From Candidatus Pullilachnospira intestinigallinarum (GTDB lineage: Bacteria; Bacillota; Clostridia; Lachnospirales; Lachnospiraceae): DNA of 64,000 bases. Shown piece after piece: positions 1-64,000 of this stretch. How positions within the stretch are numbered: position 1 is the first letter of the stretch; every line of letters starts with the position of its first letter. Both the position numbers and the translations under genes were made by a program. The notes under the pieces are model-generated. The model had not been told where the DNA came from. It worked only from the letters and a program-made list of their open reading frames with translations, and ran no database searches. Location of the stretch: assembly GCA_018711275.1 (NCBI GenBank), contig DVIN01000080.1, forward strand, positions 23,168 through 87,167, in the 5' to 3' direction.

Positions 1-485
1 AGATTATCCGGGACAGCCGGACGATTGCCGGACGGCTTTTTGCCCTTCCGGAATATGAACAGGCGGACTGGATTTATCTGTACATAGACTGCCGCAATGA
101 GGTAATGACCCAGGAGATTCTCAGTGAATCCCTTGCCAGAGGCAAGAAGGTAGCCGCCCCGAAGGTGGTGGGAAAAGAGATGATCTTTTACCGGATTTTC
201 GGCGAAGAAGATCTGGAGCCGGGGTATTTCGGCATCCGGGAGCCCCGGCCGCATCTCGATGTGGCCGACGGCAGCAGCGGACTGATGGTGATGCCCGGCG
301 TGGCTTTTGACCGTCAACGGGGAAGAGTGGGATATGGAGGGGGATTTTACGACCGGTATCTGGCCGCCCATCCGAACCTCTTCACTGCCGCCGTTGCCTT
401 TGAATTTCAGCTATTTGACCAGGTACCCCGGGAAGAGACGGACATTCTTCCCTGCTGCCTGATAACGGAAAAGCAAATTTACTGA
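1..485 (+). CDS. 5-formyltetrahydrofolate cyclo-ligase, 5' end outside window
   Basis: Frame 3 is open from nt 3 ([27 protein letters not shown]..) into tracked ORF 105..485; C-terminal [11 protein letters not shown] motif is typical of the family. Confidence 0.75.
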
Positions 486-513
486 CAGATTCCCGAAAGG
501 AGAGTGGGACAGG

Positions 514-1761
514 ATGGAAAAACTGGAACAGTTGGGTATGCGGGCAAAGGAAGCGGAGATTGCTCTGCGGATGCTGACCACAGAAAAAAAGAATCAGGTG
601 CTGCGCCAGGCGGCCGACGACCTTCAGAAACGTGCGGACCGGATTCTCGCAGAAAATGAGAAAGACATGGAAAACGGCAGGAAAAACGGGATGAACGCCG
701 GACTGTTGGACCGGCTTTCTCTTACCCGGGAGCGGATCCGGCAGATTGCCCTGGGTCTTGAGCAGATTGCGGCCCTGGATGATCCGGTGGGCGAAGTGAT
801 CGGAATGAAGAAACGGCCCAACGGTCTTTTGATCGGTCAGAAACGGGTTCCCCTGGGCGTGGTGGGAATCATCTATGAAGCCCGTCCCAATGTGACCGCC
901 GATGCCTTCGGCCTTTGCTTCAAAACCGGGAATGCCGTAATTTTAAAAGGAGGAAGCGACGCCATTTTCTCCAACACAGCCATTGTGGACAGTATCAGAA
1001 AATCCCTGGAGGACTGTCAGGTGAACCCGGACGCGCTGCTTCTGATCACGGACACCTCCCGGGAAACTACGAAAGCTTTCATGAAACTGAACCGCTATGT
1101 GGATGTGCTGATTCCCAGAGGCGGAGCGGGACTGATCCGTTCTGTGGTGGAAAACAGCACCATCCCGGTGATCGAGACCGGAACCGGAAACTGCCATGTG
1201 TATGTGGATGAGACGGCGGATCTGGCCATGGCCACGGACATCATTCTGAACGCCAAAACCCAGCGGGTGGGCGTCTGCAATGCCTGTGAATCCATTCTTG
1301 TGCACGAAAAGGTGAAGGACCGGCTGCTGCCCGAACTGGGAGAACGCCTGAGAGAAAAGCAGGTGGAGATCCGCGGGGATGGAGCCGTCCGCGGGCTGAT
1401 TCCGGATGCAAAGGCGGCCACGGAGGAAGACTGGGGCCGGGAATATCTGGATTATATTGTCTCCATCAAAACGGTTTCCTCAGTGGATGAAGCCATCGCC
1501 CACATCAACCGGTATAACACAGGCCATTCGGAAGCCATCGTCACCGACAGCTACGAAAATGCCCAGAAGTTTCTGGATCTGGTGGATGCCGCCTGCGTCT
1601 ACGTCAACGCTTCCACCCGGTTCACCGACGGATTTGAATTCGGTTTCGGGGCGGAAATCGGAATCAGCACCCAGAAGCTTCACGCCAGGGGCCCCATGGG
1701 ACTGCTGGCGCTGACCACTACAAAATATATCATTTACGGCAGCGGACAGATCCGTTCCTGA
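514..1761 (+). CDS. proA: gamma-glutamyl phosphate reductase
   Basis: 415 aa, full-length ProA-like aldehyde dehydrogenase fold ([31 protein letters not shown]). Confidence 0.95.
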
Positions 1762-1794
1762 TTTTTGTCACGGAAGGGGGGAACCCTGCCAGGG

Positions 1795-1831
1795 GGACAC
1801 GGCCGCTTTGCGGTCCGTGTCCTGTTTTTTT
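1795..1831 (+). terminator. rho-independent terminator after proA
   Basis: GGACACGG..CCGTGTCC stem (1795-1802 / 1815-1822) followed by TGTTTTTTT. Confidence 0.6.
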
Positions 1832-1913
1832 CGCAACGCAGGTTCTAAAACCAAACCTGGCCGCATATAGTAAGTACAAAAAACTGAAATACAGATACAC
1901 GGAGGTACTTACT

Positions 1914-2804
1914 ATGATTGTATTAAACAGACGCTACTCTTATGAGGATATTTTTCAGGAAATGGAGGAGCTTTCCCGGCAGTATCCGGATTTTACCGTC
2001 TGCCGGTCCATCGGTACAAGCCATGACGGCAGGGAGATTCCCATGATGAGGGTTGGTCTGGGGAAAAAGACACTGGTGCTTACCGCGGGAATACACGGAA
2101 GAGAATCGGTAAATCCCATCCTGCTGGTGAAAATGCTGGAGGATTACTGCCAGGCGTTTGAAACGCAGGAAGAGCGTTACGGATACCAGGTTCAGAGCCT
2201 TCTTGACGGATGTTCCGTCGCGGTGATTCCTCTGGTGAACCCTGACGGCTACGAGATTGCGCTGCGGGGATTTTCCGTGATACATAATCCGATGCTGCGT
2301 CAGCTGTGCAAGATGAAGGAAATCGGCTGGCAGCACTGGAAATACAATGCCAGAGCGGTGGACATCAACCGGAATTTCCCCTGCCGCTCTTATATTCAGC
2401 AGCAGCTGGGAGAGTATCCTGCCAGTGAGAAGGAAACCCAGGCGCTGATTCAGGTATTCCGGGATTACGATACCCTGGGATATGTGGATTTTCACTCCAG
2501 GGGCCGGATTATCTATTATTACCGGCAGGCCATGCCATTTGCCTATAATCAGCGGAACCATAAGCTGGCCCGCTATCTGCAGAAGCTTTCAGACTACAGC
2601 CTGGGCAAACGGGAGGAAGAATATCTTTCCCGGCTTAACGGCGGAAGACCGGTGAATTATTTTTCGGAATTTCTGGGGAAGCCCGCCATCACAGTGGAGA
2701 CCGTGGAGGAGGACGCCTCCTATCCGCTGGATCCCGCCTACCAGGAAAAAACCTACCGGGAGATCTGCGCGCTTCCGCTGGAGCTTTTATCCCGGGCAAA
2801 ATAA
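1914..2804 (+). CDS. M14-family zinc carboxypeptidase (gamma-D-glutamyl-meso-diaminopimelate peptidase-like)
   Basis: GIHGRES (HxxE zinc site), VNPDGYE, NRNF, VDFHS motifs. Confidence 0.8.
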   Translation: MIVLNRRYSYEDIFQEMEELSRQYPDFTVCRSIGTSHDGREIPMMRVGLGKKTLVLTAGIHGRESVNPILLVKMLEDYCQAFETQEERYGYQVQSLLDGCSVAVIPLVNPDGYEIALRGFSVIHNPMLRQLCKMKEIGWQHWKYNARAVDINRNFPCRSYIQQQLGEYPASEKETQALIQVFRDYDTLGYVDFHSRGRIIYYYRQAMPFAYNQRNHKLARYLQKLSDYSLGKREEEYLSRLNGGRPVNYFSEFLGKPAITVETVEEDASYPLDPAYQEKTYREICALPLELLSRAK

Positions 2805-2828
2805 CAGAAGAGTACCTTGTTAAATCCA

Positions 2829-2857
2829 ATGACAGGGAAATAAACGAATGTTATAAT
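2829..2857 (+). promoter_or_regulatory. candidate sigma-A promoter for the small AT-rich gene pair
   Basis: ATGACA (2829-2834), 17-nt spacer ending in TGt, TATAAT (2852-2857). Confidence 0.35.
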
Positions 2858-2939
2858 AAAGAAAACCGGAGCAGCAGCTTTAGAAGGCATAGAATGTTAA
2901 ATAATGGGATAAACGAATAAGACAGGGAGGAATGATACT

Positions 2940-3212
2940 ATGATGTATCCTTTTATGACATTGAACGATGAAACGGAAATTGTACATTCTGACATGCAGG
3001 AAAACGGAACAGTAAAAGTGTATATTGAAAAACCGGATGAACAATATGGTTTTAAGCATGCTACATGCTGGCTTCCCAATTATACTTGGGAAGATATCTG
3101 CCATTTTTCCAAAGAAGAGATTGAACAGTTAGAAGAAATAATAAGATCAACGGCTCATCTTATTATTGAATTCTCTCAGGAAGGAGGATTTGAAAATGCC
3201 TCAAATCTTTAG
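2940..3212 (+). CDS. hypothetical protein (90 aa), first gene of AT-rich pair
   Basis: GGGAGG RBS just upstream of ATGATG; no family recognised; overlaps next gene by 17 nt. Confidence 0.5.
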   Translation: MMYPFMTLNDETEIVHSDMQENGTVKVYIEKPDEQYGFKHATCWLPNYTWEDICHFSKEEIEQLEEIIRSTAHLIIEFSQEGGFENASNL

Positions 3213-3474
3213 GATGGGAGAATACTGGATTTATTTCTGGACAAATGAGAGTAAACCACTTGAACCGATTCACGTACATATCGCCAAAGGAAAACCTTCC
3301 GAAAATGCAACAAAGGTATGGATTACTGGCGCAGGAAAATGTCTGCTCTGCAATAATAATTCAAGAATCCCTTCACATACATTGCGCAATATAATGAGAA
3401 TGATTGAGGCACGCAGTGCTGATATTATTCAAAAATGGTTTACATATTTTGGAGAAATACGCTATTATTGCTGA
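3196..3474 (+). CDS. DUF4160-like small protein
   Basis: GAAGGAGG RBS 8 nt before ATG 3196; MGEYWIYFWTNESKPLEPIHVHIAKG resembles the DUF4160 N-terminus (recalled from memory). Confidence 0.55.
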   Translation: MPQIFRMGEYWIYFWTNESKPLEPIHVHIAKGKPSENATKVWITGAGKCLLCNNNSRIPSHTLRNIMRMIEARSADIIQKWFTYFGEIRYYC

Positions 3475-3514
3475 ATGAGTATTATTTCAAATGTCCGGTG
3501 ACCATAAAATTGGA

Positions 3515-3544
3515 TTGAACGTTTCCGGAAGATTATGTTATAAT
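3515..3544 (+). promoter_or_regulatory. candidate promoter for miaB-mutSL-miaA
   Basis: TTGAAC (3515-3520), 18-nt spacer with TGt, TATAAT (3539-3544). Confidence 0.4.
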
Positions 3545-3680
3545 GTTGAACAGTGTGGCAGAAAGGCACTATTGAAAAATAAGATAGTATATGGCTGAAC
3601 ACAGCGCATGGATTTGCGTTTTGAAAGGAGATAAGGAGGAGGGCCGTATCATATGCACTGCGGCCTGACCGAAAGTCAGA

Positions 3681-5144
3681 ATGGAAAATACAAACAACCT
3701 GGAATGGGAAATGAGAGTTCCGGAGCTTCAGGGAGAGCAGATCCCCATGGAGGAACCGGAGAAACAATATTACTTTATGGCAAAATGCAGGGGAATCGTC
3801 AGAAAGAAGAGCGAAGAGCTGGGACGTCCCCTGTATTATACGGTGGTTACTTTCGGCTGCCAGATGAACGCCAGGGATTCAGAAAAGCTGGAGGGTATCC
3901 TGGAAGCGGTGGGCTATCAGAAAACAGAGCGTGAGGAGGATGCGGATTTCGTCATCTACAACACCTGTACGGTCCGGGAAAACGCCAATCAGCGGGTTTA
4001 CGGCCGGCTGGGGTATCTGGGAAGGCAGAAGAAGAGGCATCCCCACATGATGATTGCCCTCTGCGGCTGTATGATGCAGGAGGAGCAGGTGGTGGAGAAG
4101 CTGAAAAAGAGCTACCGGTTTGTGGATCTGGTTTTCGGCACCCACAACATTTTCCGTTTTGCCGAACTGCTCTGCACGGCCATGGATTCGGACCGGATGG
4201 TGGTGGATATCTGGAAGGATACGGACAAGATCGTGGAGGATCTGCCGGTGGACAGAAAGTACAGCTTCAAATCGGGAGTGAACATCATGTTCGGCTGCAA
4301 TAACTTCTGCAGCTACTGTATTGTACCTTATGTCCGGGGAAGAGAGCGCAGCAGAAATCCGGAGGATATTCTGAAAGAATGCCGCGCCCTGGCGGATGAC
4401 GGGGTCACAGAGGTGATGCTTCTGGGACAGAATGTGAACTCCTATGGGAAGAATCTGAATCCGCCGGTGTCCTTTGCGTCACTGCTTTCTCAGGTGGAGC
4501 AGATTCCCGGTATCCGCAGAATCCGGTTTATGACTTCTCATCCCAAGGATCTGTCCGACGAACTGATTGATGTGATGAGCCGCAGCAGCAAAATCTGCCG
4601 CCATCTTCATCTGCCGCTGCAGTCCGGCAGCAGCCGGATTCTGAAACTGATGAACCGCCGGTACACGAAGGAACAGTATCTGGAACTGGTGGACCGGATC
4701 CGGGCAGCAGTGCCGGATATTTCTCTGACCACCGATATCATCGTGGGATTTCCGGGGGAGACGGAGGAGGATTTCCAGGAAACCCTGGATGTGGTGAGAA
4801 GGGTGCGGTATGACAGCGCCTTCACTTTCATCTATTCCAAACGGACAGGCACCCCCGCCGCCGCCATGGAGGATCAGGTGCCGCCGGAGGTGGTGAAGGA
4901 CCGGTTTGACCGGCTTCTTGCCATGGTACAGGAGATTTCCCGGGAAATGTCTTCCCGTTTTACCGGTACGGTTCAGGAGGTACTGGTGGAGGAAATCAAC
5001 GGACAGGATCCGTCTCTGGTGACCGGACGGATGAGCAATAATCTTCTGGTGCATTTTCCGGGAGACGCTTCCATGATCGGTTCTTACCGGAAGGTTTCGC
5101 TGGATGCGTGCAAGGGCTTTTATTATATGGGAACACTGGTGTAA
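3681..5144 (+). CDS. miaB: tRNA-i6A37 methylthiotransferase (radical SAM)
   Basis: UPF0004 N-domain (TFGCQMN), radical-SAM CNNFCSYCIVP, C-terminal TRAM; sits next to mutSL-miaA. Confidence 0.9.
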   Translation: MENTNNLEWEMRVPELQGEQIPMEEPEKQYYFMAKCRGIVRKKSEELGRPLYYTVVTFGCQMNARDSEKLEGILEAVGYQKTEREEDADFVIYNTCTVRENANQRVYGRLGYLGRQKKRHPHMMIALCGCMMQEEQVVEKLKKSYRFVDLVFGTHNIFRFAELLCTAMDSDRMVVDIWKDTDKIVEDLPVDRKYSFKSGVNIMFGCNNFCSYCIVPYVRGRERSRNPEDILKECRALADDGVTEVMLLGQNVNSYGKNLNPPVSFASLLSQVEQIPGIRRIRFMTSHPKDLSDELIDVMSRSSKICRHLHLPLQSGSSRILKLMNRRYTKEQYLELVDRIRAAVPDISLTTDIIVGFPGETEEDFQETLDVVRRVRYDSAFTFIYSKRTGTPAAAMEDQVPPEVVKDRFDRLLAMVQEISREMSSRFTGTVQEVLVEEINGQDPSLVTGRMSNNLLVHFPGDASMIGSYRKVSLDACKGFYYMGTLV

Positions 5145-5165
5145 AAGAGAGGAAGGAACACGGTT

Positions 5166-7826
5166 TTGGCTAATTTATCACCAATGATGCAGCATTATGT
5201 AAAAACAAAGGAGGAGTACAAGGACTGTATTCTGTTTTACCGGCTGGGCGATTTCTACGAAATGTTTTTTGAGGACGCGGTGACGGTATCCCGGGAGCTG
5301 GAGCTGACGCTGACCGGAAAAGAATGCGGCCTGGAGGAGCGGGCTCCCATGTGCGGCGTGCCCTATCACGCGGCGGAAACGTATGTGAGCCGTCTGATTG
5401 AAAAGGGTTATAAGGTGGCCATCTGCGAGCAGGTGGAGGACCCGAAAACCGCCAAGGGTATGGTGAAACGGGAGGTGACCCGGGTGGTGACGCCGGGTAC
5501 CAATCTGAATACCCAGGGGCTGGACGAGGGGAAAAACAACTATCTGATGTCCATCGTCTGCATGGGCGACCGGTACGGAATCGCCGTGGCCGATGTGACC
5601 ACCGGCGACTGTTTCCTGACGGAAGTGGATCGCCAGCGGAAGCTCCTGGACGAGATCAACAAATTCATGCCGGCGGAGATCATCTGCAACGATGCCCTCA
5701 TGGTCAGCGGGCTGGATCTGGAGGATCTCAGAAGCCGGCTTCATATCGCGGTTTCCTCTCTGGAAGCCTGGTATTTTGACGATGATCTCTGCCACCGGAC
5801 ACTGACGGATCATTTCCATGTGGGTACGGTGGAGGGGCTGGGTATCGGAGATTACAGCTGCGGCGTCATTGCCGCCGGAGCGCTGTTCCGGTATCTTCTG
5901 GAAACTCAGAAAAATGCCCTGGTACATATGAACCGGATTGTCCCCTATGCGGCGGACAAATATATGATCATCGACAGTTCCAGCCGGAGAAATCTGGAAC
6001 TGGTGGAGACGCTGCGGGAGAAGCAGAAGCGGGGCTCTCTTCTGTGGGTGCTGGATAAAACAAAAACCGCCATGGGCGCCCGGCTGCTGCGCAGCTATGT
6101 GGAACAGCCCCTGATCGACGCGGAGGAAATCAACGAGCGGCTGGACGGCATTACGGAGCTGAATCTTCAGGCCATGCTGCGGGAGGAAATCCGGGAATAT
6201 TTAAACCCGGTATACGATCTGGAGCGGCTGGTCAGCCGGATCAGCTACCGGTCCGCCACACCCAGGGATATGATTTCCTTTAAAACCTCCCTGTCCATGC
6301 TGCCGCACATTAAAAATCTTCTGAAGGATTTTACCAGCCCGCTGATCCGGAGCATTGATGAGGATCTGGACGATCTTTCCGATCTGTGTGAACTGGTGGA
6401 ACGGGCGGTGGCAGAGGATCCGCCGCTTGGAGTACGGGAGGGCGGCATCATCCGTGACGGGTATAACGAGATGGTGGACGGTTACCGGAAATCAAAGACT
6501 GAGGGAAAAACCTGGCTGGCGCAGCTGGAAGCAGAAGAACGGGAGAAAACCGGCATCAAAAATCTGCGCATCAAATATAACAAGGTATTTGGATATTACC
6601 TGGAAGTTACCAACAGCTTCCGGGATCTGGTGCCCGATTATTACACCCGCAAACAGACTCTGACCAATGCGGAACGGTATATCACGCCCCGCTTAAAAGA
6701 GCTGGAGGATCTGATTCTGGGGGCGGAGGACAAGCTCTATGCCCTGGAGTATGATCTGTTCTGCCAGCTTAGGGATCAGGTGGCCCGGGAGATTCCGCGG
6801 ATCCAGAAGACGGCCCGGGCCATCGCCCGGCTGGATGTATTTGCCTCTCTGTCGGTGGTATCACAGAGGAACAATTATGTGCGGCCCACGGTGAATCACA
6901 AGGGCGTCATCGATATCCGCAACGGCCGCCATCCGGTGGTGGAGAAAATGATTCCTAACGATATGTTCATCGCCAACGACACTTATCTGGACAATGGAAA
7001 CCGGCGGGTGTCCATCATCACCGGCCCCAATATGGCAGGAAAATCCACTTATATGCGGCAGACGGCGCTGATCGTCCTGATGGCGCAGATCGGTTCCTTT
7101 GTCCCGGCGGAGAAAGCGAAAATCGGCGTGGTGGACCGGATTTTCACCCGGGTGGGCGCCTCTGACGACCTGGCCAGCGGCCAGTCCACCTTCATGGTGG
7201 AGATGACGGAGGTGGCCAATATTCTCCGGAACGCCACGCCGAAAAGCCTGCTGATTCTGGATGAGATCGGCAGGGGCACCAGCACCTTTGACGGACTTTC
7301 CATTGCCTGGGCGGTGATCGAGCACATCGCCAACCCGAAACTTCTGGGCGCCAAGACACTGTTCGCTACCCATTACCATGAGCTGACAGAGCTGGAGGGC
7401 AAGCTTCCCGGCGTCAATAATTACTGCATCGCCGTAAAGGAGAAGGGAGACGATATCGTATTTCTCCGGAAGATCATCAAAGGCGGCGCCGATAAGAGTT
7501 ACGGTATTCAGGTGGCCAAGCTGGCCGGTGTGCCGGAGTCGGTGATCGCCCGGGCCAAAGAACTGGTGGAGGAACTCAGTGACGCCGATATCACCGCGGC
7601 GGTAAAAGACCTGACCCAGCCGGTGAAGAAAGCGAAAACCCGTCCGGTTCACTATGATGAGGTGGATCTGGAGCAGATTTCCCTTTTTGATACGGTGAAG
7701 GATCAGGATATTCTGGAGGAACTGAAGGCCATTGACATTCCCAATCTGACGCCCATGGACGCGCTGAATACCCTGTACCGGCTTCAGAACAAACTGAAAA
7801 ACCGGTGGCAGGGTCAGGAAGCCTGA
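5166..7826 (+). CDS. mutS: DNA mismatch repair protein MutS
   Basis: 886 aa; LSPMMQHY..GDFYEMF N-terminus, Walker A GPNMAGKST, DEIGRGTSTFDG, TH.HEL. Confidence 0.97.
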   Translation: MANLSPMMQHYVKTKEEYKDCILFYRLGDFYEMFFEDAVTVSRELELTLTGKECGLEERAPMCGVPYHAAETYVSRLIEKGYKVAICEQVEDPKTAKGMVKREVTRVVTPGTNLNTQGLDEGKNNYLMSIVCMGDRYGIAVADVTTGDCFLTEVDRQRKLLDEINKFMPAEIICNDALMVSGLDLEDLRSRLHIAVSSLEAWYFDDDLCHRTLTDHFHVGTVEGLGIGDYSCGVIAAGALFRYLLETQKNALVHMNRIVPYAADKYMIIDSSSRRNLELVETLREKQKRGSLLWVLDKTKTAMGARLLRSYVEQPLIDAEEINERLDGITELNLQAMLREEIREYLNPVYDLERLVSRISYRSATPRDMISFKTSLSMLPHIKNLLKDFTSPLIRSIDEDLDDLSDLCELVERAVAEDPPLGVREGGIIRDGYNEMVDGYRKSKTEGKTWLAQLEAEEREKTGIKNLRIKYNKVFGYYLEVTNSFRDLVPDYYTRKQTLTNAERYITPRLKELEDLILGAEDKLYALEYDLFCQLRDQVAREIPRIQKTARAIARLDVFASLSVVSQRNNYVRPTVNHKGVIDIRNGRHPVVEKMIPNDMFIANDTYLDNGNRRVSIITGPNMAGKSTYMRQTALIVLMAQIGSFVPAEKAKIGVVDRIFTRVGASDDLASGQSTFMVEMTEVANILRNATPKSLLILDEIGRGTSTFDGLSIAWAVIEHIANPKLLGAKTLFATHYHELTELEGKLPGVNNYCIAVKEKGDDIVFLRKIIKGGADKSYGIQVAKLAGVPESVIARAKELVEELSDADITAAVKDLTQPVKKAKTRPVHYDEVDLEQISLFDTVKDQDILEELKAIDIPNLTPMDALNTLYRLQNKLKNRWQGQEA

Positions 7827-7870
7827 TAGAACGGTTCCGTCTGACATTACCATAGACAGAGGAGGAGCTT

Positions 7871-9838
7871 ATGAAACGACCGATTTCCGTATTGGACCAG
7901 AGTACCATCGATAAAATTGCCGCCGGCGAGGTGGTGGAACGTCCGGCCTCCGTGGTAAAGGAACTGGTGGAGAACGCCATCGACGCCGGGGCCAGCGCCG
8001 TCACGGTGGAGATCAAAGGCGGCGGGATTTCCTTCATCCGGATCACCGACAACGGTTCCGGCATTGAGCGGGACCAGGTGCCGCTGGCTTTTCTGCGCCA
8101 TGCCACCAGTAAAATCCGGCAGGTGGAAGATCTGGCAGCCATTTCCTCCCTGGGCTTTCGGGGTGAGGCGCTCTCCAGCATCGCGGCGGTTTCCCAGGTG
8201 GAGCTGATCACAAAACCCCACGAGGATCTGATGGGAACCCGGTACGTCATTGAAGGCGGTCAGGAAAAAAGTATTGAGGATGTGGGAGCACCGGACGGCA
8301 CCACCTTTCTGGTGAGAAATCTGTTCTATAATACGCCGGCCAGGGCAAAATTTCTGAAAACGCCGGCCACGGAGTCGGGATATATCAGCAGCTTCATCGA
8401 ACAGCTTTCCCTGTCCCATCCCCATATTTCCTTCAAGTTTATCCAGGACGGAAAAACGAAGCTGCATACCTCCGGGAACGACAATCTGCGGGAGGTGATT
8501 TACCAGGTATACGGCCGGGAAATCACCCGGGAACTGATTGAGGTACACAGTGTAACGCCGGACGGCGAGATGGAAATTTCCGGTTTTATCGGAAAACCCG
8601 CGGTGAACAGAGGAAACCGCAATTTTGAAAACTACTATGTCAACGGCAGATATGTGAAAAGCAAAGTGCTGATGAAGGCCATTGAGGACGCCTATCACAC
8701 CTTCACCATGCAGCATAAATATCCGTTTACCTCCCTGGATATTCAGATCCGGGGAGAGGATGTGGACGTCAACGTACATCCCACCAAGATGGAGGTGCGT
8801 TTCTCCCGCCAGGAAGAGGTTTACCGGCAGGTGTACCAGACCATCCGGCAGGCACTGCACCAGCAGGAACTGATCCCGGAGGTATCCGTGACAGAGGAAG
8901 GGCAGCGGAAGCCTGACGGGAAAGAGGCGTCTGTAAAAACGGGTATGCGGGAAACCGGTGCCGAACCTTTTGAGCTTCACCGCCGTCGGATGGAGGCCGG
9001 GAAACGCCAGGAGGCTGTCCAGACGCCGCCTGCCGCCGCATCGGCCATGGAACCGGCCGGAAACGGAAGATCCGGCAGCGCCTTACGATCTTCCACGCTT
9101 CCTGCGGCGCGGGAGGATATGGCTGCGGCACAGTTTATCCGGGAGCAAAACTCCTACCGGGCAAATCCTCCTGCGGATCCGGAGAAAAAAACGGAAGCTG
9201 CCCCCAAAAAGCCGGTACAGATGGAGCTTTTTGACGGGAAGCTTCTGTCACAGGAGGCCAGAAGCCGCCACCGGATCATCGGCCAGGTCTTTGATACCTA
9301 CTGGCTGGTTCAGATGGAGGACAAGCTGTATATCATCGATCAGCACGCGGCCCATGAAAAGGTGCTTTATGAACGGTTTGTGGCACAGATGAAAAAACAG
9401 GAGGTGTCCTCTCAGCTTTTGAGCCCTCCGCTGATCATTTCCCTGAATCTGCAGGAACAGGAGAAACTGAAACGGTATCTGGACGTTTTCGCCTCTCTGG
9501 GCTTTGAGATCGAAGCTTTCGGCGGAAAAGAATACAGTATCCGTGCCGTTCCCCAGAATCTGTACGGGCTGACGCGGCAGGAACTGTTCACGGAGATTCT
9601 GGATCATCTGGACGAAAATCCCTCGGACGCCACCCTGGAGGTTCTCTCGGACCGTCTGGCCACCATGGCCTGTAAGGCGGCAGTGAAGGGCAATACCTCC
9701 CTGTCCGCCGCGGAGGCCAGGGCGCTGATCGATGAACTTCTGGAACTGGAAAATCCATATAACTGTCCTCATGGAAGACCAACGATCATATCCATGAGCA
9801 AATATGAGCTGGAAAAGAAATTCAAACGGATCGTGTAG
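7871..9838 (+). CDS. mutL: DNA mismatch repair protein MutL
   Basis: GHKL ATPase N-terminus (IAAGEVVERPASVVKELVENAIDAG), Pro/Ala-rich linker, C-terminal CPHGRPT. Confidence 0.97.
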   Translation: MKRPISVLDQSTIDKIAAGEVVERPASVVKELVENAIDAGASAVTVEIKGGGISFIRITDNGSGIERDQVPLAFLRHATSKIRQVEDLAAISSLGFRGEALSSIAAVSQVELITKPHEDLMGTRYVIEGGQEKSIEDVGAPDGTTFLVRNLFYNTPARAKFLKTPATESGYISSFIEQLSLSHPHISFKFIQDGKTKLHTSGNDNLREVIYQVYGREITRELIEVHSVTPDGEMEISGFIGKPAVNRGNRNFENYYVNGRYVKSKVLMKAIEDAYHTFTMQHKYPFTSLDIQIRGEDVDVNVHPTKMEVRFSRQEEVYRQVYQTIRQALHQQELIPEVSVTEEGQRKPDGKEASVKTGMRETGAEPFELHRRRMEAGKRQEAVQTPPAAASAMEPAGNGRSGSALRSSTLPAAREDMAAAQFIREQNSYRANPPADPEKKTEAAPKKPVQMELFDGKLLSQEARSRHRIIGQVFDTYWLVQMEDKLYIIDQHAAHEKVLYERFVAQMKKQEVSSQLLSPPLIISLNLQEQEKLKRYLDVFASLGFEIEAFGGKEYSIRAVPQNLYGLTRQELFTEILDHLDENPSDATLEVLSDRLATMACKAAVKGNTSLSAAEARALIDELLELENPYNCPHGRPTIISMSKYELEKKFKRIV

Positions 9839-10801
9839 GTGAACAAATTGAAGGAACCATTTATTATACTGGCCGGTCCTACCGCGGTGGGTAAGACCGG
9901 TCTTTCGGTAAAGCTGGCGAAGGCTGCGGGCTGCGAGATCATTTCTGCGGATTCCATGCAGGTCTACCGCCATATGGATATCGGCTCCGCAAAAATCCGT
10001 CCGGAGGAGATGGAGGGAATTCCCCATTACCTCATTGACTGCCTGGAACCGACGGAAGAGTTCAACGTGGTGCGCTTTCAGCAGATGGCCCGGGCGGCGG
10101 TAAAAGAGATCCGCGGAAAGGGCCGGATTCCCCTCCTGGTGGGAGGCACCGGATTTTATATCCAGGCGGTGGCCTGGGATATTGATTTTGAGGCGAATCC
10201 CCAGGATACTTCCATCCGCAGGCGGCTGGAAGAGCTGGCCAAAAGCCAGGGGGCAGAAGCTCTGCACCAGATGCTGGCCGGGAAGGATCCCGCCTCCGCG
10301 GCGGCCATTCATCCCCATAACGTAAAGCGGGTGATCCGGGCGCTGGAATACTATGAACAGACAGGGACCCCCATTTCCGCCCATAACGAGGAACAGAAAA
10401 GCCATCCCTCCCCCTACAATCTGGCCTATTTTGTCCTGAACGATGACCGGGCAAGACTTTACCGGCGCATCGACGCCAGAGTGGATCATATGCTTCAGCA
10501 GGGACTGGTGGAGGAGGTTGCCCGGCTGAAAGCGATGGGCTGTCGCCGGGGGATGGTGTCCATGCAGGGGCTGGGTTATAAAGAGATCCTGGATTATCTG
10601 GAAGGACGGCTGTCCCTGGAGGATGCCGTTTACACACTGAAACGGGACACCCGCCATTTTGCCAAGCGGCAGCTGACCTGGTTTAAACGGGAACGGATGA
10701 CCGAATGGTTCTCCTGGCCGGATTACGGCGATGATCCGGACCGGATTCTGGAGGCCATGCTGGATTCTCTGAGACAGAAGGGAATCCTGCCAAATCATTA
10801 G
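9839..10801 (+). CDS. miaA: tRNA dimethylallyltransferase
   Basis: GPTAVGKT P-loop, ISADSMQVYRHMDIGSAK, HYLID. Confidence 0.95.
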   Translation: MNKLKEPFIILAGPTAVGKTGLSVKLAKAAGCEIISADSMQVYRHMDIGSAKIRPEEMEGIPHYLIDCLEPTEEFNVVRFQQMARAAVKEIRGKGRIPLLVGGTGFYIQAVAWDIDFEANPQDTSIRRRLEELAKSQGAEALHQMLAGKDPASAAAIHPHNVKRVIRALEYYEQTGTPISAHNEEQKSHPSPYNLAYFVLNDDRARLYRRIDARVDHMLQQGLVEEVARLKAMGCRRGMVSMQGLGYKEILDYLEGRLSLEDAVYTLKRDTRHFAKRQLTWFKRERMTEWFSWPDYGDDPDRILEAMLDSLRQKGILPNH

Positions 10802-10822
10802 AAAAGAGGAAAATACAATCAT

Positions 10823-12118
10823 ATGGATACAGCAATGACACGTCAAATGTATAAGGACATGGGAATTGACGGAAAAATTTTTGATCTGGGCGAGGAGATT
10901 GCCTTCCGCCTGAAGGACCGGTTTGAGGAGATTGACCGGACGGCGGAATATAATCAGCTGAAGGTGGTGGGCGCCATGCAGAAATGCCGTGCCAGCGAAG
11001 CCTGCCTTTATCCCTCCAGCGGCTATGGATACAACGATGTGGGAAGAGATACGCTGGAAGAAATCTACGCCGCGGTCTTTCATACCGAATCGGCTCTGGT
11101 GAGACCGCAGATTGCCTGCGGAACCCATGCGCTGGCGCTGGCTCTGGCCGGTAATCTCAGACCGGGAGATGAACTGCTGTCGCCGGTGGGAAAACCCTAT
11201 GATACGCTGGAGGAAGTAATCGGCATTCGCCCTTCCAGGGGATCCCTGGCGGAATATGGCGTTTCCTACCGGCAGGTGGAGCTCCTGCCGGACGGATCTT
11301 TTGATTATCCTGCCATCCGCAGCGCCATCAATGAAAAAACGCGGCTGGTGGAAATCCAGAGATCCAAAGGCTATCTGACACGCCCCACTTTTTCTGTTCA
11401 GCAGATCGGGGAACTGATTTCCTTTATCCGTCAGATCAAACCGGATGTCATCTGTATGGTGGACAACTGTTACGGAGAATTTGTGGAAACCATCGAACCT
11501 TCCGATGTGGGGGCGGATCTGGTAGTGGGGTCTCTCATCAAAAATCCCGGCGGCGGGCTGGCGCCCACCGGCGGTTACATTGCAGGAAAAAAAGAGTATG
11601 TGGACAATGCGGCATTCCGTCTGACAGCCCCGGGACTTGGCCGGGAAGTAGGCGCAAGCCTGGGCGTTAATCAACCCTTTTACCAGGGGCTGTTCCTTGC
11701 TCCCACTGTGACAGCCGGCGCGCTGAAGGGCGCTGTATTCGCCGCGAATCTCTACGAAGAACTGGGATTTTCCGTGGTGCCGGATGGCAGGGAAAGCCGT
11801 CATGACATCATTCAGGCGGTGACGCTTGGCTCTCCGGAACGGGTGATTGCCTTCTGTAAGGGAATTCAGGCCGCGGCTCCCATTGACAGCTATGTGGACC
11901 CGGAGCCCTGGGCCATGCCGGGCTATGACAGCGATGTGATCATGGCCGCCGGGGCTTTTGTCTCCGGCTCCTCCATCGAACTGAGCGCTGACGGCCCCAT
12001 CAAACCGCCCTACACGGTCTATTTTCAGGGCGGTCTCACCTGGGAACACGCAAAATTCGGAATTCTCATGAGTCTGCAGAAACTTTATGAAAAGGGGCTG
12101 GTGACGCTTCCCGAATAA
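10823..12118 (+). CDS. PLP-dependent 'aluminium resistance'/methionine gamma-lyase-family protein (YnbB-like)
   Basis: 431 aa; SLIKNPGG (PLP lysine region); family usually sits downstream of miaA in Firmicutes. Confidence 0.75.
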   Translation: MDTAMTRQMYKDMGIDGKIFDLGEEIAFRLKDRFEEIDRTAEYNQLKVVGAMQKCRASEACLYPSSGYGYNDVGRDTLEEIYAAVFHTESALVRPQIACGTHALALALAGNLRPGDELLSPVGKPYDTLEEVIGIRPSRGSLAEYGVSYRQVELLPDGSFDYPAIRSAINEKTRLVEIQRSKGYLTRPTFSVQQIGELISFIRQIKPDVICMVDNCYGEFVETIEPSDVGADLVVGSLIKNPGGGLAPTGGYIAGKKEYVDNAAFRLTAPGLGREVGASLGVNQPFYQGLFLAPTVTAGALKGAVFAANLYEELGFSVVPDGRESRHDIIQAVTLGSPERVIAFCKGIQAAAPIDSYVDPEPWAMPGYDSDVIMAAGAFVSGSSIELSADGPIKPPYTVYFQGGLTWEHAKFGILMSLQKLYEKGLVTLPE

Positions 12119-12144
12119 AAGCAGAAGAGAACGGAGGGATATCC

Positions 12145-13338
12145 ATGAATCGTGTGGTAATTATCGGAGGCGGCGCGTCCGGTCTGATGGCCGCCATCCA
12201 GGCGGCCCGTGCCCAAGCGGAAGTAACCGTGCTGGAGCAGAATAAAAAACCGGGGAAAAAAATTCTGGCCACCGGAAACGGCAGATGCAATCTCACCAAT
12301 ATCCGTCAGGAACCTTCCTGCTACCGCTCCCAGGATCCCCGTTTCCCCTGGAAAATCATCCGGCAGTTTCCTTTTGCGGACACCATCCGGTTCTTTTCAG
12401 AACTTGGGATTTATACCAGAAACCGAAACGGATGGATGTACCCTTACAGTGATCAGGCCGCCAGTGTGGCCCGCGTGCTGGAGATGGAAGCGGCATACCG
12501 GAAAGTGAAAATAAAAACCAACCAGCAGGTGCAGCACATCCGAAAGGAAAAGGGTGAATTTCTGGTAAAAACTGACAGCTGGGAGTACCGCTGCGACCGG
12601 GTTATCATCGCCTGCGGCGGCTGTGCCTCTCAGGTGGAGGGCAGTTCCGATTCCGGATACCGGCTGGCGAAGGAACTGGGACACACCGTGATTCCTCCCA
12701 TGCCGGCCCTGGTTCCCTTAAAATGCAGCGGAAATTATTTCGCCCGCTGGGCAGGGGTCCGCATGGAAGGCGTCGTATCTCTGGAAATTGAGGGTCATAT
12801 TTTTTTGCGGGAGAGGGGAGAAGTGCTGTTTACAGATTACGGAATATCCGGAATCCCGGTTTTTCAGATCAGCCGCTATGCGGTGCGGGCATGCCGGGAA
12901 GGAAACCGTGTCCGCTGTCATCTGGATCTGATGCCGGATCTTTCCGCGAAGGAGCTGGCCGCGCTTCTTGATGCCCGCAGGGTTTCCTGTCCCTACAAGC
13001 ATGTGAAAGAGCTGCTTGTAGGGCTGGTGCCGGAGAAGATGATTCCCATTCTGACCGGGGATTCTGATGACCCGGAACAGGCGGTCAGAAATATGAAGGA
13101 CTGGACGGTGACGGTGAAAGACGGCCATTCCTTCCGTCAGGCGCAGGTCTGCTCCGGAGGCGTCAGTACCCGGGAACTGACGGAGGAGATGGAATCCCGC
13201 CTGACTGCCGGAGTCTATTTTGCCGGCGAAGTGGCAGACGTGGACGGCCCCTGCGGAGGCTATAACCTTCAATGGGCCTGGTCCAGCGGCGCAGTGGCAG
13301 GAAGAGCCGCCGCAGGACAGAAAGGAGAAGAGGAATGA
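12145..13338 (+). CDS. HI0933/BaiN-like NAD(P)/FAD-dependent flavoprotein
   Basis: IIGGGASGLMAA dinucleotide motif, TGNGRCNLTN, C-terminal GGYNLQWAWSSG. Confidence 0.8.
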   Translation: MNRVVIIGGGASGLMAAIQAARAQAEVTVLEQNKKPGKKILATGNGRCNLTNIRQEPSCYRSQDPRFPWKIIRQFPFADTIRFFSELGIYTRNRNGWMYPYSDQAASVARVLEMEAAYRKVKIKTNQQVQHIRKEKGEFLVKTDSWEYRCDRVIIACGGCASQVEGSSDSGYRLAKELGHTVIPPMPALVPLKCSGNYFARWAGVRMEGVVSLEIEGHIFLRERGEVLFTDYGISGIPVFQISRYAVRACREGNRVRCHLDLMPDLSAKELAALLDARRVSCPYKHVKELLVGLVPEKMIPILTGDSDDPEQAVRNMKDWTVTVKDGHSFRQAQVCSGGVSTRELTEEMESRLTAGVYFAGEVADVDGPCGGYNLQWAWSSGAVAGRAAAGQKGEEE

Positions 13339-14951
13339 TTCGAATTTCACAGCTGAAAATACCGCTTCCTTTCCAGGAAGAACATCTCCTCAGGCAGATT
13401 TTGCAGACACTGAAAATCCGTCGGGAAGAACTTATTTCCTGGAAACTGGTCCGCCGGTCTGTGGACGCCAGAAAAAAGCCCAGGCTGTTTTATGTCTGCA
13501 CCGTGGACGTCCATACGGCCCAGGAGACAAAAATCCTGAACCGGGCCAAAAAAACAGGGAACCAGAATATTATCAAGGCGCCGGATACCTCTTATCGGCT
13601 GCCCTCCTGCGGAAGTGAAAAGCTCGCCCTTCGCCCGGTGATTGCCGGCAGCGGACCGGCGGGACTTTTCTGTGCCTGGATTCTGGCAAAATCCGGTTAT
13701 CAGCCGCTGGTACTGGAGCGGGGGGATCAGGCAGAGATCCGGAAACAGAAGGTGGACGCTTTCTGGGCCGGAGGTCCTCTGGATATCCGCAGCAACGTAC
13801 AGTTTGGCGAGGGAGGCGCCGGAACCTTTTCCGATGGGAAACTGAATACTTCCGTAAAGGATCCGGCGGGAAGAAACAGGAAGGTGCTGGAACTGTTTGT
13901 GGAAGCCGGAGCTCCCCCGCAGATTCTCTGGGATCAGAAGCCTCATCTGGGAACGGATCAGCTGATCACTATTATCACGACGCTGCGCCGCCAGATTGAA
14001 GAGATGGGCGGAGAGTTCCGGTTTGGCAGCCAGGTGACGGATCTGGAGACGGAAGGCGAAAGACTTTCCCGTATCGAGATCAATCACAGTACCTGGATGG
14101 ACACCCGGATTCTGGTGGCCGCCATCGGCCACAGTGCCCGGGATACCTTTGCCATGCTGAAAAAACACAACATTGTCATGGAACCCAAATCCTTTGCCGT
14201 GGGAGTGCGTATCGAGCATCCCCAGTCCATGATCAACCGGTCCCAGTACGGTGTTCCCCGACAGCAGGAACTGGGAGCGGCCAGTTATAAAGTGACCTGT
14301 CAGCTTCCGTCGGGAAGGGGCGTTTATTCCTTCTGTATGTGTCCCGGAGGCTATGTGGTAAACGCTTCCTCGGAAAAAAATCTTCTGGCGGTCAACGGCA
14401 TGAGCTACCACAGCCGGGCGGGGAAAAACGCCAACAGTGCCATGATCGTCACCGTTTCTTTGGAGGATTATCTGCCTTATGCTTCTTTGGACGCAGGAGT
14501 TCTGGCGGGCGTAGACTTCCAGCGGTATCTGGAGAAAAGGGCCTTTGAAGCAGGAGGCGGGCGGATTCCGGTGCAGACCTATCAGGATTTCTGCCGGAAA
14601 AAGGAGACGACCGCTTTCGGTCAGGTATCCCCCTGTATGAAGGGAGCATTTTCCATGGCGAATGTGGCGGAGATTTTTCCGGACGTGATCTGGAAATCTC
14701 TTGTGGAGGGTATTGCCGTCTGCGGCAGAAAAATCGAAGGCTTCGACCGGCCGGACGCGCTGCTTTCCGGGGTGGAAAGCCGGACTTCGTCGCCGGTGCG
14801 TATCCTTCGGGATGAAAGTTTTCAGTCCTCTCTTTTGGGTCTTTACCCCTGCGGAGAAGGCGCCGGTTACGCCGGCGGCATCACCTCCGCGGCCATGGAC
14901 GGCCTGAAAGTGGCGGAGGCGATCTGTAAAAAATATATGAATTTCCTGTGA
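13335..14951 (+). CDS. FAD-dependent dehydrogenase (COG2509-like)
   Basis: ATG 13335 overlaps upstream stop (ATGA); VIAGSGPAGLF motif, CPGGYVV, GEGAGYAGGI. Confidence 0.75.
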   Translation: MIRISQLKIPLPFQEEHLLRQILQTLKIRREELISWKLVRRSVDARKKPRLFYVCTVDVHTAQETKILNRAKKTGNQNIIKAPDTSYRLPSCGSEKLALRPVIAGSGPAGLFCAWILAKSGYQPLVLERGDQAEIRKQKVDAFWAGGPLDIRSNVQFGEGGAGTFSDGKLNTSVKDPAGRNRKVLELFVEAGAPPQILWDQKPHLGTDQLITIITTLRRQIEEMGGEFRFGSQVTDLETEGERLSRIEINHSTWMDTRILVAAIGHSARDTFAMLKKHNIVMEPKSFAVGVRIEHPQSMINRSQYGVPRQQELGAASYKVTCQLPSGRGVYSFCMCPGGYVVNASSEKNLLAVNGMSYHSRAGKNANSAMIVTVSLEDYLPYASLDAGVLAGVDFQRYLEKRAFEAGGGRIPVQTYQDFCRKKETTAFGQVSPCMKGAFSMANVAEIFPDVIWKSLVEGIAVCGRKIEGFDRPDALLSGVESRTSSPVRILRDESFQSSLLGLYPCGEGAGYAGGITSAAMDGLKVAEAICKKYMNFL

Positions 14952-15040
14952 TACCGGTATACTTTGACCGGAAATTATGCTACAATATTTTCCGTATTGT
15001 GGGGAGTCTGGCATCTTCCCGCTATCAGCCGCTAAAAATT

Positions 15041-15751
15041 ATGAAGGAAAAGAAGAACCTTCCGAAAAATACTATCGGGGATATGCCGCCGGAGGAACGT
15101 CCCTACGAAAAATGTCTGCAGGACGGTCCGGAAGCCCTCAGTGACCGGCAGCTTCTGGCTGTGATTCTGCGCTCCGGTGTTCCGGGATCCTCGGCGGTGG
15201 ATCTGGCCGGCAGTGTCCTGGAGAAGTGTTCCCATGCCGAGGGACTTCTGGGGATTCATCATCTGTCGCTTGCGCAGCTGATGGAGATCCGCGGCATCGG
15301 AAGGGTGAAGGCTATCCAGATCAAGTGTATCGGCGAGCTTTCCAAACGGATCGCCGCCAGATCGGCCCGGAAACTGCTGGATTTTGCCAGCCCGGAGACC
15401 ATTGCCGGGTATTATATGGAGCAGATGCGCCATGAAGAACAGGAACAGATGATCTGTATGATGCTGAACACGAAAAATCAGCTGCTGGGGGAGGAGCGGA
15501 TCTCCCGGGGAACGGTGAACGCTTCTTTAGTGTCCCCGAGGGATCTGCTGCTGGCAGCCCTGAAGTATCATGCGGTACATATCATTCTGGTTCACAATCA
15601 TCCCAGCGGCAGTCCCGAGCCCAGCCGGGATGACATTCTTCTGACCCGCCGGATAGAGGCGGCCTGCCAGCTGGTGGACATACCGCTGCTGGATCACATC
15701 GTGATCGGCGATCACCGGTATGTCAGTTTTCGGGAAGAGGGGCTTCTGTGA
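15041..15751 (+). CDS. radC: RadC-family JAB-domain protein
   Basis: LLAVILRSG, HhH region, JAB motif LVHNHPSGSPEPSRDD; start moved to ATG 15041. Confidence 0.85.
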   Translation: MKEKKNLPKNTIGDMPPEERPYEKCLQDGPEALSDRQLLAVILRSGVPGSSAVDLAGSVLEKCSHAEGLLGIHHLSLAQLMEIRGIGRVKAIQIKCIGELSKRIAARSARKLLDFASPETIAGYYMEQMRHEEQEQMICMMLNTKNQLLGEERISRGTVNASLVSPRDLLLAALKYHAVHIILVHNHPSGSPEPSRDDILLTRRIEAACQLVDIPLLDHIVIGDHRYVSFREEGLL

Positions 15752-15833
15752 CCTGAGGCACAGAAGGAATGACAGAAGGGACAGAACCGTCTGGCTCTCT
15801 GGAGTCAGAACGGGATGAAGGGATATTCAGTTT

Positions 15834-16847
15834 ATGTTTAACAGCCATATATATGGAATCGATCCGGGGAGCAGTATCATGAAGATCTATTCCCGACAGA
15901 CCGATGAAATTATAAAAGAGAGAAATATGATTGCCATCCGCAACCGGGAGGACATTCTCGCCGCAGGCAACGAGGCCTATGAGATGTTTGAAAAGAATCC
16001 GGCCAACGTAACGGTGGATTCCCCCATGGCGGGCGGCATGATTGCAAATATCAGTTATCTGGAGATTGTGCTCCACTATCTGCTGCGCCGGACAGGGTGC
16101 AGGGTGGGCCGTCATCCGGTCATTTACTTTGCGGTCCCTGTGGATATGACGGAGATAGAAAAGAGAGCCTATTACTCCGTGGCTCACAGCGGCCAGCTTC
16201 GAAAAAGCAAGGTGCTTCTGGTAGAAAAGCCGATCGCGGATGCCCTGGCCCTTGGAATTCCCATCAATAAGACAAAAGGATCCATGATCGTCAATATCGG
16301 CGCGGCCACCACGGAAATTTCCGTTATCGCGGATGCCCGGGTGATCATCAGCAAGATCGTTCCCCTGGGTGGCGACCGGTTCAACAGCGATATTGTAAAT
16401 ACCGTTCGGAGGAATTATAATTTTTCCATCAGCCGCCGGACGGCCAACCGTCTGAAGGTTTCACTGGCAGATCTGAAAACCCAGAAAAAGGTTGCCGGCC
16501 GGGTGGCGGGCATTGATTGTGTGTCGGGTCTCCCCCGGGAAAAAGTGATCCCTTCCCGGCTGATTAACCGCTCTGTGCGGGCCGGTGTGGAGGAGATCGG
16601 CGGCCAGATCCGTTCTTTCCTTGAACGGACGCCTCCGCAGATTCACAGAAACATTCTGGCGGAGGGGATTTATCTGACGGGAGGCAGCACACGGATCTCC
16701 CATATTGACCAGGTTCTCACGGAAGAGGCGGGATGCTCCATCCTGTTGTCCAAGTACTACGATCTGTGTACCGTATACGGTCTGAAAGAGATTATTACCC
16801 ACGACGCCCTGCATCACTGGGCTTTTACACCCAAATTCAGAAAGTAG
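15834..16847 (+). CDS. mreB: MreB-family actin-like protein, divergent
   Basis: Collinear with MreB (GIDPGSS, EKPIADALALG, GSMIVNIGAATTEISVI, IYLTGGST) and directly upstream of mreC-mreD. Confidence 0.8.
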   Translation: MFNSHIYGIDPGSSIMKIYSRQTDEIIKERNMIAIRNREDILAAGNEAYEMFEKNPANVTVDSPMAGGMIANISYLEIVLHYLLRRTGCRVGRHPVIYFAVPVDMTEIEKRAYYSVAHSGQLRKSKVLLVEKPIADALALGIPINKTKGSMIVNIGAATTEISVIADARVIISKIVPLGGDRFNSDIVNTVRRNYNFSISRRTANRLKVSLADLKTQKKVAGRVAGIDCVSGLPREKVIPSRLINRSVRAGVEEIGGQIRSFLERTPPQIHRNILAEGIYLTGGSTRISHIDQVLTEEAGCSILLSKYYDLCTVYGLKEIITHDALHHWAFTPKFRK

Positions 16848-16859
16848 GAGGCGCTTCCT

Positions 16860-17726
16860 TTGAAAAAGAAAAACAGATATCATATGCAGACAAAACACCT
16901 GATCGCGGTCATGACGATTCTGTGCATCGGTCTGATCGCCCTTTCCCTTACCTCCCGGTTTTCTTTTGCTCCGGTGCGCAGTGCGCTGGGCTATGTGATT
17001 GTGCCGTTTCAGAATGGCATCAACGTGGTGGGGGACTGGATGACCGAACAGAAAAACGGGTTCCAGAGTATGAAAGATCTGGCCCGGGAAAATGAAGAGC
17101 TGCAGGCACAGGTAGATGAACTGGAAGCGAAAAACAGTACGCTGGTACAGGATCAGGAGGAAGTGGACCGGCTCCGCACCCTCTACAATCTGGATCAGGA
17201 TTACTCCGAGTATGACAAGGTGGCTGCTCAGGTGATCGGAAAGGACGCCGGCAACTGGTACAATACCTTTATCATCAACCGGGGCAGCGAGGACGGCATT
17301 GGCGTGGATATGAACGTGATTGCCGGCGCGGGTCTGGCTGGAATCATCACGGAGGTGGGACCTCACTGGGCCACGGTCCGTTCCATCATCGATGATACCA
17401 GCAACGTGAGCGCCACGGTAACCTCGATTTCCCAGAACTGTATTGTGACGGGAGACCTGGAGATGATGGATGAAGGAAAGATCCGTTTTATTCAGCTGAC
17501 GGACAGGGAAGATCAGGTGCAGGAGGGGGACAAGGTGGTTACCTCCTCTGTCAGCAGCAAGTTCCTGAGGGGAATTCTTATCGGTTACATCAGCGATGTG
17601 GAAACCGATTCCAACAATCTGACCAAGCAGGGTACCATCATCCCGGCGGTGGATTTTGACAATATCCAGGAAGTGCTGGTTATCACGCAGCTGAAACAGC
17701 AGCCGGACGAGGAGGGAGCGTCATAA
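16860..17726 (+). CDS. mreC: rod shape-determining protein MreC
   Basis: TM anchor, coiled coil (ENEELQAQVDELEAKN), MreC beta-barrel; AGGAGG + TTG start. Confidence 0.85.
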   Translation: MKKKNRYHMQTKHLIAVMTILCIGLIALSLTSRFSFAPVRSALGYVIVPFQNGINVVGDWMTEQKNGFQSMKDLARENEELQAQVDELEAKNSTLVQDQEEVDRLRTLYNLDQDYSEYDKVAAQVIGKDAGNWYNTFIINRGSEDGIGVDMNVIAGAGLAGIITEVGPHWATVRSIIDDTSNVSATVTSISQNCIVTGDLEMMDEGKIRFIQLTDREDQVQEGDKVVTSSVSSKFLRGILIGYISDVETDSNNLTKQGTIIPAVDFDNIQEVLVITQLKQQPDEEGAS

Positions 17727-18248
17727 ATGAGGAGAAAAATCACTCTGGCAGTGCTCATACTGATTGTTTTCATTCTGCAGGGAACCATCTTTCAGACACT
17801 GGCCATCGCCTCCATATCGCCCAATCTGCTGCTGGTGCTGACCGTTTCCTTCGGTTTCATGAGAGGAAAGCGGGAAGGGCTTTTCGTAGGGTTTTTCTGC
17901 GGGCTGCTGATTGATATTTTCTACGGATATGAGAATGCCATCGGATTTTACGCGCTGCTGTATATGTACATCGGCTTCCTCAACGGATTTCTGTACAAAG
18001 TTTTTTATGACGATGACATCAAGGTTCCCATGCTTCTTGTGGGGGTCAGCGATGTGGCCTACGGCCTTGTGGTTTACGGCATACAGTTTCTCTTAAGGGG
18101 CCGGCTGGACGTATTTGGCTATCTGTATCGTATTATTGTCCCTGAGATGGTTTATACGGTGCTGATCACCGTAATCTTTTACAGGATTTTATTCTGGCTG
18201 AACCGAAAACTTACCGAAACTGAATGGGAAGGACCGAGATTACCTTGA
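17727..18248 (+). CDS. mreD: rod shape-determining protein MreD
   Basis: 173-aa polytopic membrane protein immediately after mreC. Confidence 0.75.
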   Translation: MRRKITLAVLILIVFILQGTIFQTLAIASISPNLLLVLTVSFGFMRGKREGLFVGFFCGLLIDIFYGYENAIGFYALLYMYIGFLNGFLYKVFYDDDIKVPMLLVGVSDVAYGLVVYGIQFLLRGRLDVFGYLYRIIVPEMVYTVLITVIFYRILFWLNRKLTETEWEGPRLP

Positions 18249-21157
18249 AAAGACGACTGAAAAAATTCCTGAAAAAAATAGCAATTCAGAGAACAACCGC
18301 GCTGATTCTGGTTTTTGTTCTTCTGGCTGTGATTCTTCTGCAGAGACTCTTTTCCCTGCAGGTGATTCACGGACAGGAGTATGCGGACAATTTCAGCCTT
18401 CAGACCACCCGGACCAGAACGCTGAAAAGCACCCGCGGCAATATTTATGACAGAAACGGGAATGTACTGGCTTCCAATGAGCTGTCCTATTCCGTTACGC
18501 TGGAAGACAATGGCACCTATTCCACCACACGGGAGAGGAATCTGTCCCTGAATGGAGAGATTTACCGGATTCTTCAGATCGTGGAAGAAAACGGTGACAG
18601 TTTAAGTTCCGGTTTTCATGTGGTGCTGGATGACAGTGGATCATACGCCTATGATGTGGAAGGCGTTTCTCTGCAGCGTTTCAGGGCTGACGTTTATGGC
18701 CACAGCCTGATCGATGACCTCAAAAGTGAAGAGGCAGATGCAACCGCTGAGGAGATGATGGAGGATCTGGCGGACCGTTTCGGCCTGACGGATCCGAAGG
18801 ATAAACCTTACAGTGAGGAGGAACTTCTCGAGGTGGGGCTGCCGCAGGAGCTGACAAAGGAAGAGATCCTGAAGATCGTAACAGTGCGTTATGCCATGTC
18901 CATTGTCAGCTTCCAGCGGTATATGCCGGTGACCATTGCCTCGGATGTCAGCGAGGAGACGGCATCCGCCATTTTAGAGAACCAGCCGACGCTTCAGGGA
19001 GTGGATGTGGCCGAGGATTCCATCCGTGTCTACACGGACGCAGAGTATTTTTCCAATCTGCTGGGCTACACCGGCCAGATTTCCTCTGAGGAACTGACGA
19101 AGCTGCAGGAGGAAAACCCGGATGCCGGTTATTCCACCACATCCATCGTGGGAAAATCCGGACTGGAGCAGGTGATGGAACCCACGCTTCAGGGGCAGGA
19201 CGGATCAGAGAAAGTCTATGTGGACAATCTGGGAAAGGTGCTGGAGGTGGACGAGGAGAGCCGTCAGGAGCCGGTACAGGGAAACGATGTTTATCTGACC
19301 ATTGACAAAGACCTGCAGATCGCCTGCTATCGGATTCTGGAACAGCGGATTGCAGGTATTATTGTAAGCAATCTGTCCAACATCAAAACCTTTGAGGCAT
19401 CGGAGGATGTGCAGGCATCCGCCATTCCGATCCCCATCTACGATGTGTACAATGCCCTGATCAGCAATTCTGTCATTGATATTTCGCATTTTCTGGCGGA
19501 TGACGCCTCTGCCACGGAGCAGAAGGTACAGCAGGCGTTTGAGCGGAAGCAGCAGGAGGTCTTCCAGTGGATTACGGATGATCTCACCGGAACGGATCCG
19601 GAGCCCTATTCCCAACTGGATGAAGAAATGCAGGAATATGAAAGCTACATCGTCAATGATCTTCTGATGGACAAAACAGGGATTCTTTCCGAATCTGCCA
19701 TTGATAAAAATGATGATGTTTACAAGGCCTGGACCAGTGAGGAGTCCATCAGTCTGCAGGAGTATCTGACTTATGCGGCCAGCCAGAACTGGATCGACAT
19801 TTCTCAGATCTCCAGCCAGGAAACATACCTGGATTCCCAGCAGGTGTATCAGGAACTGGCAGCCTATATTGTGGATTATCTGTCCACCGATACGGATTTC
19901 AGCAAACTGCTGTACCATTATATGCTGCTGGATGACGAGATATCCGGACGGGATCTGTGCATCATTCTTTATGAACAGGGGATCCTTTCCACAGATGACG
20001 GAGTTTATGAATCCTTTTTGGAGGGAGAGGTAACTCCTTTTGATCTTCTGAGTCAGAAAATTGACAGTCTGGAGATCACCCCGGCACAGCTGGCATTAAA
20101 CCCCTGCTCCGGTTCCATTGTCATTGTGGATCCCAACACGGGGGAGACTCTGGCCTGTGTCTCCTATCCGGGATACGACAATAACCGGCTGGCCAACAAT
20201 ATGGATACGGCCTACTACCGGAAACTGAACAGCGATCTGTCCAGTCCCTTCTACAACAAGGCCACACAGCAGAGAACGGCTCCCGGCTCCACCTTCAAAC
20301 CGATTACGGCGGTGGCAGGCCTGATGGAAGGCGTCATTAATGACAATACTGTCATCAACTGCAACGGCCTGTTTGACAAGATTCCGGGATCTCCGCTGCA
20401 GTGCTGGCAGACTTCCGGACATGGGAATCTGACCATCCGCGAAGGTATTGCCAATTCCTGCAACGTATTTTTCAGTGAAACCGCCTACCGGCTGGGACAG
20501 AATGAGGACGGCGTATTTTCCGACTCTACGGCGCTCCAGAAGCTGACCGCTTACGCGCAGCTGTTCAATATGGACAAAGAATCGGGGCTGGAAATTTCCG
20601 AGTCCACGCCACAGATTTCTGACAGCATGCCCATTCCTTCTGCTATCGGACAGGGTACGCATAACTACACCACCTCTCAGCTGGCCCGCTATGTGGCCTC
20701 CCTGGCCAACAGCGGCACCAGTTACAATATTTCACTGCTGGACCGGGTGACGGACGCGTCCGGTAATCTGATTCAGGATTACACGCCAGAGGTGCTGAGT
20801 ACCATAGATCTTCCCCAGTGGATCTGGGATGATCTTCATGCGGGTATGGAGGGGGTTATCACAGAAACCAACAGTTACATTTTCGGTGATCTGGATGTGA
20901 CGCTTGCCGGAAAAACCGGTACGGCGGAGATCACTGCCGGTCAGGCCAACCACGCTTTGTTTGTGGGGTATGCGCCTTCGGATACTCCCGAAATTGCCCT
21001 GGCTGTACGAATCGCGAATGGTTACTCATCTCAGAATGCCGCCTGGGTGGCAAGAGATGTTTTAAACTATTATTTTGAACTGGAAGATGAATCAGAGATC
21101 CTCTCTGGAGAAGCACAGACCAATGGTATGACTACCAATAATGTACGGACGGATTAA
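18224..21157 (+). CDS. mrdA: penicillin-binding protein 2 (class B transpeptidase), long form
   Basis: STFK (GSTFKPIT), SxN (ANSCN), KTGTA; start uncertain (ATG 18224 or TTG 18245 overlapping the mreD stop). Confidence 0.9.
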   Translation: MGRTEITLKRRLKKFLKKIAIQRTTALILVFVLLAVILLQRLFSLQVIHGQEYADNFSLQTTRTRTLKSTRGNIYDRNGNVLASNELSYSVTLEDNGTYSTTRERNLSLNGEIYRILQIVEENGDSLSSGFHVVLDDSGSYAYDVEGVSLQRFRADVYGHSLIDDLKSEEADATAEEMMEDLADRFGLTDPKDKPYSEEELLEVGLPQELTKEEILKIVTVRYAMSIVSFQRYMPVTIASDVSEETASAILENQPTLQGVDVAEDSIRVYTDAEYFSNLLGYTGQISSEELTKLQEENPDAGYSTTSIVGKSGLEQVMEPTLQGQDGSEKVYVDNLGKVLEVDEESRQEPVQGNDVYLTIDKDLQIACYRILEQRIAGIIVSNLSNIKTFEASEDVQASAIPIPIYDVYNALISNSVIDISHFLADDASATEQKVQQAFERKQQEVFQWITDDLTGTDPEPYSQLDEEMQEYESYIVNDLLMDKTGILSESAIDKNDDVYKAWTSEESISLQEYLTYAASQNWIDISQISSQETYLDSQQVYQELAAYIVDYLSTDTDFSKLLYHYMLLDDEISGRDLCIILYEQGILSTDDGVYESFLEGEVTPFDLLSQKIDSLEITPAQLALNPCSGSIVIVDPNTGETLACVSYPGYDNNRLANNMDTAYYRKLNSDLSSPFYNKATQQRTAPGSTFKPITAVAGLMEGVINDNTVINCNGLFDKIPGSPLQCWQTSGHGNLTIREGIANSCNVFFSETAYRLGQNEDGVFSDSTALQKLTAYAQLFNMDKESGLEISESTPQISDSMPIPSAIGQGTHNYTTSQLARYVASLANSGTSYNISLLDRVTDASGNLIQDYTPEVLSTIDLPQWIWDDLHAGMEGVITETNSYIFGDLDVTLAGKTGTAEITAGQANHALFVGYAPSDTPEIALAVRIANGYSSQNAAWVARDVLNYYFELEDESEILSGEAQTNGMTTNNVRTD

Positions 21158-21179
21158 GCGCTTCGGCGCCGTTCAAAGG

Positions 21180-21210
21180 GGAAGCGCCCGCCAGCGGGCG
21201 GGGTGCTTCC
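21180..21210 (+). other. GC-rich hairpin between mrdA and minD (no U-tract)
   Basis: GGAAGCGCCCGCC / GGGCGGGGTGCTTCC, about 13 bp with one bulge; possible terminator or processing/stability element. Confidence 0.3.
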
Positions 21211-21237
21211 AAATTTCAAGAACCAGGAGGATGGAAG

Positions 21238-22017
21238 ATGAGTGAAGTAATTGTAGTTACATCGGGAAAAGGCGGTGTGGGAAAAACCACCACGGTGGCA
21301 AACATCGGAACCGGACTGGCGCAGCTGGATAAAAAAGTGGTTCTGGTGGACACGGATATCGGACTTCGGAATCTGGATGTGGTTCTGGGGTTGGAGAACC
21401 GGATTGTATACAATCTTGTGGACGTTATTGAAGGCAACTGCCGGATGAAACAGGCGCTGATCCGTGACAAGAGATATCCCAGTCTCTTTCTTCTGCCTTC
21501 CGCACAGACCCGGGACAAAAGCTCCGTATCGCCGGAACAGATGAAAAAACTGTGCGAAGAGCTGAAACCGGAATTTGATTTTATCATTCTGGACTGCCCC
21601 GCAGGAATTGAACAGGGATTTAAAAATGCCATCGCCGGCGCTTCCAAGGCTTTAGTGGTAACCACGCCGGAGGTTTCAGCCATCCGGGATGCGGACCGAA
21701 TCATCGGTCTTTTGGAGGCGGAGGAATTAAAAGACATTCATCTGATTATCAACCGGCTGCGGGTGGATATGGTCCGCCGGGGAGAAATGATGTCTGTGGA
21801 CGATGTGGTGGATATTCTGGCCGTTCCTCTGATCGGTACCATTCCCGATGACGAGACGGTGGTGGTAGCCACCAATCAGGGAGAACCACTGGCAGGGAAA
21901 TCCAGTCTCTGCGGACAGGCCTACGGCAATATCTGCCGGCGGCTTCTGGGGGAAGACGTACCTTTCCTTGATCTGGAAAACAAACGGGGATTTTTCGGCC
22001 GTCTGTTTCGGAAATAG
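21238..22017 (+). CDS. minD: septum site-determining ATPase MinD
   Basis: Deviant Walker A SGKGGVGKTT, C-terminal amphipathic helix GFFGRLFRK. Confidence 0.95.
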   Translation: MSEVIVVTSGKGGVGKTTTVANIGTGLAQLDKKVVLVDTDIGLRNLDVVLGLENRIVYNLVDVIEGNCRMKQALIRDKRYPSLFLLPSAQTRDKSSVSPEQMKKLCEELKPEFDFIILDCPAGIEQGFKNAIAGASKALVVTTPEVSAIRDADRIIGLLEAEELKDIHLIINRLRVDMVRRGEMMSVDDVVDILAVPLIGTIPDDETVVVATNQGEPLAGKSSLCGQAYGNICRRLLGEDVPFLDLENKRGFFGRLFRK

Positions 22018-22028
22018 GAGGGGTGATT

Positions 22029-22280
22029 ATGGGATTCTTTGGCAGAAAGCGGAAAAAATCAGGAAGTATCGCAAAAGACAGGCTGGCGCTTCTTCTTGTG
22101 GCGGACCGGGTCAGTTGCTCCGCCCAGACGATGCAGATGCTGAAAAACGATATGATAAAGGCGGCCGCAAAATACGTGCCCGTTGATCCGTCAGGCGTTA
22201 CCGTCAGCTTTCGGCAGTCGCCGCCAACACTGACAGCCAGTATTCCCCTGAAAACCCGGACCTTTGAGCTTCACACATGA
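22029..22280 (+). CDS. minE: cell division topological specificity factor MinE
   Basis: AGGAGG 8 nt before ATG 22029; MGFFGRKRKKSGSIAKDRLALLL N-terminus. Confidence 0.85.
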   Translation: MGFFGRKRKKSGSIAKDRLALLLVADRVSCSAQTMQMLKNDMIKAAAKYVPVDPSGVTVSFRQSPPTLTASIPLKTRTFELHT

Positions 22281-22330
22281 AAATCGCGGCGGGGTACCGC
22301 CTGCCGAAAAGGATACAAGGTGCAGACAAT

Positions 22331-23479
22331 ATGCTTAAACTTTACAGATTGCGAGATTACAATTTCAGACTGGTGCTCTGGCTTCTGATGGTCAGCGGCG
22401 TGGGCGTTCTCCTGGTGGGAAGCGCCAGGGAATCCCTTCAGTCCAGACAGCTGATGGGCGTTGGCCTGGGTGTGGCGGTGATGATCATCGTTTCTCTGAT
22501 GGATTACAGCTGGATTCTGAATTTTTACTGGATCATCTATGGCTTTAATATCATTATGCTGCTGGCAGTTCGTGTGGCCGGCGACAATACCGGGGGCGCC
22601 ACCCGATGGATCGATATCGGATTTATCCGTTTTCAGCCCACAGAGCTGTCAAAGATTCTTCTGATCATGTTTTTTGCCAAATATCTGATGATTCATGAGG
22701 AGGATCTGAATACGCTGAAGACGATTCTGACTTCGGTGGTTCTTCTGGTCATACCGCTGTGTCTCATTGCCATTCAGCCGGACCTGAAAAACACAATTAC
22801 AGTAGCGGTGGTATTCTGCGCGCTGATGTATATCGCGGGGCTGAGTTACAAGATCATCGGCGGAATTACCGCTGTGGCGCTTCCGCTGTTTCTGGTGGCC
22901 ATGATTCTGATTACCCAGACGGATCTGCCGATTATCGATGATTACCAGAAAGGGCGGATTATGTCCTGGCTGTATCCGGAGGATGAGGAATATGAGGACC
23001 TGGCCATCCAGCAGAACAATTCCATCACAGCCATCGGTTCCGGCCAGCTGACGGGGAAAGGCTATAACAACAACAGCGTTTCCTCCGCCAACAAAGGCAA
23101 TTTTGTTTCTCAGATTCAGACAGATTTTATTTTTGCAGTGGCCGGAGAGGAGCTGGGGTTTGTGGGCTCCGCCGGAATTGTTGTTCTGCTGCTGTTGATT
23201 GTCATAGAATGCATTCTCACAAGCCGCCGCGCCAAGGATCTCTCCGGAAAGATCATCTGCTGCGGTGTGGCGGCGGTGGTGGGTTTTCAGAGTTTTCTGA
23301 ATATCTGTGTGGCCACCGGCCTTCTTCCCAATACAGGTACGCCTCTGCCGTTTGTCAGCTATGGACTGACTTCTCTGGTGAGCCTGTATATCGGTATGGG
23401 GCTGGTTTTGAATGTGGGACTGCAGAACAGGAAATATTTAGGAGGTGAAAAATATGAACATCGGATTTATCGCCCATGA
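22331..23479 (+). CDS. rodA: SEDS-family peptidoglycan polymerase RodA/FtsW
   Basis: 10-TM SEDS protein (QPTELSKI, TDFIFAVAGEELGF, PNTGTPLPFVSYG); start set at ATG 22331. Confidence 0.9.
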   Translation: MLKLYRLRDYNFRLVLWLLMVSGVGVLLVGSARESLQSRQLMGVGLGVAVMIIVSLMDYSWILNFYWIIYGFNIIMLLAVRVAGDNTGGATRWIDIGFIRFQPTELSKILLIMFFAKYLMIHEEDLNTLKTILTSVVLLVIPLCLIAIQPDLKNTITVAVVFCALMYIAGLSYKIIGGITAVALPLFLVAMILITQTDLPIIDDYQKGRIMSWLYPEDEEYEDLAIQQNNSITAIGSGQLTGKGYNNNSVSSANKGNFVSQIQTDFIFAVAGEELGFVGSAGIVVLLLLIVIECILTSRRAKDLSGKIICCGVAAVVGFQSFLNICVATGLLPNTGTPLPFVSYGLTSLVSLYIGMGLVLNVGLQNRKYLGGEKYEHRIYRP

Positions 23480-23849
23480 GTCGAAGAAGAAACTTCTTCA
23501 GAATTTCTGTATTGCTTACCGCGGAATTCTGTCCCGCCATGAACTGTACGCCACGGGAACTTCCGGAAGACTGATTGAAGAGGCGGCCAATCTTCCGGTC
23601 CACAAATTTCTGGCGGGTCATGTGGGTGGAGAGCAGCAGATGGCTTCCATGATTGAACAGAATGAAATTGATCTGATGATTTTTCTCCGTGATCCCTTTA
23701 TGCAGAAGAAGCGTGATCCGGATCCCAACAAAATTTTTCGACTCTGTGATGTGCACATTATCCCGCTGGCCACCAATCTGGCCTGTGCGGAAATGCTGAT
23801 TAAATCCCTGGAAAGAGGAGAGCTTGACTGGCGTGAAAATTACAAATAA
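23454..23849 (+). CDS. mgsA: methylglyoxal synthase
   Basis: AGGAGGTG RBS then ATG 23454; IAHESKK, LYATGTSG, DPNKIFRLCDVHIIPLATN. Confidence 0.9.
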   Translation: MNIGFIAHESKKKLLQNFCIAYRGILSRHELYATGTSGRLIEEAANLPVHKFLAGHVGGEQQMASMIEQNEIDLMIFLRDPFMQKKRDPDPNKIFRLCDVHIIPLATNLACAEMLIKSLERGELDWRENYK

Positions 23850-24855
23850 ACTTTCCCAAAATCGAAAACGGAAGATCACGGTGATTCTTCTGGCAGTTCT
23901 GCTGGCTGCGGCCATCGTGGCATCCGCGGGTCTCTGGCTGGTCTTTAGAAGCCGCAGCCTCGATCTGTCCGTCCCCTACGATGGCGCGGCGGAGTTCTAC
24001 AATGATACTTTCGGGGCGGAGGCATTTCAGAAGGCGGCAGCCTTTGCCTCGGACCTCTGTGTAGGCAGCGCCGACATCTCCCGGGAGGGAGTTTCCATTT
24101 CCCAGCAGGCCTGTGCCGGACTGTTTGATCTGGAGAGTGGAACGGTTCTTTTCGCCCAGGGAATGTATGACCGGATGTATCCGGCCAGCATCACAAAAAT
24201 CATGACGGGAATTCTTGCGGTCAAGTACGGAAACATGGATGACGTGGTGACGATCACAGATGCGGAGCTGAATCTGGAAGAGGGTTCCACCGAGGTGGGT
24301 TTTCAGCCGGGCGATCAGGTAACCATGGGAGAATTGCTCCATGTACTGCTGATTTACTCGGGAAATGACGCCGCCATGGCCATTGCCCGTCAGGTGGGCG
24401 GCACCGTGGATCAGTTCGTGGAGATGATGAATCAGGAAGCGGCTGCTCTGGGAGCCACCGGCACCCATTTTGTCAATCCCTCCGGACTTCACGATGAAAA
24501 TCATTACACGACGGTGTACGATATCTATCTGATGCTCAACGAAGCTCTGAATTACCCTGAATTTACCGAGGTGATGCAGCTTTCCTCCTACAATCTCACC
24601 TTCACCAGAAATGGCGAAGAACAGGTGATTCATATGGATTCCACAGATCAGTATATGACCCGTCAGGTTCCCACGCCGAAGGACGTGACGATTCTGGGAG
24701 GCAAGACGGGAACCACGGGAGATGCCGGATCCTGTCTCGCCCTGGTGAGCCAGAATGCTTACGGAGAACCTTTTATTTCCATCGTTCTTCATGCGCCCAC
24801 CAAGGCTTCCCTGTATGACAACATGAGTCAGCTTCTGTCCCAGATTAATTCATAA
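23824..24855 (+). CDS. D-alanyl-D-alanine carboxypeptidase (S11 serine peptidase)
   Basis: TM anchor, SITK active site (PASITKIMT), SGND, KTGTT; start TTG 23824 or GTG 23833. Confidence 0.85.
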   Translation: MTGVKITNKLSQNRKRKITVILLAVLLAAAIVASAGLWLVFRSRSLDLSVPYDGAAEFYNDTFGAEAFQKAAAFASDLCVGSADISREGVSISQQACAGLFDLESGTVLFAQGMYDRMYPASITKIMTGILAVKYGNMDDVVTITDAELNLEEGSTEVGFQPGDQVTMGELLHVLLIYSGNDAAMAIARQVGGTVDQFVEMMNQEAAALGATGTHFVNPSGLHDENHYTTVYDIYLMLNEALNYPEFTEVMQLSSYNLTFTRNGEEQVIHMDSTDQYMTRQVPTPKDVTILGGKTGTTGDAGSCLALVSQNAYGEPFISIVLHAPTKASLYDNMSQLLSQINS

Positions 24856-24881
24856 TTTTTTGAAAAATTGTGAATTAAGGA

Positions 24882-24910
24882 TTGTATTTTTTAGGCAAAT
24901 GTTCTATAAT
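24882..24910 (+). promoter_or_regulatory. candidate sigma-A promoter
   Basis: TTGTAT (24882-24887), 17-nt spacer, TATAAT (24905-24910). Confidence 0.4.
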
Positions 24911-24972
24911 TGTACCAAGAACAAAGATGTTTTTGGTCAATACATACTATGAGATCGAAGGAGGAAACTGCT

Positions 24973-25392
24973 ATGGTTCAATTAATTGTAGGCAATAAGG
25001 GGAAAGGAAAAACTAAGCAGCTTTTGGATAAGGTAAACGGAGCGATCAAGACAGCTGACGGAAATATTGTATATCTGGACAAAAGTTCCAAACATATGTA
25101 TGAACTGAACAACAAGATCCGGCTGATCGACGTATCCGGATTCCCGCTTCGCAACTCCGATGAGTTTATCGGATTTATCTGCGGTATCATTTCACAGGAT
25201 CATGATCTGGAAGAGATGTATCTGGACAGCTTCCTGAAAATCGCCAAACTGGAAGGCGCGGATATTACAGATACTCTGAAACAGCTGGAAAATATTTCAA
25301 GAACGTTTGGCATCACATTTACGATCAGTGTTTCCATGGATAAGGAGCAGATTCCGGAGGAATTTCAGGAGTCCATCCTTATTGCTCTATAA
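24973..25392 (+). CDS. 139-aa stand-alone P-loop protein, function unknown
   Basis: GAAGGAGG 8 nt before ATG 24973; Walker A GNKGKGKT, possible Walker B IVYLD. Confidence 0.6.
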   Translation: MVQLIVGNKGKGKTKQLLDKVNGAIKTADGNIVYLDKSSKHMYELNNKIRLIDVSGFPLRNSDEFIGFICGIISQDHDLEEMYLDSFLKIAKLEGADITDTLKQLENISRTFGITFTISVSMDKEQIPEEFQESILIAL

Positions 25393-25436
25393 AGAACATA
25401 TGCAGTACGGCTTGCGGGTGAACACCGGGGCTGATA

Positions 25437-25481
25437 GAAAGAAGGAGACGGTACGGTTTTTCCGTACGGTCTCCTTCTTTC
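25437..25481. terminator. bidirectional terminator between convergent genes
   Basis: 20-bp stem with one mismatch (25437-25456 / 25462-25481) around a TTTTT loop. Confidence 0.7.
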
Positions 25482-25522
25482 ATTCATGACAATGGAAATC
25501 CTGCCATGGAAAGTTTGCCGGA

Positions 25523-25732
25523 TCAGTCCTGTGATTTCCCCAGCTTTCCGAAAAACGTGAGCAGATACAGCCCGCATAAGCCCACCAGAGCATACACAAT
25601 TCTGGAAATCCAGGACATATTTCCGAAAAGGAAGGCAACCAGATCAAAACGGAAAAAGCCGATCAGACCCCAGTTGACTGCTCCTATAATTACCACTGCC
25701 AATGCGGCATAATCCAGTCCTCTTGTACCCAT
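25523..25732 (-). CDS. DUF378-family small membrane protein
   Basis: AGGAGGTG RBS before ATG 25732; IIGAVNWGLIGFF motif, two TM helices. Confidence 0.75.
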   Translation of the reverse strand: MGTRGLDYAALAVVIIGAVNWGLIGFFRFDLVAFLFGNMSWISRIVYALVGLCGLYLLTFFGKLGKSQD

Positions 25733-25951
25733 TGAAGCACCTCCTGTTTTTTCCTCACTGTTATCATTCCCGGTACTGCGGGTTTTATGTATAAAATTCG
25801 CAAAAAAATTGTAACTTTTCATTTATAACTTGAGAAATGCCCGCAGGAATGGTACAATACAGCATATGAGTAATTGGAAGACCACCGGAAAGTGAAGTGA
25901 ACTGTCCGGGCAAACCGGTTTGCCGGTGGATTCCAGAAGGGGAGTGACTCA

Positions 25952-27343
25952 TTGCCTGACAGAAATATACGGAGGAATCTGAAAAAACTGAAGCGTCTGT
26001 CCGGCGCTTTGGCTGCCCGAATTCCTTTTAATATTGGCACTTTTATTTTCGGGGCTTTATTTGTATATATGATAATATCCATTCTTCTTTATCTGACAGC
26101 GGACCATATCACTGTGTATCAGGTAACGGCCGGGCCGCTTTCCAGGAACCAGACATACACAGCCATGGCGCTCCGGCAGGAGCAGGTGGTGACGGCGGGC
26201 GGATCCGGATATATCACATATTATGCCCGTGAAAATTCAAAAGTGGCCAAGTCCGGAGTGGTTTACACACTGGGTACGCAGCAGCAGGAGGCCGCAGTGG
26301 CACCGCTGGATGAAGAGGATTATGCGCAGCTTCGCCAGACCATGGCTAATTTTTCCTCCTATTACAGCGACAGCAATTTCTACGATACTTACAATTTTAA
26401 ATATGAGCTGGAGGGCTCTATTCTCCAGTATACCGGTATTCAGGCGGACGAGGAGGGGAACGTTCCGCAGTCCGTTAATGGAAGTACGGTTTATACGGCG
26501 GCCCAGGACGGTGTGATTCTCTATTCCTCCGACGGTTATGAGGATGTGACTGAGGATACCATTTCTCCGGATCTTTTTGACCGGAGAAGTTATCAGAAGA
26601 AAGGGTTTGCTGCCTCCCGTCAGGTAACGGCCGGGGATCCGGTGTACAAACTGATCACCAGTGAGGACTGGTCGATCCTGATTCCGCTGACCGCGGATCA
26701 GACGGTGCAGCTGGCTGGAAGGGAAACCATCAAGGTGAATTTTCTGAAGGACAACACCGTTCAGACTGGTAATTTTACCATACTTACGGACGCGGACGGG
26801 AATTATTATGCGAAGATTTCATTTTCCAGCGGCATGGTCCGTTATGCCCAGGAACGGTTTCTGGAGGTGGAACTGGTCACTAATACGCAGACAGGGCTGA
26901 GAGTTCCTCTCAGCGCCATTGTCACCAAAGATTTCTATGTGATTCCCAAGGAATATGTGACATACCGGGAGGAAGACGGCACGGCCGGGTTCAACAAAAT
27001 GGTGGACCGGGGCGACGGCGAAGACTATACTGCGGAATTCGTGGAAGCTCTCATCTATGATGAGGACGAGGAAAACTATTATGTGGATATGTCCACCTTC
27101 CGGGAAGGGGATGTGATCATCAAACCGGATTCCCGGGATACCTTTACTGTGGAGGATACCAGTCCGCTGGAGGGTGTTTACTCGGTAAACCGGGGGTATG
27201 CGGTGTTCCGACAGGTGGTCATCATTGACCAGAATGACGAATACTGCATTGTGGAGACGGGTACCAGTTATGGGATTGCGCAGTTTGACCACATTGTAAG
27301 GGACGGCAGCAGTGTCAGAGAGGACGATATTCTGATTGGCTGA
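25952..27343 (+). CDS. membrane-anchored protein, possibly HlyD/membrane-fusion-like
   Basis: N-terminal TM (FIFGALFVYMIISILLYL) then about 400 aa soluble; family call is only a weak recollection. Confidence 0.4.
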   Translation: MPDRNIRRNLKKLKRLSGALAARIPFNIGTFIFGALFVYMIISILLYLTADHITVYQVTAGPLSRNQTYTAMALRQEQVVTAGGSGYITYYARENSKVAKSGVVYTLGTQQQEAAVAPLDEEDYAQLRQTMANFSSYYSDSNFYDTYNFKYELEGSILQYTGIQADEEGNVPQSVNGSTVYTAAQDGVILYSSDGYEDVTEDTISPDLFDRRSYQKKGFAASRQVTAGDPVYKLITSEDWSILIPLTADQTVQLAGRETIKVNFLKDNTVQTGNFTILTDADGNYYAKISFSSGMVRYAQERFLEVELVTNTQTGLRVPLSAIVTKDFYVIPKEYVTYREEDGTAGFNKMVDRGDGEDYTAEFVEALIYDEDEENYYVDMSTFREGDVIIKPDSRDTFTVEDTSPLEGVYSVNRGYAVFRQVVIIDQNDEYCIVETGTSYGIAQFDHIVRDGSSVREDDILIG

Positions 27344-27424
27344 TGTCAGTGCCTGACGGGAATCTAAGTCCGTCAGGTTCCGGGACAGAACCGGAAGAAG
27401 AATCAAGAAAAGGAGTGTGTTTTT

Positions 27425-28126
27425 ATGATACGCACACAGCTGGAAGAAGTGAAAAAAAGAATTGAGGAGGCCTGTTTAAGAAGCGGAAGGGATCCGGGAG
27501 AGGTGACGCTGATTGCGGTCAGCAAAACCAAGCCGGTCTCCATGATCCGTGAGGCCATGGAAGCCGGGCAGACCGTTTTCGGGGAGAACAAGGTACAGGA
27601 GCTGTGCAGCAAATATGAAGAGCTTCCCAAAACCATCCAATGGCATATGATTGGCCATCTGCAGCGAAATAAAGTAAAATACATCGCCGACAAGGCAGCC
27701 CTGATCCATTCGGTGGATTCCCTGCGGCTGGCGGAGACCATTGAACAGGAAGGCGCCAAGCATCAGCGGGTGATTCCCATTCTGATTGAAGTGAATGTGG
27801 CGGGGGAGGATACAAAGTTCGGCGTTTCCGTGGAGGAAGCACTTCCGCTGATTCAGCAGATTGCTCCTCTTCCCCATGTAAAGATCCGGGGCCTGATGAC
27901 CATTGCCCCCTTTGTGGAGGATCCCGGTGAAAACAGACCGGTTTTTGCCGCGCTGAGACAATTAAGTGTTGACATCAAAGGGAAAAACATGAATAATGTG
28001 GATATGGATATTCTGAGTATGGGAATGACCAATGATTACGAGGTTGCGGTGGAAGAAGGAGCAACCATGGTCCGTGTGGGAACGGGCATCTTCGGAGCGC
28101 GGGATTATTCCGCAGAAAACAGATAG
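27425..28126 (+). CDS. yggS: YggS/YlmE-family PLP homeostasis protein
   Basis: LIAVSKTKP (PLP lysine), HMIGHLQRNKV, SMGMTNDY, VRVGTGIFG. Confidence 0.9.
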   Translation: MIRTQLEEVKKRIEEACLRSGRDPGEVTLIAVSKTKPVSMIREAMEAGQTVFGENKVQELCSKYEELPKTIQWHMIGHLQRNKVKYIADKAALIHSVDSLRLAETIEQEGAKHQRVIPILIEVNVAGEDTKFGVSVEEALPLIQQIAPLPHVKIRGLMTIAPFVEDPGENRPVFAALRQLSVDIKGKNMNNVDMDILSMGMTNDYEVAVEEGATMVRVGTGIFGARDYSAENR

Positions 28127-28141
28127 GAGATAATAAAAAAA

Positions 28142-28735
28142 ATGAGTGTTTTAGACAAATTTTTGGATGCAATCCGGTTGAATGATGATTTTGACGATGA
28201 CGACGAGTTCTTCGATGACGATGAACTGGAAGCCATGGATGAGGAAAAGCCAAAACACCGTTTCTTTAAAAAACTGGAGGATGATTATGATGACGAGGAT
28301 GAGGAGGAACCTGCACCGCCCAAGAAGGTAAAAACCGCGAAAGCCGCTGCCGCTGCCTCCTCCCCGAAACCAGCCCGTCAGCAGAAGAGCGCTGCTTCTT
28401 CCTCCAAGATCACTCCCATGCGGGGCCGGAAGGTTACCGGAGGAAATATGGAAGTCTGTGTAATCAAACCCTCTTCCATGGAGGACACCCGTGATATCGC
28501 GGATACGCTCATTGACCGGTGCACCGTTGTCCTGAATCTGGAAGGGATTGACGTGGATGTGGCGCAGAGAATCATCGATTTTTCTTCCGGGGCCTGCTAT
28601 TCCATCGGGGGCAGTCTGCAGAAGGTTTCCAGCTATATCTTCATTCTGACGCCTGCCAATGTGGAGATCACCGGGGATTTCCAGGAGATTCTCAGCGGAG
28701 CTTTTGATGTGCCGTCGGTTCGGACCGGGTTCTGA
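28142..28735 (+). CDS. sepF: cell division protein SepF
   Basis: N-terminal membrane-targeting helix, acidic linker, C-terminal SepF domain (VLNLEGIDVDVAQRIIDFSSG). Confidence 0.9.
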   Translation: MSVLDKFLDAIRLNDDFDDDDEFFDDDELEAMDEEKPKHRFFKKLEDDYDDEDEEEPAPPKKVKTAKAAAAASSPKPARQQKSAASSSKITPMRGRKVTGGNMEVCVIKPSSMEDTRDIADTLIDRCTVVLNLEGIDVDVAQRIIDFSSGACYSIGGSLQKVSSYIFILTPANVEITGDFQEILSGAFDVPSVRTGF

Positions 28736-28736
28736 G

Positions 28737-29504
28737 ATGGCCATGGAAAAGGAAGAAGTATTACTTAAAAAACGGGTACAGGATCTTGCCAGGACCGCAT
28801 ATCAGAGGGATTATGTGACATTTACGGATTTCCTGGATCTCAATGAACAGAATATTGTGCATAGCATCAAGCCGGAGGAGCTGGGCGTATCGGTCCGCTT
28901 CTTCGGCGGCTATGAAGGAGCAGAGCGTCAGATTGCAGCATTTCTTCCTGATGCTCTTTCTTATGAGGAGGATCTTTCCTACCCGATAGAATGTCTCCGG
29001 ATCGAACCTTTATCCAAAAAGTTTTCAGAGCAGCTTTCACACAGAGATTATCTGGGAGCATTGGTTCATCTGGGAATTGAGCGGTCCATGCTGGGGGATA
29101 TTCTGGTACGGGGGCAGGATGCCTGGGTTTTCTGCCACAGCAGAATGCGTGCTTTTCTGGAGGAACACATCACCAGAATCCGCCACACCGGCGTTGCTGC
29201 CCGAAAGATCACCAGTCCCGAAGAACTGCCGAAGCCCCAGTTTCAGGAGGTCCGCGGTACGGTGGCATCCATCCGTCTGGACAGTATCATCGCGTTGGCT
29301 TTCTCCTCTTCCCGCAGCAGTATGCTGGGTCTGATTGAAGGCGGAAAGGTTTTTGTCAATGGAAGAATGACCGTTTCCAATGGACATCCCCTGAAAGACG
29401 GGGATGTGGTTTCCGTAAGAGGCTATGGAAAATTCCGGTTTGAAAAAGCTTTAGGGACCACCAGAAAAGGGCGCTGCAGTGTGCTGCTTGACCGCTATGT
29501 ATAG
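28737..29504 (+). CDS. ylmH: YlmH-like S4-domain RNA-binding protein
   Basis: Position after yggS-sepF; C-terminal S4 domain (IRLDSIIALAF..SRS..IEGGKVFVNG). Confidence 0.8.
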   Translation: MAMEKEEVLLKKRVQDLARTAYQRDYVTFTDFLDLNEQNIVHSIKPEELGVSVRFFGGYEGAERQIAAFLPDALSYEEDLSYPIECLRIEPLSKKFSEQLSHRDYLGALVHLGIERSMLGDILVRGQDAWVFCHSRMRAFLEEHITRIRHTGVAARKITSPEELPKPQFQEVRGTVASIRLDSIIALAFSSSRSSMLGLIEGGKVFVNGRMTVSNGHPLKDGDVVSVRGYGKFRFEKALGTTRKGRCSVLLDRYV

Positions 29505-29536
29505 AATTGCAGAAATTTTTATTGGAGGACATCAAT

Positions 29537-30643
29537 ATGAGCAAACGAATGAGAGTATACCGGGAAGGTGTGTTTGACTATTCCATTGTCTGGGAAAATA
29601 ATTTTGAAGGGCTTTCCGGTGAGATAAAAAGTCTGCAGACAGCGGGCGGCCGCATCTGTGTGGTAACCGACAGCCGGGTAGCCCGGCTGTATCAGGAGTC
29701 CGTATGCGCCCAGCTGGAGCATGCGGGTTTTTCCGTGGACGTCTTCGTTTTCCCGGAAGGTGAAGCTTCAAAAAATCTTTCTACGGTGCAGGAATTGTAC
29801 CGTTTTCTGATCGAGCATCACTATACCCGGAAAGATCTTCTGGCAGCGCTGGGAGGCGGCGTCACAGGAGATCTTACAGGATTTGCCGCGGCAACCTATC
29901 TGAGAGGAATCGATTTTATCCAGATTCCCACCACGCTTCTGGCCCAGGTAGACAGCAGTGTGGGCGGCAAGACAGGGGTGGATTTTGATCAGTACAAAAA
30001 TATGGTGGGGGCTTTCCATCAGCCCCGCCTGGTGTATATGAACATGGAAGTGTTGAAAACGCTGGATAATGCGCAGTTTGCCAGCGGCATGGGCGAGGTA
30101 CTGAAAACCGCGCTGATCCGCGACGGTGCCTTTTATGAGTGGATTATCAATCATATGGAACCCATCATGGAACGCAGCGGGGCGGTTCTGGCGAAAATGA
30201 TTCGAAAATGCTGTGAAATCAAGTCTTCTGTGGTGGAGAGCGATCCCACCGAACAGGGGGAGCGGGCTATCCTCAATCTGGGCCACACGGTGGGGCATGC
30301 CATCGAAAAACTGAAGGACTTTCAGCTGCTGCATGGGCAGTGTGTGGCGCTGGGGACTGTGGCGGCCGCCTACATTTCTTTTAAAAGGGGCTATCTGTCT
30401 CTGGAAGAGTTCTATGAAATCCGGGACATGAATGTGGGATTTGATCTGCCGATCTTTTTCGACGGCCTTGCGGCAGAGGATATTTTAAAAGCCACAAAAT
30501 CGGACAAAAAGATGGCAAATGGCCAGATCCGATTCATTCTTCTGAAAAAAATCGGTCAGGCGGTGATTGACCGCACGGTGACCGATGAAGAGATCATTGA
30601 GGCTGTAAACTTTATCAATGGAGATCTGATCGATGGAGAATAG
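29537..30643 (+). CDS. aroB: 3-dehydroquinate synthase
   Basis: GGAGG 8 nt before ATG 29537; GGGVTGDLTGFAAATYLRGI, PTTLLAQVDSSVGGKTG, LNLGHTVGHA. Confidence 0.9.
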   Translation: MSKRMRVYREGVFDYSIVWENNFEGLSGEIKSLQTAGGRICVVTDSRVARLYQESVCAQLEHAGFSVDVFVFPEGEASKNLSTVQELYRFLIEHHYTRKDLLAALGGGVTGDLTGFAAATYLRGIDFIQIPTTLLAQVDSSVGGKTGVDFDQYKNMVGAFHQPRLVYMNMEVLKTLDNAQFASGMGEVLKTALIRDGAFYEWIINHMEPIMERSGAVLAKMIRKCCEIKSSVVESDPTEQGERAILNLGHTVGHAIEKLKDFQLLHGQCVALGTVAAAYISFKRGYLSLEEFYEIRDMNVGFDLPIFFDGLAAEDILKATKSDKKMANGQIRFILLKKIGQAVIDRTVTDEEIIEAVNFINGDLIDGE

Positions 30644-31175
30644 AAGAAAAACGGGATATTATCTCTTATTCGCGATTTTGGGAATTGCGGTTCTTGTGGC
30701 GCTGGATCAGTGGACCAAGTCACTGGCAGTCCGGTATCTGGCCGGCCAGGATGCCCTCGTCCTGATTCCCGGTGTTTTTCAGCTGGAATACCTGGAAAAC
30801 CGCGGCGCTGCCTTTGGACTTCTGCAGAATCAGATCTGGCTGTTTATAATTCTCACTGCCATATTTCTTGCGGCAGCCGTATGGATTTATCTGCGGCTTC
30901 CAAAGACCAGAAGATATCTGCCGCTGCACATCATCGCGGTGGTTCTGGTCTCCGGCGCTCTGGGGAATCTGATTGACCGGATCCGTCTGGGTTATGTGGT
31001 TGATTTCTTTTATTTTTCGCTGATTGATTTCCCCATATTTAATATGGCGGATATTTATGTGGTACTTTCGTTTTTTGCTTTGATGATCTGTATTCTGTTT
31101 GTGTATCGCGAGGAGGATTTTTCTTTCCGGGGATCCAAAAGAGGGGAGGATGCGGATGAAGAAGATAAGCTTTGA
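30633..31175 (+). CDS. lspA: lipoprotein signal peptidase II
   Basis: NRGAAFG, GALGNLIDR, VVDFF, FNMAD motifs. Confidence 0.9.
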   Translation: MENRRKTGYYLLFAILGIAVLVALDQWTKSLAVRYLAGQDALVLIPGVFQLEYLENRGAAFGLLQNQIWLFIILTAIFLAAAVWIYLRLPKTRRYLPLHIIAVVLVSGALGNLIDRIRLGYVVDFFYFSLIDFPIFNMADIYVVLSFFALMICILFVYREEDFSFRGSKRGEDADEEDKL

Positions 31176-32073
31176 GGCGGCTGTTGAGGATGCGGACAGC
31201 AGGATTGACCGGTATCTGGCGCAGCAGCTGCCGGACCAGTCCCGTTCTTTTCTGCAGAAGCTGATCCGTCAGGAGATGATCACCGTCAATGGGCGCCCTG
31301 TGAAAGCCAATTATCGGGTACAGGCGGAGGATCAGGTGCATGTGACTGTTCCGGATCCGCAGATCCCGGACATTCTTCCGGAAAATATTCCACTGGACAT
31401 CCTTTATGAGGATGCGGATGTTCTTGTAATCAACAAACCCAAAGGGATGGTGGTGCATCCGGCAGCCGGACATTATTCCAATACCGTGGTCAACGCGGTG
31501 ATGTATCACTGCCGGGACAATCTGTCCGGAATCAACGGGGTGATGCGTCCCGGCATTGTTCACCGGATCGATATGGATACCACCGGAGCCATTGTCATCT
31601 GCAAAAATGACGCGGCGCACCAGAGTCTTGCTCTCCAGCTGAAGGAACATTCCATCACCAGAAGCTACCGCGCCATTGTGTGGAATAATCTGAAGGAGGA
31701 CGAGGGAACCATTGACCGTCCCATCGGACGTCATCCCACAGACCGGAAAAAAATGGCGATCAACGAAAAAAACGGAAAGCGGGCAATCACGCACTACCGC
31801 GTACTGGAACGATTCGGCCGTTTCACTTATATTGAATGCCGACTGGAAACCGGACGTACCCACCAGATCCGTGTGCATATGGCTTCCATAGGCCATCCGC
31901 TCCTGGGAGATCCGGTTTACGGTCCCTCCGCAAAGCAGTCCCTCCGGCTGCAGGGGCAGTGTCTCCATGCCATGACTCTGGGATTTCTGCATCCTTCCAC
32001 CGGAAAATATATGGAGTTTGAAGCACCATTGCCCGAATATTTCACACAGTTATTAGAAAATTTTAGAAAATAG
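31156..32073 (+). CDS. rluD: 23S rRNA pseudouridine synthase, RluD family
   Basis: S4 domain (RIDRYL), catalytic HRIDMDTTG, GRTHQIRVH. Confidence 0.9.
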   Translation: MKKISFEAAVEDADSRIDRYLAQQLPDQSRSFLQKLIRQEMITVNGRPVKANYRVQAEDQVHVTVPDPQIPDILPENIPLDILYEDADVLVINKPKGMVVHPAAGHYSNTVVNAVMYHCRDNLSGINGVMRPGIVHRIDMDTTGAIVICKNDAAHQSLALQLKEHSITRSYRAIVWNNLKEDEGTIDRPIGRHPTDRKKMAINEKNGKRAITHYRVLERFGRFTYIECRLETGRTHQIRVHMASIGHPLLGDPVYGPSAKQSLRLQGQCLHAMTLGFLHPSTGKYMEFEAPLPEYFTQLLENFRK

Positions 32074-32143
32074 AGACTATACATTTTGATGAAAATATTT
32101 TATAATAGTGTATAGAATATTTTCGTGAAAGGGAGGGTTTTGT

Positions 32144-32788
32144 ATGGAGACAAAAACCGTAATCACCATCGGAAGACAGTACGGAAGTGCCGGCCGTCAG
32201 ATTGGCCGGGCCCTTGCAGAAGAACTTGGAGTCAAATGTTACGATAAAGAACTGCTTGATCGGGCGGCAAAGGACAGCGGCATGTGCCAGGAGCTTTTTG
32301 AAAACCATGACGAAAAGCCCACCAACAGTTTCCTTTACTCTCTGGTTATGGATACCTATTCTTTCGGGTATTCTTCCTCGGCTTTTTCTGATATGCCGAT
32401 CAATCAGAAAGTCTTTCTTGCACAGTTTGAGACGATCAAGAAGATTGCTTCCGAAGGACCCTGCATCATGATCGGACGCTGTGCCGATTATGCGCTGGCG
32501 GATTTTGAAAATTGTCTCAGTGTGTTTATTCATGCCAGCATGGAGACGAGAATCCGCAGAATCGCCAAACTGTATGATCTCACCGATGCCAAGGCAAAGG
32601 ATAAGATTCAGAAAGCAGACAAAAAGCGTTCCAGCTATTATAACTACTATACCAGTAAAAAATGGGGAGACGTGGATTCCTATGATCTGAGCATTGACAG
32701 CGGAAAGATGGGAATCGACGGTACCATTGAGCTGATCCTGAAGGCGATCCAGCAGAAGGAAAAGGGCTATAAGAAACCGATTTACTGA
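32144..32788 (+). CDS. cytidylate kinase-like family protein
   Basis: ITIGRQYGSAGRQIG N-terminus typical of the AAA_28/cytidylate-kinase-like family. Confidence 0.7.
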   Translation: METKTVITIGRQYGSAGRQIGRALAEELGVKCYDKELLDRAAKDSGMCQELFENHDEKPTNSFLYSLVMDTYSFGYSSSAFSDMPINQKVFLAQFETIKKIASEGPCIMIGRCADYALADFENCLSVFIHASMETRIRRIAKLYDLTDAKAKDKIQKADKKRSSYYNYYTSKKWGDVDSYDLSIDSGKMGIDGTIELILKAIQQKEKGYKKPIY

Positions 32789-32790
32789 TA

Positions 32791-32816
32791 AAAAAGCTGC
32801 CATAAGGCAGCTTTTT
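32791..32816. terminator. bidirectional rho-independent terminator
   Basis: AAAAAGCTGCC-ATAA-GGCAGCTTTTT perfect palindrome. Confidence 0.8.
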
Positions 32817-32981
32817 ACTTTATGGAAATTCTTTTCCCATGAAACCAAAACGCCTCGCGGAGATCGCAGCGTCTGCCCCGGCAAAGCGAGGGTGTGACGC
32901 TTTCAGAAGCCTCCGCAGACGGTGAAACCGGCAACGCCTGTTTCTTGTGCCTGCTTCTTGTATAGCCGAGGAAATGGGTAA

Positions 32982-33707
32982 TCAGCGGACGGGTTTGGGC
33001 CATCCCTTGATATCCCCTCTTAAAATCGCCGCAAACATCCGCTCTCTGGCGCCCGGGTGCTCCCGGTTCAGCTGCTGTACCAGATTTTTCGCGTATTCCC
33101 GTTTGGTGTAGCCGTCTGCCGGACAGGGGCTTTTGATTACCGGCAGCTGATGTTTGGCCGCAAATCCTTTTACATCGTATTCAGAGACATACATCATCGG
33201 ACGGATTACCGTCAGATCCATCCGGTCCAGATACGTTTTGGGAGAAAAGGAATGGAAACGGCCCTCAAAAATCAGTGACAGAAGCATGGTTTCAATCATG
33301 TCATCCTTGTGATGCGCATATGCCACTTTATTGCAGCCGGATTTTTTTATGGCGTCGTTGAGCGCTCCTTTTCTCATTTTAGCGCAGAGGGAACAGGGAT
33401 TGGATTCCTTCCGTTCGTCAAAAATAATCTGTGCGATCTCTGTTTTTACCACTGTGTAAGGGATCTCCATGCTTTCGCACAGTTTTCTCACCGGCGTCAC
33501 ATCAAAGCCCGGATGGCCAAGATCCACCGTAATAGCTTCCAGTTCAAAAGGATGCGGATAGAACCGTTTCAGCCCTGCCAGCGCGCAAAGAAGGGTCAGA
33601 CTGTCTTTCCCCCCGGAAATACCCACTGCAATCCGGTCTCCGTCCTCAATCATCCCATAATCATCAATGGCACGTCTTACATAACTCATCAGCTGTTGTA
33701 ATTTCAT
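32982..33707 (-). CDS. PP-loop ATPase, TtcA-like tRNA 2-thiocytidine biosynthesis protein
   Basis: SGGKDS PP-loop, CSLCAKMRKG, CPADG cysteine motifs. Confidence 0.85.
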   Translation of the reverse strand: MKLQQLMSYVRRAIDDYGMIEDGDRIAVGISGGKDSLTLLCALAGLKRFYPHPFELEAITVDLGHPGFDVTPVRKLCESMEIPYTVVKTEIAQIIFDERKESNPCSLCAKMRKGALNDAIKKSGCNKVAYAHHKDDMIETMLLSLIFEGRFHSFSPKTYLDRMDLTVIRPMMYVSEYDVKGFAAKHQLPVIKSPCPADGYTKREYAKNLVQQLNREHPGARERMFAAILRGDIKGWPKPVR

Positions 33708-33920
33708 AGAGAAGTCCTCTCCTTCGCAGATTCATCTGTCCGTTTTCTGTCTTGCAAACGCAAGGCTTTTATCATTATACCCCGCAGGATAAAAAAAGGA
33801 AAGAAAGAATTAAAAAATTTTCCGCAGGGCGGAAAACTGTGATATAATTAGCATCACCGGGTTTGAAATCTTTTGGAAAGAAGGATTAGAACCGGTAAGA
33901 AACGAACAATGGAGGAAGCA

Positions 33921-34370
33921 ATGAAATTATTGATACAGCGCGTGCTTTCCGCTTCAGTGACAGTGGATGAAGAAACGGTGGGAAGCATCGGAAAAGGCCT
34001 GCTGGTATTTGTGGGGGTGAGCGGTGAGGACACCCGCGAAACGGCAGATAAATATCTGAAAAAGCTTCTGGCCCTGCGGATTTTTGAGGATGCGGCCGGA
34101 AAGACAAATCTTTCCCTGGCGGACGTGAAGGGAGAACTGCTTCTCGTCTCACAGTTTACTCTTTACGCGGACTGTCGAAAAGGCAACCGTCCCGGTTTTT
34201 TCAAAGCCGGTGCTCCCGATATGGCCAGAGAGCTCTATGAGTATATGATCCGGCAGGCCCGCAGGGTTGTTCCGGTGGTAGAATGCGGACGCTTCGGCGC
34301 GGATATGAAAGTATCTCTGGTCAATGACGGCCCATTTACCATTCTTTTAGACGAGACTTTATTTTCCTGA
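33921..34370 (+). CDS. dtd: D-aminoacyl-tRNA deacylase
   Basis: MKLLIQRV.., [14 protein letters not shown] motifs; GGAGG RBS. Confidence 0.9.
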
Positions 34371-34386
34371 TTTTTAGAGGTAACCT

Positions 34387-36372
34387 ATGAAAAAGAAATC
34401 AATCTATGCACTTTGTATGACGGCGGCGGTTATTCTGACCTCTCATCCGGCCGTTTCTGCCGCAGCGCAGCCGGATCAGCAGACGGAGCTTTCTGCCGCA
34501 GCCGCTGCTTTGGAGGGAGAAGATTCTCCTGTCCCACAGGAACCAAACAATGAAGAGGAACAGGCCGCGAAGCCGAATGGACCGGCGGTTTTGAAAGATT
34601 CGGAGACCTTGTCAGATACGGCCGCTCCGGAGATTGTGGAATCGTCAGATACAGACCTACCGACGATTCCGGAAGACGGGGAAACGACGGCGGAGACGGA
34701 CGACGGGGAGGCTTCCCCCGCTTTGGAATCCACAGAGAATCCGGAAAACCAGACAGCCAGGGATGGTTCACAGAAGGAAGCCGAGGAGCCCTCAAAGCAG
34801 GTTCAGGAAGGCTGGATAAGCGATGCCAAAGGGCGCCGGTGGCAGAATTCTGACGGTTCTTTTCTTCAGAATACATGGAAAACCATTGATGGCAAAACTT
34901 ACTATTTTAACGGAAATGGTTATCTGGCCACCGGCTGGCTGCAGCTGGACGACGGATGGTATTTTCTCCGACAGGACGGAACAAAGGTTTCCTCCCAATG
35001 GGTGGATCGGTATTATCTGGGGAAGGACGGCCGATGGGATTCTTCGGTCATCTGGCATACACCCGGATGGCAGAAAAACAGCACCGGCTGGTGGTGGCAG
35101 AACCAGGACGGCTCATACCCCTCCTCCTGCTGGCAGCAGATTTCCGGTTCCTGGTATTATTTTGATCCGGCCGGCTATATGACCACCGGTTGGCGTTCCA
35201 TTGGCGGGATCTGGTATTATATGAATACTTCCGGTCAAATGCTTACCGGTTGGCAGCAGATCAATGGCTGCTGGTATTACCTGGACGCTTCCGGCCACAT
35301 GACTACAGGATGGCAGAAAATCGGAAATGTCTGGTATTTTATGAACGGTTCCGGGCAGATGCTTACCGGCTGGCAGTTGATTAACGGCTGCTGGTATTAT
35401 CTGAATGCCTCCGGGCAGATGCTTACCGGCTGGCAGTTGATCAACGGCTGCTGGTACTATCTGAATCCTTCGGGAAGCATGACCACAGGATGGCAGAAAA
35501 TCGGAAATGTCTGGTATTTTATGAACGGCTCCGGACAGATGCTCTCCGGTTGGCAGTTGATCAACGGCTGCTGGTATTATCTGAATGCGAGCGGTCAGAT
35601 GCTTACCGGATGGATGCATCTGGGCGGCACCTGGTACTATCTGAAAGATTCCGGACAGATGGCCACAGGATGGGAACAGGTGAATAATGTCTGGTATTAT
35701 CTGGATGGCTCCGGCCGGATGCTTACCGGTTGGCGTTCCATCGGCGGCGCGTGGTATTTCCTGAACGGCTCCGGGCAGATGCTCACCGGCTGGCAGTACA
35801 TCAATGGCTGCTGGTATTATCTGAACGGTTCCGGGCAGATGACCACAGGATGGCAGCAGGTTGATGGAGACTGGTATCATTTTTCTTCCAGCGGTTCTCT
35901 GGACACGAATACCTGGATCGGAAGCTTTTATGTGGATGAAAATGGTATCTGGGATCAGGACAAGGAAGCGCCGGACTATGTCTGGCCCTGTCCGGATTAC
36001 AGCCGGATCAGCAGCGAGTTCGGTTACCGGACCAGTCCCACAGCCGGAGCATCCACCTATCACAACGGAATTGATCTGGCGGCGCCCCATGGTTCAAGGA
36101 TCCTTTCCTGTTCCAATGGAACCGTCATTGCCTACGGATATAATTCCAGTATGGGAAATTATGTGAAAATCCGCCACAGCTCCAGTCTTGTATCGGTGTA
36201 TATGCATATGAGCAGCTTTGTTTCAGGCATTTCCACCGGAAAAACCGTGCAGGCGGGTGATGTCATCGGTTATGTGGGATCCACCGGAATCTCCACCGGC
36301 CCGCACCTGCATTTCAGCGTCATGGAAAACGGGGCGTATGTCAGTCCCTGGAATTATCTGACCAGACCTTAG
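34387..36372 (+). CDS. secreted M23 peptidase with cell-wall-binding (choline-binding-type) repeats
   Basis: Signal peptide, acidic/Pro-rich linker, about 18 GW..G.WYY 20-aa repeats, C-terminal M23 (YHNGIDLAAP, GSTGISTGPHLHF). Confidence 0.85.
   Translation: MKKKSIYALCMTAAVILTSHPAVSAAAQPDQQTELSAAAAALEGEDSPVPQEPNNEEEQAAKPNGPAVLKDSETLSDTAAPEIVESSDTDLPTIPEDGETTAETDDGEASPALESTENPENQTARDGSQKEAEEPSKQVQEGWISDAKGRRWQNSDGSFLQNTWKTIDGKTYYFNGNGYLATGWLQLDDGWYFLRQDGTKVSSQWVDRYYLGKDGRWDSSVIWHTPGWQKNSTGWWWQNQDGSYPSSCWQQISGSWYYFDPAGYMTTGWRSIGGIWYYMNTSGQMLTGWQQINGCWYYLDASGHMTTGWQKIGNVWYFMNGSGQMLTGWQLINGCWYYLNASGQMLTGWQLINGCWYYLNPSGSMTTGWQKIGNVWYFMNGSGQMLSGWQLINGCWYYLNASGQMLTGWMHLGGTWYYLKDSGQMATGWEQVNNVWYYLDGSGRMLTGWRSIGGAWYFLNGSGQMLTGWQYINGCWYYLNGSGQMTTGWQQVDGDWYHFSSSGSLDTNTWIGSFYVDENGIWDQDKEAPDYVWPCPDYSRISSEFGYRTSPTAGASTYHNGIDLAAPHGSRILSCSNGTVIAYGYNSSMGNYVKIRHSSSLVSVYMHMSSFVSGISTGKTVQAGDVIGYVGSTGISTGPHLHFSVMENGAYVSPWNYLTRP
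35134..35853 (+). repeat. 12 in-frame tandem 60-nt units encoding cell-wall-binding repeats
   Basis: Exact 60-nt periodicity; 35305-35348 is identical to 35485-35528 (44 nt); 35341-35400 vs 35401-35460 match at 54/60. Confidence 0.9.
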
Positions 36373-36437
36373 ACCCGGCCATCCGGGGGAATTTCACACG
36401 AGTTAATACAGTATAAACAGAAAGGAAGCGTATCACC

Positions 36438-37286
36438 ATGAAAAAGACAATTCATATTGATGTAAAAGAGCCGCAGTACATGGTAAATACCAATGTTACG
36501 TTTGCCCAGGTTCCAGGCTGGTGCGGTCATATCACCCAGGATTTGAAAATGGATGTCATCTTTCCGCGGGAAACCGGGAAACCGGTTCCCGCCATTGTAT
36601 GGATTTGCGGCGGGGGATGGCTGGAGATGAGTACCTGTGCCCATCTGGCGTATCTGACGGAACTTGCCCGCTGCGGTTTTGTGGTGGCCAGTGTTCAGTA
36701 CCGGACCAGCAATGAGGCCAAATTTCCTGCACAGCTGACGGATGTGAAAGCAGCCATCCGGTACCTTCGGGCACACGCTGACAGTTATCATCTGGATCCG
36801 CAGAAAATCGGCGTAATGGGCGAATCCGCCGGCGGTCATCTGACCGCAATGGCGGCGCTCACAGGAAATGACAGGACCTTTGACAAGGGGGACTATCTGC
36901 AGTATTCCAGTGCTGTTCAGGCAGCCTGCCCCTGGTATGTTCCTACCGATGTGACGAAGATGCCTGTAAACATTCCCAGAGATATGCAGGCGGCTCCGGA
37001 GTCTCTTCTGATTGGTATGAATGCCTCTCTCCACATGGAAGAAGCGCTGAAGGCCTGCCCCATCAGTTATGTGACCGAAGACGCGCCGCCGTTTTTGATT
37101 CTTCATGGCACCGATGACCATACGGTACCCTTCCAGCAGAGCGAGATTCTCCATGACGCTCTGGAGGCCAGGGGAAACGACGTGACACTTCTGGCCATTC
37201 AGGGGGCTGATCATGCGGACCGGCAGTTTTTCCAGAGGGAGCTGTGGAAAATTATCGAGGATTTTTTCACAAAAAAACTGAAGTAA
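36438..37286 (+). CDS. alpha/beta-hydrolase esterase/lipase
   Basis: CGGGW oxyanion motif, GESAGG nucleophile elbow, HGTDDHTV. Confidence 0.8.
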   Translation: MKKTIHIDVKEPQYMVNTNVTFAQVPGWCGHITQDLKMDVIFPRETGKPVPAIVWICGGGWLEMSTCAHLAYLTELARCGFVVASVQYRTSNEAKFPAQLTDVKAAIRYLRAHADSYHLDPQKIGVMGESAGGHLTAMAALTGNDRTFDKGDYLQYSSAVQAACPWYVPTDVTKMPVNIPRDMQAAPESLLIGMNASLHMEEALKACPISYVTEDAPPFLILHGTDDHTVPFQQSEILHDALEARGNDVTLLAIQGADHADRQFFQRELWKIIEDFFTKKLK

Positions 37287-37315
37287 TACGGTTGATTTGA
37301 GAGGAGCGGCGTCAG

Positions 37316-37540
37316 ATGTTTCATTTTCGGAAGAAGAATAAAGAACTGGAGGCTTTGGCTCAGAAGGTACGGCTGGAAGCGGAGAACAATTACAAAGACA
37401 CGGCCACAGAAGCATACAGGAAGTTCTGCGGCCGTCTGGAGGAACTGGAACGGGAAGGCAGCGTCAGGGGAAAGATGCTGGAGTTCTATCATGGCCAGAA
37501 GGAGGAACTGGGAGAGATGATGAAGGGATTTCACCACTGA
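37316..37540 (+). CDS. hypothetical 74-aa protein
   Basis: ORF only; GAGAGGAG upstream; helical, charged composition. Confidence 0.35.
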   Translation: MFHFRKKNKELEALAQKVRLEAENNYKDTATEAYRKFCGRLEELEREGSVRGKMLEFYHGQKEELGEMMKGFHH

Positions 37541-37541
37541 G

Positions 37542-38303
37542 TCAGAAACCTCCCATCAGCAACATACAGATACCCATACACAGCGGCTGATGCGCCAGAT
37601 ACACCCAGATGCTGTATTTTCCCCAGACAGACAGCAGGGGGATCCGGATGGACAGGATCCCCCGAATCCGTTCGGAACGCATCAGAAGCGGATAAAGAAA
37701 ATAGCCGGCCGCAAACAGGAAAAACCAGGGAAGCATGGGAAAATAATCGCTGGAGACAAAGCTCCGGTCAGGGAATCCCAGCACGGTGGGAAGGATCGCG
37801 GCAATTATCGATGGATAGCGTTCTGTCTGCGGAAACGAAATGGTCAGAGTGCCGATGCCCAGAATGCCGGCTCCAATGTGTCGCAGCAGAAAGAAACAGA
37901 ACATACTTCCTGCAAGGCCTGCCGCGGGAGGAATCCGTTCCATCCAACGGTCAAAAACCGCCGTCAGAAGGATAGCACATCCCAGAAAATTCAATATGCC
38001 GAAGACAGCCGCCTGTCCCGGGACCGCAAGGCCGGTGACAGCCGTAATCAGAAATCCGCACAGATTCAGAAAGATTCCCCTTCGAACGCTGTTTTTTCTT
38101 CCAAATCTCCAGGAAAAGCCGGATACCAGGATAAAGGTCCAGCAGATTCCCTGCTGCCACAGGTGGTTTTCTGTCCGCCCATACCAGCCGGGGTCCCGTC
38201 CGTAGATTACAAACACATCGTACAGAAAATGAAAAATTACCATATTCACCATGGCCAGTCCACGGATCCCGTCAAGCAGTTCATACCGTCTTTTTTGTTT
38301 CAT
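37542..38303 (-). CDS. DUF1624 / heparan-alpha-glucosaminide N-acetyltransferase-like membrane acyltransferase
   Basis: RYELLDGIRGLAMVNMVIFHFLYD N-terminus, polytopic membrane protein. Confidence 0.65.
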   Translation of the reverse strand: MKQKRRYELLDGIRGLAMVNMVIFHFLYDVFVIYGRDPGWYGRTENHLWQQGICWTFILVSGFSWRFGRKNSVRRGIFLNLCGFLITAVTGLAVPGQAAVFGILNFLGCAILLTAVFDRWMERIPPAAGLAGSMFCFFLLRHIGAGILGIGTLTISFPQTERYPSIIAAILPTVLGFPDRSFVSSDYFPMLPWFFLFAAGYFLYPLLMRSERIRGILSIRIPLLSVWGKYSIWVYLAHQPLCMGICMLLMGGF

Positions 38304-38411
38304 TGATTTTTCTCCCCGTTTTATGTATCATATAGAGGATAATAGCACGATGTCCCTCTGATGGAAAGCTGTTTTTTGCAAAAATGAATTTAACAGGAGA
38401 ATGATACCCTT

Positions 38412-39227
38412 ATGAGAATTTTTCCCTCTGTCCGGCATCCCTCCGGGCGTCTGCCGGACAACAACGATTCCGCATTGAAATACTACGAACTGATACTGGA
38501 AAACAACCATCCGGAAAACTTCCGCTCCCTGCCGCTGCCGGAGGGTTTTCATTTTACTACCTATGAGCCCCGGGATGAGGAAGCATGGATTTCCATTGAA
38601 ACCTCGGCCAGAGAGTTTGTCACCCGCAAAGAAGGGCTGGAGGCCTGGCAGCGCTACTATGGCGGCAGAGAAAAAGAATTGCCGGGACGGATGTTTTTTA
38701 TAGAGACGAAGGCAGGCAATAAGGTGGCTACTGCCACCGCCTACTATGAGCCCGCCGATTCCTCCAAAGCCGGATGGCTGCACTGGGTGGCTGTTCGCCG
38801 GGAATATCAGGGCCGCGGACTGGCCAGACCGCTGATTGCGCAGGCACTTACCCGTCTGGCGCAGCTGGGATACTCCTCGGTCAAAATTCCCACTCAGACC
38901 AATACATGGCTGGCGGCGTCTCTCTATCTGGATTTCGGATTTCATCCCTTCGGGCCGAACCGGGAAGAAAATATGGAAGGATACCGGATTCTGAAAACGC
39001 TCACCAACCATCCGGCCCTGAAGGACATTGAGCCCGCCGATCCCGCCGATCTCTGGGATATGGAAAATGTGCGGATGGAGGAGATCCTGCGGAAAGAGCA
39101 CCCGGATCTGATCCATTACAAAGTGTGGAAGGAAAAAGGAATGTTGTCTTATCTCACGAAAGCAGGGGATTTTGAAGCGGACATAAAGGAGTTTCTTTTC
39201 TTCCATGGTTCAGAAAAAAGAATATGA
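38412..39227 (+). CDS. GNAT-family N-acetyltransferase
   Basis: [18 protein letters not shown] (acetyl-CoA binding Q/RxxGxG/A). Confidence 0.75.
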
Positions 39228-39258
39228 GATATACACGGAAACAGGAGGAAAACAGACC

Positions 39259-39786
39259 ATGATTTTATCAGACAAAACCATTTATAAAATGCTGGACGAG
39301 AGAACGCTTCAGATTGCTCCGCTCCAGACCAGGCAGATTCAGCCGGCCAGCGTTGATATCCGCCTGGGAAATACTTTCAGTATTGTGGAAGATTCCTCAA
39401 CGGGGATCCTTACCCTGAATGATGAAATCCGCTACAAAACCATCACTACAGACCGGTATCTGCTTTTGCCCGGTCAGTTTGTTCTGGCGACCACCATGGA
39501 ATCCATCCGGCTGCCGGACGATCTCACAGCATTTGTGGAGGGCAGGAGCTCTCTGGGACGGCTGGGGCTTTTTATCCAGAATGCCGGATGGGTAGATCCC
39601 GGGTTTGCCGGAGAAATCACGCTGGAGCTTTTCAATGCCAACCGCTGCGCCATCGAACTGTGTGCAGGCAGAAGAGTAGGGCAGCTGGTATTTGCCCGGA
39701 TGGATCAGAGCGCGCTGCATCCCTACTGCGGCAAATACCAGAACCAGAAGGGAGCCACCGGTTCCAGGGTTTATCTGGATAAGTAA
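39259..39786 (+). CDS. dcd: dCTP deaminase
   Basis: AGGAGG before ATG 39259; [31 protein letters not shown]. Confidence 0.9.
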
Positions 39787-39871
39787 GTCCGAACAGCTCA
39801 TCCAGCAAAATATAATATCTGATTAAGCATCCGGTATTTCTGATCGGCCGTTGGATTTTGCGTCTTCCCGG

Positions 39872-40930
39872 TTATTCTTCTTCCCGCAGCTTCACCGCCC
39901 GGGCAGCCATCCGCCTTCTCTGGTCATCCATAGCCGCATAATGTTTCCGGGTGGTGTTGACATCTTTATGGCCCAGTACATCCGCCACCAGATAGATATC
40001 TCCGGTTTCCTGATACAAGGCAGTGCCATAGGTACTCCGCAGCTTGTGAGGGGTGATTTTTTTGGTGGTGGTAATTTCCCTGGCATATTTCTTCACCAGA
40101 TTTTCCACCGCCTGAACACCGATTCTTTTCCTCTGGGTAGAGTAGAAGAGGGCGTGTTCATGTCCGGGAACGGGGGTGATCCCTTCGCGCACGGGAAGAT
40201 ACTGTTTCAGCGCTTTTTCCACCTCCGGTCCGAAGTATACAAACATTTCATTTCCGCCTTTTCGGGTAACCTTGATGGCATTATTTTTAAAATCCACATC
40301 CTCCACGTCCAGTCCCACGCACTCCGAAACCCGAACGCCTGTTCCCAGCAGAAGAGTGACAATGGCCAGATCCCGTTCTTTGGTTTTTTCATAGTAAGCT
40401 TTTTTCTGACCGGTCAGCTGATCACCGCAGTGTTCGATATAATCCAGCAGCCGGGCCACCTCATCGGCATCCAGGCGGATAATGGCTTTTTCGTGAATCT
40501 TGGGCATATCAATCAATACCGTAGGATTGGTTTTGATCATTTCATGCCGGAAATAATAGGCATAAAAGCTTCTCAGCGCCGAAATTTTCCGTTTCAGACC
40601 GCGTTCCCCGTTGGTGACGTAATCATCATCCGCATCCTTGTAAACCTTCAGATATTCCATATATTCCTCAATATCCACGGCCTGAACCTGATCGAGCACA
40701 TCCACAGTAAAATCCGCAGTGGAACGGTCGCGAAATGACGGGGTGCTGTGAATCAGGAACTGAAAAAAAATGCGAATATCGTAAGCGTAAGAAATCCTTG
40801 TTTTTGTGGTTGTGGTGGAATCCATCGCCCGGAAATAATCCCTGGCAAAAGGCGGCAAAGTCTGTAGAACCTCCCGAAGCTTCAGCGTGTTCTGCAGATC
40901 GGTCTGATCATGATAAGTGGTGCGGTCCAT
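39872..40930 (-). CDS. tyrosine recombinase (XerC/D-like), chromosomal, in SOS neighbourhood
   Basis: SAM-like N-domain, catalytic R..HKLRST..LGHKDVNTTRKHY; start ATG 40930 lies downstream of the predicted promoter, unlike ATG 41041. Confidence 0.85.
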   Translation of the reverse strand: MDRTTYHDQTDLQNTLKLREVLQTLPPFARDYFRAMDSTTTTKTRISYAYDIRIFFQFLIHSTPSFRDRSTADFTVDVLDQVQAVDIEEYMEYLKVYKDADDDYVTNGERGLKRKISALRSFYAYYFRHEMIKTNPTVLIDMPKIHEKAIIRLDADEVARLLDYIEHCGDQLTGQKKAYYEKTKERDLAIVTLLLGTGVRVSECVGLDVEDVDFKNNAIKVTRKGGNEMFVYFGPEVEKALKQYLPVREGITPVPGHEHALFYSTQRKRIGVQAVENLVKKYAREITTTKKITPHKLRSTYGTALYQETGDIYLVADVLGHKDVNTTRKHYAAMDDQRRRMAARAVKLREEE

Positions 40931-41031
40931 ATTAAAATTATCCTTTCTGAAAATAATAAAAATAAAATCGAGTAAATAGCAAAAAATATGAAAATCATCA
41001 AAGCTATAAAGATTCACCGGTTTACGGGAAA

Positions 41032-41061
41032 AGTATACCATGGAAGCGGTTTTTCTGTCAA
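41032..41061 (-). promoter_or_regulatory. candidate sigma-A promoter for the recombinase
   Basis: Minus strand TTGACA (41061-41056), 18-nt spacer with TGg, TATACT (41037-41032); weak LexA-like AAAC-N4-GTTT at 41072-41083. Confidence 0.5.
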
Positions 41062-41125
41062 TCTATTTGAAAAACTCGTGTTTGTCGTATAGATTGATGG
41101 GCTTTCTGCACTGCCTGATAAAGTA

Positions 41126-41163
41126 AAATGGAGAACAAAACCCGGAAATTCTGTTCTCCATTT
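41126..41163 (-). terminator. rho-independent terminator downstream of the LysM gene
   Basis: Perfect 12-bp inverted repeat AAATGGAGAACA / TGTTCTCCATTT; on the minus strand it is followed by TTTTACTTTAT. Confidence 0.6.
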
Positions 41164-41503
41164 CTTTGTATCCTGTGTGTCCCGCATGGTTAGTCACCCT
41201 TCTTCCATGTCTGTTTCACTAAAGCTCTGAGTAAAAAGATAAATACAACAGCGATTATTGCAAAATACATCTCTCAATAATATAGCGAGCAATATCCAAC
41301 GCCCTGTACATAAACTCTTTCCCCTTAAATTATTAATCATATTAATCAATTATAATATATGAGTTCCGGATCCGAAACTGCTTTTAACTATAGTCTATCT
41401 CAAAAAGATATCGTTTTCAATATGATTTTATGTATAACGCCTGGAGCCGCTGTCAGAAACACCAATCGATTCCCTCCCTGTGTCTCTGGCAGCGGTTTAA
41501 TCC

Positions 41504-41857
41504 TTATTTCAATTCCGAAGAATAATACGGAACCGTAATCCAGTCTCCATACTGCAGTTCTTCGTCTGTCAGATGATTGATGCGCATCACTTCATCCACA
41601 TAATCCCGGATATCCGCATATTCCTCTGTCCTGTATTCTGAGGCCAGTCCCCAGAGGGTATCATCCCGCTCCACGAACACGCTGGTGAAATACTTGTATC
41701 GTTCCGGTCCCTCACTGGTGTCCGCATGCACCTGAATGGCACTGAGCGCACTCACCAGAAGCCCGGTCAGTATGGCGGCTGCTCCGAAAACCGTCAGCCG
41801 TCTGCGAATCTTCTGCATCCTTCTGTTCTTTCTGTAAGCACGTCTTGTTTCCTTCAT
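41504..41857 (-). CDS. YneA-like membrane-anchored LysM protein (candidate SOS cell-division inhibitor)
   Basis: GGGGGA RBS before ATG 41857; basic N-terminus, one TM (LTVFGAAAILTGLLVSALSAI), LysM (DTLWGLASEY..INHL..LQYGDWITVP); LexA boxes upstream. Confidence 0.7.
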   Translation of the reverse strand: MKETRRAYRKNRRMQKIRRRLTVFGAAAILTGLLVSALSAIQVHADTSEGPERYKYFTSVFVERDDTLWGLASEYRTEEYADIRDYVDEVMRINHLTDEELQYGDWITVPYYSSELK

Positions 41858-41916
41858 GGTGATTCCCCCTTTTATCATACAATCAATAACCCGCCGCATC
41901 TGCTTTTCTTTTGATC

Positions 41917-41956
41917 CGAACATATATTCCGAATATTTGTTCCAAACATATGTTCT
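41917..41956. promoter_or_regulatory. three tandem LexA (Cheo-type) boxes in the yneA-like leader
   Basis: CGAACATATATTCC (41917-41930), CGAATATTTGTTCC (41930-41943), CAAACATATGTTCT (41943-41956); each one mismatch from GAAC-N4-GTTC, phased 13 nt apart. Confidence 0.6.
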
Positions 41957-41972
41957 TATTCCTTATGACGCT

Positions 41973-42001
41973 ATTATAATTCCCGAACACATGTTTGTCA
42001 A
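41973..42001 (-). promoter_or_regulatory. consensus sigma-A promoter overlapped by a fourth LexA box
   Basis: Minus strand TTGACA (42001-41996), 17 nt, TATAAT (41978-41973); box CGAACACATGTTTG at 41984-41997. Confidence 0.65.
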
Positions 42002-42741
42002 TCTGCTTTTTGAAATTTTTGCATCATCTCTCTCACCCGCTCCAGATCCTTCTCCGTATCCACCGAAAGGCTCTCCATATATTCCACAGGGATCAACCGC
42101 AGTTCTTTCCCGTAATCCAGAAACCGCAGCGTGTCGATCCCTTCGATTCTCTCCAGGCGGCCGGGCTTTGAGGCCGCGTAAAAATCCAGCATCTTCCGGT
42201 TGTAGCCGATGATGCCCACATGCTTGTAGTAGGTCACATCCAGGGAACAGAACGGATGGGGAATGGGACGCCGGGACATATAAAGGGCCCGGTAATCCTG
42301 ATCAAAGACTACTTTGATATTGGAATCATCCAGCACCTGCGCCGGATCCGTGACCGGTGTGATAATATTGATTCCGAATTCCCTGTCCAGTGGAATTTCT
42401 CCCCGGGGAATGGCGGCCTTCACCGCTTCACGGGAAATCAGAGGCTCATCTCCGTTCAGCTGGATATAGAAATCCGCCAGTATCTGGCGGGATGCCTCCC
42501 AGAGCCGGTTGGCTGCCGTGGCGTGATACGGTGAAGTCATCACTGCGGGAATTCCTTCCCGGCGGCACGCCATCAGAATCCGTTCATCATCCGTGGCCGC
42601 CCAGACCTGATCCAGACCGGCAATCTGTGAACATCTCTGATATACCCACCAGATCATGGGTTTTTTGCAGATTTCCATCAGCGGTTTTCCGGGCAGCCGC
42701 GAAGAGCCGTACCGGGCGGGTATGATTCCCGCAATTTTCAT
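41998..42741 (-). CDS. KdsB-type cytidylyltransferase (CMP-ulosonic acid / CMP-Kdo synthetase family)
   Basis: IIPARYGSSRLPGKPL..ICKKPMIWWV N-terminus is the KdsB signature; 247 aa. Confidence 0.8.
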   Translation of the reverse strand: MKIAGIIPARYGSSRLPGKPLMEICKKPMIWWVYQRCSQIAGLDQVWAATDDERILMACRREGIPAVMTSPYHATAANRLWEASRQILADFYIQLNGDEPLISREAVKAAIPRGEIPLDREFGINIITPVTDPAQVLDDSNIKVVFDQDYRALYMSRRPIPHPFCSLDVTYYKHVGIIGYNRKMLDFYAASKPGRLERIEGIDTLRFLDYGKELRLIPVEYMESLSVDTEKDLERVREMMQKFQKAD

Positions 42742-42780
42742 TTTGTCCCATCTCCTTTCTGTTGCACGGAACCTTTCCGT

Positions 42781-43587
42781 CTACTGCACCTGATAAAGCA
42801 GCCTCCGCTCTTCACCTCTGCTCTCATAGATCCGTTTTTCCCTGGGGGAAAACAGGAACCTGGGCTTTTCATACCGGGGAAATCCCTCCCGGATTCTCTC
42901 CTCCAGATGTTTCACCGCTTCCGGCGGATCATTGAGATCCAGTCCGGCCAGCACATCGGGACCGTAATCCCACCAGCAAAGCTCTTCCAGCTTTTCAATT
43001 ACCGGCTCCGGAAACCGTTTCTTTATGGGACGCGCGGGAACACCTCCCACCACCGTATAAGGTTCCACATTTCTGGTCACCACCGCTCCTGCTCCCACCA
43101 CAGCCCCGTCGCCGATGGAGACGCCTCGCAGGATTGTGGCGCGTCCGCCAATCCACACGTCATTTCCAATGACGATTCTGGTGCGGGCGGCAAATTCATG
43201 GGTTTTCTGATAACGAAGAATCTTTTCCAGCCAGTCCATATCCTCATACAGATGATGAAAGGACCGGTTCCATCCGCAGTCCATATTCTGAAACACCAGA
43301 TGGGTGCTGACGGATTCCACCGGATGCACCGCGCCCCCGGCGACCACCTCCGGACCGAACAGACCGAAACGGCCGATGGATTCTATAAACCGCATGCTGC
43401 AGTGCTGATTGAAAAACGAAAATGCCCCGATAACCCCTGCGTCCACCCGCACGCCCGAACAAAAACGCACCGGCGCCTCACAGACACATTCCCGGTGGGA
43501 AGCGTAACAGATCTCAGCGACTTCCCCTGTGATGGTAATTCCCTGTCCGCCTTCGGCGGGAAATCGAAAACCGGAATGTATTTTCAT
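42781..43587 (-). CDS. hexapeptide-repeat (LbH) acetyltransferase, XAT/Vat-like
   Basis: AGGAGG before ATG 43587; [48 protein letters not shown] tail. Confidence 0.8.
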
Positions 43588-43630
43588 GACCTGCCTCCTG
43601 TAAATTGATTGCCAAAACACCCGCTGCCGG

Positions 43631-44401
43631 TTACTGACAGGGAATCTGATACAGCAGTGTTTTTCCTTTTTCATCGATCTGCCATACAGAGCAGATTCCC
43701 TGCTGCTGACATACCAGAAATCCCGACTTTTCAAAAGGAACGGGAACCTCCGATGCGGCCGCCCTAGCAGCTTCCTCAAAGAAATCACCGGAGCCGGCAA
43801 GAGCGGCAAAATCCGTTCTGGCAAGCACTGCGCCGCCATAATCCCACCAGGAAAAGGATTTCTGATACCGATATCCGGTGATGTGCGCGGGATTTCCCTG
43901 AAGCAGCGCCCCTTCCGGCACCGATGTCTGGACAAATGCGCCGGGGGCAATCACCGCCCCGTCTCCTACTGTTACACCCTCCAGGATCACGGCTCCATCA
44001 CCGATCCAGACATCACTTCCGATCCGCACAGGCCTGGAGCCGGACAAGGGAACCGGATGTTCCACAGCAAACGCGTCGTCCCACCACCCCTGCCGGCTGC
44101 GGATCATGGCGCATACCGGAAATTCTCCGGTATTCCTGCCGGATACTGCTCCGATCCGGCAGGATTCTCCAATGACCGAAAACCTTCCGATGCTGCGGCA
44201 GCGGCGGATCCGGGTATCACTTCCCACCTGTGTGCCCATTCCCAGAAATTCCGTCTCCAGATGACAGCCTTCCCCCAGGGAAACCGGCGTCTCCAGAAAC
44301 ACTCTGGGACACCGGCGGGGATGGCCCAGCCAAAGGGTGTTCGCAGTCACCACTTTGCCCTTCCCGGTCAGGAGCGGGAAGGTTTCTCTGTCCACCCTCA
44401 T
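43631..44401 (-). CDS. hexapeptide-repeat (LbH) acetyltransferase, paralogue
   Basis: [36 protein letters not shown] tail; start overlaps upstream stop (ATGA). Confidence 0.75.
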
Positions 44402-45993
44402 GGGCGGGAAGACTCCTTTCCCTTCTCCTCCAACTGCCTGCGCAGTTCCTGTTCCATTTCAATATACTCTAGCAGCCGCCGTTCCGTGGCCGCCAGGATC
44501 CCCTCCAGCATCCGGATACGGATCTGATCGTCGCTCATCTCCGCGAAAGAAATCTCCGTGCCCGAGTAAGGCAGCTTTCTGGATTCCCTGATTTTTCTGC
44601 TCTGGCTCATAAGATGCGCCTCCTTACTGTAAAAATACATGGTGTCACAGCCCTCCTCGTCCCAGTATTCCTCCGACCGGCACCATGCTGCCGCCAGCCG
44701 CGTTTTCCGGATGGAAAGGGGCTGCATGGAGAGAAATTTTTCCCTGATCTCCTTCCCGGGCCGGTACATGCCATACTGCCCGTCCGTATTGAGAAACAGC
44801 ACCGCCCGGACATTGGCAGGCAGTTCCCAGGGATCCTGCCCGTTCCCGTCTCCGTCCCAGAAACAGATCACCTCCCCGGACAGTTCCTCCAGGTTCCGGC
44901 TGACGGAAAGATTCCCCGGAAGCTCCCGGTTCCACCGGGAAAGATTTTCAAAGGGCAGCGGATCCGTACCGGCCGTCCAGATGGAGGTAAATCCCAGCGC
45001 TGCGGCCGCCGCCATGGCCATATAATAAATGTGGATGAAATGGAAATTCCGCTCATAGGCGGCATTAGATTTCAGACAGCTGGAAAACTCCTGCCGGATC
45101 AGATTGATGCCGGTGGAGCTGATGGTACAGACCGTTTCCGGAAGCCGTTTAAAGGCCACAGGCAAAAGCTCCGCCGGAAAAATTTCTCTTAAAATCTCTG
45201 CCTCCGGAAACAGCCGGTGATAATACAGAATATCGTCCGGATGCGGCTTGATCAGCACCTTCCTGCCCTCCAGAAAATAGTCAAACAAGGTCTGATAGAT
45301 GAGGATCTGTTCCGGAAACGTCAGCTGTCCCAGATTGGCAAATTGCTGCGTTAGAAGCAGCACGCAATCCGGATCTCCCTCATATACCGGCACCCGGAAG
45401 AACTCCCGGATACTCTGCTTCCATGTATCCCTGAGCTGTCCAAAGGCCTCCATCACCGGGAAATCCACCGCCTTTTCGTCAGAAAATCCTTCCCTCTGCG
45501 ACCTGGCGTCACAGATTTTCTCCGTGATCACCGGATTGGTGTGATCGTACAGATGGTATTTTTCCACCGCCTTCTGCCGGTCAGGGGAACTTTTCCTGTG
45601 AATGTCCGACAGGATCCAGGGGCGGCTTAAGGCCCCGCTGCCGTCCTCAAACATGGCAAAGCAGATTCCGTCCCTGGCCCACTGCACCTGCAGCCAGGTA
45701 TGAATCCCCGCCGCGTAGATTTTGTCGTAATCCTCCGCCCGCCTTCCGGTGACGGAGCGGAATTCCTCCCGCACCTCTTTTACAATTTTATCCTCCTCTC
45801 CCCGGTAGCCGCCGTACCGGAACAGCAGCACCCGGTCAAAAAATCCCCGTTCTTTCGCTTCCCGGTACTGGGGCATCCGCTCCAGAATATAGTTTCCCAG
45901 CAGCAGATCCGCCTCCTCGTCGGCGTGAAAGGTCAGCCGGTGGACGATACATTCCAATATCTGATAAGATGACAATGCCTGATAAAGTATCAC
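44398..45993 (-). CDS. putative CMP-ulosonic-acid transferase (sialyltransferase/GT52-like motifs)
   Basis: GTG 45993 preceded by GGAGGAGGAG and overlapping upstream stop (GTGA); FEDGSG (45634-45651) and KPHP (45238-45249) resemble bacterial sialyltransferase D/E-D/E-G and HP motifs. Confidence 0.45.
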   Translation of the reverse strand: MILYQALSSYQILECIVHRLTFHADEEADLLLGNYILERMPQYREAKERGFFDRVLLFRYGGYRGEEDKIVKEVREEFRSVTGRRAEDYDKIYAAGIHTWLQVQWARDGICFAMFEDGSGALSRPWILSDIHRKSSPDRQKAVEKYHLYDHTNPVITEKICDARSQREGFSDEKAVDFPVMEAFGQLRDTWKQSIREFFRVPVYEGDPDCVLLLTQQFANLGQLTFPEQILIYQTLFDYFLEGRKVLIKPHPDDILYYHRLFPEAEILREIFPAELLPVAFKRLPETVCTISSTGINLIRQEFSSCLKSNAAYERNFHFIHIYYMAMAAAAALGFTSIWTAGTDPLPFENLSRWNRELPGNLSVSRNLEELSGEVICFWDGDGNGQDPWELPANVRAVLFLNTDGQYGMYRPGKEIREKFLSMQPLSIRKTRLAAAWCRSEEYWDEEGCDTMYFYSKEAHLMSQSRKIRESRKLPYSGTEISFAEMSDDQIRIRMLEGILAATERRLLEYIEMEQELRRQLEEKGKESSRP

Positions 45994-48671
45994 AGTTTCT
46001 CCTCCTCCCACAGCTTCGCTTTTTCCATCACCTGACGGACGGATTCCATTACCGCCCGGTCCTGGGTGGCAAACAGATCTCTCCCGAAAATATAGCCTCC
46101 GAAATATTTTCTCAGCCAGGACAGATGTCCGGAAAAATGAAGAAACGGCATATACGCGTCATGGCCGGAGATATCCAGCATATAGGGGAAATCCTGAAAC
46201 CATCCGGTATAATCCCTGACAAAATCCAGACATCCCCGGTGAATCTCCCGGTTATGCTCATAATTTTCCACCTCAGGAATATCATAGAGAATCCGCCCTT
46301 CCCGGTCGAACCCCAGGAAGGTGGGTGTGCAGGACTGGGTCAGAATTTCAAAAAAGAAAGAATTCAGATGACGATTCCCCGCCTGATGCAGATCATGCAG
46401 CTCCTTGTTGTCCAGACTGGAAAACAGATACGTTTCCACCTGCCGTTTCTGCATCATGGCGGCCATATAGGTGTCATTGACATTTCTTGTGGCCGCCAGC
46501 AGACAGCTGATCCGACAGTTCAGATGGTATACTTTCTCCACCAGATAGCGAACCTGCAGCACGTTATTTCCTGACCAGCCCACATCCACCACGGCAGCTC
46601 GCCTGCTGCCCGCCAGCATTCTGGAAAGATAATCCCGTATTGCCTCCTGGTCCGCCTGATAGCAGCCGCACAGCTCCTCCCAGTGATCCACCAGAAGAGA
46701 ATAGACCACCTTTTCATTTGCGGGCGTCAGATATTCCCGGTCGTGAAGCCGGTATTGGGGAAAATATTTTTTCAGCTCTCCGATTCCCACCCGGTCAAAC
46801 AGAGTTCCAATCCGGGATTTATAGAGGGCGTTGGCCTTGTGATGTACCAGCTGCAGCAGATAGGGATGACGGTTCTTGTCCACGGTGGTCTTTACCACCG
46901 GCACCCGGCTCCACAGAACATATTCTGTGGGAAAATCCGGATACATCTGTGTAAAGACTTTTCGGTACAAATCTCCTTCACGGGCCAGAAACAGAATCTT
47001 ATCCAGTCCATGCGCTCTGGCATACCGGTAAATCCACTGGCAGAAACCCATCACATAAAAGCCCGTATACACATACCCTACCTCATAGTACGGACTGAAA
47101 CGCTCCATCCCGGAATGGAGCCTGGCATTGATCACACCCCGGTAAGCGCTTCCCGCCAGATGCGACATTCCCAGGGCCCGATAGGGATTCCCGGCCTCAT
47201 TCACGTTCTGATACAGCCGGGCGGCCAGACCCTTTTTCCGTGCACTGTCATAATCCGAATGAGGATTGTCGCCCACATGGATAAGCTCCAGCCCGTCGTA
47301 CCGATCAGTCAGAATATCGTACAGGCCGCCGTTTCGCTTGGAGCAGTTGTAATCACAGGAGACAAGGACCTGATCCCACTGGTCATAACCACAGGAGGCC
47401 AGGAGCCTGCGCATCCATTCTTCGGGAAGATACATATCCGACACTGCCGCCAGCGTCTTATTCTGCCCCAGAAGCAGCCGGTAAACTGTCTGCATATAGG
47501 GATTGGGCCGGCAAAGGGACAACTCCGTCTCAAATTCCACCCGGGCGCCTTCCCCTGGATCGATTCCCGTTTCCCTGGCCACATATTCATAAATCTTAAG
47601 CAGCGTAACCTCTTTATTTCCCCGCTTCAGATAATTGTCATTTCTGGCCTGCTGCTCCGCGTTTTTCCTGATTTCGCAAAAATCCATGATATCCAGTCTC
47701 TCACCCACCAGCACAAACAGGTCGGAGGGCGCAGAGAAGGGACGCAGAACCAGCGTATCGAAAATATCAAAGGAAATCACCGGATAAGGCATCAGACTTT
47801 TGGCAAAATTCATGGGGGATATCCGGTTGGAAGCTTCTGACTCCGCACCCTTTTCATACAGCCGGCCTCCGGCGCCCGGCAGGGGAAGATGCGTTTTTAC
47901 GGGAGCAGTTTCCCCCAGATCATGGTATTTCCGGTTGTCGCAGGTGTATTTGACCCGGTAACGGTAAATGCCGGGAGCAGGCTGATCATCGGTAAAACAG
48001 GTTTTTGATGTCTGTACCAGAAAGCGAAATTCCCCGTCTTCTCCCGCCCGGTAGACATTATAGTGAAGCGCTTTCGCCGCCCCTTCCCAGAACAGGGATG
48101 CGCCTCCGGCGGGATCCGCCTCGGCCTGCAGACGGTGGGAATGTCTCTCTTTTCTGCTTTTGCCGGTTTTGTTCTGTTCCCGTTGTCCTCCACTGTCCGC
48201 ATAAGCCAGCCGGCGGGCCCAATAGAGATTTTCATCTGCCACGGTGGAGACGGAAAGGATTTCGGAAAAGTCGCTGTAAAAGGAGCCGTCCATGGAAACC
48301 TTAAATTTATAAAAGGTAATGGTCTCCGGCGGCAGGGAGGCCGTTTTATACCGGTTGCTCTCTGTCTTTGCCAGAAAACGGAAATGAACGCCGTCTTCCG
48401 AATGATAAAGATTGTAACAGACCGCGCCGAAAATCTTTTCCATCCGGATTGTGGCGCGTCCGTCTTTGATCCCCAGCAGCTGTATCCGGTGCAGGCGATT
48501 CTTCTGACTTTTGCGGTATTTCCAGGCGAGAAGAGCCAGCACCAGCCAGTGCCTGAGCCGGTGACTCTGATGCTGCGCGAGATGGCCGGTTACATATCGC
48601 TCATAGGCTTTACGGACCCGCTCATTTTTTCTGACGATTTTTTCATACAGACGTTCCTTTAATCCGCTCAT
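45990..48671 (-). CDS. 893-aa protein: two Fn3-like modules + HAD phosphatase-like domain + conserved unknown module (COG5610-like)
   Basis: GAGGTG RBS before ATG 48671; internal repeat YNLYHSEDGVHFRFLAKT / YNVYRAGEDGEFRFLVQT; HAD motifs ISFDIFDTL .. VSD .. SKRNG .. HVGDN; C-module ILFLAREG, VDVGWSG. Confidence 0.6.
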   Translation of the reverse strand: MSGLKERLYEKIVRKNERVRKAYERYVTGHLAQHQSHRLRHWLVLALLAWKYRKSQKNRLHRIQLLGIKDGRATIRMEKIFGAVCYNLYHSEDGVHFRFLAKTESNRYKTASLPPETITFYKFKVSMDGSFYSDFSEILSVSTVADENLYWARRLAYADSGGQREQNKTGKSRKERHSHRLQAEADPAGGASLFWEGAAKALHYNVYRAGEDGEFRFLVQTSKTCFTDDQPAPGIYRYRVKYTCDNRKYHDLGETAPVKTHLPLPGAGGRLYEKGAESEASNRISPMNFAKSLMPYPVISFDIFDTLVLRPFSAPSDLFVLVGERLDIMDFCEIRKNAEQQARNDNYLKRGNKEVTLLKIYEYVARETGIDPGEGARVEFETELSLCRPNPYMQTVYRLLLGQNKTLAAVSDMYLPEEWMRRLLASCGYDQWDQVLVSCDYNCSKRNGGLYDILTDRYDGLELIHVGDNPHSDYDSARKKGLAARLYQNVNEAGNPYRALGMSHLAGSAYRGVINARLHSGMERFSPYYEVGYVYTGFYVMGFCQWIYRYARAHGLDKILFLAREGDLYRKVFTQMYPDFPTEYVLWSRVPVVKTTVDKNRHPYLLQLVHHKANALYKSRIGTLFDRVGIGELKKYFPQYRLHDREYLTPANEKVVYSLLVDHWEELCGCYQADQEAIRDYLSRMLAGSRRAAVVDVGWSGNNVLQVRYLVEKVYHLNCRISCLLAATRNVNDTYMAAMMQKRQVETYLFSSLDNKELHDLHQAGNRHLNSFFFEILTQSCTPTFLGFDREGRILYDIPEVENYEHNREIHRGCLDFVRDYTGWFQDFPYMLDISGHDAYMPFLHFSGHLSWLRKYFGGYIFGRDLFATQDRAVMESVRQVMEKAKLWEEEKL

Positions 48672-48682
48672 TTTTTCACCTC

Positions 48683-49201
48683 TTACGCGCCCCACAGCCT
48701 GCGGGCGCAATCTTCCAGAATTCCCTTTGCCGAAAGCACCAGTTCCGCAAATTCCCGTACGGCGCCCTCTCCGCCCCGCGCTTTCAATACCAGGGAACAC
48801 CGGTTCCGGACGCCTGCGGCCGCATCGGAGGGACAGGCACTGACAGCTGCCAGGGACATGGCTGCCAGATCGTTGAAATCATCGCCAAGATAGGCGGTCT
48901 CCTGCCCGGAGAGGTTCTGTTCCCTCAGAAACTGTTCCAGAAAGGTCCGTTTATCTTTTACCCCCTGGAATACCTGGCTGATTCCCAGCTCCCTGGCGCG
49001 CAGAGCGACACAGGAACTTTCTCTTCCGGTGAGGATCACCGGGAGTACGCCGCCTTCCCGAAGAAGCAGAATTCCCGCTCCGTCGCGGATGCTGAATTTT
49101 TTCATTTCCGTTCCCCGGCTGTCCAGATACACGCCTCCGTCGGTCATGGTGCCGTCCACGTCTAAAACCAGACAGCGGATGGCGGAAAGTACCTCTCTCA
49201 T
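48683..49201 (-). CDS. KdsC-family HAD-IIIA phosphatase (ulosonate-phosphate phosphatase)
   Basis: LVLDVDGTMTDG, ILTGRES, YLGDDFNDL; 172 aa. Confidence 0.8.
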   Translation of the reverse strand: MREVLSAIRCLVLDVDGTMTDGGVYLDSRGTEMKKFSIRDGAGILLLREGGVLPVILTGRESSCVALRARELGISQVFQGVKDKRTFLEQFLREQNLSGQETAYLGDDFNDLAAMSLAAVSACPSDAAAGVRNRCSLVLKARGGEGAVREFAELVLSAKGILEDCARRLWGA

Positions 49202-50781
49202 CGTATCTCCTCCTCATAACGGGAGGGCGTCAGAAAACTCAGTTTCATCTGCTCCCGGATTTCACCCAGCCATCCGGCAATCTGATGATTGTCTCCGGAG
49301 GACGCTCCGTAAAATTCGCCGAAATATCCGGGCAGATAATTTTCCCCGCCCTCCTCATAACCGTCAAATCCTGCCAGAGCGGCCTCCTTCACTCCCAAAA
49401 GAACCAGAAGTCTAAGAAGCAGGATTCCGCAGTTGGCGCTGTAGGATTTCTCCCCGTAGGCCAGCCGGTCATAATTGATCACCAGATCTCCGGCAGCGTA
49501 CCTGGAGGAAACATTGGAGGTGAGAATCACGTTGCTGCGCTGCTTTCGGGAGGTTTTATATTCCTCATACCGACGGGCATTGCTGAAAAAGGCATAGCCG
49601 CCCTCCTGCTCATCAAAATAGAAATTGGCGGATACCGGAATGGCTCCTTCCCTGCGGATATAGCTGTGTACCTTTTTCCAGGAAGATTCCAGACTCTTTC
49701 CCGGCGCCAGAACCACCACCCGGCGGCCGCCGAACTCTTCCGCCAGCTGGGAAAGCGCTCCGTCATCTTCCACCTTCCGGTTCTCATATTTCCGATACAG
49801 CTTCTCCGCCGTATCTTCATCAAAAACAGCCTTCTTCTTTTCCGGGATCATCTTCAGAATCTGGTTCATATCTCTGCTGGTAAGCGTTCCCTTTTTCTGA
49901 AGATATTCCGCGTAATTCCGGTGGAGGTTGTGTTTCGCGGAAAGAAAATATTCTGTGGAATAGCCCCAGGATTCCTTCTGACGAATGGGAAGAATATGCT
50001 CCTGGATGGCATCCAGCACCTGATTAATTTCATACTTTCTCCCGTAATTTTTGTTCATGTAATCCATCAGAAGTTCCATGCACAGATTGCCCGGAACCCG
50101 CCCCATGCCGTTTAGAGAAGCATCCAGCACGCATTTTCGCCCCGCCTCGCGCATCTTTAGAAAATCCTGGGCCAGAGAGAACGACAACGCCAGGTTTTCA
50201 TGAAGATGAAGCCCCAGAACCGTTTTTTTGTCCAGATTGTTCTCACAGAGGGAATAAATCCTTGTCAGTTCCTTTCTGGTCATGGAACCGAAAGTATCCA
50301 CAATGGAAAATCCATACGGAGACAGCTGGCGCACTTTTTTCAGGAGTTTCAAAAGAGCGGCGTCCTTATATCCCATAATATTGATGGGATTCACAAACAG
50401 ACGGTACCCCTTTTCCATCACTTTTCTGCCGAATTCCAGCCCTTCATCGATATCGTAGTCGTGGAAGGTCACCCGGATGGCGTCCAACGTGCCGTCGTTG
50501 TCCTCCAGTTGGCTGATATCATACTGGTTATGCAGAGCCATGGCTACGAAACGGGACTTTTTCCGGTTATCCGGAAGAATCCGGGATAATTCCTTTACAT
50601 TGCCGAATAACGTCCGGTCCGGATCATAGACGCCGTTTCTTAAAAATCCCACTTCAATCAGATCACAGCCTGCGTCTACCAGCCGTGTCAGCAGATTTTG
50701 AATGGTCCGCCGGCCAAACCTCCAGTCGTTGATGTAACCGCCGTCCCGGAGCGTACAGTCCAGAAGTCTGATTTTCTCCAT
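49198..50781 (-). CDS. fusion: HMGL-like (DRE-TIM) aldolase domain + CstII/Maf (MptE-like) domain
   Basis: AGGAGG before ATG 50781; DCTLRDGGY, GLHLHENLALS (HxH), NGMGRVPGN for the N-domain; VVVLAPGKSL .. SANFYFDEQ .. LLGVKEAALAGFDGY for the C-domain. Confidence 0.65.
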   Translation of the reverse strand: MEKIRLLDCTLRDGGYINDWRFGRRTIQNLLTRLVDAGCDLIEVGFLRNGVYDPDRTLFGNVKELSRILPDNRKKSRFVAMALHNQYDISQLEDNDGTLDAIRVTFHDYDIDEGLEFGRKVMEKGYRLFVNPINIMGYKDAALLKLLKKVRQLSPYGFSIVDTFGSMTRKELTRIYSLCENNLDKKTVLGLHLHENLALSFSLAQDFLKMREAGRKCVLDASLNGMGRVPGNLCMELLMDYMNKNYGRKYEINQVLDAIQEHILPIRQKESWGYSTEYFLSAKHNLHRNYAEYLQKKGTLTSRDMNQILKMIPEKKKAVFDEDTAEKLYRKYENRKVEDDGALSQLAEEFGGRRVVVLAPGKSLESSWKKVHSYIRREGAIPVSANFYFDEQEGGYAFFSNARRYEEYKTSRKQRSNVILTSNVSSRYAAGDLVINYDRLAYGEKSYSANCGILLLRLLVLLGVKEAALAGFDGYEEGGENYLPGYFGEFYGASSGDNHQIAGWLGEIREQMKLSFLTPSRYEEEIR

Positions 50782-50909
50782 CTGTCAACTCCTCCTATCA
50801 AGTCAGTTTTTCTGCCCCATGGGCGTGCCTTTCCGGATCTCCGACGCCCGAAGCGTCTTTTCGTCCGTTGCTTATCCGATGCCCTTAGTGTGTCCCGACT
50901 TTTCTCCCT

Positions 50910-52907
50910 TCATTCCACAAACATACTGGTTTCCCAGGAAAAATACTGCTCCAGTTTTTTCCGGTATCCGGCATCCGACAGTACTGCCCGGATGGGCGCG
51001 TAAGCATCCCTCCCGCTGATTTCCTGTCCCTTAAGACCGCCGAAATGGCGCTTCCAGTCGGAGGCGAAGTCCCAGATTCCCTGCTGGATTCTCCGGATTT
51101 TTTCTGACTGCGGCTCCGGATTGCCGAAACGAAACTGCACGTTGCCTTCCGCATCCCTCGCGAATCCCAGAAAAGTGGGAGACGGCGAGGCCGCCAGAAG
51201 CTCCATCACGAGATTATCTCCCCTGACAGGATCATGGAATTCCCACAGCCGGCGGTTAAAAACGGGAGAGAAAAGGTACGTTTCCACCTGCCCTGTGAAC
51301 AGCTCCGGATAAAGAGCGGCAAAATCTCCGTTTTTCCGTGGCGCCGACGCCGCGAGAAACGTATGGATCGTTGTATTCGGGCAGACTTTCCCCGCCACAT
51401 GGGCCAGCGCCCAGGGACCGGTTCCCAGCCACCCGATGTCCACTGCGGCAGCCCGGCTGCATCCGGCAAGCATACCGGCCAGATATTCCTCTGCCGCTTC
51501 CATTTCCTGACGGTATATCTCCAACACCAGCGGGAAATGGCTCTGCAGCCAGACTTCATACGCCTCCGCCGTCTGAGCGGTAAGCGGCGTTTTTTCATCG
51601 AGCCCCGTATCGCGGCTGGCGCCCGCCAGCAGACCGGACAGATCCATGGAGGCAAAGCAGTCTGCCGCCGTATATCCCCGATTGATTTTATCCCGCAGAA
51701 ACCGCCGGAAAAATTCCTGTCGGCGTACATCCGCCGAAAGCTTCAGGGCCACCCGCCGGGACCAGTATACATAGCGGGTGTCACTGTCCGGATACAGCAG
51801 TTGATAGACTTTGCGGACAATTTCCCCGTCTCTGGCAAGAAACAGCAGACGGTCGATTCTTTTCTCCTGAACCTTTCTGTGAAGAAACCGGCAAAATCCC
51901 ACCGCCCAGAGACCGCCGTACAGATAGCCGAATTCATACAGCGGGGAATAACGCCGGCCGCGTCCGTGCATCCTCTGGCTGGCCAGCCCCCGGTACATGC
52001 TTCCCACCACCGGCGACATCCGGCGGATCCGGAAAGGATAACCCATAAGACGGGCAGAAGGAATCAGAAGAGACGCTACCCCTCTCTTTCGGGCTTTTTC
52101 CCCATCCGACACCGCATCGTCTCCCACATGAATCCAGCGGCAGCCGGAACCGAACCAGAGACGGATCACATCAAAAAGTGTTCCCTGACCTTTGGAAGCG
52201 TTCCGGTCACAGGATACAAAACATCTGTCAAATACTCCCAGGCCCGCCTCCAAAAGAAGGCGGCGGATCCGTTCCTCTCCCAGATACATATCACTGGCGA
52301 TCACCACCTGTTTTCCGGCCCTTCGAAGAGCCGCAAGCACCGGAAGAAACCGGGGATTGGCATAACAGAACTGCCGCTCCGTCTCCCATTCCGCCAGCAT
52401 TCCCTCCCCCCTGTCAATTCCGGTCTGCGCGGACAGAACCTCCCAGATTTCCTCCAGCGTCACCTCCCCGCATCCGCCTGCCTGCCGGTTTCGTCTGCGC
52501 GCCTCCTCCTCCGCCCGGATACGCAGCGCGCGAAAATCCGGGCAGGAAAGCTTCAGGCCCACAAAATAGAAAAGATCTGCCGGTTCTTCCACCGGGCGCA
52601 GAAGAAGGGTATCAAACACATCAAAGGAAATCACGTCAAATTCCATCAGCCGTCGCATCATGGACCGGGTTGAAGGAACCTGAAACCGCCCGGACTCCCG
52701 CAGCAAAAGCCGGGCCGGATTATTTTCTCTGCTCCAGCCCGCTGTTTTTGAAAATCCCGGCAGCCGATTCGCCAGAAGACAGAAACAGCCTTTTACAAGC
52801 CCCGGCCATCCGGGATTTTTTCGCCGAAAATCCTGCCACCAGACGGCGGCTTCCCACTCCTGCCGGGTCAGTACCCCAAACAAAGCCTTCTTTAACCACT
52901 GAAACAT
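50910..52907 (-). CDS. 665-aa HAD phosphatase-like domain + conserved unknown module (COG5610-like), paralogue 2
   Basis: ISFDVFDTL .. ASD .. SKGQG .. HVGDD; C-module LLFLARDG, VDIGWLG, VETYLFS, SPTFLGF shared with the 893-aa protein. Confidence 0.65.
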   Translation of the reverse strand: MFQWLKKALFGVLTRQEWEAAVWWQDFRRKNPGWPGLVKGCFCLLANRLPGFSKTAGWSRENNPARLLLRESGRFQVPSTRSMMRRLMEFDVISFDVFDTLLLRPVEEPADLFYFVGLKLSCPDFRALRIRAEEEARRRNRQAGGCGEVTLEEIWEVLSAQTGIDRGEGMLAEWETERQFCYANPRFLPVLAALRRAGKQVVIASDMYLGEERIRRLLLEAGLGVFDRCFVSCDRNASKGQGTLFDVIRLWFGSGCRWIHVGDDAVSDGEKARKRGVASLLIPSARLMGYPFRIRRMSPVVGSMYRGLASQRMHGRGRRYSPLYEFGYLYGGLWAVGFCRFLHRKVQEKRIDRLLFLARDGEIVRKVYQLLYPDSDTRYVYWSRRVALKLSADVRRQEFFRRFLRDKINRGYTAADCFASMDLSGLLAGASRDTGLDEKTPLTAQTAEAYEVWLQSHFPLVLEIYRQEMEAAEEYLAGMLAGCSRAAAVDIGWLGTGPWALAHVAGKVCPNTTIHTFLAASAPRKNGDFAALYPELFTGQVETYLFSPVFNRRLWEFHDPVRGDNLVMELLAASPSPTFLGFARDAEGNVQFRFGNPEPQSEKIRRIQQGIWDFASDWKRHFGGLKGQEISGRDAYAPIRAVLSDAGYRKKLEQYFSWETSMFVE

Positions 52908-52941
52908 TCCATGGATTCCTCACTTTCCAGCCGGATGGTCT

Positions 52942-53724
52942 TTAGAGTACCGGCGTCTGTTTTTGGCTCCTTCCGTATGCCAGATAAGCGTCGCAGACCT
53001 GACGGGGATCGCCGTCCATCAAAAGTTTTCCCTTCTCCAGCCACAGTACGCGGCTGCAGGTGGACAGGACGGCGGATACCGAATGGGATACCAGCAGCAC
53101 CGCGGTGCCGCCCCGGATAATCTGACGGATCCGCTCCTCGCTTTTCTGCCGGAAAAAGGCGTCGCCCACACTGAGCACCTCGTCCAGAATCAGCACTCCC
53201 GGCAGGGTGCGGGCGGTGGCAATGGCAAATCCCAGACGGGACACCATGCCGGAAGAAAAATTTTTGATTTTCTGATCCATAAATCCCTCCAGCTGGGCAA
53301 AGCTTACGATTTCCCGATATTTGGCGGCGATTTCCTTCTTCCCATAACCCAGAAGCGCCGCGTTCAGATACACATTTTCCCTGGCCGTCAGCTCCCGGTC
53401 AAAGCCGCACCCCAGGGTCAGCAGATGCATCCGGCCCGGGTCCGCCACCACTCGTCCGCCGGTGGGCGGCATGGCGCCGGATATGATTTTCAGCAGGGTG
53501 CTCTTCCCGGAACCGTTGGTTCCCACGATCCCCACCACCTGTCCGGGAAATACGTCAAAGGAAACCCCGGACAGGGCCGCAAACCGCCGCACCGGATGGT
53601 TCCCGGTAAACCGCCGGATCAGATATTCCTTCAGACTGTCCGCCCTTTCCACGGGCATTTGAAATTCCATGGTGACATTTCTTGCAGAAATCACCGGGCG
53701 GTCCTTTTCCACGCCATTTGCCAT
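52942..53724 (-). CDS. ABC transporter ATP-binding protein, Wzt/TagH type (no C-terminal carbohydrate-binding domain)
   Basis: GGAGGTGG before ATG 53724; GTNGSGKST, FSSGMVSRLGFA, LILDEVLSVGD. Confidence 0.9.
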   Translation of the reverse strand: MANGVEKDRPVISARNVTMEFQMPVERADSLKEYLIRRFTGNHPVRRFAALSGVSFDVFPGQVVGIVGTNGSGKSTLLKIISGAMPPTGGRVVADPGRMHLLTLGCGFDRELTARENVYLNAALLGYGKKEIAAKYREIVSFAQLEGFMDQKIKNFSSGMVSRLGFAIATARTLPGVLILDEVLSVGDAFFRQKSEERIRQIIRGGTAVLLVSHSVSAVLSTCSRVLWLEKGKLLMDGDPRQVCDAYLAYGRSQKQTPVL

Positions 53725-53737
53725 ATGCCTCCACCTC

Positions 53738-54490
53738 CTACAGCCGCTGGATGATTCTGCTCTGATTTCTGAAAAAACAGAGACTTCCCGCCGCAAAAAT
53801 CACGGCCGCCCACAACGCCATCCGCACCCACAGTCCCGCCGATGGCACCTGGCCGTACATCATGCAGTCCCTGGCCGCCGCGATATAACAGTAAACGGGA
53901 TTTTCCCCCACAATCGCCTGCATGGCCGGGGGCAGCAGCGTTACCGGATAAAAAAGCGCCGATAGATACATCCACAGGGTCAGCACCACCCCATACAAGT
54001 GGCGGACGTCGCCGAAATAGGCATAGAGGATGGAAAGGAAAAATCCCACGCCCATGGAAAACAGTCCCAGAAGCGCCACAATGGGAAGAAACAGCACCAT
54101 CCGCCAGGTGGGCCGGATGGCAAAAACCGCCAGGATTACCCCGTAGGCGGCCAGAGAATAGATAAGATTCACCAGCGCGGCCAATACCCGGGATACGGGA
54201 AACACCGCCCGTGGAAAGCTGGTCTGTAAAAGCAACGTCCGGTTGTCTGCCAGTGCGCTCATAGCCGCGTTGGTGGAGCCCGTAAAGAAATTCCACAGAA
54301 TCAGGCCGGTCACGTAATACACCGGATAATTTTCAATGGATTTCCGGAACATGGTGGAAAACACCAGCGACAGCACCGCCATGGACAGCAGCGGATTCAG
54401 CACGCTCCAGAGAATTCCCAGCCGGGACCGGCTGTATTTTCGTTTCAATTCCCGAAGAATCAGCTGCCCGGTCACAAAAGAATATTTCAT
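53738..54490 (-). CDS. ABC-2-type polysaccharide/teichoic-acid export permease (Wzm/TagG type)
   Basis: RELKRKYSRSRLGILWSVLNPLL N-terminus, 6 TM; directly upstream of the ATPase. Confidence 0.85.
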   Translation of the reverse strand: MKYSFVTGQLILRELKRKYSRSRLGILWSVLNPLLSMAVLSLVFSTMFRKSIENYPVYYVTGLILWNFFTGSTNAAMSALADNRTLLLQTSFPRAVFPVSRVLAALVNLIYSLAAYGVILAVFAIRPTWRMVLFLPIVALLGLFSMGVGFFLSILYAYFGDVRHLYGVVLTLWMYLSALFYPVTLLPPAMQAIVGENPVYCYIAAARDCMMYGQVPSAGLWVRMALWAAVIFAAGSLCFFRNQSRIIQRL

Positions 54491-55791
54491 GACGATTCCC
54501 TCTTTTTGCCTGTAATGATCCGGAAAACGGATTTTTTGAGATATAAGGCATACTTATACAGCCGGATTTCGGCCAGTTGGCGCCGGACGTGTTTTCCCCG
54601 CCGGACCACACTGCCCTCCATCCAGGCGCTCTCCCCCGGCGGACGTCCCGCAAGCTGCGCCGCCGCCAGAACCTTTGTCAAAAGATGGCCGCCGGAAAGC
54701 AGAAACGGATCACCGGAGGGGACAGGAGCCAGTTCCCTGCCGGGCTCCTCCAGCACGTCATCGGTGAATGTTAAGCTGCCGAAGGCATGGGCCTGTCGGA
54801 GAGTGGGTGTTCCCATAAAAGGCGCAAGGAGGCGTTCCAGCTTTCCCGCCGGGCAAAGTTCCCAGGCCCGGATGGACAGCGGAAGCCTCTCCGCCTTCTG
54901 GCGGGCCAGGGAGACCACCGCATCCTCCACCACATGGAGCGCCGGAAAATTTTCCCCGAGAGCCGGACGGTACCGGGGAACAAAACATCCCTGCTTCGTC
55001 CTCTGATACCCTTCCGTCATTCCCCGGGGCGCGCCGAATACACACTCAAACAGGCTGTTGGAGAAGTATGCTTTCCTCCTTATCTTTCCCCGAACCGGAA
55101 AATAATACGCATGGTATAAATTTTCCTGTACGCCCTTTGGCAGCTGATACAGTCCGAAATAAAAACCGTTGATTTCCCTGTGAAATCCTTCCTTCTCCAG
55201 CAGGACCTTCAACGTCTGCTGCAGGCTGCCGGTCCATCCGCTGTCCGCCACCGCCCAGCGGATGTCGTCAAAAAGGCCCTCCTGCCGCAGATAACCGCAG
55301 ACGCCGGGAAGCGCCTTTTGGGCGTGGGATTCCACCATCTGCCAGAATGGCGGACAGTGAAAAAAAAGCGGCTTCAGCCGCCGGATTTCCTGCCGGGTGA
55401 GAATTTTATCCAGAGGGACAGATACCCCGGCTGCCTGCGCCGCCCCAAGCGCTTCCTGGCGGTCAAGACCTGCCCGGGCCAGAATTTTCCCCAGGGTCAC
55501 ATCGATGCCGTCCAGAAAAATCTGATCCAGGCTTTCCTTTCCCAGCAGGGCGAAAGAAGGCAGCCGCAGCGCGTACCGGGAACATTCCAGATAGCGGCAT
55601 TCGATGCGGGGGTGGCGGTTTTCGGCCAGGATACATCCCGCCCGGTACATCATCCACCCGTCCCTGGCCAGAAAATAAATTCGCCGGATCCCCAGGCGCT
55701 CTGCCTCAGACAAGATCCATTTGACGTACTCCACCATCACAGGAGCCAGTATTTTACCGGCGGTATCCCTGACTGTGTCCATCGGTTCCAT
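54487..55791 (-). CDS. 434-aa protein consisting only of the conserved unknown module (paralogue 3, no HAD domain)
   Basis: RIYFLARDG and VADSGWTG motifs collinear with the C-modules of the 893- and 665-aa proteins; stop overlaps permease start (ATGA). Confidence 0.55.
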   Translation of the reverse strand: MEPMDTVRDTAGKILAPVMVEYVKWILSEAERLGIRRIYFLARDGWMMYRAGCILAENRHPRIECRYLECSRYALRLPSFALLGKESLDQIFLDGIDVTLGKILARAGLDRQEALGAAQAAGVSVPLDKILTRQEIRRLKPLFFHCPPFWQMVESHAQKALPGVCGYLRQEGLFDDIRWAVADSGWTGSLQQTLKVLLEKEGFHREINGFYFGLYQLPKGVQENLYHAYYFPVRGKIRRKAYFSNSLFECVFGAPRGMTEGYQRTKQGCFVPRYRPALGENFPALHVVEDAVVSLARQKAERLPLSIRAWELCPAGKLERLLAPFMGTPTLRQAHAFGSLTFTDDVLEEPGRELAPVPSGDPFLLSGGHLLTKVLAAAQLAGRPPGESAWMEGSVVRRGKHVRRQLAEIRLYKYALYLKKSVFRIITGKKRESS

Positions 55792-56608
55792 GATTTTTCC
55801 GCTCCATTTCCCTTTTTATCCGGTAGAGCAGGCCGGAGGGAACCAGCGCCGCCGCCAGCGGACGGAGAATCTGCAGCCGCGTCCTCCACCCCGTAAGTCC
55901 CAGCATGGCAAATCCTTTTTTCCGCAGTCTCATCTCGTCCATCCGGTAACGCAGCTTCCGCTTTTTGAAGGAGGCCCGCTCCTGCCGGTAATAAAACAGT
56001 TCTTTCTGAAGATTATACCCATAACAGTCCGATCCATGCAGCCGCATGAAAAATTCGTAATCCTCACAGCGCAGAGTACGGCGTGATTCACAGTAGCCGC
56101 CGAACTGTTCAAAAACACTTTTCCGGAACATCACCGAGGGATGAATATACGGAGAATGAGGGAGAAAATCTTCTTTCTTTGGCCTTTTTGGCATTTTCCG
56201 ATGACCGCGGATCCTGCCGCCGTCCAGAATTCCCGCACAGCATCCCACAAAACCGTAGGCCGGATGCGTCTCAAGAAACCGCAGCTGTTTTTCCAGCCGC
56301 TCCGGCAGGGAAATATCGTCGTCATCCATCCGGGCGATATACGCTCCCCGGGCCAGTCGGACGCAGGTATTGAGCCCTGCGGCCAATCCCCGGTTTTGTT
56401 CCTTCCGGATCAGCCGGATCCGCGGATCCTGCCGGGCAATTTTCTGAAGCTCGCGGTATGTCCTCTGCCCGGAGCCGTCATCCAGAATCAGAAACTCAAA
56501 ATCCCGGAAGGTCTGGCTCAGAATGGAATCCACCGCCAGACGCAGATTTTTAAAACTGGCCGGTTGATACACACTCATAATCACACTGATTTTCACGGAT
56601 TTTCTCAA
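55754..56608 (-). CDS. family 2 glycosyltransferase
   Basis: GGGAGGTG + TTG 56608; ISVIMSVYQP..SILSQTFRDFEFLILDDGS, ARMDDDD. Confidence 0.9.
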   Translation of the reverse strand: MRKSVKISVIMSVYQPASFKNLRLAVDSILSQTFRDFEFLILDDGSGQRTYRELQKIARQDPRIRLIRKEQNRGLAAGLNTCVRLARGAYIARMDDDDISLPERLEKQLRFLETHPAYGFVGCCAGILDGGRIRGHRKMPKRPKKEDFLPHSPYIHPSVMFRKSVFEQFGGYCESRRTLRCEDYEFFMRLHGSDCYGYNLQKELFYYRQERASFKKRKLRYRMDEMRLRKKGFAMLGLTGWRTRLQILRPLAAALVPSGLLYRIKREMERKNHGTDGHSQGYRR

Positions 56609-57776
56609 GTTTTTGCACCTCCCGGTTCAGTATCTGCGGAAAGGTGGTTTCGTATACCCCGCACATGATCCGGGCGGTATTCCGGCTGGAGAAACGGGGA
56701 ATATCCCGAAAAGCACGCGCGCCCAACCGGTTCCGGAGCCCGGCGTCTTCTGCCAGCAGACGGATGGCATGGGCGAACTCCGCTACATCCTCCCCGGCGC
56801 ATAAAAGTCCGTTTTCTCCGTGGCGCAGATATTCCCTGGTTCCCCGGTTGTCCGCCCCGATCACTGCCCGGCGGCAGGCCATGGCCTCCAGCGGAGCCAT
56901 CCCCAGTCCCTCCCGGATGGAGGGGAAAAGAAAAATATCAATTCCCTGCAGAAGCACTTCCAGATCCTTCCGATATCCCAGAAAATGCACCCGCCCGGCA
57001 AGTCCGAGACGTTCCGTCATCTCTTTGAGCGCCTTTCGGTACGGCCCTTCCCCGCAGATAAAATACTGAAAATCCAGATCCTTTACCATGGCAAGGGCCG
57101 CAAGCACCGTCTGGTAATTCTTGTCCTGATCCAGACGGGCCGCCGTCAGGAATCCCAGCTGTCCCTTCTCAAGTCCCAGCCGCCTCCTGGCTTCTTTGCG
57201 AAGCCAGGGACGGAAGGCATACCGCTCCAGATCCAGCCCCACTCCCGGAATTTTCACCACACTTCCGCCCCTTTTCAGCCGGAAGCGGCCGGCGACCCGG
57301 GCGTCCTCCTCATTGATGGTCACCAGCACATCCGTAAACCGCGCCAGAAAACGCTCCGCCTGATAATACAGAAGCCAGTTCTTCGCGGGCGCTCCCTGGT
57401 AAAAATGAAATCCATGGGCGGTATAAATCACCTTCACCCGCCTTTTTGCCAGCCGTCCGGCCAACCGGCCCAGCAGCGCCCCCACCGGCGTATGACAGTG
57501 TACCACATCGATCTCCTTCTCATCGATCAGCCGCACCAGCATCTTCAGCGCCTTCCGGTTTTCCCTGAACCGCCAGGGGGAACGGCAGATGGGAAGCGGA
57601 TGGGTATGGATGCCCTTCTTTTCAAAAAAATTTTCTCCGATGGAAAAATCCGGCGCGTCAAAATTGGAAGCAAAATGGATTTCTGCTCCCATCCGTGTAA
57701 GAATCCGGATATTCTCCTGCTCAAACTGCCATAAAAACTCGCTGACCGTCGCCACAATCAAAATTCGGAAACTCAT
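56550..57776 (-). CDS. family 4 (GT-B) glycosyltransferase, first gene of operon
   Basis: AGGGAGGAAG before ATG 57776; EGLGMAPLEAMACRRAVIG..ENG (E-x7-E). Confidence 0.9.
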   Translation of the reverse strand: MSFRILIVATVSEFLWQFEQENIRILTRMGAEIHFASNFDAPDFSIGENFFEKKGIHTHPLPICRSPWRFRENRKALKMLVRLIDEKEIDVVHCHTPVGALLGRLAGRLAKRRVKVIYTAHGFHFYQGAPAKNWLLYYQAERFLARFTDVLVTINEEDARVAGRFRLKRGGSVVKIPGVGLDLERYAFRPWLRKEARRRLGLEKGQLGFLTAARLDQDKNYQTVLAALAMVKDLDFQYFICGEGPYRKALKEMTERLGLAGRVHFLGYRKDLEVLLQGIDIFLFPSIREGLGMAPLEAMACRRAVIGADNRGTREYLRHGENGLLCAGEDVAEFAHAIRLLAEDAGLRNRLGARAFRDIPRFSSRNTARIMCGVYETTFPQILNREVQKLEKIRENQCDYECVSTGQF

Positions 57777-57895
57777 GAACCTTCCTCCCTGTATCTGCCC
57801 CCAACCCCTGGCGGCATCCTGCTGACTCTTTGCTGCAGCTTGAAGTCTATCATGTTTTTTTCGTGACTTCCTTATGAATTCAATGGAAAAGAAGT

Positions 57896-57947
57896 TAAAA
57901 AATCCCGCAGGAAGGAACGCTCCAAAAAGCGCTAACCCCTGCGGGAT
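57896..57947 (-). terminator. rho-independent terminator upstream of the glycan operon
   Basis: ATCCCGCAGG / CCTGCGGGAT 10-bp stem (57902-57911 / 57938-57947); on the minus strand it is followed by TTTTTT. Confidence 0.6.
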
Positions 57948-57972
57948 CGTTTTCTGTATCATATAATATTGT

Positions 57973-58184
57973 TTACAGCCATTTTATGAAAGCTGTTTTA
58001 TCTTTACTGTTATACCCGGCCTTTCGGTAAAACCGCAGCGTCTCCTCCTTCCCGGATCCGGTAAGAAGCATCATTTTGTAACAGTTCTGCTGCCTGGCGA
58101 TTTCCTCTGCCCGCGCAAGACATTGACCGGCATAACCCCGGCCCCTGTACTCCCCGCAGGTGACCACATTCTCAACTAATGCGT
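57973..58184 (-). pseudogene. C-terminal fragment of a GNAT acetyltransferase
   Basis: Only ..VVTCGEYRGRGYAGQCL..FYRKAGY.. (acetyl-CoA site to C-terminus) remains; in-frame TAG immediately upstream, N-terminal half absent. Confidence 0.6.
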
Positions 58185-58223
58185 ATCTCCCGTACCATTT
58201 TTTTCTTCCTTTCCCTTATGATT

Positions 58224-59525
58224 TCAGACCGTATTCTCCGTCTGAAATGTTTCCACGAAATGTTCCGGATACATCTCCCAGTACTTCCGGTACACAGCGC
58301 CGGGATCTCCCTGGAAATTGATCTGATACATCCGGAAAGTAACCGTGATGTCTTTGGGCTGCCACTGTTCCACATAGGAGTACCGGTAGGTCATGCCGAT
58401 ATGCTCCATCACCCGGCCGCTGGCCGGATTATTCTTGTCGTGGGTGGCGGTGACAAAGGGCAGTCCGCTGGCTTTCGCCTGCGCAAGTACCGCCCTCGCC
58501 GCCTCCGTTGTGATCTGCTGTCCCCAGAATTCTTTCCGCAGGCCATAACCCAGATCGTGACTGTCATCCTGGGAAATCTGTACATAGCCGATGGGGATTC
58601 CGTCCTCCTTTTTGCAGACGGCATACCGGAAACCGGAGGGTTTTTCATAAAAGCTGAGAAAATGCTCCTCCAGATACTGCCGGGCCTGGGAAAGATCCTT
58701 CAGCGGATACCAGGGGAGGAACCGGTTGACTGTGGGATCGCTGAAAATCTCGTAAACCGCCTGTACATCCCCCGGTTCAAACCGGCGAAGAATCAGCCGG
58801 TCTGTCACAAGAAGCGGGGTATTCACCCGAAGGGGCAGGGGCTCTTTCTTCAGCTCCTCCAGCACCAGAAGGGTCAGATCCCGGGCAATGGCGGAGGCCT
58901 TCTGGCAGTTTTCCTCAAAGGTTCCCACGCCGCTGTTTTTTGCCATATCCGTTATGGTCCGCAGGGCCAGAAAGGGCACCTGGTTCACATAGCAGACATG
59001 GGCGGCCGCGGCAGTCTCCATGTCCGCCGCTAATGGGGCGAACTGCTCCAGAATCTCCTCCCTGTGTTCCTGGTCGATGAACTGCTCCCCGGTGACCACC
59101 GGTCCGAACCAGATCCTGCGTCCCAGCCGCCGGGCAGCCGTCCTGGCAGCCTCAAGAAGCCGCGGATCTGACAAAAAGCGGGGCGCGGGCATCCAGGGGT
59201 GAAATTCCGTCAGGATATCCTCCGCCACATCATGGTATGCCGCCGTCTGCGCCGCCACCGTATCAAAGATTTCCAGCCGTTCATCCATACCTCCCGCCGT
59301 TCCCGCATTGATCACAGCGTCCACCCGGAACGTATCAATGAGAATCTGGACGGCAATGGCCGCATTTACCTTGCATACTCCGCAGTAAAGGGCTGTCACC
59401 GGGATGCCGCAGAGGGTTCCTTCGTAAAATTTCAGCATGGCTTTTTCTGTGACGGCAGGGTTTTCCAGACAGGAGAGAAACGGCGCAAGCTCCGAATCTC
59501 CCGCGCATAAAATTCCAATCCGCAT
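58224..59525 (-). CDS. fusion: MTA/SAH-nucleosidase-like (PNP_UDP_1) + RimJ/RimL-type GNAT acetyltransferase
   Basis: AGGGAGG before ATG 59525; N-half VINAGTAGG .. ADMETAA .. LRTITD; C-half TDRLILRRFEPGD .. LGYGLRKEFWGQQI. Confidence 0.75.
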   Translation of the reverse strand: MRIGILCAGDSELAPFLSCLENPAVTEKAMLKFYEGTLCGIPVTALYCGVCKVNAAIAVQILIDTFRVDAVINAGTAGGMDERLEIFDTVAAQTAAYHDVAEDILTEFHPWMPAPRFLSDPRLLEAARTAARRLGRRIWFGPVVTGEQFIDQEHREEILEQFAPLAADMETAAAAHVCYVNQVPFLALRTITDMAKNSGVGTFEENCQKASAIARDLTLLVLEELKKEPLPLRVNTPLLVTDRLILRRFEPGDVQAVYEIFSDPTVNRFLPWYPLKDLSQARQYLEEHFLSFYEKPSGFRYAVCKKEDGIPIGYVQISQDDSHDLGYGLRKEFWGQQITTEAARAVLAQAKASGLPFVTATHDKNNPASGRVMEHIGMTYRYSYVEQWQPKDITVTFRMYQINFQGDPGAVYRKYWEMYPEHFVETFQTENTV

Positions 59526-59599
59526 AAAAAAATCCTCCCTTCTGTCCGATAAGATAATTGGCCTTATCATACAACAGAAGGAAGGAAAATGCAATCGTT

Positions 59600-60286
59600 T
59601 TACGCAGACGCTTTTTCAATGCAGGAAACCGCGTTCAGGCTCCTGGGATAACCGATATAGGGAAGGCACTGGGAGACCACCCGAATCAGAAATGCCTTAT
59701 CATTTCCCAGATTCATATTTCCCTTGGCGTGGGCCACCAGCTGCGGTTCGCAGCCTCCCTGGGCGGCCAGGAAACAGAAGGTGATCATCTCTCTCTGGGC
59801 CAGTGTCAATCCGGTGCGGGTATAGTAATCCCCGAAGCAGTTGGCGGCCAGCCAGCGGTTGATATGACCGTTTTTCCAGGCCTCCAGCATCTGATCACCG
59901 AAAATATCCGCCTGCGCCCGGGCGCCCATCTCCAGCCGGTTCTCCATGGTGGTGGTCGCCTGTCCCGGCAGGGGAAGAGACACGCCCCGCTCTGTCAGCA
60001 CCCGGTTGATGATGTCCAGAAACGGCTGAACCCTCCCGATTCCCAGATAGTCCACCGCCTGGTACACAATCTCCTTGGCCTCCACCGGCGTCACGCCCGC
60101 GTCCAGCGCGCAGGGAAGCTCCGTCTCAAAGGTTTCCTTTCCCTGACAGCCCAGCAGCGTGGCCAGAATGGCCATATGGCGGGTCCGCTCATCCAGCTGC
60201 TGTCCTTCCTCGTGTACCACCTCATCCAAAGCAAAATGTTCCAGTCTCTCTGCAAATTCCGGATCTGTTTCCCGGTAATTTTTCAT
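59600..60286 (-). CDS. carboxymuconolactone decarboxylase (CMD)-family protein
   Basis: 228 aa, two CMD-like halves (LDERTRHMAILATL.., LTLAQREMITFCFLAAQG). Confidence 0.75.
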   Translation of the reverse strand: MKNYRETDPEFAERLEHFALDEVVHEEGQQLDERTRHMAILATLLGCQGKETFETELPCALDAGVTPVEAKEIVYQAVDYLGIGRVQPFLDIINRVLTERGVSLPLPGQATTTMENRLEMGARAQADIFGDQMLEAWKNGHINRWLAANCFGDYYTRTGLTLAQREMITFCFLAAQGGCEPQLVAHAKGNMNLGNDKAFLIRVVSQCLPYIGYPRSLNAVSCIEKASA

Positions 60287-60654
60287 CTTTCATCCATCCT
60301 TTCCTTTTGGATCACCATCCGAAGCCTGTGCCTGAGATCATCCAGCAGATCCAGCTGCCGCTCTCTGCCGTGAATTTCCCTGAGGGTGTCCTCCCGGCGC
60401 TCATCCAGGATCCGCAGTCTGGCTTCCAGCGTATCCTGCCCCGCAAGAAACATCCGCATATACGTTTCCCTTTCCTGCGGATCAAGTCCCGCCTCGCAAA
60501 GCGTCATCATCAGGCTGATCCGTTCCAGATCGGAATCCTCATACCGGCAGGCGCCCGGAGCCTGATCTCTGTCCCGGCAAAAGCCACAGCGTTCATATTC
60601 TTTCAGTATCTCGACGGGAATTTCATACCGTCTGCAGGCTTCCTCCCTTGTCAT
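60283..60654 (-). CDS. MerR-family transcriptional regulator
   Basis: N-terminal HTH, coiled-coil C-terminus; stop overlaps CMD start. Confidence 0.75.
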   Translation of the reverse strand: MTREEACRRYEIPVEILKEYERCGFCRDRDQAPGACRYEDSDLERISLMMTLCEAGLDPQERETYMRMFLAGQDTLEARLRILDERREDTLREIHGRERQLDLLDDLRHRLRMVIQKERMDER

Positions 60655-60660
60655 TGTGAT

Positions 60661-60691
60661 CCCTCCTGGATCCTATTGTAAGCCAGGAGGG
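60661..60691 (-). promoter_or_regulatory. hairpin able to sequester the merR-like Shine-Dalgarno
   Basis: Perfect 9-bp inverted repeat CCCTCCTGG (60661-60669) / CCAGGAGGG (60683-60691); the proximal arm is the SD. Confidence 0.3.
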
Positions 60692-60787
60692 TTCCCATTG
60701 TCCAATACCTGATTATAATACTTCACAATGCCCCGGAGGAATGATCTTTCCTCGTAACAGTGAAGCCGAAAGGCTGAACTGTAACCT

Positions 60788-61111
60788 TTACTCAAAACCC
60801 CTCAGCAGTTTTACCGCCATGGATTTGGTAATCTCATAAATAGACAGAAACACATAATGGTTCATGGACATAAGCTTCAGCAGCCGGCTGCGCCGCTCCA
60901 GAGAGCGGGCCAGTTCATCCGCGAACTGATCCGCCGTCATCTGCTGATGACTTTGCCGTATCGCAGTCAGATCAGCAATCCAGGCCTCATATTCCCTCTG
61001 AAGCAGGGTGAGGAAAATCTCTTCTTTTGTATAAAAGTAATAATATTTCATCTTTCCTGGCCTGAGTCAGTTCCCCGGATCCTTTTGGCAAGGCTGGCAC
61101 TCCTCTCACTT
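60788..61111 (-). pseudogene. TetR-family regulator lacking most of its HTH
   Basis: ..LAKRIRGT..MKYYYFYTKEEIF.. is the end of a TetR HTH; the frame is closed by TAA at 61112-61114, so about 25-30 N-terminal residues are missing. Confidence 0.55.
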
Positions 61112-61518
61112 TACAATGTCAGAAGCTTCCTTCGAATCCTTTTTGAAAGACAGGCATTTACCGATCACCTCGCCGGTTTTCACATACTCATAGGTGGGGA
61201 GCTCAAACAATATCGGTTTGAGGGTGTGGTAGTCGATCTTCCCGGAAGCATCCCCTCATCCCCGATGCTGACGGACAGTTTCCCGTTTTTCTTGATCAAG
61301 GGATTGATGAAATGGGCAGAAGCCAGGCTGACCAGGATTTTATCATGGCCGATGATTCCCACATGTCCCACCAGTGTCCAGGTGGGCTTATCGCCGTTCA
61401 TCGCGCCAACCACAACCGTGGGAGTGGGATACAGAGCCAGAGCAGAACCGTTTTTTTTATAAGAATAATCTTCCTTTCCTTTGCAATAACAGATTTTTGC
61501 TTTTTGACATCGTGTCAA
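61106..61518 (-). pseudogene. flavin-reductase-like protein, frameshifted
   Basis: N-part LYPTPTVVVGAMNGDKPTWTLVGHVGII.. in one frame; C-part KIDYHTLKPILFELPTYEYVKTGEVIGKC.. in another, shift near 61235. Confidence 0.5.
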
Positions 61519-61539
61519 TACTTTACTTTCTTTTTACCA

Positions 61540-62211
61540 TTACAGGAAAGCTCCGTTGCATACCTGCAGGACCTGGCCCTTCACATGGCGTCCCATCTTG
61601 CTGGCCAGATACAGGCAGGCATATGCCTGATCCATGGGATCGCATTCGGGTCCGGGGAAATAGACATAGTGACCACTGTATTTCAGCATTTCGGCACCTC
61701 CAGGCTGCTCACCTGCCTTATTGGCCAGATGCGCCGGTGTTACTGTGGCGCCGGGAGCCACCGCGTTGCAGCGGATGTTGGTGTCGATGAGGCGCATAGC
61801 CACATTTTTGGTCAGAGTGTTCAACGCTCCTTTGGTGGAGGTGTAGGTGGCTCCGCAGAAGGGACGGGTGCCGTTGACGGAGGACACGTTGATGATGACG
61901 CCGTCATTTTTCGGAAGGAAAATCTTCAGCGCCTCCCGGATGTACCGCATGGGACCACCCAGATTGGTGTTCATCACGAACATCATCCAGTCATCATCCG
62001 TCTCGTCAATCATCTTCTGCTCCCCGATACCGGCATTACAGAAGGGGTACCGCAGATTAAAAAAGCTGCTTTCCACCTGAATATCTCTGCATTCTTTAAA
62101 AGCGCTCTCCCCATCGGCCGGGCCGTCAAAGGAGCAGTCCTTCACCAGAAGCCCGCTGCTGCCATAAAGAGCCCGCTCTGCGTCAAAAGTCTGATTCTGA
62201 ATCATTCTCAT
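61540..62211 (-). pseudogene. chimeric ORF: DUF3737-like N-terminus fused to a short-chain dehydrogenase lacking its Rossmann N-terminus
   Basis: First about 55 aa (IQNQTFDAERALYG..GESAFKE..LRYPF) resemble DUF3737; the rest starts at the SDR NAGI motif, keeps S..YxxxK but has no TGxxxGxG. Confidence 0.5.
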
Positions 62212-62237
62212 AGGAATACCTCCTGTTTAGCAATTTT

Positions 62238-62519
62238 TTATTTTCTGTTCCGCATCTGATAGATGAGATAATCAAGGCAGTCGATTTTCTTTTCATCCCG
62301 GTGAAGTTTTTCCAACAAATACCGTCTGTGCCCGGAAAGAAGCATCAGCTGCTGTTCCCTGTCATCGCTGTCCTGAAGGGACATAAATTTGTCCACCATC
62401 TCATCCGTACATCCGGCATCCTTCAGATTCTGCCGGACCGTATAGGCGTAGGGATTGCCGGAATGTTCCCGCTTTGCCATGGTATTTTGCAGGCATCTAC
62501 GACCCATTTGAAAAATCAT
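62238..62519 (-). CDS. hypothetical small protein
   Basis: ORF only; start ambiguous (ATG 62519, 62507 or 62480). Confidence 0.35.
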   Translation of the reverse strand: MIFQMGRRCLQNTMAKREHSGNPYAYTVRQNLKDAGCTDEMVDKFMSLQDSDDREQQLMLLSGHRRYLLEKLHRDEKKIDCLDYLIYQMRNRK

Positions 62520-62663
62520 CTCCCTCGCTTTCTTTTTCTGTATCCAGTATAACGGTCGGCAAATAATATATCAAATATGGATTATTTATCATTTTTCATA
62601 ATTGACTGTTATGGAATTTTTACTTATACTGAAATCAATCAGAATCTTCAGGAGGCGATGGAA

Positions 62664-63563
62664 ATGGAATTACGCACATTGGAAAATTTTCTGGCTGTGG
62701 CAAGAGAACAGAATATTACGGCGGCGGCAGCATCTTTGCATATCTCCCAGCCGGCTTTATCCACTCAGCTGAAAGCGATGGAAGCAGAGCTGGGAAAGCA
62801 GCTTTTGATCCGCGGAGTAAAAGGTTCACGCAAGGTTCTGCTGACCGAGGAAGGGATGATTCTTCGCAAACGGGCAGAGGAGATTCTGTCGCTTATACGC
62901 CGGACGGAGGAGGAAATCTCCGGTTCCAGCGAAACGATTGCTGGCAACGTGTTTATCGGCGCCGGAGAGACGGAAATCGTCCGCCTGTTCGCCCGTGTTG
63001 CCAAAAAACTGCAGAAAAAATATCCGGATATCCGTTACAACATCTCCAGCGGCAATGCGGAGCATGTATTGGAATATCTGGATAAAGGCCTGATCGATTT
63101 CGGACTGCTCTTTACGGAAATCGACCCGCAAAAATATGAGGCAATTCCCGTTCCGGCCAGAGACACCTGGGGTGTTCTGATGCGAAAGGATTCTCCCCTG
63201 GCCAAAAAGGAAACCATCTGTCCCCGGGATCTGTGGGATGTTCCCCTGATTGTTTCCCAGCAAAAAGGGGATGCCGGCCATCTGGGACGTTGGCTTCAGC
63301 GGGAGGAATCCGAGCTGCATATTGTGGCCACCTATAATCTTATTTTTAATGCTTCTCTTCTGGTGGATGAAGGACTGGGATATGCCCTGTGCTATGACGG
63401 ACTCATCAATACGGAGGGGAGCAATCTGTGCTTTCGCCCCTGCTCCCCCTCGCTGCAGGCCTCCTGTTTTCTTGTCTGGAAAAAATATCAGGTGTTTTCG
63501 AAAGCGGCAGGGATCTTTCTGCAGTATCTGAAGGATTCCATTGAGAATGGGGATCTGAAATGA
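62664..63563 (+). CDS. LysR-family transcriptional regulator
   Basis: AGGAGG 8 nt before ATG 62664; MELRTLENFLAVAREQNITAAAASLHISQPALSTQLKAME HTH. Confidence 0.9.
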   Translation: MELRTLENFLAVAREQNITAAAASLHISQPALSTQLKAMEAELGKQLLIRGVKGSRKVLLTEEGMILRKRAEEILSLIRRTEEEISGSSETIAGNVFIGAGETEIVRLFARVAKKLQKKYPDIRYNISSGNAEHVLEYLDKGLIDFGLLFTEIDPQKYEAIPVPARDTWGVLMRKDSPLAKKETICPRDLWDVPLIVSQQKGDAGHLGRWLQREESELHIVATYNLIFNASLLVDEGLGYALCYDGLINTEGSNLCFRPCSPSLQASCFLVWKKYQVFSKAAGIFLQYLKDSIENGDLK

Positions 63564-63596
63564 GTTTCGGGTAACCGGCCTCACTTTCCGCCCAAC

Positions 63597-63623
63597 CGAA
63601 CAAACTTTCCGAATATATGTTTG
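63597..63623. promoter_or_regulatory. two tandem LexA-type boxes upstream of lexA
   Basis: CGAACAAACTTTCC (63597-63610) and CGAATATATGTTTG (63610-63623), 13-nt phasing as at 41917-41956. Confidence 0.5.
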
Positions 63624-63649
63624 CAATTTACTTTTATCTGTGCTATGAT
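63621..63649 (+). promoter_or_regulatory. candidate lexA promoter
   Basis: TTGCAA (63621-63626), 17 nt, TATGAT (63644-63649); the -35 overlaps the second LexA box. Confidence 0.55.
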
Positions 63650-63745
63650 AAGAAAACAAGGGAAAGCACACTGCGCGAACTTTCCCTTGTCATGAATAAA
63701 GAAGAATTCGTCCGAATTCTGCGCCAAATTCGGGAGGTTTATCAT

Positions 63746-64000
63746 ATGGCATACGGAAAAATCAGCAAAAAACAGCAGGAGATCCTGGATTATATAAAGA
63801 ACGAGATCCTGAACCGGGGATTCCCCCCGGCAGTCCGTGAGATCTGTGAGGCGGTGAATCTCAAGTCCACCTCCTCCGTGCACTCTCATCTGGAAACGCT
63901 GGAGAAGAACGGCTACATCCGCCGGGATCCCACAAAGCCCCGCGCCATCGAGATCGTGGATGACAACTTCAATCTGACCCGCCGGGAGATTGTGAACGTT
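63746..64000 (+). CDS. lexA: SOS repressor LexA, 3' end outside window
   Basis: GGGAGG RBS; [71 protein letters not shown] is a LexA winged-helix N-domain; absent from the ORF track because no stop falls in the window. Confidence 0.9.

Follow-up and report, generated by a model that had tools for sequence, protein, structure and literature searches.

A minus-strand run of 13 genes in the 64-kb window (the whole stretch of DNA analysed here) probably directs the synthesis of an O-acetylated, acidic surface glycan of ribofuranose (Ribf) and a Kdo-like sugar, and its ABC transporter-dependent export, in a monoderm Lachnospiraceae cell. The combination of ribofuranose with Kdo-like chemistry was known until now from Gram-negative capsules, whereas the genome studied here is Gram-positive. 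The host is a Lachnospiraceae MAG from the gut, Candidatus Pullilachnospira. A wall hydrolase with choline-binding repeats and an M23 domain is encoded near the operon, and we consider the host monoderm on the basis of these repeats and the taxon name. The DNA inspected, about 85 kb of the contig, represents part of the genome.

Organisation of the operon

From 57776 to 41998 the minus-strand genes follow each other without interruption, as found alike in the list of open reading frames, an independent gene call on the contig and a direct reading of the junctions. The 13 genes form a single operon, listed below from its 5′ boundary:

57895..57950, minus strand: hairpin resembling an intrinsic terminator, GATCCCGCAGG...CCTGCGGGATC and then a run of T (sequence read)
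56550..57776, minus strand: GT4 glycosyltransferase, 408 aa (Pfam Glycos_transf_1 4.8e-39, Glyco_transf_4 1.7e-17)
55754..56608, minus strand: GT2 glycosyltransferase, EpsE-like, 284 aa, TTG start (Pfam Glycos_transf_2 7.3e-34)
54487..55791, minus strand: stand-alone gPRT/CriT-like module, 434 aa (phmmer against PDB)
53738..54490, minus strand: Wzm-type ABC-2 permease, 250 aa (Pfam ABC2_membrane 2.5e-18)
52942..53724, minus strand: Wzt/TagH-type ABC ATPase, 260 aa (Pfam ABC_tran 2.5e-20)
50910..52907, minus strand: predicted dual-domain ribofuranosyltransferase, 665 aa, N-terminal HAD PRP/CrpP-like and C-terminal gPRT/CriT-like (PDB matches)
49198..50781, minus strand: aldolase fusion, 527 aa (Pfam HMGL-like 1.2e-14; PDB 3dxi, E 1.6e-27)
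48683..49201, minus strand: KdsC/YrbI-family HAD-IIIA phosphatase, 172 aa (TIGR01670 130.9 bits, cut-off 106.95)
45990..48671, minus strand: second predicted dual-domain ribofuranosyltransferase, 893 aa, N-terminal extension, PRP (HAD) and gPRT (paralogy)
44398..45993, minus strand: sialyltransferase-like GT-B protein, 531 aa, GTG start (PF07388)
43631..44401, minus strand: left-handed beta-helix (LbH) acyltransferase, 256 aa (Pfam Hexapep 1.4e-15)
42781..43587, minus strand: second LbH acetyltransferase, Vat/CatB/MAT-like, 268 aa (Pfam Hexapep 1.2e-9)
41998..42741, minus strand: KdsB-family cytidylyltransferase, 247 aa (CTP_transf_3 3.7e-39; NF003952 227 bits, cut-off 193)

At the junctions, neighbouring genes share an ATGA three times (44398-44401, 49198-49201 and 54487-54490) and a GTGA once (45990-45993), and two further pairs overlap by 38 nt (55754-55791) and 59 nt (56550-56608). 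A GGAGG-like ribosome-binding site precedes the start codon of every gene, and the widest intergenic gap is 128 nt. An earlier note on this DNA had described a tightly coupled, all-minus-strand cluster with these overlaps, all of which were reproduced; it counted 12 genes, but its own list has 13 items. The gene order and families that it proposed were recovered with Pfam and NCBIfam, except that the labels Fn3, GT52 and PF01973 were not confirmed for the window proteins.

The hairpin at 57895..57950, where a terminator scan returned a partial match on the minus strand (57948-57934), closes the upstream transcription unit and sets the 5′ boundary of the operon. The first gene therefore cannot start at 57962, and a longer, 470-aa version of it was rejected. 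Its start at 57776 was set by the gene call and the ribosome-binding site, and the starts of the Wzt ATPase and the 268-aa protein by the gene call. In agreement with the earlier note, profile annotation and gene calling found no priming transferase, LCP ligase, KdsA, KdsD or NeuB among the annotated window ORFs; the window likewise holds no gene for anchor synthesis.

Predicted ribofuranosyltransferase modules

About half of the coding capacity had been regarded as having no assigned function, including three 'unknown modules'. Judging from Bcs3 and 7SHG matches and from paralogy, these modules are PRPP-dependent glycan phosphoribosyltransferase (gPRT/CriT) domains, and in two proteins the domain is joined to its partner HAD phosphatase, PRP/CrpP. 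A HAD phosphoribose phosphatase (PRP/CrpP) is likewise fused to a gPRT in H. influenzae Bcs3 and PDB 7SHG, and transfer of Ribf-5-P from PRPP followed by dephosphorylation has been described in ABC transporter-dependent systems (PMC10299916, PMC11231755, PMC11294581).

Residues 19-212 of the 434-aa protein aligned with Bcs3 656-848, the CriT catalytic domain as delimited in PMC10299916 (phmmer against PDB, E 3.8e-7). This protein, which has no phosphatase domain, is expected to use PRPP as the donor of ribofuranose-5-phosphate. The 665-aa protein matched Bcs3 382-713 (E 6.7e-11) and the 'ribofuranosyl transferase' 7SHG (E 7e-9); its FDVFDT motif aligned with FDIFDT of Bcs3 (D386) and its FLARDG motif with FISRDG (D680). 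For the 893-aa protein, no direct sequence match was obtained in the PDB and the HAD-IA matches in NCBIfam were weak. It is a paralogue of the 665-aa protein (38% identity over 585 aa, E 8e-113), and its function is predicted from this paralogy. The FLARDG and D-x-GW-x-G motifs are common to all three proteins. In the N-terminal extension of about 290 aa of the 893-aa protein, Pfam did not confirm the Fn3 domain suggested earlier; instead, we found two beta-rich internal repeats of about 80 aa (30% mutual identity, E 7e-10) with a sub-threshold beta-sandwich match to GH85_C. The gPRT and PRP assignments thus make ribofuranose from PRPP a major predicted component, missed in the earlier note, and the predicted product an O-acetylated glycan of Ribf and a Kdo-like sugar.

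A predicted route to a CMP-activated acidic sugar

Residues 1 to about 300 of the aldolase fusion form a DRE-TIM/HMGL-like metal-dependent pyruvate aldolase domain of the DmpG-like type, in line with the HMGL-like profile proposed as a check. Its AF2 model (pLDDT 89) gave DmpG-type aldolases as Foldseek matches, and the metal-site residues D8, R12, H192 and H194 are invariant. The fusion also matched the NCBIfam models of IPMS and citramalate synthase. Residues from about 340 to 527 form an MptE/DUF115-like Rossmann domain (pLDDT 87.5), with the M. jannaschii HPPK/MptE as top fold match (E 8.8e-4), followed by ST8SiaIII; the TM-score was about 0.5 to the pyrophosphokinase and to the sialyltransferase alike. 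PF01973 (MptE-like), also proposed as a check, did not match the window protein itself but matched 5 of the 18 homologues of this domain. We infer that the fusion is a PEP-independent ulosonic acid(-phosphate) synthase of an uncharacterised type that replaces the usual synthase.

The cytidylyltransferase fell within the KdsB subfamily (NF003952) and the phosphatase within the KdsC/YrbI family (TIGR01670), as the earlier note had suggested. Among solved structures, the former comes closest to K-CKS/KpsU, the CMP-Kdo synthetase of the E. coli capsule (1gq9; E 2.2e-46, 39.5% identity), and we predict it to be a synthetase of CMP-Kdo or a close analogue. No kdsB equivalog model was passed (TIGR00466, 137 bits, cut-off 155). 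The phosphatase, predicted to act on an ulosonate-phosphate, scored about 136 bits with each of the KdsC and Kdn-9-P phosphatase equivalogs, both below cut-off. Since the KdsB assignment holds at subfamily level and the two phosphatase equivalogs are inseparable, both a Kdo analogue and a nonulosonic acid are conceivable as the acidic sugar.

Transfer, acetylation and export

The 531-aa protein had been noted for sialyltransferase motifs: GT52 stayed below threshold, but the polysialyltransferase family PF07388 (A-2_8-polyST) matched above its gathering score (28.7 bits, cut-off 23.3). Most homologues belong to PF07388 and/or PF07922. The motif classes D/E-D/E-G, HP and SS are present; in the family alignment KPHPDD and SSTG are invariant, whereas FEDGSG is conserved as a consensus, with only the E and the second G strictly invariant. 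The C-terminal tail is coiled-coil-like, with invariant I493, L496, E497, G498, A502, E504, R506 and Y510. We predict that this protein is a transferase that uses a CMP-ulosonate and either polymerises the chain or terminates it.

Among the acetyltransferases, the 256-aa protein matched NCBIfam sugar/Vat-type models and is a predicted glycan O-acetyltransferase; the 268-aa protein matched TIGR03308 and Vat-family models. The GT4 enzyme probably acts in synthesis of an adaptor or linkage region on a lipid-linked primer. The GT2 enzyme scored 205 bits with EpsE (NCBIfam), the permease matched galactan Wzm/RfbD and KpsM models, and the ATPase, which has no carbohydrate-binding extension, matched TagH (1.8e-49 and 2.1e-47), all below cut-off. 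The Wzm and Wzt families, with the host evidence, support the earlier proposal of an ABC transporter-dependent glycopolymer operon in a monoderm Clostridia genome.

Related loci in other genomes

At least 442 species genomes, predominantly of Lachnospiraceae, encode relatives of the aldolase fusion; C. leptum DSM 753 and Eisenbergiella tayi DSM 26961 are among the carriers. We surveyed the linkage of aldolase, KdsC-like phosphatase and cytidylyltransferase across 80 genomes. A phosphatase homologue was found in 77 of the 82 aldolase-fusion loci and directly followed the fusion in 54 of the 75 gene-called loci; in 44 of these 75, a cytidylyltransferase lay directly upstream of the aldolase (38 of a 226-aa type, six of the KdsB type). 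Searching for the gene set in other genomes, a check proposed earlier, revealed an 11-13-gene version of the cluster in Blautia, Dorea, Limivivens and Pullilachnospira MAGs. In eight orthologous clusters a Bac_transf priming gene adjoins the aldolase, at the exact site of the 128-nt gap in the window, which itself lacks this gene.

Proposed assembly and alternative explanations

Family membership, domain architecture, conserved motifs and gene linkage are observed here; for the substrates, the order of steps, the nature of the ulosonic acid and the polymer structure, we propose the following scheme. A phosphoglycosyltransferase encoded outside the window would prime polyprenyl phosphate, on which GT4 and GT2 would build a short adaptor. 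The three gPRT modules would move ribofuranose-5-phosphate from PRPP, giving beta-ribofuranose, and the PRP domains on two of them would strip the 5-phosphate to permit chain extension; the 434-aa module would borrow a PRP in trans, or its ribose would stay phosphorylated. The aldolase domain may condense pyruvate with an aldose phosphate, after which the phosphatase would remove the phosphate and the KdsB/KpsU-like enzyme would use CTP to form a CMP-linked, Kdo-like 2-keto-3-deoxy acid for transfer by the 531-aa protein. The MptE-like domain may act as a kinase that provides the aldose phosphate, or as a second ulosonate transferase of a Maf/CstII-like type. The glycan, assembled in the cytoplasm and O-acetylated by both LbH enzymes, would be exported by Wzm/Wzt and displayed on the cell, attached to the wall or retained on lipid through factors encoded outside the window, or possibly as a capsule.

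It is rather unlikely that the fusion is no ulosonic acid synthase and that Kdo-8-P comes from canonical KdsD and KdsA elsewhere in the genome. The fusion would then serve another pyruvate-derived substituent, sugar salvage or cleavage, or act as a Maf-like transferase alone. Both enzymes could lie beyond the roughly 85 kb inspected, which would give the aldolase a different role; pyruvate aldolases are reversible and frequently catabolic, and HMGL-like enzymes (compare the IPMS and citramalate synthase matches) also perform Claisen condensations. Moreover, given the predicted alpha-Kdo transferase of E. coli K15 with its Maf/CstII-like fold, the C-terminal domain alone could account for the place of the gene in such clusters (PMC7387560). 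However, the near-universal linkage of fusion, phosphatase and cytidylyltransferase argues for a synthase, and KdsA, NeuB and SIS isomerase are absent from the 30 commonest neighbour families of these loci. A KdsC-family phosphatase requires a phosphorylated ulosonate, for which the loci offer no other source. To our knowledge, monoderm Lachnospiraceae lack LPS, so KdsA would have no housekeeping role.

We also consider it unlikely that the ulosonic acid is a single non-reducing-end cap that ends a ribofuranose/hexose polymer and licenses export, on the model of WbbB, which adds a beta-Kdo cap to Klebsiella O12-type O antigens, with the 531-aa protein as terminator or molecular ruler. Its conserved helical, heptad-like C-terminus recalls coiled-coil terminators, the three gPRT modules alone could make a ribofuranan (Ribf polymerisation is described for Salmonella STM0726; PMC11294581), and export in ABC-dependent systems requires termination (PMC11231755). 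On the other hand, the 260-aa Wzt lacks a carbohydrate-binding module that could recognise such a cap, and a make-and-activate pathway with two candidate transferase domains would be costly for one residue per chain. A role in protein glycosylation, in which flagellin, an S-layer protein or an adhesin would receive an ulosonic acid in Maf style and no polysaccharide would be built, is very improbable. The MptE/DUF115 superfamily does include the Maf flagellin nonulosonic acid transferases (PMC7387560), but a polysaccharide exporter sits mid-operon beside three gPRT modules, GT4 and GT2, a transferase that primes polyprenyl phosphate occurs in orthologous clusters, and the 64-kb window yielded no genes for flagella or an S-layer.

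The glycan that we favour, with ribofuranose and a Kdo-like acid, resembles the Rib-Kdo K antigens of E. coli, although the host of the operon is monoderm. The earlier remark that an ulosonic acid is unusual in a Gram-positive wall polymer applies to Firmicutes, whereas Streptomyces offers a precedent in its Kdn-containing teichulosonic acids.

Operon structure

Thirteen genes run unbroken on the minus strand from 57776 to 41998. A mechanical ORF list and an independent gene call agree on this run; the latter was made on the public contig ENA ERZ27234803 k141_183159 (149.8 kb), which includes the window. The earlier note spoke of a 12-gene operon, although its own list also counts thirteen. 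The overlaps it described were all seen when the junctions were read directly, namely ATGA at 44398-44401, 49198-49201 and 54487-54490, GTGA at 45990-45993, and two longer ones, 38 nt at 55754-55791 and 59 nt at 56550-56608. The other gaps measure 11-128 nt, and a GGAGG-type ribosome-binding site lies ahead of each start codon. At about 57948-57900, the upstream unit ends in a strong hairpin with a T run after it. The first start codon of the operon was therefore placed at 57776 and not at 57962, where a longer ORF begins. Searches with Pfam and NCBIfam recovered the labels GT4, GT2, Wzm, Wzt, two hexapeptide (LbH) acyltransferases, HMGL-like aldolase, HAD phosphatase and cytidylyltransferase. 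The genes considered in detail are the following.

57776 (-), start of the first gene, GT4 glycosyltransferase
54487..55791 (-), 434-aa protein with a predicted phosphoribosyltransferase (gPRT/CriT) module
50910..52907 (-), 665-aa protein, HAD phosphatase (PRP) and predicted gPRT module
49198..50781 (-), 527-aa aldolase fusion
48683..49201 (-), KdsC-like phosphatase
45990..48671 (-), 893-aa protein, N-terminal extension, PRP and predicted gPRT module
44398..45993 (-), 531-aa sialyltransferase-like protein
41998 (-), end of the last gene, KdsB-like cytidylyltransferase

Predicted ribofuranosyltransferase modules

The 665-aa, 434-aa and 893-aa proteins, previously listed as unknown modules, were identified as gPRT modules by matches to solved enzymes and by paralogy. 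In a PDB sequence search, the 665-aa protein matched residues 382-713 of Haemophilus influenzae Bcs3 (E = 6.7e-11) and the "ribofuranosyl transferase" 7SHG (E = 7e-9), and the 434-aa protein matched Bcs3 residues 656-848 (E = 3.8e-7). No match was found for the 893-aa protein in this search; its link to the PRP-gPRT family runs only via the 665-aa protein, to which it is 38% identical across both domains (E = 8e-113). The HAD nucleophile motifs FDVFDT and FDIFDT align with FDIFDT of Bcs3, which holds D386, and the CriT motifs FLARDG and FLAREG align with FISRDG, which holds D680. Mutation of either D386 or D680 inactivates Bcs3, in which E818 is the third CriT residue (PMC10299916). The operon is thus predicted from these alignments to encode three gPRT modules, two of them with a cognate PRP.

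The known PRP-gPRT enzymes (the prototype 7SHG from Thermobacillus composti, those of Klebsiella O4/O7, STM0726 of Salmonella T1 and the CrpP-CriT portion of Bcs3) share with the operon proteins an N-terminal HAD phosphatase and a C-terminal phosphoribosyltransferase, the FDxFDT nucleophile and RDG motifs, and an ABC-transporter-dependent locus. In the published mechanism, Ribf-5-P is transferred from PRPP and is then 5-dephosphorylated; it has so far been described in ABC-transporter-dependent systems, namely Klebsiella O4/O7, Salmonella T1, Hib and C. jejuni (PMC11231755; PMC11294581). The operon proteins show only low similarity in sequence to the solved enzymes (E = 1e-7 to 1e-11). Unlike the known systems, the operon has three modules, one of which lacks a phosphatase, and one of its proteins bears a duplicated, beta-rich N-terminal extension. 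This extension adds about 290 residues to the 893-aa protein and includes a basic, hydrophobic N-terminal helix followed, at residues ~60-270, by two tandem beta-rich repeats of about 80 aa (30% identical, E = 7e-10). An "Fn3" label previously given to this protein was not confirmed; what was found in its place are these repeats. The repeats could bind glycans or mediate membrane association, and might in this way make up for the absence of a carbohydrate-binding module from the short Wzt.

Activating enzyme, phosphatase and sialyltransferase-like protein

Residues 4-213 of the 247-aa cytidylyltransferase match CTP_transf_3 (PF02348, 3.7e-39). The protein clears the cut-off of NF003952, a KdsB subfamily model (227 bits vs 193), and falls short of those of NF009905 (240.5 vs 255), NF003950 (201.7 vs 234) and the equivalog TIGR00466 (137.4 vs 155.2). 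All 13 of its PDB matches are CMP-Kdo synthetases, the best being the E. coli capsule enzyme KpsU (1gq9, E = 2.2e-46, 39.5% identity), and the PseF model gives just 30 bits. Its nearest characterised relatives are CMP-Kdo synthetases and not NeuA, PseF or LegF, and it is predicted to activate Kdo or a close analogue. The KdsC-like phosphatase passes the family model TIGR01670 (130.9 bits vs 106.95) and lies below both equivalogs, KdsC/Kdo-8-P phosphatase (136.9 vs 208) and Kdn-9-P phosphatase (136.3 vs 180). The KdsB and KdsC family assignments of the earlier note are thereby upheld. Its interpretation, an ABC-exported glycopolymer with a CMP-activated ulosonic acid, was right in outline and incomplete in that it missed the ribofuranosyltransferases.

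Bacterial GT-B sialyltransferases are recognised by their D/E-D/E-G and HP motifs. The 531-aa protein matches the polysialyltransferase family PF07388 (28.7 bits, gathering threshold 23.3), with GT52 under its threshold, and most of its 126 detectable homologues bear PF07388 and/or PF07922. A nine-member alignment of the family shows SSTG and the HP motif, as KPHPDD, to be invariant, and the D/E-D/E-G motif to be conserved as FEDGSG. The PF07388 match and the D/E-D/E-G, HP and SS motifs are features in common with the GT38, GT52 and GT80 sialyl- and polysialyltransferases and with the HP-motif retaining beta-Kdo transferases. A PDB sequence search returned no solved structure, either with the single sequence or with a profile. 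We read the protein as a CMP-ulosonate-dependent transferase. It differs from GT-B sialyltransferases in an additional middle domain, a helical tail and its probable donor, a CMP-Kdo-like sugar in place of CMP-Neu5Ac. With its conserved tail, the protein may act as a chain terminator.

The aldolase fusion

The N-terminal domain of the 527-aa protein is a DRE-TIM/HMGL-like barrel (PF00682, 1.2e-14). The Bacteroides vulgatus structure 3dxi, entitled "N-terminal domain of a putative aldolase", is its closest solved relative (E = 1.6e-27). The AlphaFold model of the fusion (pLDDT 89) superposes on DmpG-type 4-hydroxy-2-oxovalerate aldolases, and Foldseek returned 3dxi, 4jn6 and 1nvm at E = 1e-13 to 1e-18. 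The metal-site residues D8, H192 and H194, as well as R12, are invariant in 60 homologues.

A distinct Rossmann-like domain follows, made up of the last ~190 residues. The full-length fold search was swamped by the TIM barrel, and this domain was modelled apart, from an 18-sequence alignment. The resulting model (pLDDT 87.5) best matched the Methanocaldococcus jannaschii pyrophosphokinase (HPPK) MptE (E = 8.8e-4, TM 0.48), followed by SteA and then human ST8SiaIII (E = 0.012, TM 0.51). PF01973 (MptE-like) does not match the fusion of the window itself and matches five of 18 homologues of the C-terminal domain (best E = 4.9e-5); a profile of the domain against PDB sequences gave only noise. Together, the Pfam matches on homologues and the fold search suggest that the domain is MptE-like and belongs to the MptE/DUF115 superfamily. 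Membership of the CstII (GT42) or Maf families was considered and dropped, the CstII and Maf structures not being among the top 50 fold matches. The domain may be a kinase or a CMP-sugar transferase; a precedent for the latter is ORF4 of E. coli K15, predicted to be an alpha-Kdo transferase and Maf/CstII-like in fold (PMC7387560). In a library of protein representatives, the domain was found in some 1,400 clusters (1,366 at E <= 1e-3), and in every full-length match among the 150 listed it sits at the C-terminal end of a fusion-sized protein of ~525 aa. A literature search on the aldolase/cytidylyltransferase combination, on DUF115 with an aldolase and on 3DXI yielded nothing relevant.

Distribution of the cassette

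In a scan with one genome per species, relatives of the aldolase fusion were found in at least 442 loci (species-level genomes). The carriers are mostly Lachnospiraceae (Blautia, Eisenbergiella, Dorea) and include the cultured strains Clostridium leptum DSM 753 and Eisenbergiella tayi DSM 26961. We compared 82 loci, 80 fetched and two from a contig look-up. A KdsC-like gene is present in 77 of the 82, usually directly downstream of the fusion gene. KdsA, NeuB and SIS isomerases are absent from the 30 most frequent neighbour families of the fusion loci. Given this absence and the linkage of fusion, KdsC-like and cytidylyltransferase genes, we propose that the fusion acts as the ulosonic-acid synthase in a portable cassette that makes, dephosphorylates and activates the sugar.

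The earlier note suggested looking for the same gene set in other genomes. About 13-16 loci have essentially this cluster, complete with gPRTs, Wzm/Wzt, KdsB and the sialyltransferase-like gene; their MAGs, some of them from the chicken gut, span several genera. Eight of these loci (L005, L006, L008, L009, L011-L013 and L019) harbour a priming phosphoglycosyltransferase gene between the 665-aa and aldolase genes, for instance at 8644-10014 of L005 (456 aa, Bac_transf PF02397, 5.4e-63). In the window, only a 128-nt gap (50782-50909) is found in the same place. From the position of Bac_transf in the orthologous clusters, we infer that the pathway is primed on polyprenol, the primer of this genome being supplied from elsewhere. 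The 128-nt gap indicates that the gene was lost, or never gained, in the lineage of the window. No kdsA, kdsD, LCP or priming gene was found beyond the window ends, on the source contig past the low-coordinate end and on a 4.7-kb scaffold of another sample at the other end.

In the majority of the loci, a different type of polysaccharide cluster surrounds the same cassette. The core of these loci (L018-L082) encodes a 461-aa protein, a 226-aa CTP_transf_3 protein, the aldolase fusion and the KdsC-like phosphatase, as at 7909-12111 of L044 from E. tayi DSM 26961. Frequent neighbours are UDP-GlcNAc 2-epimerase, GFO oxidoreductase, DegT aminotransferase, AsnB-like amidotransferase, GT4, GT8 and an MsbA-like ABC protein. 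These loci may encode a sialic-acid-like pathway without NeuB. The 461-aa protein has invariant RPHP...TGNSS motifs and no Pfam match, and its family had no match in a PDB sequence search. The spacing from HP to SS is 41 residues in both the 461-aa and the 531-aa proteins, which is only suggestive; hhalign found no relation between the two families (probability 0.4%).

Comparison with known surface-glycan pathways

Taken together, the parts of the operon are members or probable members of the KdsB, KdsC/YrbI, PRP-gPRT, GT-B sialyltransferase-like, DRE-TIM aldolase and ABC-2 families. The repeat-unit structures of the E. coli ribose-Kdo K antigens and their O-acetylation provide the background for the closest comparison. 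The predicted set of Ribf, Kdo and O-acetyl groups equals that of the group 2 Rib-Kdo antigens K13/K20/K23, K16, K74 and K95, and cytoplasmic assembly, ABC-2 export and a cytidylyltransferase nearest to the capsule-specific KpsU are further common features. Kdo is present in K12, K16, K20, K23, K74 and K95, and references for the ribose-Kdo antigens have been compiled (PMC7387560). The operon differs from group 2 loci in its monoderm host, in having no KdsA in view and a seemingly aldolase-derived acidic sugar, and in orthologous clusters that prime with Bac_transf and not with a phosphatidylglycerol-(Kdo)n anchor. A KpsM/KpsT-type exporter is present at the family level only (ABC2_membrane and ABC_tran; the KpsM model gives 34 bits, far under its cut-off). 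Since no operon protein matches the beta-Kdo linker transferases KpsC/KpsS (Capsule_synth) or the outer-envelope export proteins KpsE/KpsD in Pfam or NCBIfam, the operon is not a group 2 capsule locus, though it is group 2-like in the cytoplasm. Wzt resembles TagH (162-169 bits, under the cut-off), and this TagGH-like transporter is the sole part of a wall teichoic acid pathway. A teichoic-acid pathway is also rejected, because neither a TagF-type polyol-phosphate polymerase nor the priming enzymes TagO and TagA nor an LCP ligase is found in the operon or among the annotated ORFs of the window. The operon works like a group 2 capsule or O-antigen-type ABC pathway. As to the host, NCBI assigns the identical aldolase protein to a Candidatus Pullilachnospira MAG. 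A diderm (LPS) origin of the KdsB-like gene was dismissed on the taxon name and on a wall hydrolase with choline-binding repeats. A monoderm Lachnospiraceae fits both these repeats, which are carried by an M23 peptidase, and the gene content; the window also encodes proA, miaB, mutS, mutL and PBP2.

The acidic sugar has a precedent on Gram-positive walls in the Kdn-galactose teichulosonic acids of Streptomyces, which are likewise phosphate-free glycopolymers with an ulosonic acid (PMC11481543). Those belong to another phylum, and contain Kdn, a nonulosonic acid, and no ribofuranose. In the literature searched, we found no report of an ulosonic acid on a Firmicutes wall, of a Rib-Kdo glycan in a monoderm or of Kdo in Gram-positives or Lachnospiraceae. 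With the KdsD-KdsA-KdsC-KdsB pathway and the animal sialic-acid pathway (kinase, 9-phosphate synthase, phosphatase, CMP synthetase), the cassette shares a KdsC-type phosphatase followed by CTP_transf_3, and the logic of condensing on a phosphorylated aldose before dephosphorylation. In contrast to these pathways, the proposed condensing enzyme is a metal-dependent DRE-TIM pyruvate aldolase with an MptE-like domain and not a PEP-dependent KdsA or NeuB, and there is no isomerase.

Proposed pathway and its implications

Going by the orthologous clusters, polyprenyl phosphate would be primed by an enzyme encoded outside the window, and the GT4 and GT2 enzymes would build an adaptor. The gPRT modules, assigned by family and motifs, would then add Ribf-5-P from PRPP, which the fused PRPs would dephosphorylate. 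The enzyme families and the gene linkage of the cassette are observed; as for its substrates, the DRE-TIM domain would condense pyruvate with an aldose phosphate, the KdsC-like phosphatase would dephosphorylate the product and the KdsB/KpsU-like enzyme would activate it with CMP. The sialyltransferase-like protein, and possibly the MptE-like domain as well, would transfer the acidic sugar. Finally, the two LbH enzymes would O-acetylate the glycan and Wzm/Wzt would export it. The predicted product resembles the E. coli ribose-Kdo K antigens.

The finding is real. Of most interest in it is the aldolase-based cassette, still uncharacterised and directly testable by cheap in vitro assays. We consider it possible, if somewhat short of probable, that the fusion, the KdsC-like phosphatase and the cytidylyltransferase constitute an unrecognised route to CMP-ulosonates, dependent on pyruvate and not on PEP, that replaces KdsA or NeuB in hundreds of gut Lachnospiraceae and their relatives. 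If so, this widespread fusion family would represent a novel kind of ulosonic-acid synthase, one that makes Kdo in the operon described here and perhaps sialic-acid-like sugars in the commoner loci with a 2-epimerase. Many Gram-positive commensals would then carry unnoticed Kdo- or sialic-like acids on their surfaces, and genome-based inference of Kdo or sialic-acid capacity would change, as present-day screens rely on KdsA or NeuB. Here the acid would be joined with PRPP-derived ribofuranose in a "Gram-negative-style" Rib-Kdo polymer. Acidic glycans of the Rib-Kdo type are a hallmark of group 2 capsules in Gram-negatives and have a bearing on vaccines and host mimicry. If the prediction holds, they would also occur on monoderm gut commensals, built by the recently discovered PRPP-dependent ribofuranosyltransferases.

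Genomic surroundings

A 661-aa protein at 34387-36372 (+) combines many choline-binding-type cell-wall repeats (PspA/PspC-like matches) with a C-terminal M23 peptidoglycan endopeptidase. The ligand of this wall-anchored hydrolase could be a wall glycopolymer. The PBP2/MrdA homologue at 18224-21157 (+) is 977 aa long, and its best match pairs residues 622-952 with model positions 242-593; it appears to have several hundred additional N-terminal residues. Between the upstream PNP_UDP_1/GNAT gene and the operon terminator, the stretch 57975-58150 (-) reads like a GNAT C-terminus (...LLTGSGKEETLRFYRKAGYNSKDKTAFIKWL*), with no gene called, and is a probable pseudogene fragment.

No Rfam family is found within 39-61 kb of the window and no tRNA in the window, so that no riboswitch or tRNA-linked island boundary was recognised. 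A perfect sigma-70 consensus (TTGACA-17-TATAAT, 42001-41973, -) overlaps the end of kdsB. Downstream of it lie a small ORF (41504-41923) and a tyrosine integrase (39872-41041), and G+C falls to 0.44. An integrase and small ORF flank the cluster in L004 too, and an integrase homologue is found at the cluster end in the Blautia MAG L013. The operon may lie on, or beside, an integrative element.

Follow-up and report, generated by a model that had tools for sequence, protein, structure and literature searches.

The glycan phosphoribosyltransferase (gPRT, also known as CriT) family has been characterized biochemically and structurally since 2022–2023, with PDB 7SHG and Bcs3 (8A0C) as solved members (PMC10299916). 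According to the accounts given in PMC11231755 and PMC11294581, the prototype bipartite ribofuranosyltransferases (Ribf-GTs) are K. pneumoniae O4 ORF5 and O7 ORF7, and T. composti 7SHG (Kelly et al., 2022, Nat Chem Biol 18:530). Further characterized members are the K. pneumoniae O4/O7 enzymes (PMC11231755), Salmonella STM0726 (PMC11294581), Cj1432 (PMC12096443), and KrkA (PMC12887879). Every characterized gPRT is fused to a phosphoribose phosphatase (PRP). In Bcs3, the CriT core resembles type I phosphoribosyltransferases (PRTases) and has a similar mode of PRPP-Mg2+ binding, in which a pair of acidic residues takes the place of the DD motif; the D680A and E818A substitutions lower activity, and the key residues of the phosphatase domain, CrpP, are the nucleophile D386 and K548 (PMC10299916). 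An undephosphorylated ribofuranose 5-phosphate (Ribf-5-P) halts further extension by Salmonella STM0726 (PMC11294581). In the literature that we searched, the biochemistry of the family comes from Gram-negative pathogens only, and Gram-positives are represented solely by the crystal structure of 7SHG.

Here, we analyzed three genes, A, B, and C, in a 64,000-nucleotide stretch of DNA (the window). On the strength of sequence profiles and structural models, we consider it highly probable that all three encode PRPP-dependent glycan ribofuranosyltransferases of the family that includes the K. pneumoniae O4/O7 Ribf-GTs, 7SHG, and Bcs3 CriT/CrpP.

Results

Three genes share a collinear module

All three open reading frames were found where the original prediction had placed them, on the minus strand, which it had left unstated:

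45990..48671, minus strand: protein A gene, 893 aa (ORF and translation)
50910..52907, minus strand: protein B gene, 665 aa (ORF and translation)
54487..55791, minus strand: protein C gene, 434 aa (ORF and translation)

The start of A was taken as the ATG at 48671. An alternative GTG at 48800 is possible, but is disfavored: starting there, A would run 118 nt into the upstream gene, and orthologs measure ~894–939 aa from stop to stop.

The three proteins have in common a collinear module of ~350 aa. The two motifs quoted for it were both present (ILFLAREG, LLFLARDG, and IYFLARDG; VDVGWSG, VDIGWLG, and ADSGWTG, in A, B, and C, respectively), and VETYLFS, [ST]PTFLGF, and SG.DAY.P, as well as the HAD motifs FD[IV]FDTL, SDMYL, SK..G, and HVGD[ND]..SD, were indeed confined to A and B. 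By BLASTP, A and B aligned strongly (38% identity over 585 aa, E = 8e-113) across the HAD domain and the module, whereas C matched either of them marginally (E ~0.01, two short collinear matches). An HMM of the A/B family detected C (E = 7e-9) and further members of the C family, with E-values as low as 5e-13. Aligning the A/B- and C-family alignments with hhalign gave probabilities of 97.4–98.9% (E 1e-11 to 2e-16) over 298–324 columns, and the local alignment paired residues 327–648 of B with residues 12–331 of C. The profile and hhalign results indicate that the similarity between A/B and C extends well past the short motifs. C is thereby judged homologous to A and B at the profile level only, and the proposal of three collinear paralogs is borne out, by BLASTP for A and B and by profile alignment for A/B and C.

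Neither Pfam nor NCBIfam holds a model for the shared module, which explains why it seemed unknown; public copies of the proteins are unnamed or called 'hypothetical protein'.

The shared module matches solved gPRTs

Two family alignments were used, A1 for the A/B family, in which A itself forms a row, and A2 for the C family. Profile A1 matched Bcs3 at E = 2.2e-28 (profile positions 57–497) and 7SHG at E = 2.6e-25 (profile positions 93–583), with both domains spanned; profile A2 matched Bcs3 at E = 1e-18 and 7SHG at 6e-11. Identity of A, B, and C to the solved enzymes was low (16–25%). By BLASTP, C alone matched the CriT segment of Bcs3 (25% identity, 195 aa, E = 8e-12); the gPRT domains of A and B alone were marginal against PDB segments, and their assignment rests on profiles, fold, and the PRP domain. 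The fold test for the bipartite type was run on B, to which A is linked by its 38% identity. For the AF2 model of B (pLDDT 90.3), the best Foldseek matches were Bcs3 8a0c (E = 4e-21, TMq 0.58) and 7SHG (E = 2e-19), and the best eight were all Bcs3 or 7SHG (E 4e-21 to 9e-19). For the model of C (pLDDT 92.3), Bcs3 (TMq 0.67) and 7SHG (TMq 0.59) were the sole significant matches (E = 1e-10). No nucleotide PRTase was among the best 50 Foldseek matches listed for B or C, none reached E ≤ 0.001 for C, and none was returned by PDB sequence searches with the A1 and A2 profiles.

Equivalents of Bcs3 S678/R679/D680, S707/R708, E818, E874, and S884 were located in A, B, and C and are (near-)invariant in A1 and A2; the Arg-acidic pair of loop 1 and the acidic residue of loop 3 are invariant in both alignments:

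A: loop 1, A563-R564-E565; Ser-Arg, S588-R589; loop-3 acidic residue, D696 (VDVGWSG); base Glu, E775; loop-6 Ser/Thr, T784
B: loop 1, A358-R359-D360; Ser-Arg, S383-R384; loop-3 acidic residue, D490 (VDIGWLG); base Glu, E569; loop-6 Ser/Thr, T578
C: loop 1, A42-R43-D44; Ser-Arg, S71-R72, followed by R76; loop-3 acidic residue, D183 (ADSGWTG); base Glu, E249; loop-6 Ser/Thr, T259, which adjoins M258, the residue aligned at the Bcs3 S884 position

The second 5-phosphate Arg of Bcs3, R712, corresponds to R76 in C, V593 in A, L388 in B (K389 is adjacent), and Y358 in 7SHG. Its replacement in A and B is a point against the family reading, but since it is replaced in the solved 7SHG too, this Arg is not family-defining.

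Taken together, sequence and models identify the shared module as a predicted gPRT domain. The original prediction of an uncharacterized module with no known activity was therefore wrong: by profile and fold, the module matches a characterized enzyme family, represented by Bcs3 and 7SHG, an outcome that the prediction itself had named as a refutation. Its description of the three proteins as core catalysts of the glycan pathway we judge correct, by way of the predicted gPRT/PRP assignment.

Proteins A and B resemble ordinary bipartite enzymes

The predicted domains of A and B are as follows:

47802..48671, minus strand: N-terminal extension of A, aa 1–290, two tandem repeats of ~85 aa each
48228–48497, minus strand: repeat 1 of A, aa 59–148
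47874–48143, minus strand: repeat 2 of A, aa 177–266
47157..47795, minus strand: PRP (phosphoribose 5-phosphatase, HAD) domain of A, from HAD motifs and alignment to Bcs3 CrpP
45993..47114, minus strand: gPRT domain of A, from residue mapping to the Bcs3 CriT active site
52020..52652, minus strand: PRP domain of B, from HAD motifs and alignment to Bcs3 CrpP
50913..51965, minus strand: gPRT domain of B, from residue mapping to the Bcs3 CriT active site

The N-terminal HAD domains of A and B fall into subfamily IA of the HAD superfamily (REG-2/HDHD3-like), and PF00702 is precomputed on many homologs. Against the NCBIfam HAD-IA model TIGR01549 (cut-off 23.3 bits), B scored 28.8 bits and A 21.0 bits, slightly under the cut-off. 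The motifs are FD302IFDTL (I), S411-D412 (II), K445 (III), and G-D468...D473 (IV) in A; in B, they are the nucleophile D96 (FD96VFDTL), S205-D206, K239, and D263/D268. These residues of A and B occupy invariant columns of A1. The motifs match those of CrpP (D386/K548), where likewise the first Asp alone of DXD is kept, and we assign both domains as putative PRPs. Because the shared motifs correspond to the gPRT catalytic loops and the HAD domain to PRP, A and B are predicted to be ordinary bipartite PRPP-dependent ribofuranosyltransferases. A ('A type') would consist of the N-terminal extension, PRP, and gPRT, and B ('B type') of a short helical N-terminus, PRP, and gPRT.

The two repeats of A are 31% identical to each other (E = 4e-11). 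The extension gave a weak match to GH85_C, under the Pfam cut-off, and no PDB match by sequence search; the repeats may be beta-sandwich or glycan-binding modules. Orthologs of A (58–75% identity) occur in seven loci, with three remoter A-like copies at 35–40%. They lie directly upstream of a sialyltransferase-like gene, and a KdsC-like phosphatase gene precedes them in the seven closest loci. In most related loci, a B-type ortholog follows the gene for the ABC ATPase.

Protein C is a predicted gPRT without a phosphatase

C had no HAD match in Pfam or NCBIfam, and a PRP HMM detected the domain in none of 262 sampled C-type proteins. An intact HAD domain in A and B that is absent from C, as originally proposed, is thus supported by Pfam/NCBIfam, by motifs, and by the PRP HMM. 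Sequence and model point to C being a stand-alone gPRT, a member by its gPRT domain and not a bipartite Ribf-GT. In an alignment of 66 diverse sequences from the C family, R43, D44, S71, R72, R76, D183, G185, W186, G188, and E249 are (near-)invariant. The protein has a conserved C-terminal tail (aa 351–434, 54490–54741) that ends in a long amphipathic helix.

C-family relatives were found in 520 species-representative genomes, which belong to Lachnospiraceae, Oscillospiraceae, and allied gut Clostridia; the family is large and Clostridia-specific. At E ≤ 1e-30, its profile collected 1,474 clusters at 50% identity, a figure that over-counts the C type as it includes dual-domain relatives. The C-type module is fused to a GT2 in 7 of the 262 proteins. 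Fusion to a permease also occurs, rarely. No description of a phosphatase-less gPRT was found in the papers on gPRT enzymes that we read, and the one novelty in the observation is this C type without a phosphatase.

C belongs to a conserved glycosyltransferase–exporter cassette

The surrounding operon comprises a cassette and a variable part:

56550..57776, minus strand: GT4 glycosyltransferase, first cassette gene, start at 57776 inferred (Pfam Glycos_transf_1, E = 5e-39)
55754..56608, minus strand: GT2 (GT-A fold) glycosyltransferase (Pfam PF00535, E = 7e-34)
52942..54490, minus strand: ABC exporter of Wzm/Wzt (TagG/TagH) type
53738–54490, minus strand: ABC-2 permease (Pfam ABC2_membrane, E = 2.5e-18)
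52942–53724, minus strand: exporter ATPase (Pfam ABC_tran, E = 2.5e-20)
41998..50781, minus strand: variable operon part, interleaved with A
49198–50781, minus strand: HMGL-like aldolase, 527 aa
48683–49201, minus strand: KdsC-like phosphatase
44398–46011, minus strand: GT38/GT52-like transferase
43631–44401 and ~42781–43650, minus strand: two Vat-like hexapeptide acetyltransferases
41998–42741, minus strand: KdsB-like cytidylyltransferase (NCBIfam score above cut-off)

The GT2 gene and the start of C share 38 nt, and this GT2 is the probable partner of C. Upstream of C-type genes, a GT2 is directly adjacent in 66 of 70 loci and a GT4 is present in 64 of 70; downstream, the permease is found in 64 and the ATPase in 63 of 67 loci. 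Hence, the neighborhood analysis revealed a conserved cassette, GT4-GT2-C-Wzm-Wzt, common to hundreds of gut Clostridia. The 'triplication' of the original prediction, should it be read as local duplication, is not one: A, B, and C represent three orthologous lineages of old standing, and in related loci each occupies a conserved place of its own.

The variable module recurs in about half of related loci. For its GT38/GT52-like transferase, no similarity to a PDB chain could be detected, and the HMGL-type aldolase seems to stand in for KdsA in making the ulosonate. The operon contains no initiating phosphoglycosyltransferase. Judging by its Ribf-GTs, Kdo-like sugar module, and acetyltransferases, it probably builds an O-acetylated, ABC-exported wall polymer of Ribf and a Kdo-like ulosonic acid that is assembled in the cytoplasm, analogous to the E. 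coli K13/K20/K23 capsules. We infer the acceptor sugars, linkages, order of steps, and identity of the ulosonic acid in this polymer.

Discussion

By homology, the gPRT module would bind PRPP-Mg2+ in its alpha/beta core. Loop 1 ([A/S]-R-[D/E], the FLAR[ED]G motif) and loop 3 (an acidic residue then G-W-x-G, the (V/A)D.GW.G motif) would position the ribose and 5-phosphate, the Ser-Arg (WSR/CSR) and the [ST] of PTFLGF/GMT would hold the phosphates, and the invariant Glu (E775/E569/E249) would deprotonate the acceptor hydroxyl. In A and B, the PRP (nucleophile D302/D96) would next strip the 5-phosphate, so that the net product would be Ribf addition; C would perform the first step only, together with the adjacent GT2. 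It is the conserved PRPP-binding residues that suggest, for A, B, and C, that PRPP would be the donor and beta-Ribf(-5-P) the product, with PRP as the dephosphorylating domain.

We tentatively propose that C represents a widespread, undescribed class of phosphatase-less gPRTs, coupled to GT2 and exporter, that installs a persistent Ribf-5-P. If so, this group might act as a cap, either for chain termination or for export, or might supply the negative charge of a teichoic-acid-like wall polymer; as to the phosphate on the product of C, we lean, at roughly even odds, towards its being kept as a functional Ribf-5-P, as a cap or anionic group. It is likewise conceivable, though short of probable, that the PRP of B or A removes this phosphate in trans, leaving only unphosphorylated Ribf in the polymer; C would then amount to a third ordinary Ribf-adding activity that borrows its phosphatase from a neighbor. 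Split Bcs3 constructs (CroT/CrpP and CriT) are active when combined (PMC10299916), wild-type STM0726 dephosphorylates added Ribf-5-P product (PMC11294581), and at least one typical PRP-gPRT gene lies within 10 kb in 39 of 52 C-type loci, mostly just after the exporter genes. On the other hand, among the 52 loci, which have ≥6 kb of downstream sequence, 10 lack a PRP domain anywhere within ±10 kb, and the absence of PRP from all 262 C-type proteins contrasts with its fusion in every characterized gPRT.

A third possibility, that C is a non-catalytic scaffold (a pseudo-enzyme) organizing GT2, GT4, and the exporter, would suit its tight coupling to GT2 and rare permease fusions, but we consider it improbable given that C keeps all catalytic/PRPP-binding residues known from Bcs3, (near-)invariant across the 66 sequences. 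Pseudo-enzymes normally lose catalytic residues. A non-catalytic partner in a Ribf-GT complex does have a precedent in STM0725 (PMC11294581), although the roles would be reversed here. Lastly, an uncharacterized COG5610-like domain of unknown phosphotransfer, polymerization, or modification activity, unrelated to known enzymes, might have been read from the missing Pfam/NCBIfam models and unnamed public copies, but is most unlikely, being already refuted by significant profile and fold matches to two solved enzymes, Bcs3 (itself assayed) and 7SHG, and by the conserved active-site residues.

For A and B, our results are mostly a correction of annotation, from a 'hypothetical' module to a PRPP-dependent ribofuranosyltransferase. 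The organism, a Lachnospiraceae-like gut Clostridium, is accordingly predicted to make a wall or capsular polymer that contains ribofuranose and leaves the cell through an ABC exporter. The conserved cassette extends the gPRT family to hundreds of gut commensal species, and offers a handle on largely unknown surface glycans that interact with the host immune system and phages. If active, the C type would stand as the first gPRT in nature whose reaction is not coupled to dephosphorylation, and as a candidate enzyme for placing ribose-5-phosphate on glycans, of interest for glycoengineering. Earlier screens used PRP as the marker of Ribf enzymes (PMC11127046), and would thus have missed it.

Comparison with known systems

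Type I PRTases (HGPRT, APRT, OPRT, UPRT) form N-glycosidic bonds to bases, and the acidic pair of gPRTs is instead on two loops. The best match in sequence and fold for B and C is Bcs3, the H. influenzae type b capsule polymerase (8A0C/8A0M, PMC10299916), whose pathway likewise uses an ABC transporter. A and B share its PRP-gPRT domain order; the likeness extends to the loop-1 S/A-R-D/E, the loop-3 acidic residue (Glu in Bcs3, Asp in A/B/C), the Ser-Arg, the proposed base Glu, and HAD motifs I–IV. Bcs3 differs in coming from a Gram-negative and in being 1,215 aa long, with an additional TagF-like ribitol-phosphate transferase and an SH3b domain; A instead has two N-terminal repeat modules, and C is without an equivalent of CrpP.

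The prototypes O4 ORF5, O7 ORF7, and 7SHG are, according to the papers that cite them, stand-alone two-domain PRP-gPRT proteins of ~600–650 aa, like B, that act in ABC-transporter-dependent glycan assembly, as here. 7SHG, from a Firmicute, shares the motifs FLSREG and VDVGWKG with the A/B/C module, but identity is ~17% and the domain orientation differs (TMq ~0.4, whole B).

The GT2 and C pair is paralleled by the polymerizing Salmonella T1-antigen enzyme STM0726 and its GT-A partner STM0725, which are coupled functionally and physically (PMC11294581) in a system that also depends on an ABC transporter. However, STM0726 keeps its PRP while C has none, and STM0725 is apparently non-catalytic whereas the GT2 in the window keeps its DXD motifs.

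E. coli K13 KrkA combines a GT140 Kdo transferase with PRP-gPRT, and K13, K20, and K23 are Ribf-Kdo capsules (PMC12887879). The K13 gene set resembles this operon in its Ribf-GT, CMP-Kdo-type sugar, Vat-like O-acetyltransferase (VatD), and ABC exporter (PMC12887879). KrkA and Cj1432 (PMC12887879, PMC12096443) share with it a multi-enzyme logic and a C-terminal helical, membrane-associating tail; in contrast to KrkA, the activities here reside on separate polypeptides, and the putative ulosonic-acid transferase is GT38/GT52-like.

Three proteins of the glycan operon carry the module of ribofuranosyltransferases

The glycan operon encodes three proteins, here called A, B and C, which the original prediction described as sharing an uncharacterised collinear module and proposed to be core catalysts of the glycan. 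The three open reading frames (ORFs) and every motif quoted in that prediction were present in the translations:

45990-48671, minus strand: protein A, 893 aa (ORF and translation)
50910-52907, minus strand: protein B, 665 aa (ORF and translation)
54487-55791, minus strand: protein C, 434 aa (ORF and translation)

By BLASTP, A and B align over 585 aa covering the HAD region and the C-terminal module (E = 8e-113, 38% identity) and, judged by sequence, are clear paralogues. When C was aligned pairwise with A or B by BLASTP, two short collinear matches appeared near FLARDG and D.GW.G, at a marginal E of ~0.01; we did not rely on these and judged the kinship of C by profile comparison. To this end, homologues of B (538, mostly ~650-700 aa) and of C (345, mostly ~420-480 aa) were gathered and the families compared as profiles. 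The A/B HMM matched C (E = 7e-9) and further members of the C family, with E values as low as 5e-13, and hhalign of the two families gave a probability of 97.4-98.9% (E 1e-11 to 2e-16, 298-324 columns), with B 327-648 paired with C 12-331 in the local alignment. The shared module is therefore real, and the homology extends far beyond the short motifs.

A Pfam-A scan of the three proteins found no family for the module, NCBIfam matches were weak and confined to the HAD-IA part of both A and B, leaving the module unmatched, and a cluster look-up returned no names or accessions. We also searched the sequences of solved structures (PDB) with profiles of the A/B family (A1) and the C family (A2). 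A1 matched Bcs3, the H. influenzae type b capsule polymerase (8A0C, 9H50; E = 2.2e-28), from the HAD domain up to the acidic residue of loop 3, and 7SHG, the 'Ribofuranosyl transferase' of Thermobacillus composti (E = 2.6e-25), across the HAD domain and much of the C-terminal module. A2 matched Bcs3 (E = 1e-18) and 7SHG (E = 6e-11), both in the glycan phosphoribosyltransferase region (CriT or gPRT), and nothing else; C alone matched the Bcs3 CriT segment at E = 8e-12 (25% identity over 195 aa). AlphaFold2 models of B and C had pLDDT values of 90.3 and 92.3, respectively. When the B model was searched against the PDB with Foldseek, the best eight matches were Bcs3 or 7SHG chains (E 4e-21 to 9e-19), followed by ordinary HAD phosphatases that matched the N-terminal domain only. 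The only significant matches of the C model were Bcs3 (TMq 0.67) and 7SHG (TMq 0.59), the next having E = 0.1. An hhhhD.G..G pattern had raised the possibility of an ASKHA-type fold or of a second HAD domain in degenerate form; these matches and fold searches led us to drop it. Collectively, the module matches a characterised enzyme family, so the claim that it is uncharacterised does not hold; the proposal that A, B and C are core catalysts in the glycan pathway stands.

Residues of the PRPP site are conserved in A, B and C

In Bcs3, CriT transfers ribofuranose-5-phosphate (Ribf-5-P) from PRPP onto the growing chain, and CrpP, a HAD-like phosphatase, takes off the 5-phosphate (PMC10299916). 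The Whitfield, Kimber and Lowary groups, whose names for the modules are gPRT (C-terminal) and PRP (N-terminal phosphoribose phosphatase), demonstrated activity for K. pneumoniae O4 ORF5 and O7 ORF7 (PMC11231755), Salmonella T1 STM0726 (PMC11294581) and E. coli K13 KrkA (PMC12887879), and the Raushel group did so for C. jejuni Cj1432 (PMC12096443). In all cases the bipartite enzymes transfer beta-linked ribofuranose (Ribf), and PRP is the bioinformatic marker used for the family (PMC11127046). The CriT residues reported for Bcs3 are S678/R679/D680 (loop 1), S707/R708/R712, E818 with the 821-825 backbone (loop 3), E874 (the proposed base) and S884; alanine at D680 or E818 lowers activity (PMC10299916). 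We aligned the HMMER-printed Bcs3 and 7SHG segments to the modules of A, B and C.

Table. Equivalents of Bcs3 CriT residues (Bcs3; A; B; C; 7SHG)
SRD (678-680); A563-R564-E565; A358-R359-D360; A42-R43-D44; S-R-E
S707-R708; S588-R589; S383-R384; S71-R72; S353-R354
E818; D696; D490; D183; D463
E874; E775; E569; E249; E529
S884; T784; T578; T259 (next to aligned M258); S538

The tabulated positions are invariant or nearly so in both the A1 and A2 alignments. Among the three proteins, an equivalent of Bcs3 R712 occurs only in C (R76); since 7SHG also lacks it, we did not treat it as family-defining. It follows from this mapping that the two motifs originally noted in all three proteins are loops 1 and 3 of the PRPP site, and that [ST]PTFLGF is loop 6. 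HAD motif I of A and B, FD(I/V)FDTL, is of the CrpP type, with the first Asp of DXD only, and the further HAD motifs SDMYL, SK..G and HVGD....D are present in both.

A and B thus carry every testable feature of the bipartite Ribf-GT family, and are new members of it from a Gram-positive gut commensal lineage without a studied member in the literature searched. Homology shows them to be two-step Ribf-adding enzymes, in which gPRT would move Ribf-5-P from PRPP and PRP would then cleave the 5-phosphate.

Outside the shared domains, residues 1-290 of A (47802-48671, minus strand) contain two tandem ~85-aa repeats (31% identity, E = 4e-11). This extension is kept in A-type orthologues; its one family match, to GH85_C (a beta-sandwich), is below the Pfam threshold, and a search of PDB sequences found nothing meaningful. 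The extension may serve as a glycan-binding module, a counterpart to SH3b in Bcs3. The tail of C (residues 351-434; 54490-54741, minus strand) is specific to C, has conserved F.DDVL and ESAW.EGS motifs but no Pfam-A or NCBIfam match, and ends in an amphipathic helix of ~30 aa; pLDDT is lower over residues 340-400. By analogy with the C-terminal helices of KrkA and Cj1432, for which the same has been proposed, it may mediate membrane or partner association.

C represents a phosphatase-less variant of the family

C has the features of a gPRT domain but not the defining bipartite architecture, and is a new architectural variant. A PRP domain was found in none of 262 sampled C-type proteins, of which 254 were stand-alone, seven had an N-terminal GT2 (P0189, P0217, P0257, P0263, P0309, P0332 and P0335) and one was fused to an ABC-2 permease (P0347). 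One locus (L050, 9851-12145) shows the permease fusion too. These fusions suggest that C is physically coupled to both a glycosyltransferase and the exporter. That C is an N-terminally truncated pseudogene was rejected on account of the large stand-alone family (~420-520 aa) with conserved synteny. The use of PRP as the search marker probably explains why the C type had been overlooked.

Scanning genomes with the C-family alignment turned up relatives in 520 species-representative genomes, almost all of Lachnospiraceae, Oscillospiraceae and allies as judged from 80 retrieved loci; the closest is in Candidatus Pullilachnospira stercoravium (74% identity). In an exhaustive profile search covering 1.84 billion representative proteins, 7,980 matches reached E <= 1e-3, of which 1,474 also passed E <= 1e-30. 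Neighbourhoods were counted in the 80 loci, with denominators that vary by gene. Immediately upstream of the C-type gene there is a GT2 in 66/70 loci; a GT4 is also upstream in 64/70, with the permease (64/67) and the ATPase (63/67) downstream. Cultured species that carry this cassette include Mediterraneibacter hominis NSJ-55, Brotonthovivens ammoniilytica, Bianquea renquensis and Solibaculum intestinale. Downstream sequence of 6 kb or more was available for 52 loci; of these, 30 had one typical PRP-gPRT gene, nine had two and 13 had none; these 13 comprised two with a divergent PRP-gPRT, one with a contig-truncated PRP ORF and ten with no PRP domain.

In many related loci, the stop-to-stop ORF of the ABC ATPase is 450-780 aa long, with the ATPase domain starting at residue 200-530 (for example L007 11971-13662, L014 12021-13919 and L032 11995-14229); the ATPase in the window is short (~260 aa). 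The long ORFs hint either at an extended N-terminus or at a gene upstream, in frame, that has gone unrecognised.

The operon combines old paralogues with putative genes for a Kdo-like sugar

The operon (13 genes, ~57776 down to 41998, minus strand) reads GT4, GT2, C, ABC-2 permease, ABC ATPase, B, HMGL-like aldolase, KdsC-like phosphatase, A, GT38/GT52-like transferase, two Vat-like hexapeptide acetyltransferases and KdsB-like CMP-Kdo synthetase. Its continuity is judged from overlaps and short gaps (-59 to +39 nt), a scan for promoters and terminators being uninformative for its boundaries; GT2 overlaps the start of C by 38 nt, and the sole larger gap (128 nt) lies between B and the aldolase gene.

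49198-50781, minus strand: HMGL-like class II (pyruvate) aldolase, 527 aa (N-terminal PF00682, E = 1e-14)
48683-49201, minus strand: KdsC/Kdn-9-P-phosphatase-like HAD protein
44398-46011, minus strand: GT38/GT52-like transferase
41998-42741, minus strand: KdsB-like CMP-Kdo synthetase (NF003952, 227 bits against a cut-off of 193)

The aldolase matched the 'putative aldolase' 3DXI in the PDB (E = 1.6e-27), its C-terminal ~190 aa having no Pfam-A or NCBIfam match, and the sialyltransferase-like 537-aa protein found nothing meaningful among PDB sequences. Together, the four genes appear to form a pathway leading to a CMP-activated 3-deoxy-ulosonic acid, with a pyruvate aldolase replacing KdsA/NeuB. 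In the 52 related loci, the aldolase occurs in 26, the transferase in 24, the cytidylyltransferase in 18 and the phosphatase in eight.

A-type and B-type enzymes form separate orthologous lineages, each with a fixed locus position: B type after the exporter genes, and A type directly upstream of the sialyltransferase-like gene. In the seven closest loci, whose A orthologues are 58-75% identical, the KdsC-like gene comes before the A-type gene. The three copies are hence old paralogues, and not the product of a local triplication.

Several features flank the operon:

39872-41041, minus strand, just downstream: tyrosine recombinase (phage-integrase family)
37542-38303, minus strand, nearby: HGSNAT/acyltransferase-3-like membrane acetyltransferase (PF07786)
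34387-36372, plus strand: 661-aa protein with many cell-wall-binding (choline-binding-type) repeats (PF01473, PF19127) and a C-terminal M23 peptidase
58224-59594, minus strand, upstream: nucleoside phosphorylase (PNP_UDP_1) fused to a GNAT acetyltransferase

The 661-aa protein is a wall-anchored hydrolase and may bind a wall glycopolymer. GC content falls to 0.44 at 40-42 kb (40001-42000); near 38-40 kb, at the switch of gene orientation from plus to minus, the sign of the GC skew reverses.

Proposed roles in glycan synthesis

C would perform the transfer step only, jointly with the GT2 of the overlapping gene, a pairing that recalls the STM0725 (GT-A)/STM0726 heterocomplex of Salmonella. We lean slightly towards a product of C that keeps its 5-phosphate, a reading to which we give about an even chance. 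It is consistent with the complete absence of PRP from the C family and with the ten of 52 loci that have no PRP nearby. Moreover, undephosphorylated Ribf-5-P halts extension in Salmonella (PMC11294581), and a phosphatase-less gPRT would thus be a natural chain cap; alternatively, the retained phosphate might supply negative charge to a Gram-positive wall polymer. Removal of the phosphate in trans, which we consider somewhat less probable, is supported by the finding that split Bcs3 functions in trans (PMC10299916) and by the presence of a neighbouring PRP-bearing enzyme in 75% of loci.

Overall, the three proteins are accounted for mainly by a known family; a conserved Clostridial cassette and a phosphatase-less gPRT are what this analysis adds. 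Gene content suggests that the operon makes an O-acetylated polymer of Ribf and a Kdo-like sugar. Such a polymer would be analogous to E. coli K13/K20/K23, which combine a Ribf-Kdo repeat, a Vat-like acetyltransferase and a PRP-gPRT on KrkA (PMC12887879).

Follow-up and report, generated by a model that had tools for sequence, protein, structure and literature searches.

The locus described here belongs to Candidatus Pullilachnospira intestinigallinarum (GenBank assembly GCA_018711275.1, contig DVIN01000080.1, positions 23,168-87,167 of the forward strand). The whole 64,000-nt stretch that we analyzed is called the window, and all coordinates below refer to it. The window carries an operon on the minus strand with the following features:

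54487..57962, minus strand: upstream operon genes, encoding a 434-aa protein, a GT2 (55754-56608) and a GT4 (56550-57962) (Pfam)
52942..54490, minus strand: ABC-2 type polysaccharide/teichoic-acid exporter, with its ATPase at 52942-53796 and its permease at 53738-54490 (PF00005, PF01061)
50910..52907, minus strand: 665-aa HAD-IA-like protein, directly upstream of the aldolase gene (ORF, NCBIfam)
49198..50781, minus strand: 527-aa two-domain protein, a DRE-TIM (HMGL-like) aldolase plus an MptE-like/GT42-like domain (ORF, PF00682)
49882..50781, minus strand: aldolase N-domain of this protein, a TIM barrel with a helical extension, residues ~1-300 (alignment, PDB profile, Foldseek)
49201..49728, minus strand: C-domain of the same protein, MptE-like/GT42 (CstII, Maf)-like, Rossmann-type, residues ~352-527 (model, Pfam, hhalign)
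48683..49201, minus strand: KdsC/YrbI-family HAD phosphatase, 172 aa (TIGR01670, PDB matches)
45990..48671, minus strand: protein of ~893 aa with a HAD-IA-like domain (ORF, NCBIfam)
44398..46011, minus strand: polysialyltransferase-like protein, 537 aa (PF07388 and two motifs)
43631..44401, minus strand: hexapeptide-repeat acyltransferase 1, 256 aa, a probable polymer O-acetyltransferase (Hexapep, Vat/WbbJ-type matches)
42781..43587, minus strand: hexapeptide-repeat acyltransferase 2 (Pfam/NCBIfam matches)
41998..42741, minus strand: KdsB-family CMP-ulosonate synthetase, 247 aa, the final operon gene (CTP_transf_3, KdsB subfamily models)

The stop codon of the aldolase gene overlaps the start codon of the phosphatase gene in an ATGA at 49198-49201, as the first-pass annotation had stated in proposing translational coupling, and an AGGAGG lies 8 nt upstream of the aldolase ATG. 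The ~893-aa protein likely starts at ATG 48671, 12 nt past the phosphatase stop codon. The likely true start of acyltransferase 2 is ATG 43587, which is preceded by AGGAGG, the listed 389-aa ORF being over-extended. The two HAD-IA-like proteins are paralogues (38% identity over 585 aligned aa); BLAST gave no support for the 434-aa protein as a further paralogue. Across 80 species loci of relatives (48-92% identical, mostly Lachnospiraceae MAGs and not independent samples), the 665-aa type accompanies the polysialyltransferase-like gene in about 15.

With PF00682 (HMGL-like), whose cut-off is 29, the 527-aa protein scores 54.8 bits. This result confirms the HMGL-like start described in the first-pass annotation, which did not mention a further domain in the last ~175 residues, read here as MptE-like/GT42-like. 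The motifs that it named are all present (DCTLRDGGY at residue 8, HLHEN at 192 and GMGRVPGN at 225). Residues R12, D13, E43, H192 and H194 are invariant in an alignment of 34 homologues, and the domain has the x-R-D motif, strand-2 Glu and HxH metal site of DRE-TIM metallolyases. An AlphaFold2 model of the 527-aa protein reached a pLDDT of 87, and the Foldseek matches for the N-domain span the DRE-TIM superfamily. PDB profile matches of the N-domain were 3dxi (1e-33), 4-hydroxy-2-oxovalerate aldolases (2e-13 to 3e-5) and isopropylmalate synthase (2e-3); by Foldseek, 3dxi aligned with a TM of 0.81 and DmpG/BphI-type enzymes with ~0.75. The closest match in both structure and sequence, 3DXI, is BVU_2661 of Bacteroides vulgatus, a structural-genomics entry annotated as "putative aldolase" that we take to be CDD cd07944 (DRE_TIM_HOA_like, function unknown); we found no published function for BVU_2661 in the literature. 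The two proteins have an RDGGY...W.F signature in common, although they are only ~24% identical.

Judged by these matches, the nearest characterized relatives of the N-domain are DmpG/BphI pyruvate aldolases, not acyl-CoA condensing enzymes. Like DmpG, BphI and HsaF (class II pyruvate aldolases of the DRE-TIM superfamily), the 527-aa protein has the same fold in its N-domain and keeps the metal ligands and the enolate-stabilizing Arg; the catalytic Tyr is probably kept as well, as Y278, going by a GY...Y..S motif. By contrast, an invariant Tyr16 occupies the position of the DmpG-type catalytic His (the 8ih7 alignment pairs RDGGY with RDGMH), and the chemistry may therefore differ from that of DmpG/BphI. 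Neither the window operon nor the Pfam-annotated neighborhoods contain an acylating acetaldehyde dehydrogenase (DmpF type), and the scores fell far below the cut-offs of the 4-hydroxy-2-oxovalerate aldolase equivalogs in NCBIfam (TIGR03217, 52.5 vs 286 bits; PRK08195, 61.5 vs 229). Because of the His-to-Tyr replacement, the missing dehydrogenase partner and the sub-cut-off scores, the 527-aa protein is outside the characterized 4-hydroxy-2-oxovalerate aldolase family. It further differs from DmpG, BphI and HsaF in its extra MptE-like domain and in being found in glycan biosynthesis loci, not aromatic degradation loci.

In line with the KdsC and KdsB types originally assigned to these enzymes, the phosphatase passed TIGR01670, a model for the KdsC/YrbI subfamily (130.9 bits; cut-off 106.95), and the cytidylyltransferase passed the KdsB subfamily model PRK05450.1-5 (227; cut-off 193). 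The phosphatase scored below the KdsC equivalog NF007019 (136.9 bits; cut-off 208) and below the KDN-9-P phosphatase model (136.3 bits; cut-off 180), and these near-equal sub-cut-off scores favor neither substrate. Its best PDB matches were YrbI-family 3mn1 (6e-36), the KDN-9-P phosphatase BT1713 (6e-31) and KdsC (3e-30). Arg60 (TGRE) aligns at Glu56 of BT1713, which Lu et al. reportedly described in 2009 as a specificity marker of KDN-9-P phosphatase; 3mn1 (YrbI/KdsC-family) likewise has Arg. The cytidylyltransferase matched CTP_transf_3 in Pfam at 135 bits and scored below PRK13368 (240.5; cut-off 255) and the equivalog TIGR00466 (137.4; cut-off 155.2). All 13 of its PDB sequence matches were CMP-Kdo synthetases and none was NeuA; the best (2e-46) was 1GQ9, deposited as 3-deoxy-manno-octulosonate cytidylyltransferase and presumably the E. 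coli capsule enzyme KpsU. The likeness to KdsB and KdsC points to a sugar that is Kdo-like and has no amino group, and goes no further in naming it.

Both enzymes bear on an alternative in which the DRE-TIM domain is an acyl-CoA Claisen-type condensing enzyme or lyase, modeled on isopropylmalate, citramalate or homocitrate synthase or HMG-CoA lyase, that supplies a branched or non-sugar hydroxy-acid for the polymer. The superfamily is rich in acyl-CoA enzymes, which did appear as weaker matches, and the domain lacks the His that is catalytic in the aldolase branch. However, this scheme gives the KdsC-type phosphatase no role, and the CTP_transf_3 enzymes known to us activate only 2-keto-3-deoxy sugar acids; in the PDB, the window's own enzyme has matches to CMP-Kdo synthetases alone. 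The hydroxy-oxovalerate aldolase matches are also stronger than the isopropylmalate synthase match (2e-13 vs 2e-3; 61.5 vs 25.5 bits in NCBIfam). We consider an acyl-CoA enzyme very improbable.

Pfam and NCBIfam scans, which covered most window ORFs of at least 150 aa on the coding strands, revealed no KdsA or NeuB. Using E. coli KdsA and KdsD (both verified against PDB sequences) and NeuB from a related locus, L005, as tblastn queries, we obtained a best match of only E = 0.16 across the whole 64-kb window. An operon lacking both KdsA and NeuB synthases, as first proposed, is thus borne out within the window. In the ±10 kb around the 80 related loci, KdsA and KdsD were each found at 0 out of 80 and NeuB at 1 out of 80. 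At L005, which we examined separately, NeuB lies beside its own CTP_transf_3-HAD fusion, and the aldolase retains a separate cytidylyltransferase and phosphatase despite the nearby NeuB.

The three-gene arrangement recurs across species. Among the 66 species loci that were fully flanked (at least 3 kb on either side of the aldolase gene), CTP_transf_3 was encoded at 64 and a KdsC-like protein at 63, the two occurring together at 61. The KdsC-like gene lies directly downstream of the aldolase gene in 66 of the 74 loci holding one. Full-length homologues of the 527-aa protein, about 525 aa long, number over 4,200, and a search with only two peptide patterns found relatives in 291 species-representative genomes. 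The cassette is present in the cultured strains Eisenbergiella tayi DSM 26961 and Clostridium leptum DSM 753. Unbiased clustering of neighbors returned generic glycan genes only and no precursor-supply gene (isomerase, kinase or similar), which fits a substrate drawn from central metabolism. Bacteroidota relatives adjoin CTP_transf_3 genes, with the C-domain there in the same protein or in the product of the next gene, and none of the three Bacteroidota loci examined had an adjacent KdsC-like gene. A full-text literature search found nothing on the aldolase family or on the aldolase/KdsB/KdsC cassette, and the SugarBase preprint does not mention the family.

A KdsA/NeuB-family synthase encoded elsewhere in the genome could supply the ulosonate phosphate, with the DRE-TIM protein having another role in the polymer, such as making or trimming a different 2-oxo acid, or salvage or cleavage in the manner of a sialate or Kdo lyase. 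The capsule loci of E. coli offer a precedent, carrying kpsU and kpsF and depending on the housekeeping kdsA and kdsC. Among pyruvate aldolases, those with ulosonic acids as substrates (NanA, Kdo aldolase) are classically enzymes of catabolism, and one of the three Bacteroidota loci has the aldolase with no visible CTP_transf_3. By contrast, Lachnospiraceae have a single membrane and are normally devoid of LPS and kdsA, all three genes are present at 61 of the 66 fully flanked loci, translational coupling ties the phosphatase to the aldolase, and the nearby NeuB has its own cytidylyltransferase-phosphatase fusion. The cassette is, moreover, located in biosynthetic glycan loci, not in sugar-uptake or catabolic ones. 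On balance, a synthase encoded elsewhere appears rather unlikely.

The analysis shows which domains the proteins contain, that catalytic residues are conserved, how the operon is arranged and which gene context recurs across species. Taking these observations together, we lean toward the view that the aldolase and its two partner enzymes, the phosphatase and the cytidylyltransferase, work as a self-contained cassette that makes a CMP-3-deoxy-2-ulosonic acid without a PEP-dependent synthase. The aldolase/KdsC/KdsB set, which recurs in at least 80 species, probably marks an undescribed way to acidic keto-sugars. The idea that a pyruvate aldolase fills the synthase slot came from the first-pass annotation, and it was strengthened by the gene context in 80 species, with no KdsA or KdsD nearby and NeuB at a single locus, by the intact metal and enolate site, by the NeuB with its own partners in L005 and by the CTP_transf_3 link in Bacteroidota. 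The phosphorylated intermediate proposed along with it is plausible in Lachnospiraceae, in which the phosphatase is nearly always adjacent; at the three Bacteroidota loci, the adjacent KdsC-like gene is missing.

The final two steps of this cassette are homologous to those of the CMP-Kdo pathway (KdsD, KdsA, KdsC and KdsB; KpsF and KpsU in capsule loci), and the predicted product class is also a 3-deoxy-2-ulosonic acid. Unlike in that pathway, the slot for C-C bond formation is filled by a non-homologous DRE-TIM enzyme, for which pyruvate would be expected in place of PEP; KdsA and KdsD are absent from the window and the 80 related loci, and the host is a Gram-positive member of the Lachnospiraceae without LPS. 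The cassette also resembles the KDN-9-P synthase, BT1713 and CMP-Kdn synthetase of B. thetaiotaomicron and the animal NANS/NANP/CMAS route in its succession of condensation to a phosphorylated ulosonate, dedicated HAD C0 phosphatase and CMP activation, and its phosphatase is about equally similar to BT1713 and KdsC. It differs from such NeuB-type routes in having no NeuB homologue and a cytidylyltransferase that is KdsB-like, not NeuA-like.

Modeled separately, the C-domain gave a pLDDT of 89; its motifs are APGKS (359), SANF (384), FFSN (398), TSN (421) and GFDGY (471)...NY (481). PF01973 matches were found in 5 out of 15 family members (best E 4.8e-5) and none in the window's own C-domain; the Bacteroidota relative P0184 has precomputed matches to both PF01973 and PF00682. 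A Foldseek search of BFVD returned MptE-like proteins and GT29 sialyltransferases with a TM of ~0.6. The hhalign alignment with CstII, at a weak E of 0.0086, is colinear through every motif and ends at CstII residue 159; extending it past that residue, we judged the column equivalent to CstII His188 to be variable in the family. In the PDB, the C-domain had no significant match by sequence, its best match by fold was SteA (E 1e-4, weak, with a TM of 0.40-0.46), and CstII and Maf were absent among the best 50 fold matches. From the Pfam matches of relatives, the BFVD folds and the weak colinear alignment, we read the C-domain as an MptE-like/GT42-like nucleotide-sugar-binding domain. Domains of the PF01973 family resemble GT42, and CMP-Kdo can be used by Maf enzymes (bioRxiv 10.1101/2020.06.03.131540). 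The likeness to Maf proteins (PF01973/DUF115, flagellin nonulosonic-acid transferases) lies in the PF01973 matches of relatives, and that to the GT42 enzyme CstII in the colinear donor-site motifs. Unlike Maf, however, the C-domain is far shorter, has no flagellin-binding domains and is fused to an aldolase; unlike in CstII, the His188 equivalent appears not to be conserved. This C-domain subtype occurs almost only fused to the aldolase; searched alone, it yielded 326 clusters at 50% identity (E <= 1e-30).

In a variant of the cassette model, the MptE-like C-domain would be a kinase or pyrophosphokinase, akin to archaeal MptE or to thiamine pyrophosphokinase, that phosphorylates a free aldose for the aldolase, with the KdsC-like enzyme later removing the phosphate, as in the animal series of ManNAc kinase, Neu5Ac-9-P synthase and phosphatase. 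The top PDB fold match, SteA (E 1e-4), has a fold that we take to be thiamine-pyrophosphokinase-like, and the Pfam family is named after MptE; consecutive steps are often catalyzed by fused domains, and the neighborhood of the B. ovatus homologue includes PfkB and GHMP kinases. Yet these fold matches are weak, and the Mg-binding acidic residues are lost: thiamine pyrophosphokinases have the acidic motifs DGG and GDxDS, whereas the corresponding stretches here read APGxS and GFDGY. The order of the motifs follows the CMP-sugar-binding elements of CstII. We regard a kinase role as quite unlikely, and read the C-domain below as binding a nucleotide sugar.

The 537-aa protein matched PF07388 at 28.7 bits (cut-off 23.3), the match spanning only part of the model. 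It has a D/E-D/E-G motif, FEDGSG (residue 121), and an HP motif, KPHPDD (residue 255), whose residues are invariant or nearly so in the family alignment; both motifs were defined in bacterial sialyltransferases (PMC2169525). The protein thus combines a PF07388 match with both motifs, as GT38-type bacterial polysialyltransferases do, and on this sequence basis is a candidate CMP-ulosonate transferase or polymerase. Most other species have instead a 455-aa neighbor with weak TagF-like matches and a YRPHPG motif. BLASTP and hhalign found no significant similarity between the two beyond a shared xPHPx stretch, and neither has a sequence relative in the PDB.

For the cassette, we infer the chemical steps, the phosphorylated intermediate and the sugar as follows. 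The DRE-TIM domain would hold pyruvate on a divalent metal (D13, H192, H194), with R12 stabilizing the enolate. The acceptor for the enolate would be the aldehyde group of an aldose phosphate that central metabolism provides, such as arabinose-5-P, ribose-5-P, erythrose-4-P or glyceraldehyde-3-P. The aldol product would be a 4-hydroxy-2-oxo acid, that is, a 3-deoxy-2-ulosonate phosphate. The phosphatase would then take off the terminal phosphate, pulling the reversible aldol reaction forward, and the KdsB-like enzyme would convert the sugar to its CMP form. HP-motif GT-B transferases, presumably the 537-aa polysialyltransferase-like protein here and the 455-aa TagF-like protein in most other species, would attach the sugar to a cell-wall glycopolymer that carries O-acetyl groups and is exported by the ABC transporter. 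The fused MptE/GT42-like C-domain most likely binds the CMP-sugar and could serve as a second transferase, for priming, or as a sensor in feedback control. We put forward only tentatively the full reading, in which gut Lachnospiraceae, and Bacteroidota in a variant form, use a PEP-independent class II pyruvate aldolase to reach a CMP-3-deoxy-ulosonic acid, maybe not Kdo, with the fused GT42/Maf-like domain priming the polymer or sensing the CMP-sugar. The sugar could be a C6-C8 acid built on glyceraldehyde-3-P, erythrose-4-P or ribose-5-P.

To our knowledge, every established de novo route to Kdo, sialic, legionaminic and pseudaminic acids begins with a PEP-dependent synthase of the KdsA/NeuB family. 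Genome mining for ulosonic sugars uses KdsA and NeuB as markers, and an entry through a pyruvate aldolase would escape such screens. If the full reading is true, ulosonic-acid synthesis would have a third solution, not homologous to the other two; the cassette would also give a function to the structural-genomics orphan 3DXI and provide a new biocatalyst for keto-deoxy sugar synthesis. The aldolase family is large and located in surface-glycan loci of dominant gut commensals. These abundant bacteria would then carry a new acidic sugar, and unsuspected acidic, possibly sialic-acid-like surface sugars would bear on host immune recognition.

The window derives from a Lachnospiraceae MAG, and a protein in NCBI that is identical to the 527-aa HMGL-like product is named from Candidatus Pullilachnospira. 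The gene lies in a single, tightly packed glycopolymer operon on the minus strand, which runs from approximately 57962 down to 41998.

Gene order of the glycopolymer operon
First, minus strand: GT4 glycosyltransferase
Second, minus strand: GT2 glycosyltransferase
Third, minus strand: 434-aa protein, function unknown
Fourth, minus strand: ABC-2 permease and ATPase
Fifth, 50910-52907, minus strand: 665-aa HAD-like protein
Sixth, 49198-50781, minus strand: 527-aa HMGL-like protein
Seventh, 48683-49201, minus strand: KdsC-family phosphatase, 172 aa
Eighth, 45990-48671, minus strand: HAD-like protein, ~893 aa
Ninth, minus strand: polysialyltransferase-like protein, 537 aa
Tenth, minus strand: two hexapeptide acyltransferases
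Last, 41998-42741, minus strand: KdsB-family cytidylyltransferase, 247 aa

We searched the 64-kb window by tblastn with E. coli KdsA and KdsD, their sequences verified against PDB, and with a NeuB from locus L005, and detected no homologue of KdsA, KdsD or NeuB (lowest E = 0.16). The first-pass annotation, which had placed an aldolase in the slot of a missing synthase, was borne out in its observations. The three aldolase motifs that it reported were found at residues 8, 192 and 225 of the 527-aa protein, and the translational overlap that it described was present as an ATGA shared by the aldolase stop and the phosphatase start. The second acyltransferase, called mechanically as a 389-aa ORF (42781-43950, minus strand) that shares 320 nt with the gene before it, likely starts instead at ATG 43587, which has AGGAGG in front of it. 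For the ~893-aa HAD-like protein, likewise called too long as a 936-aa ORF, the most likely start is ATG 48671.

The aldolase–phosphatase pair sits between the two large HAD-like proteins, which are paralogues (38% identity over 585 aa). In each, a DxDxT HAD-like segment stands at the N-terminus, and the long C-terminal region matches no Pfam family. About 15 of 80 related loci have both this protein type and the polysialyltransferase-like gene; a role in modifying the polymer, or as part of a polymerase, is possible for these proteins. Just upstream of the operon is an unusual fusion of a nucleoside phosphorylase (PNP_UDP_1) and a GNAT acetyltransferase (58224-59594, minus strand). Cumulative GC skew peaks at approximately 38 kb, where gene orientation switches from plus to minus, and a tyrosine recombinase (Phage_integrase, 39872-41041, minus strand) lies at the switch; the 36000-42000 region looks like either the terminus of replication, with a recombinase of the Xer type, or a scar left by integration at the border of the glycan operon. 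A 661-aa protein (34387-36372, plus strand) combines 14 choline-binding repeats with a C-terminal M23 peptidase domain, which suggests that the wall polymer of the organism carries phosphocholine or a similar ligand.

[quoted passage not shown] In a PDB profile search built on 34 homologues, its best match was 3DXI, a putative aldolase of Bacteroides vulgatus (1e-33), followed by DmpG/BphI/HsaF/AmnG-type pyruvate aldolases (2e-13 to 3e-5), and the fold matches of an AlphaFold2 model (pLDDT 87) ranked in the same order as the profile hits. Acyl-CoA condensing enzymes also appeared in the search, behind the pyruvate aldolases (2e-3 and weaker), and we regard acyl-CoA Claisen chemistry by this domain as very unlikely. 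Alignment of homologues showed that R12, D13, E43, H192 and H194 are invariant; these comprise the Arg that stabilises the enolate, the residues that bind the metal and the superfamily Glu. The site should therefore be able to bind a 2-oxo acid and activate it. The domain is not a DmpG/BphI orthologue, because those enzymes carry a catalytic His after RDG (RDGMH) whereas the window aldolase has an invariant Tyr there (RDGGY), because equivalog scores were far under the cut-offs and because the dehydrogenase partner is absent. Judging from the motif rather than from a tool alignment, Y278 is probably the counterpart of the BphI catalytic Tyr. Four more invariant residues, R103, R174, R228 and R288, are candidates for a putative phosphate-binding pocket.

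The first-pass annotation did not describe a second domain, an alpha/beta fold that spans residues ~352-527 (pLDDT 89 in its own model). PF01973 (MptE-like/DUF115) was matched by 5 out of 15 family members (best E 4.8e-5), and the precomputed annotation of a Bacteroidota relative is PF01973+PF00682. Among viral models, the fold matches were MptE-like proteins and GT29 sialyltransferases (TM ~0.6). An hhalign comparison with the GT42 sialyltransferase CstII (sequence verified as 1RO7) was weak (E 0.0086), yet colinear through the donor-site motifs: APGxSL with GNGPSL, SANF with RCNQF, FFSN with FYNP, TSN with CSN, and LAGFDGY with LSGIDFY, where the alignment ends; a further pair, ..NY with ..SY, was added by eye beyond that end. 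The donor site of PF01973 domains has been described as GT42-like, and CMP-Kdo is usable by Maf enzymes, the flagellin nonulosonic-acid transferases (bioRxiv 10.1101/2020.06.03.131540). Two results count against a transferase role: in the C-domain, the position expected to match CstII His188 varies, and a PDB fold search gave nothing beyond weak SteA matches. This domain subtype occurs almost exclusively as a fusion with the aldolase, and in Bacteroides ovatus its counterpart is the next gene (hhalign probability 95%). The domain probably binds a nucleotide, the CMP-sugar being the most likely ligand, and could act as a transferase, a feedback sensor or, less likely, a kinase; a kinase acting within the same pathway strikes us as quite improbable.

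Scanning GTDB with each species represented by a single genome, we found 291 relatives and kept 80 loci, mostly from Lachnospiraceae; cultured carriers of the cassette include Eisenbergiella tayi DSM 26961 and Clostridium leptum DSM 753. A KdsC-like gene was present within ±10 kb in 74 out of 80 loci and directly downstream of the aldolase in 66 out of 80. Among the 66 loci fully flanked by at least 3 kb on each side, 64 had CTP_transf_3, 63 had a KdsC-like gene and 61 had both. KdsA or KdsD occurred within ±10 kb in none of the 80 loci and NeuB in one. We consider unlikely an alternative account in which a canonical synthase is encoded elsewhere in the genome and the aldolase has another job. 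A separate look-up showed that locus L005, from a rumen or gut metagenome, carries NeuB a few kb from the aldolase, followed by its own CTP_transf_3–HAD phosphatase fusion (5506-7587), immediately upstream of the aldolase cassette. The aldolase of L005 retains a separate cytidylyltransferase and phosphatase, which shows that the two modules are independent. Two different CMP-ulosonic acids may thus be produced from one glycan locus.

Unbiased neighbour clustering with Pfam recovered generic glycan genes only (ABC exporter, GT4, GT8, DegT, Epimerase_2, GFO oxidoreductase, Asn-synthase-like, Bac_transf and YfhO). No precursor-supply gene was among these clustered neighbours, which is consistent with central metabolism as the source of the substrate. 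In Bacteroidota, the CTP_transf_3 neighbour was kept in two of the three loci examined, and an adjacent KdsC-like gene in none of the three. At the B. ovatus locus (L092, 8001-11330), two overlapping genes encode the aldolase (282 aa) and the MptE-like domain (226 aa) individually. Downstream come a short CTP_transf_3 (187 aa) and then a PfkB sugar kinase; a GHMP kinase lies upstream and the KdsC-like phosphatase is absent. This arrangement hints at a variant in which a kinase feeds the pathway.

Directly upstream of the cytidylyltransferase in 56 out of 80 loci (for example, L001 7895-9259 and L052 7909-9294) is a highly conserved protein of ~455 aa with a YRPHPG motif (alignment A3). It had weak TagF-like (PF04464) matches in 9 out of 20 members, and neither a Pfam family nor a PDB sequence relative was found for it. 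It is a candidate new family of CMP-ulosonate transferases. In the 14 loci nearest to the window it is replaced by the 537-aa protein, which passes PF07388 and contains both bacterial sialyltransferase motifs. Both proteins are likely CMP-sugar transferases.

The PDB matches of the cytidylyltransferase were CMP-Kdo synthetases only, and none was to NeuA; the best (2e-46) was 1GQ9, deposited as 3-deoxy-manno-octulosonate cytidylyltransferase, which we take to be KpsU, the E. coli capsule enzyme. The phosphatase was equally close to KdsC and to the KDN-9-P phosphatase BT1713; at the position of BT1713 Glu56, presumably a specificity marker, it has Arg, like the YrbI/KdsC-family protein 3mn1. Together, these features point to a non-amino, Kdo-like 3-deoxy-ulosonic acid, an assignment of sugar class, not of chain length or stereochemistry.

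We favour, with moderate confidence, a reading of the cassette as a complete route, whose chemical steps we infer throughout; what is shown directly is which domains are present, which residues are conserved and in what gene context they lie. The aldolase domain would join pyruvate to a phosphorylated aldose to give an ulosonate phosphate, and the KdsC-like enzyme would dephosphorylate it, also pulling the reversible aldol step forward. The KdsB-like enzyme would then activate the sugar with CMP and HP-motif GT-B enzymes would transfer it, after which the polymer would undergo O-acetylation and be carried out by the ABC transporter.

Full-text literature searches returned no publication on the aldolase family, whose CDD entry we take to be DRE_TIM_HOA_like, function unknown. 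The pathway logic itself is already known; what would be new, if true, is a non-homologous class II aldolase in place of the synthase, together with the obligatory partnership between this aldolase and a GT42/Maf-like domain. On this basis of genomic inference, the cassette, which is present in cultured strains, would be of interest to glycobiologists.
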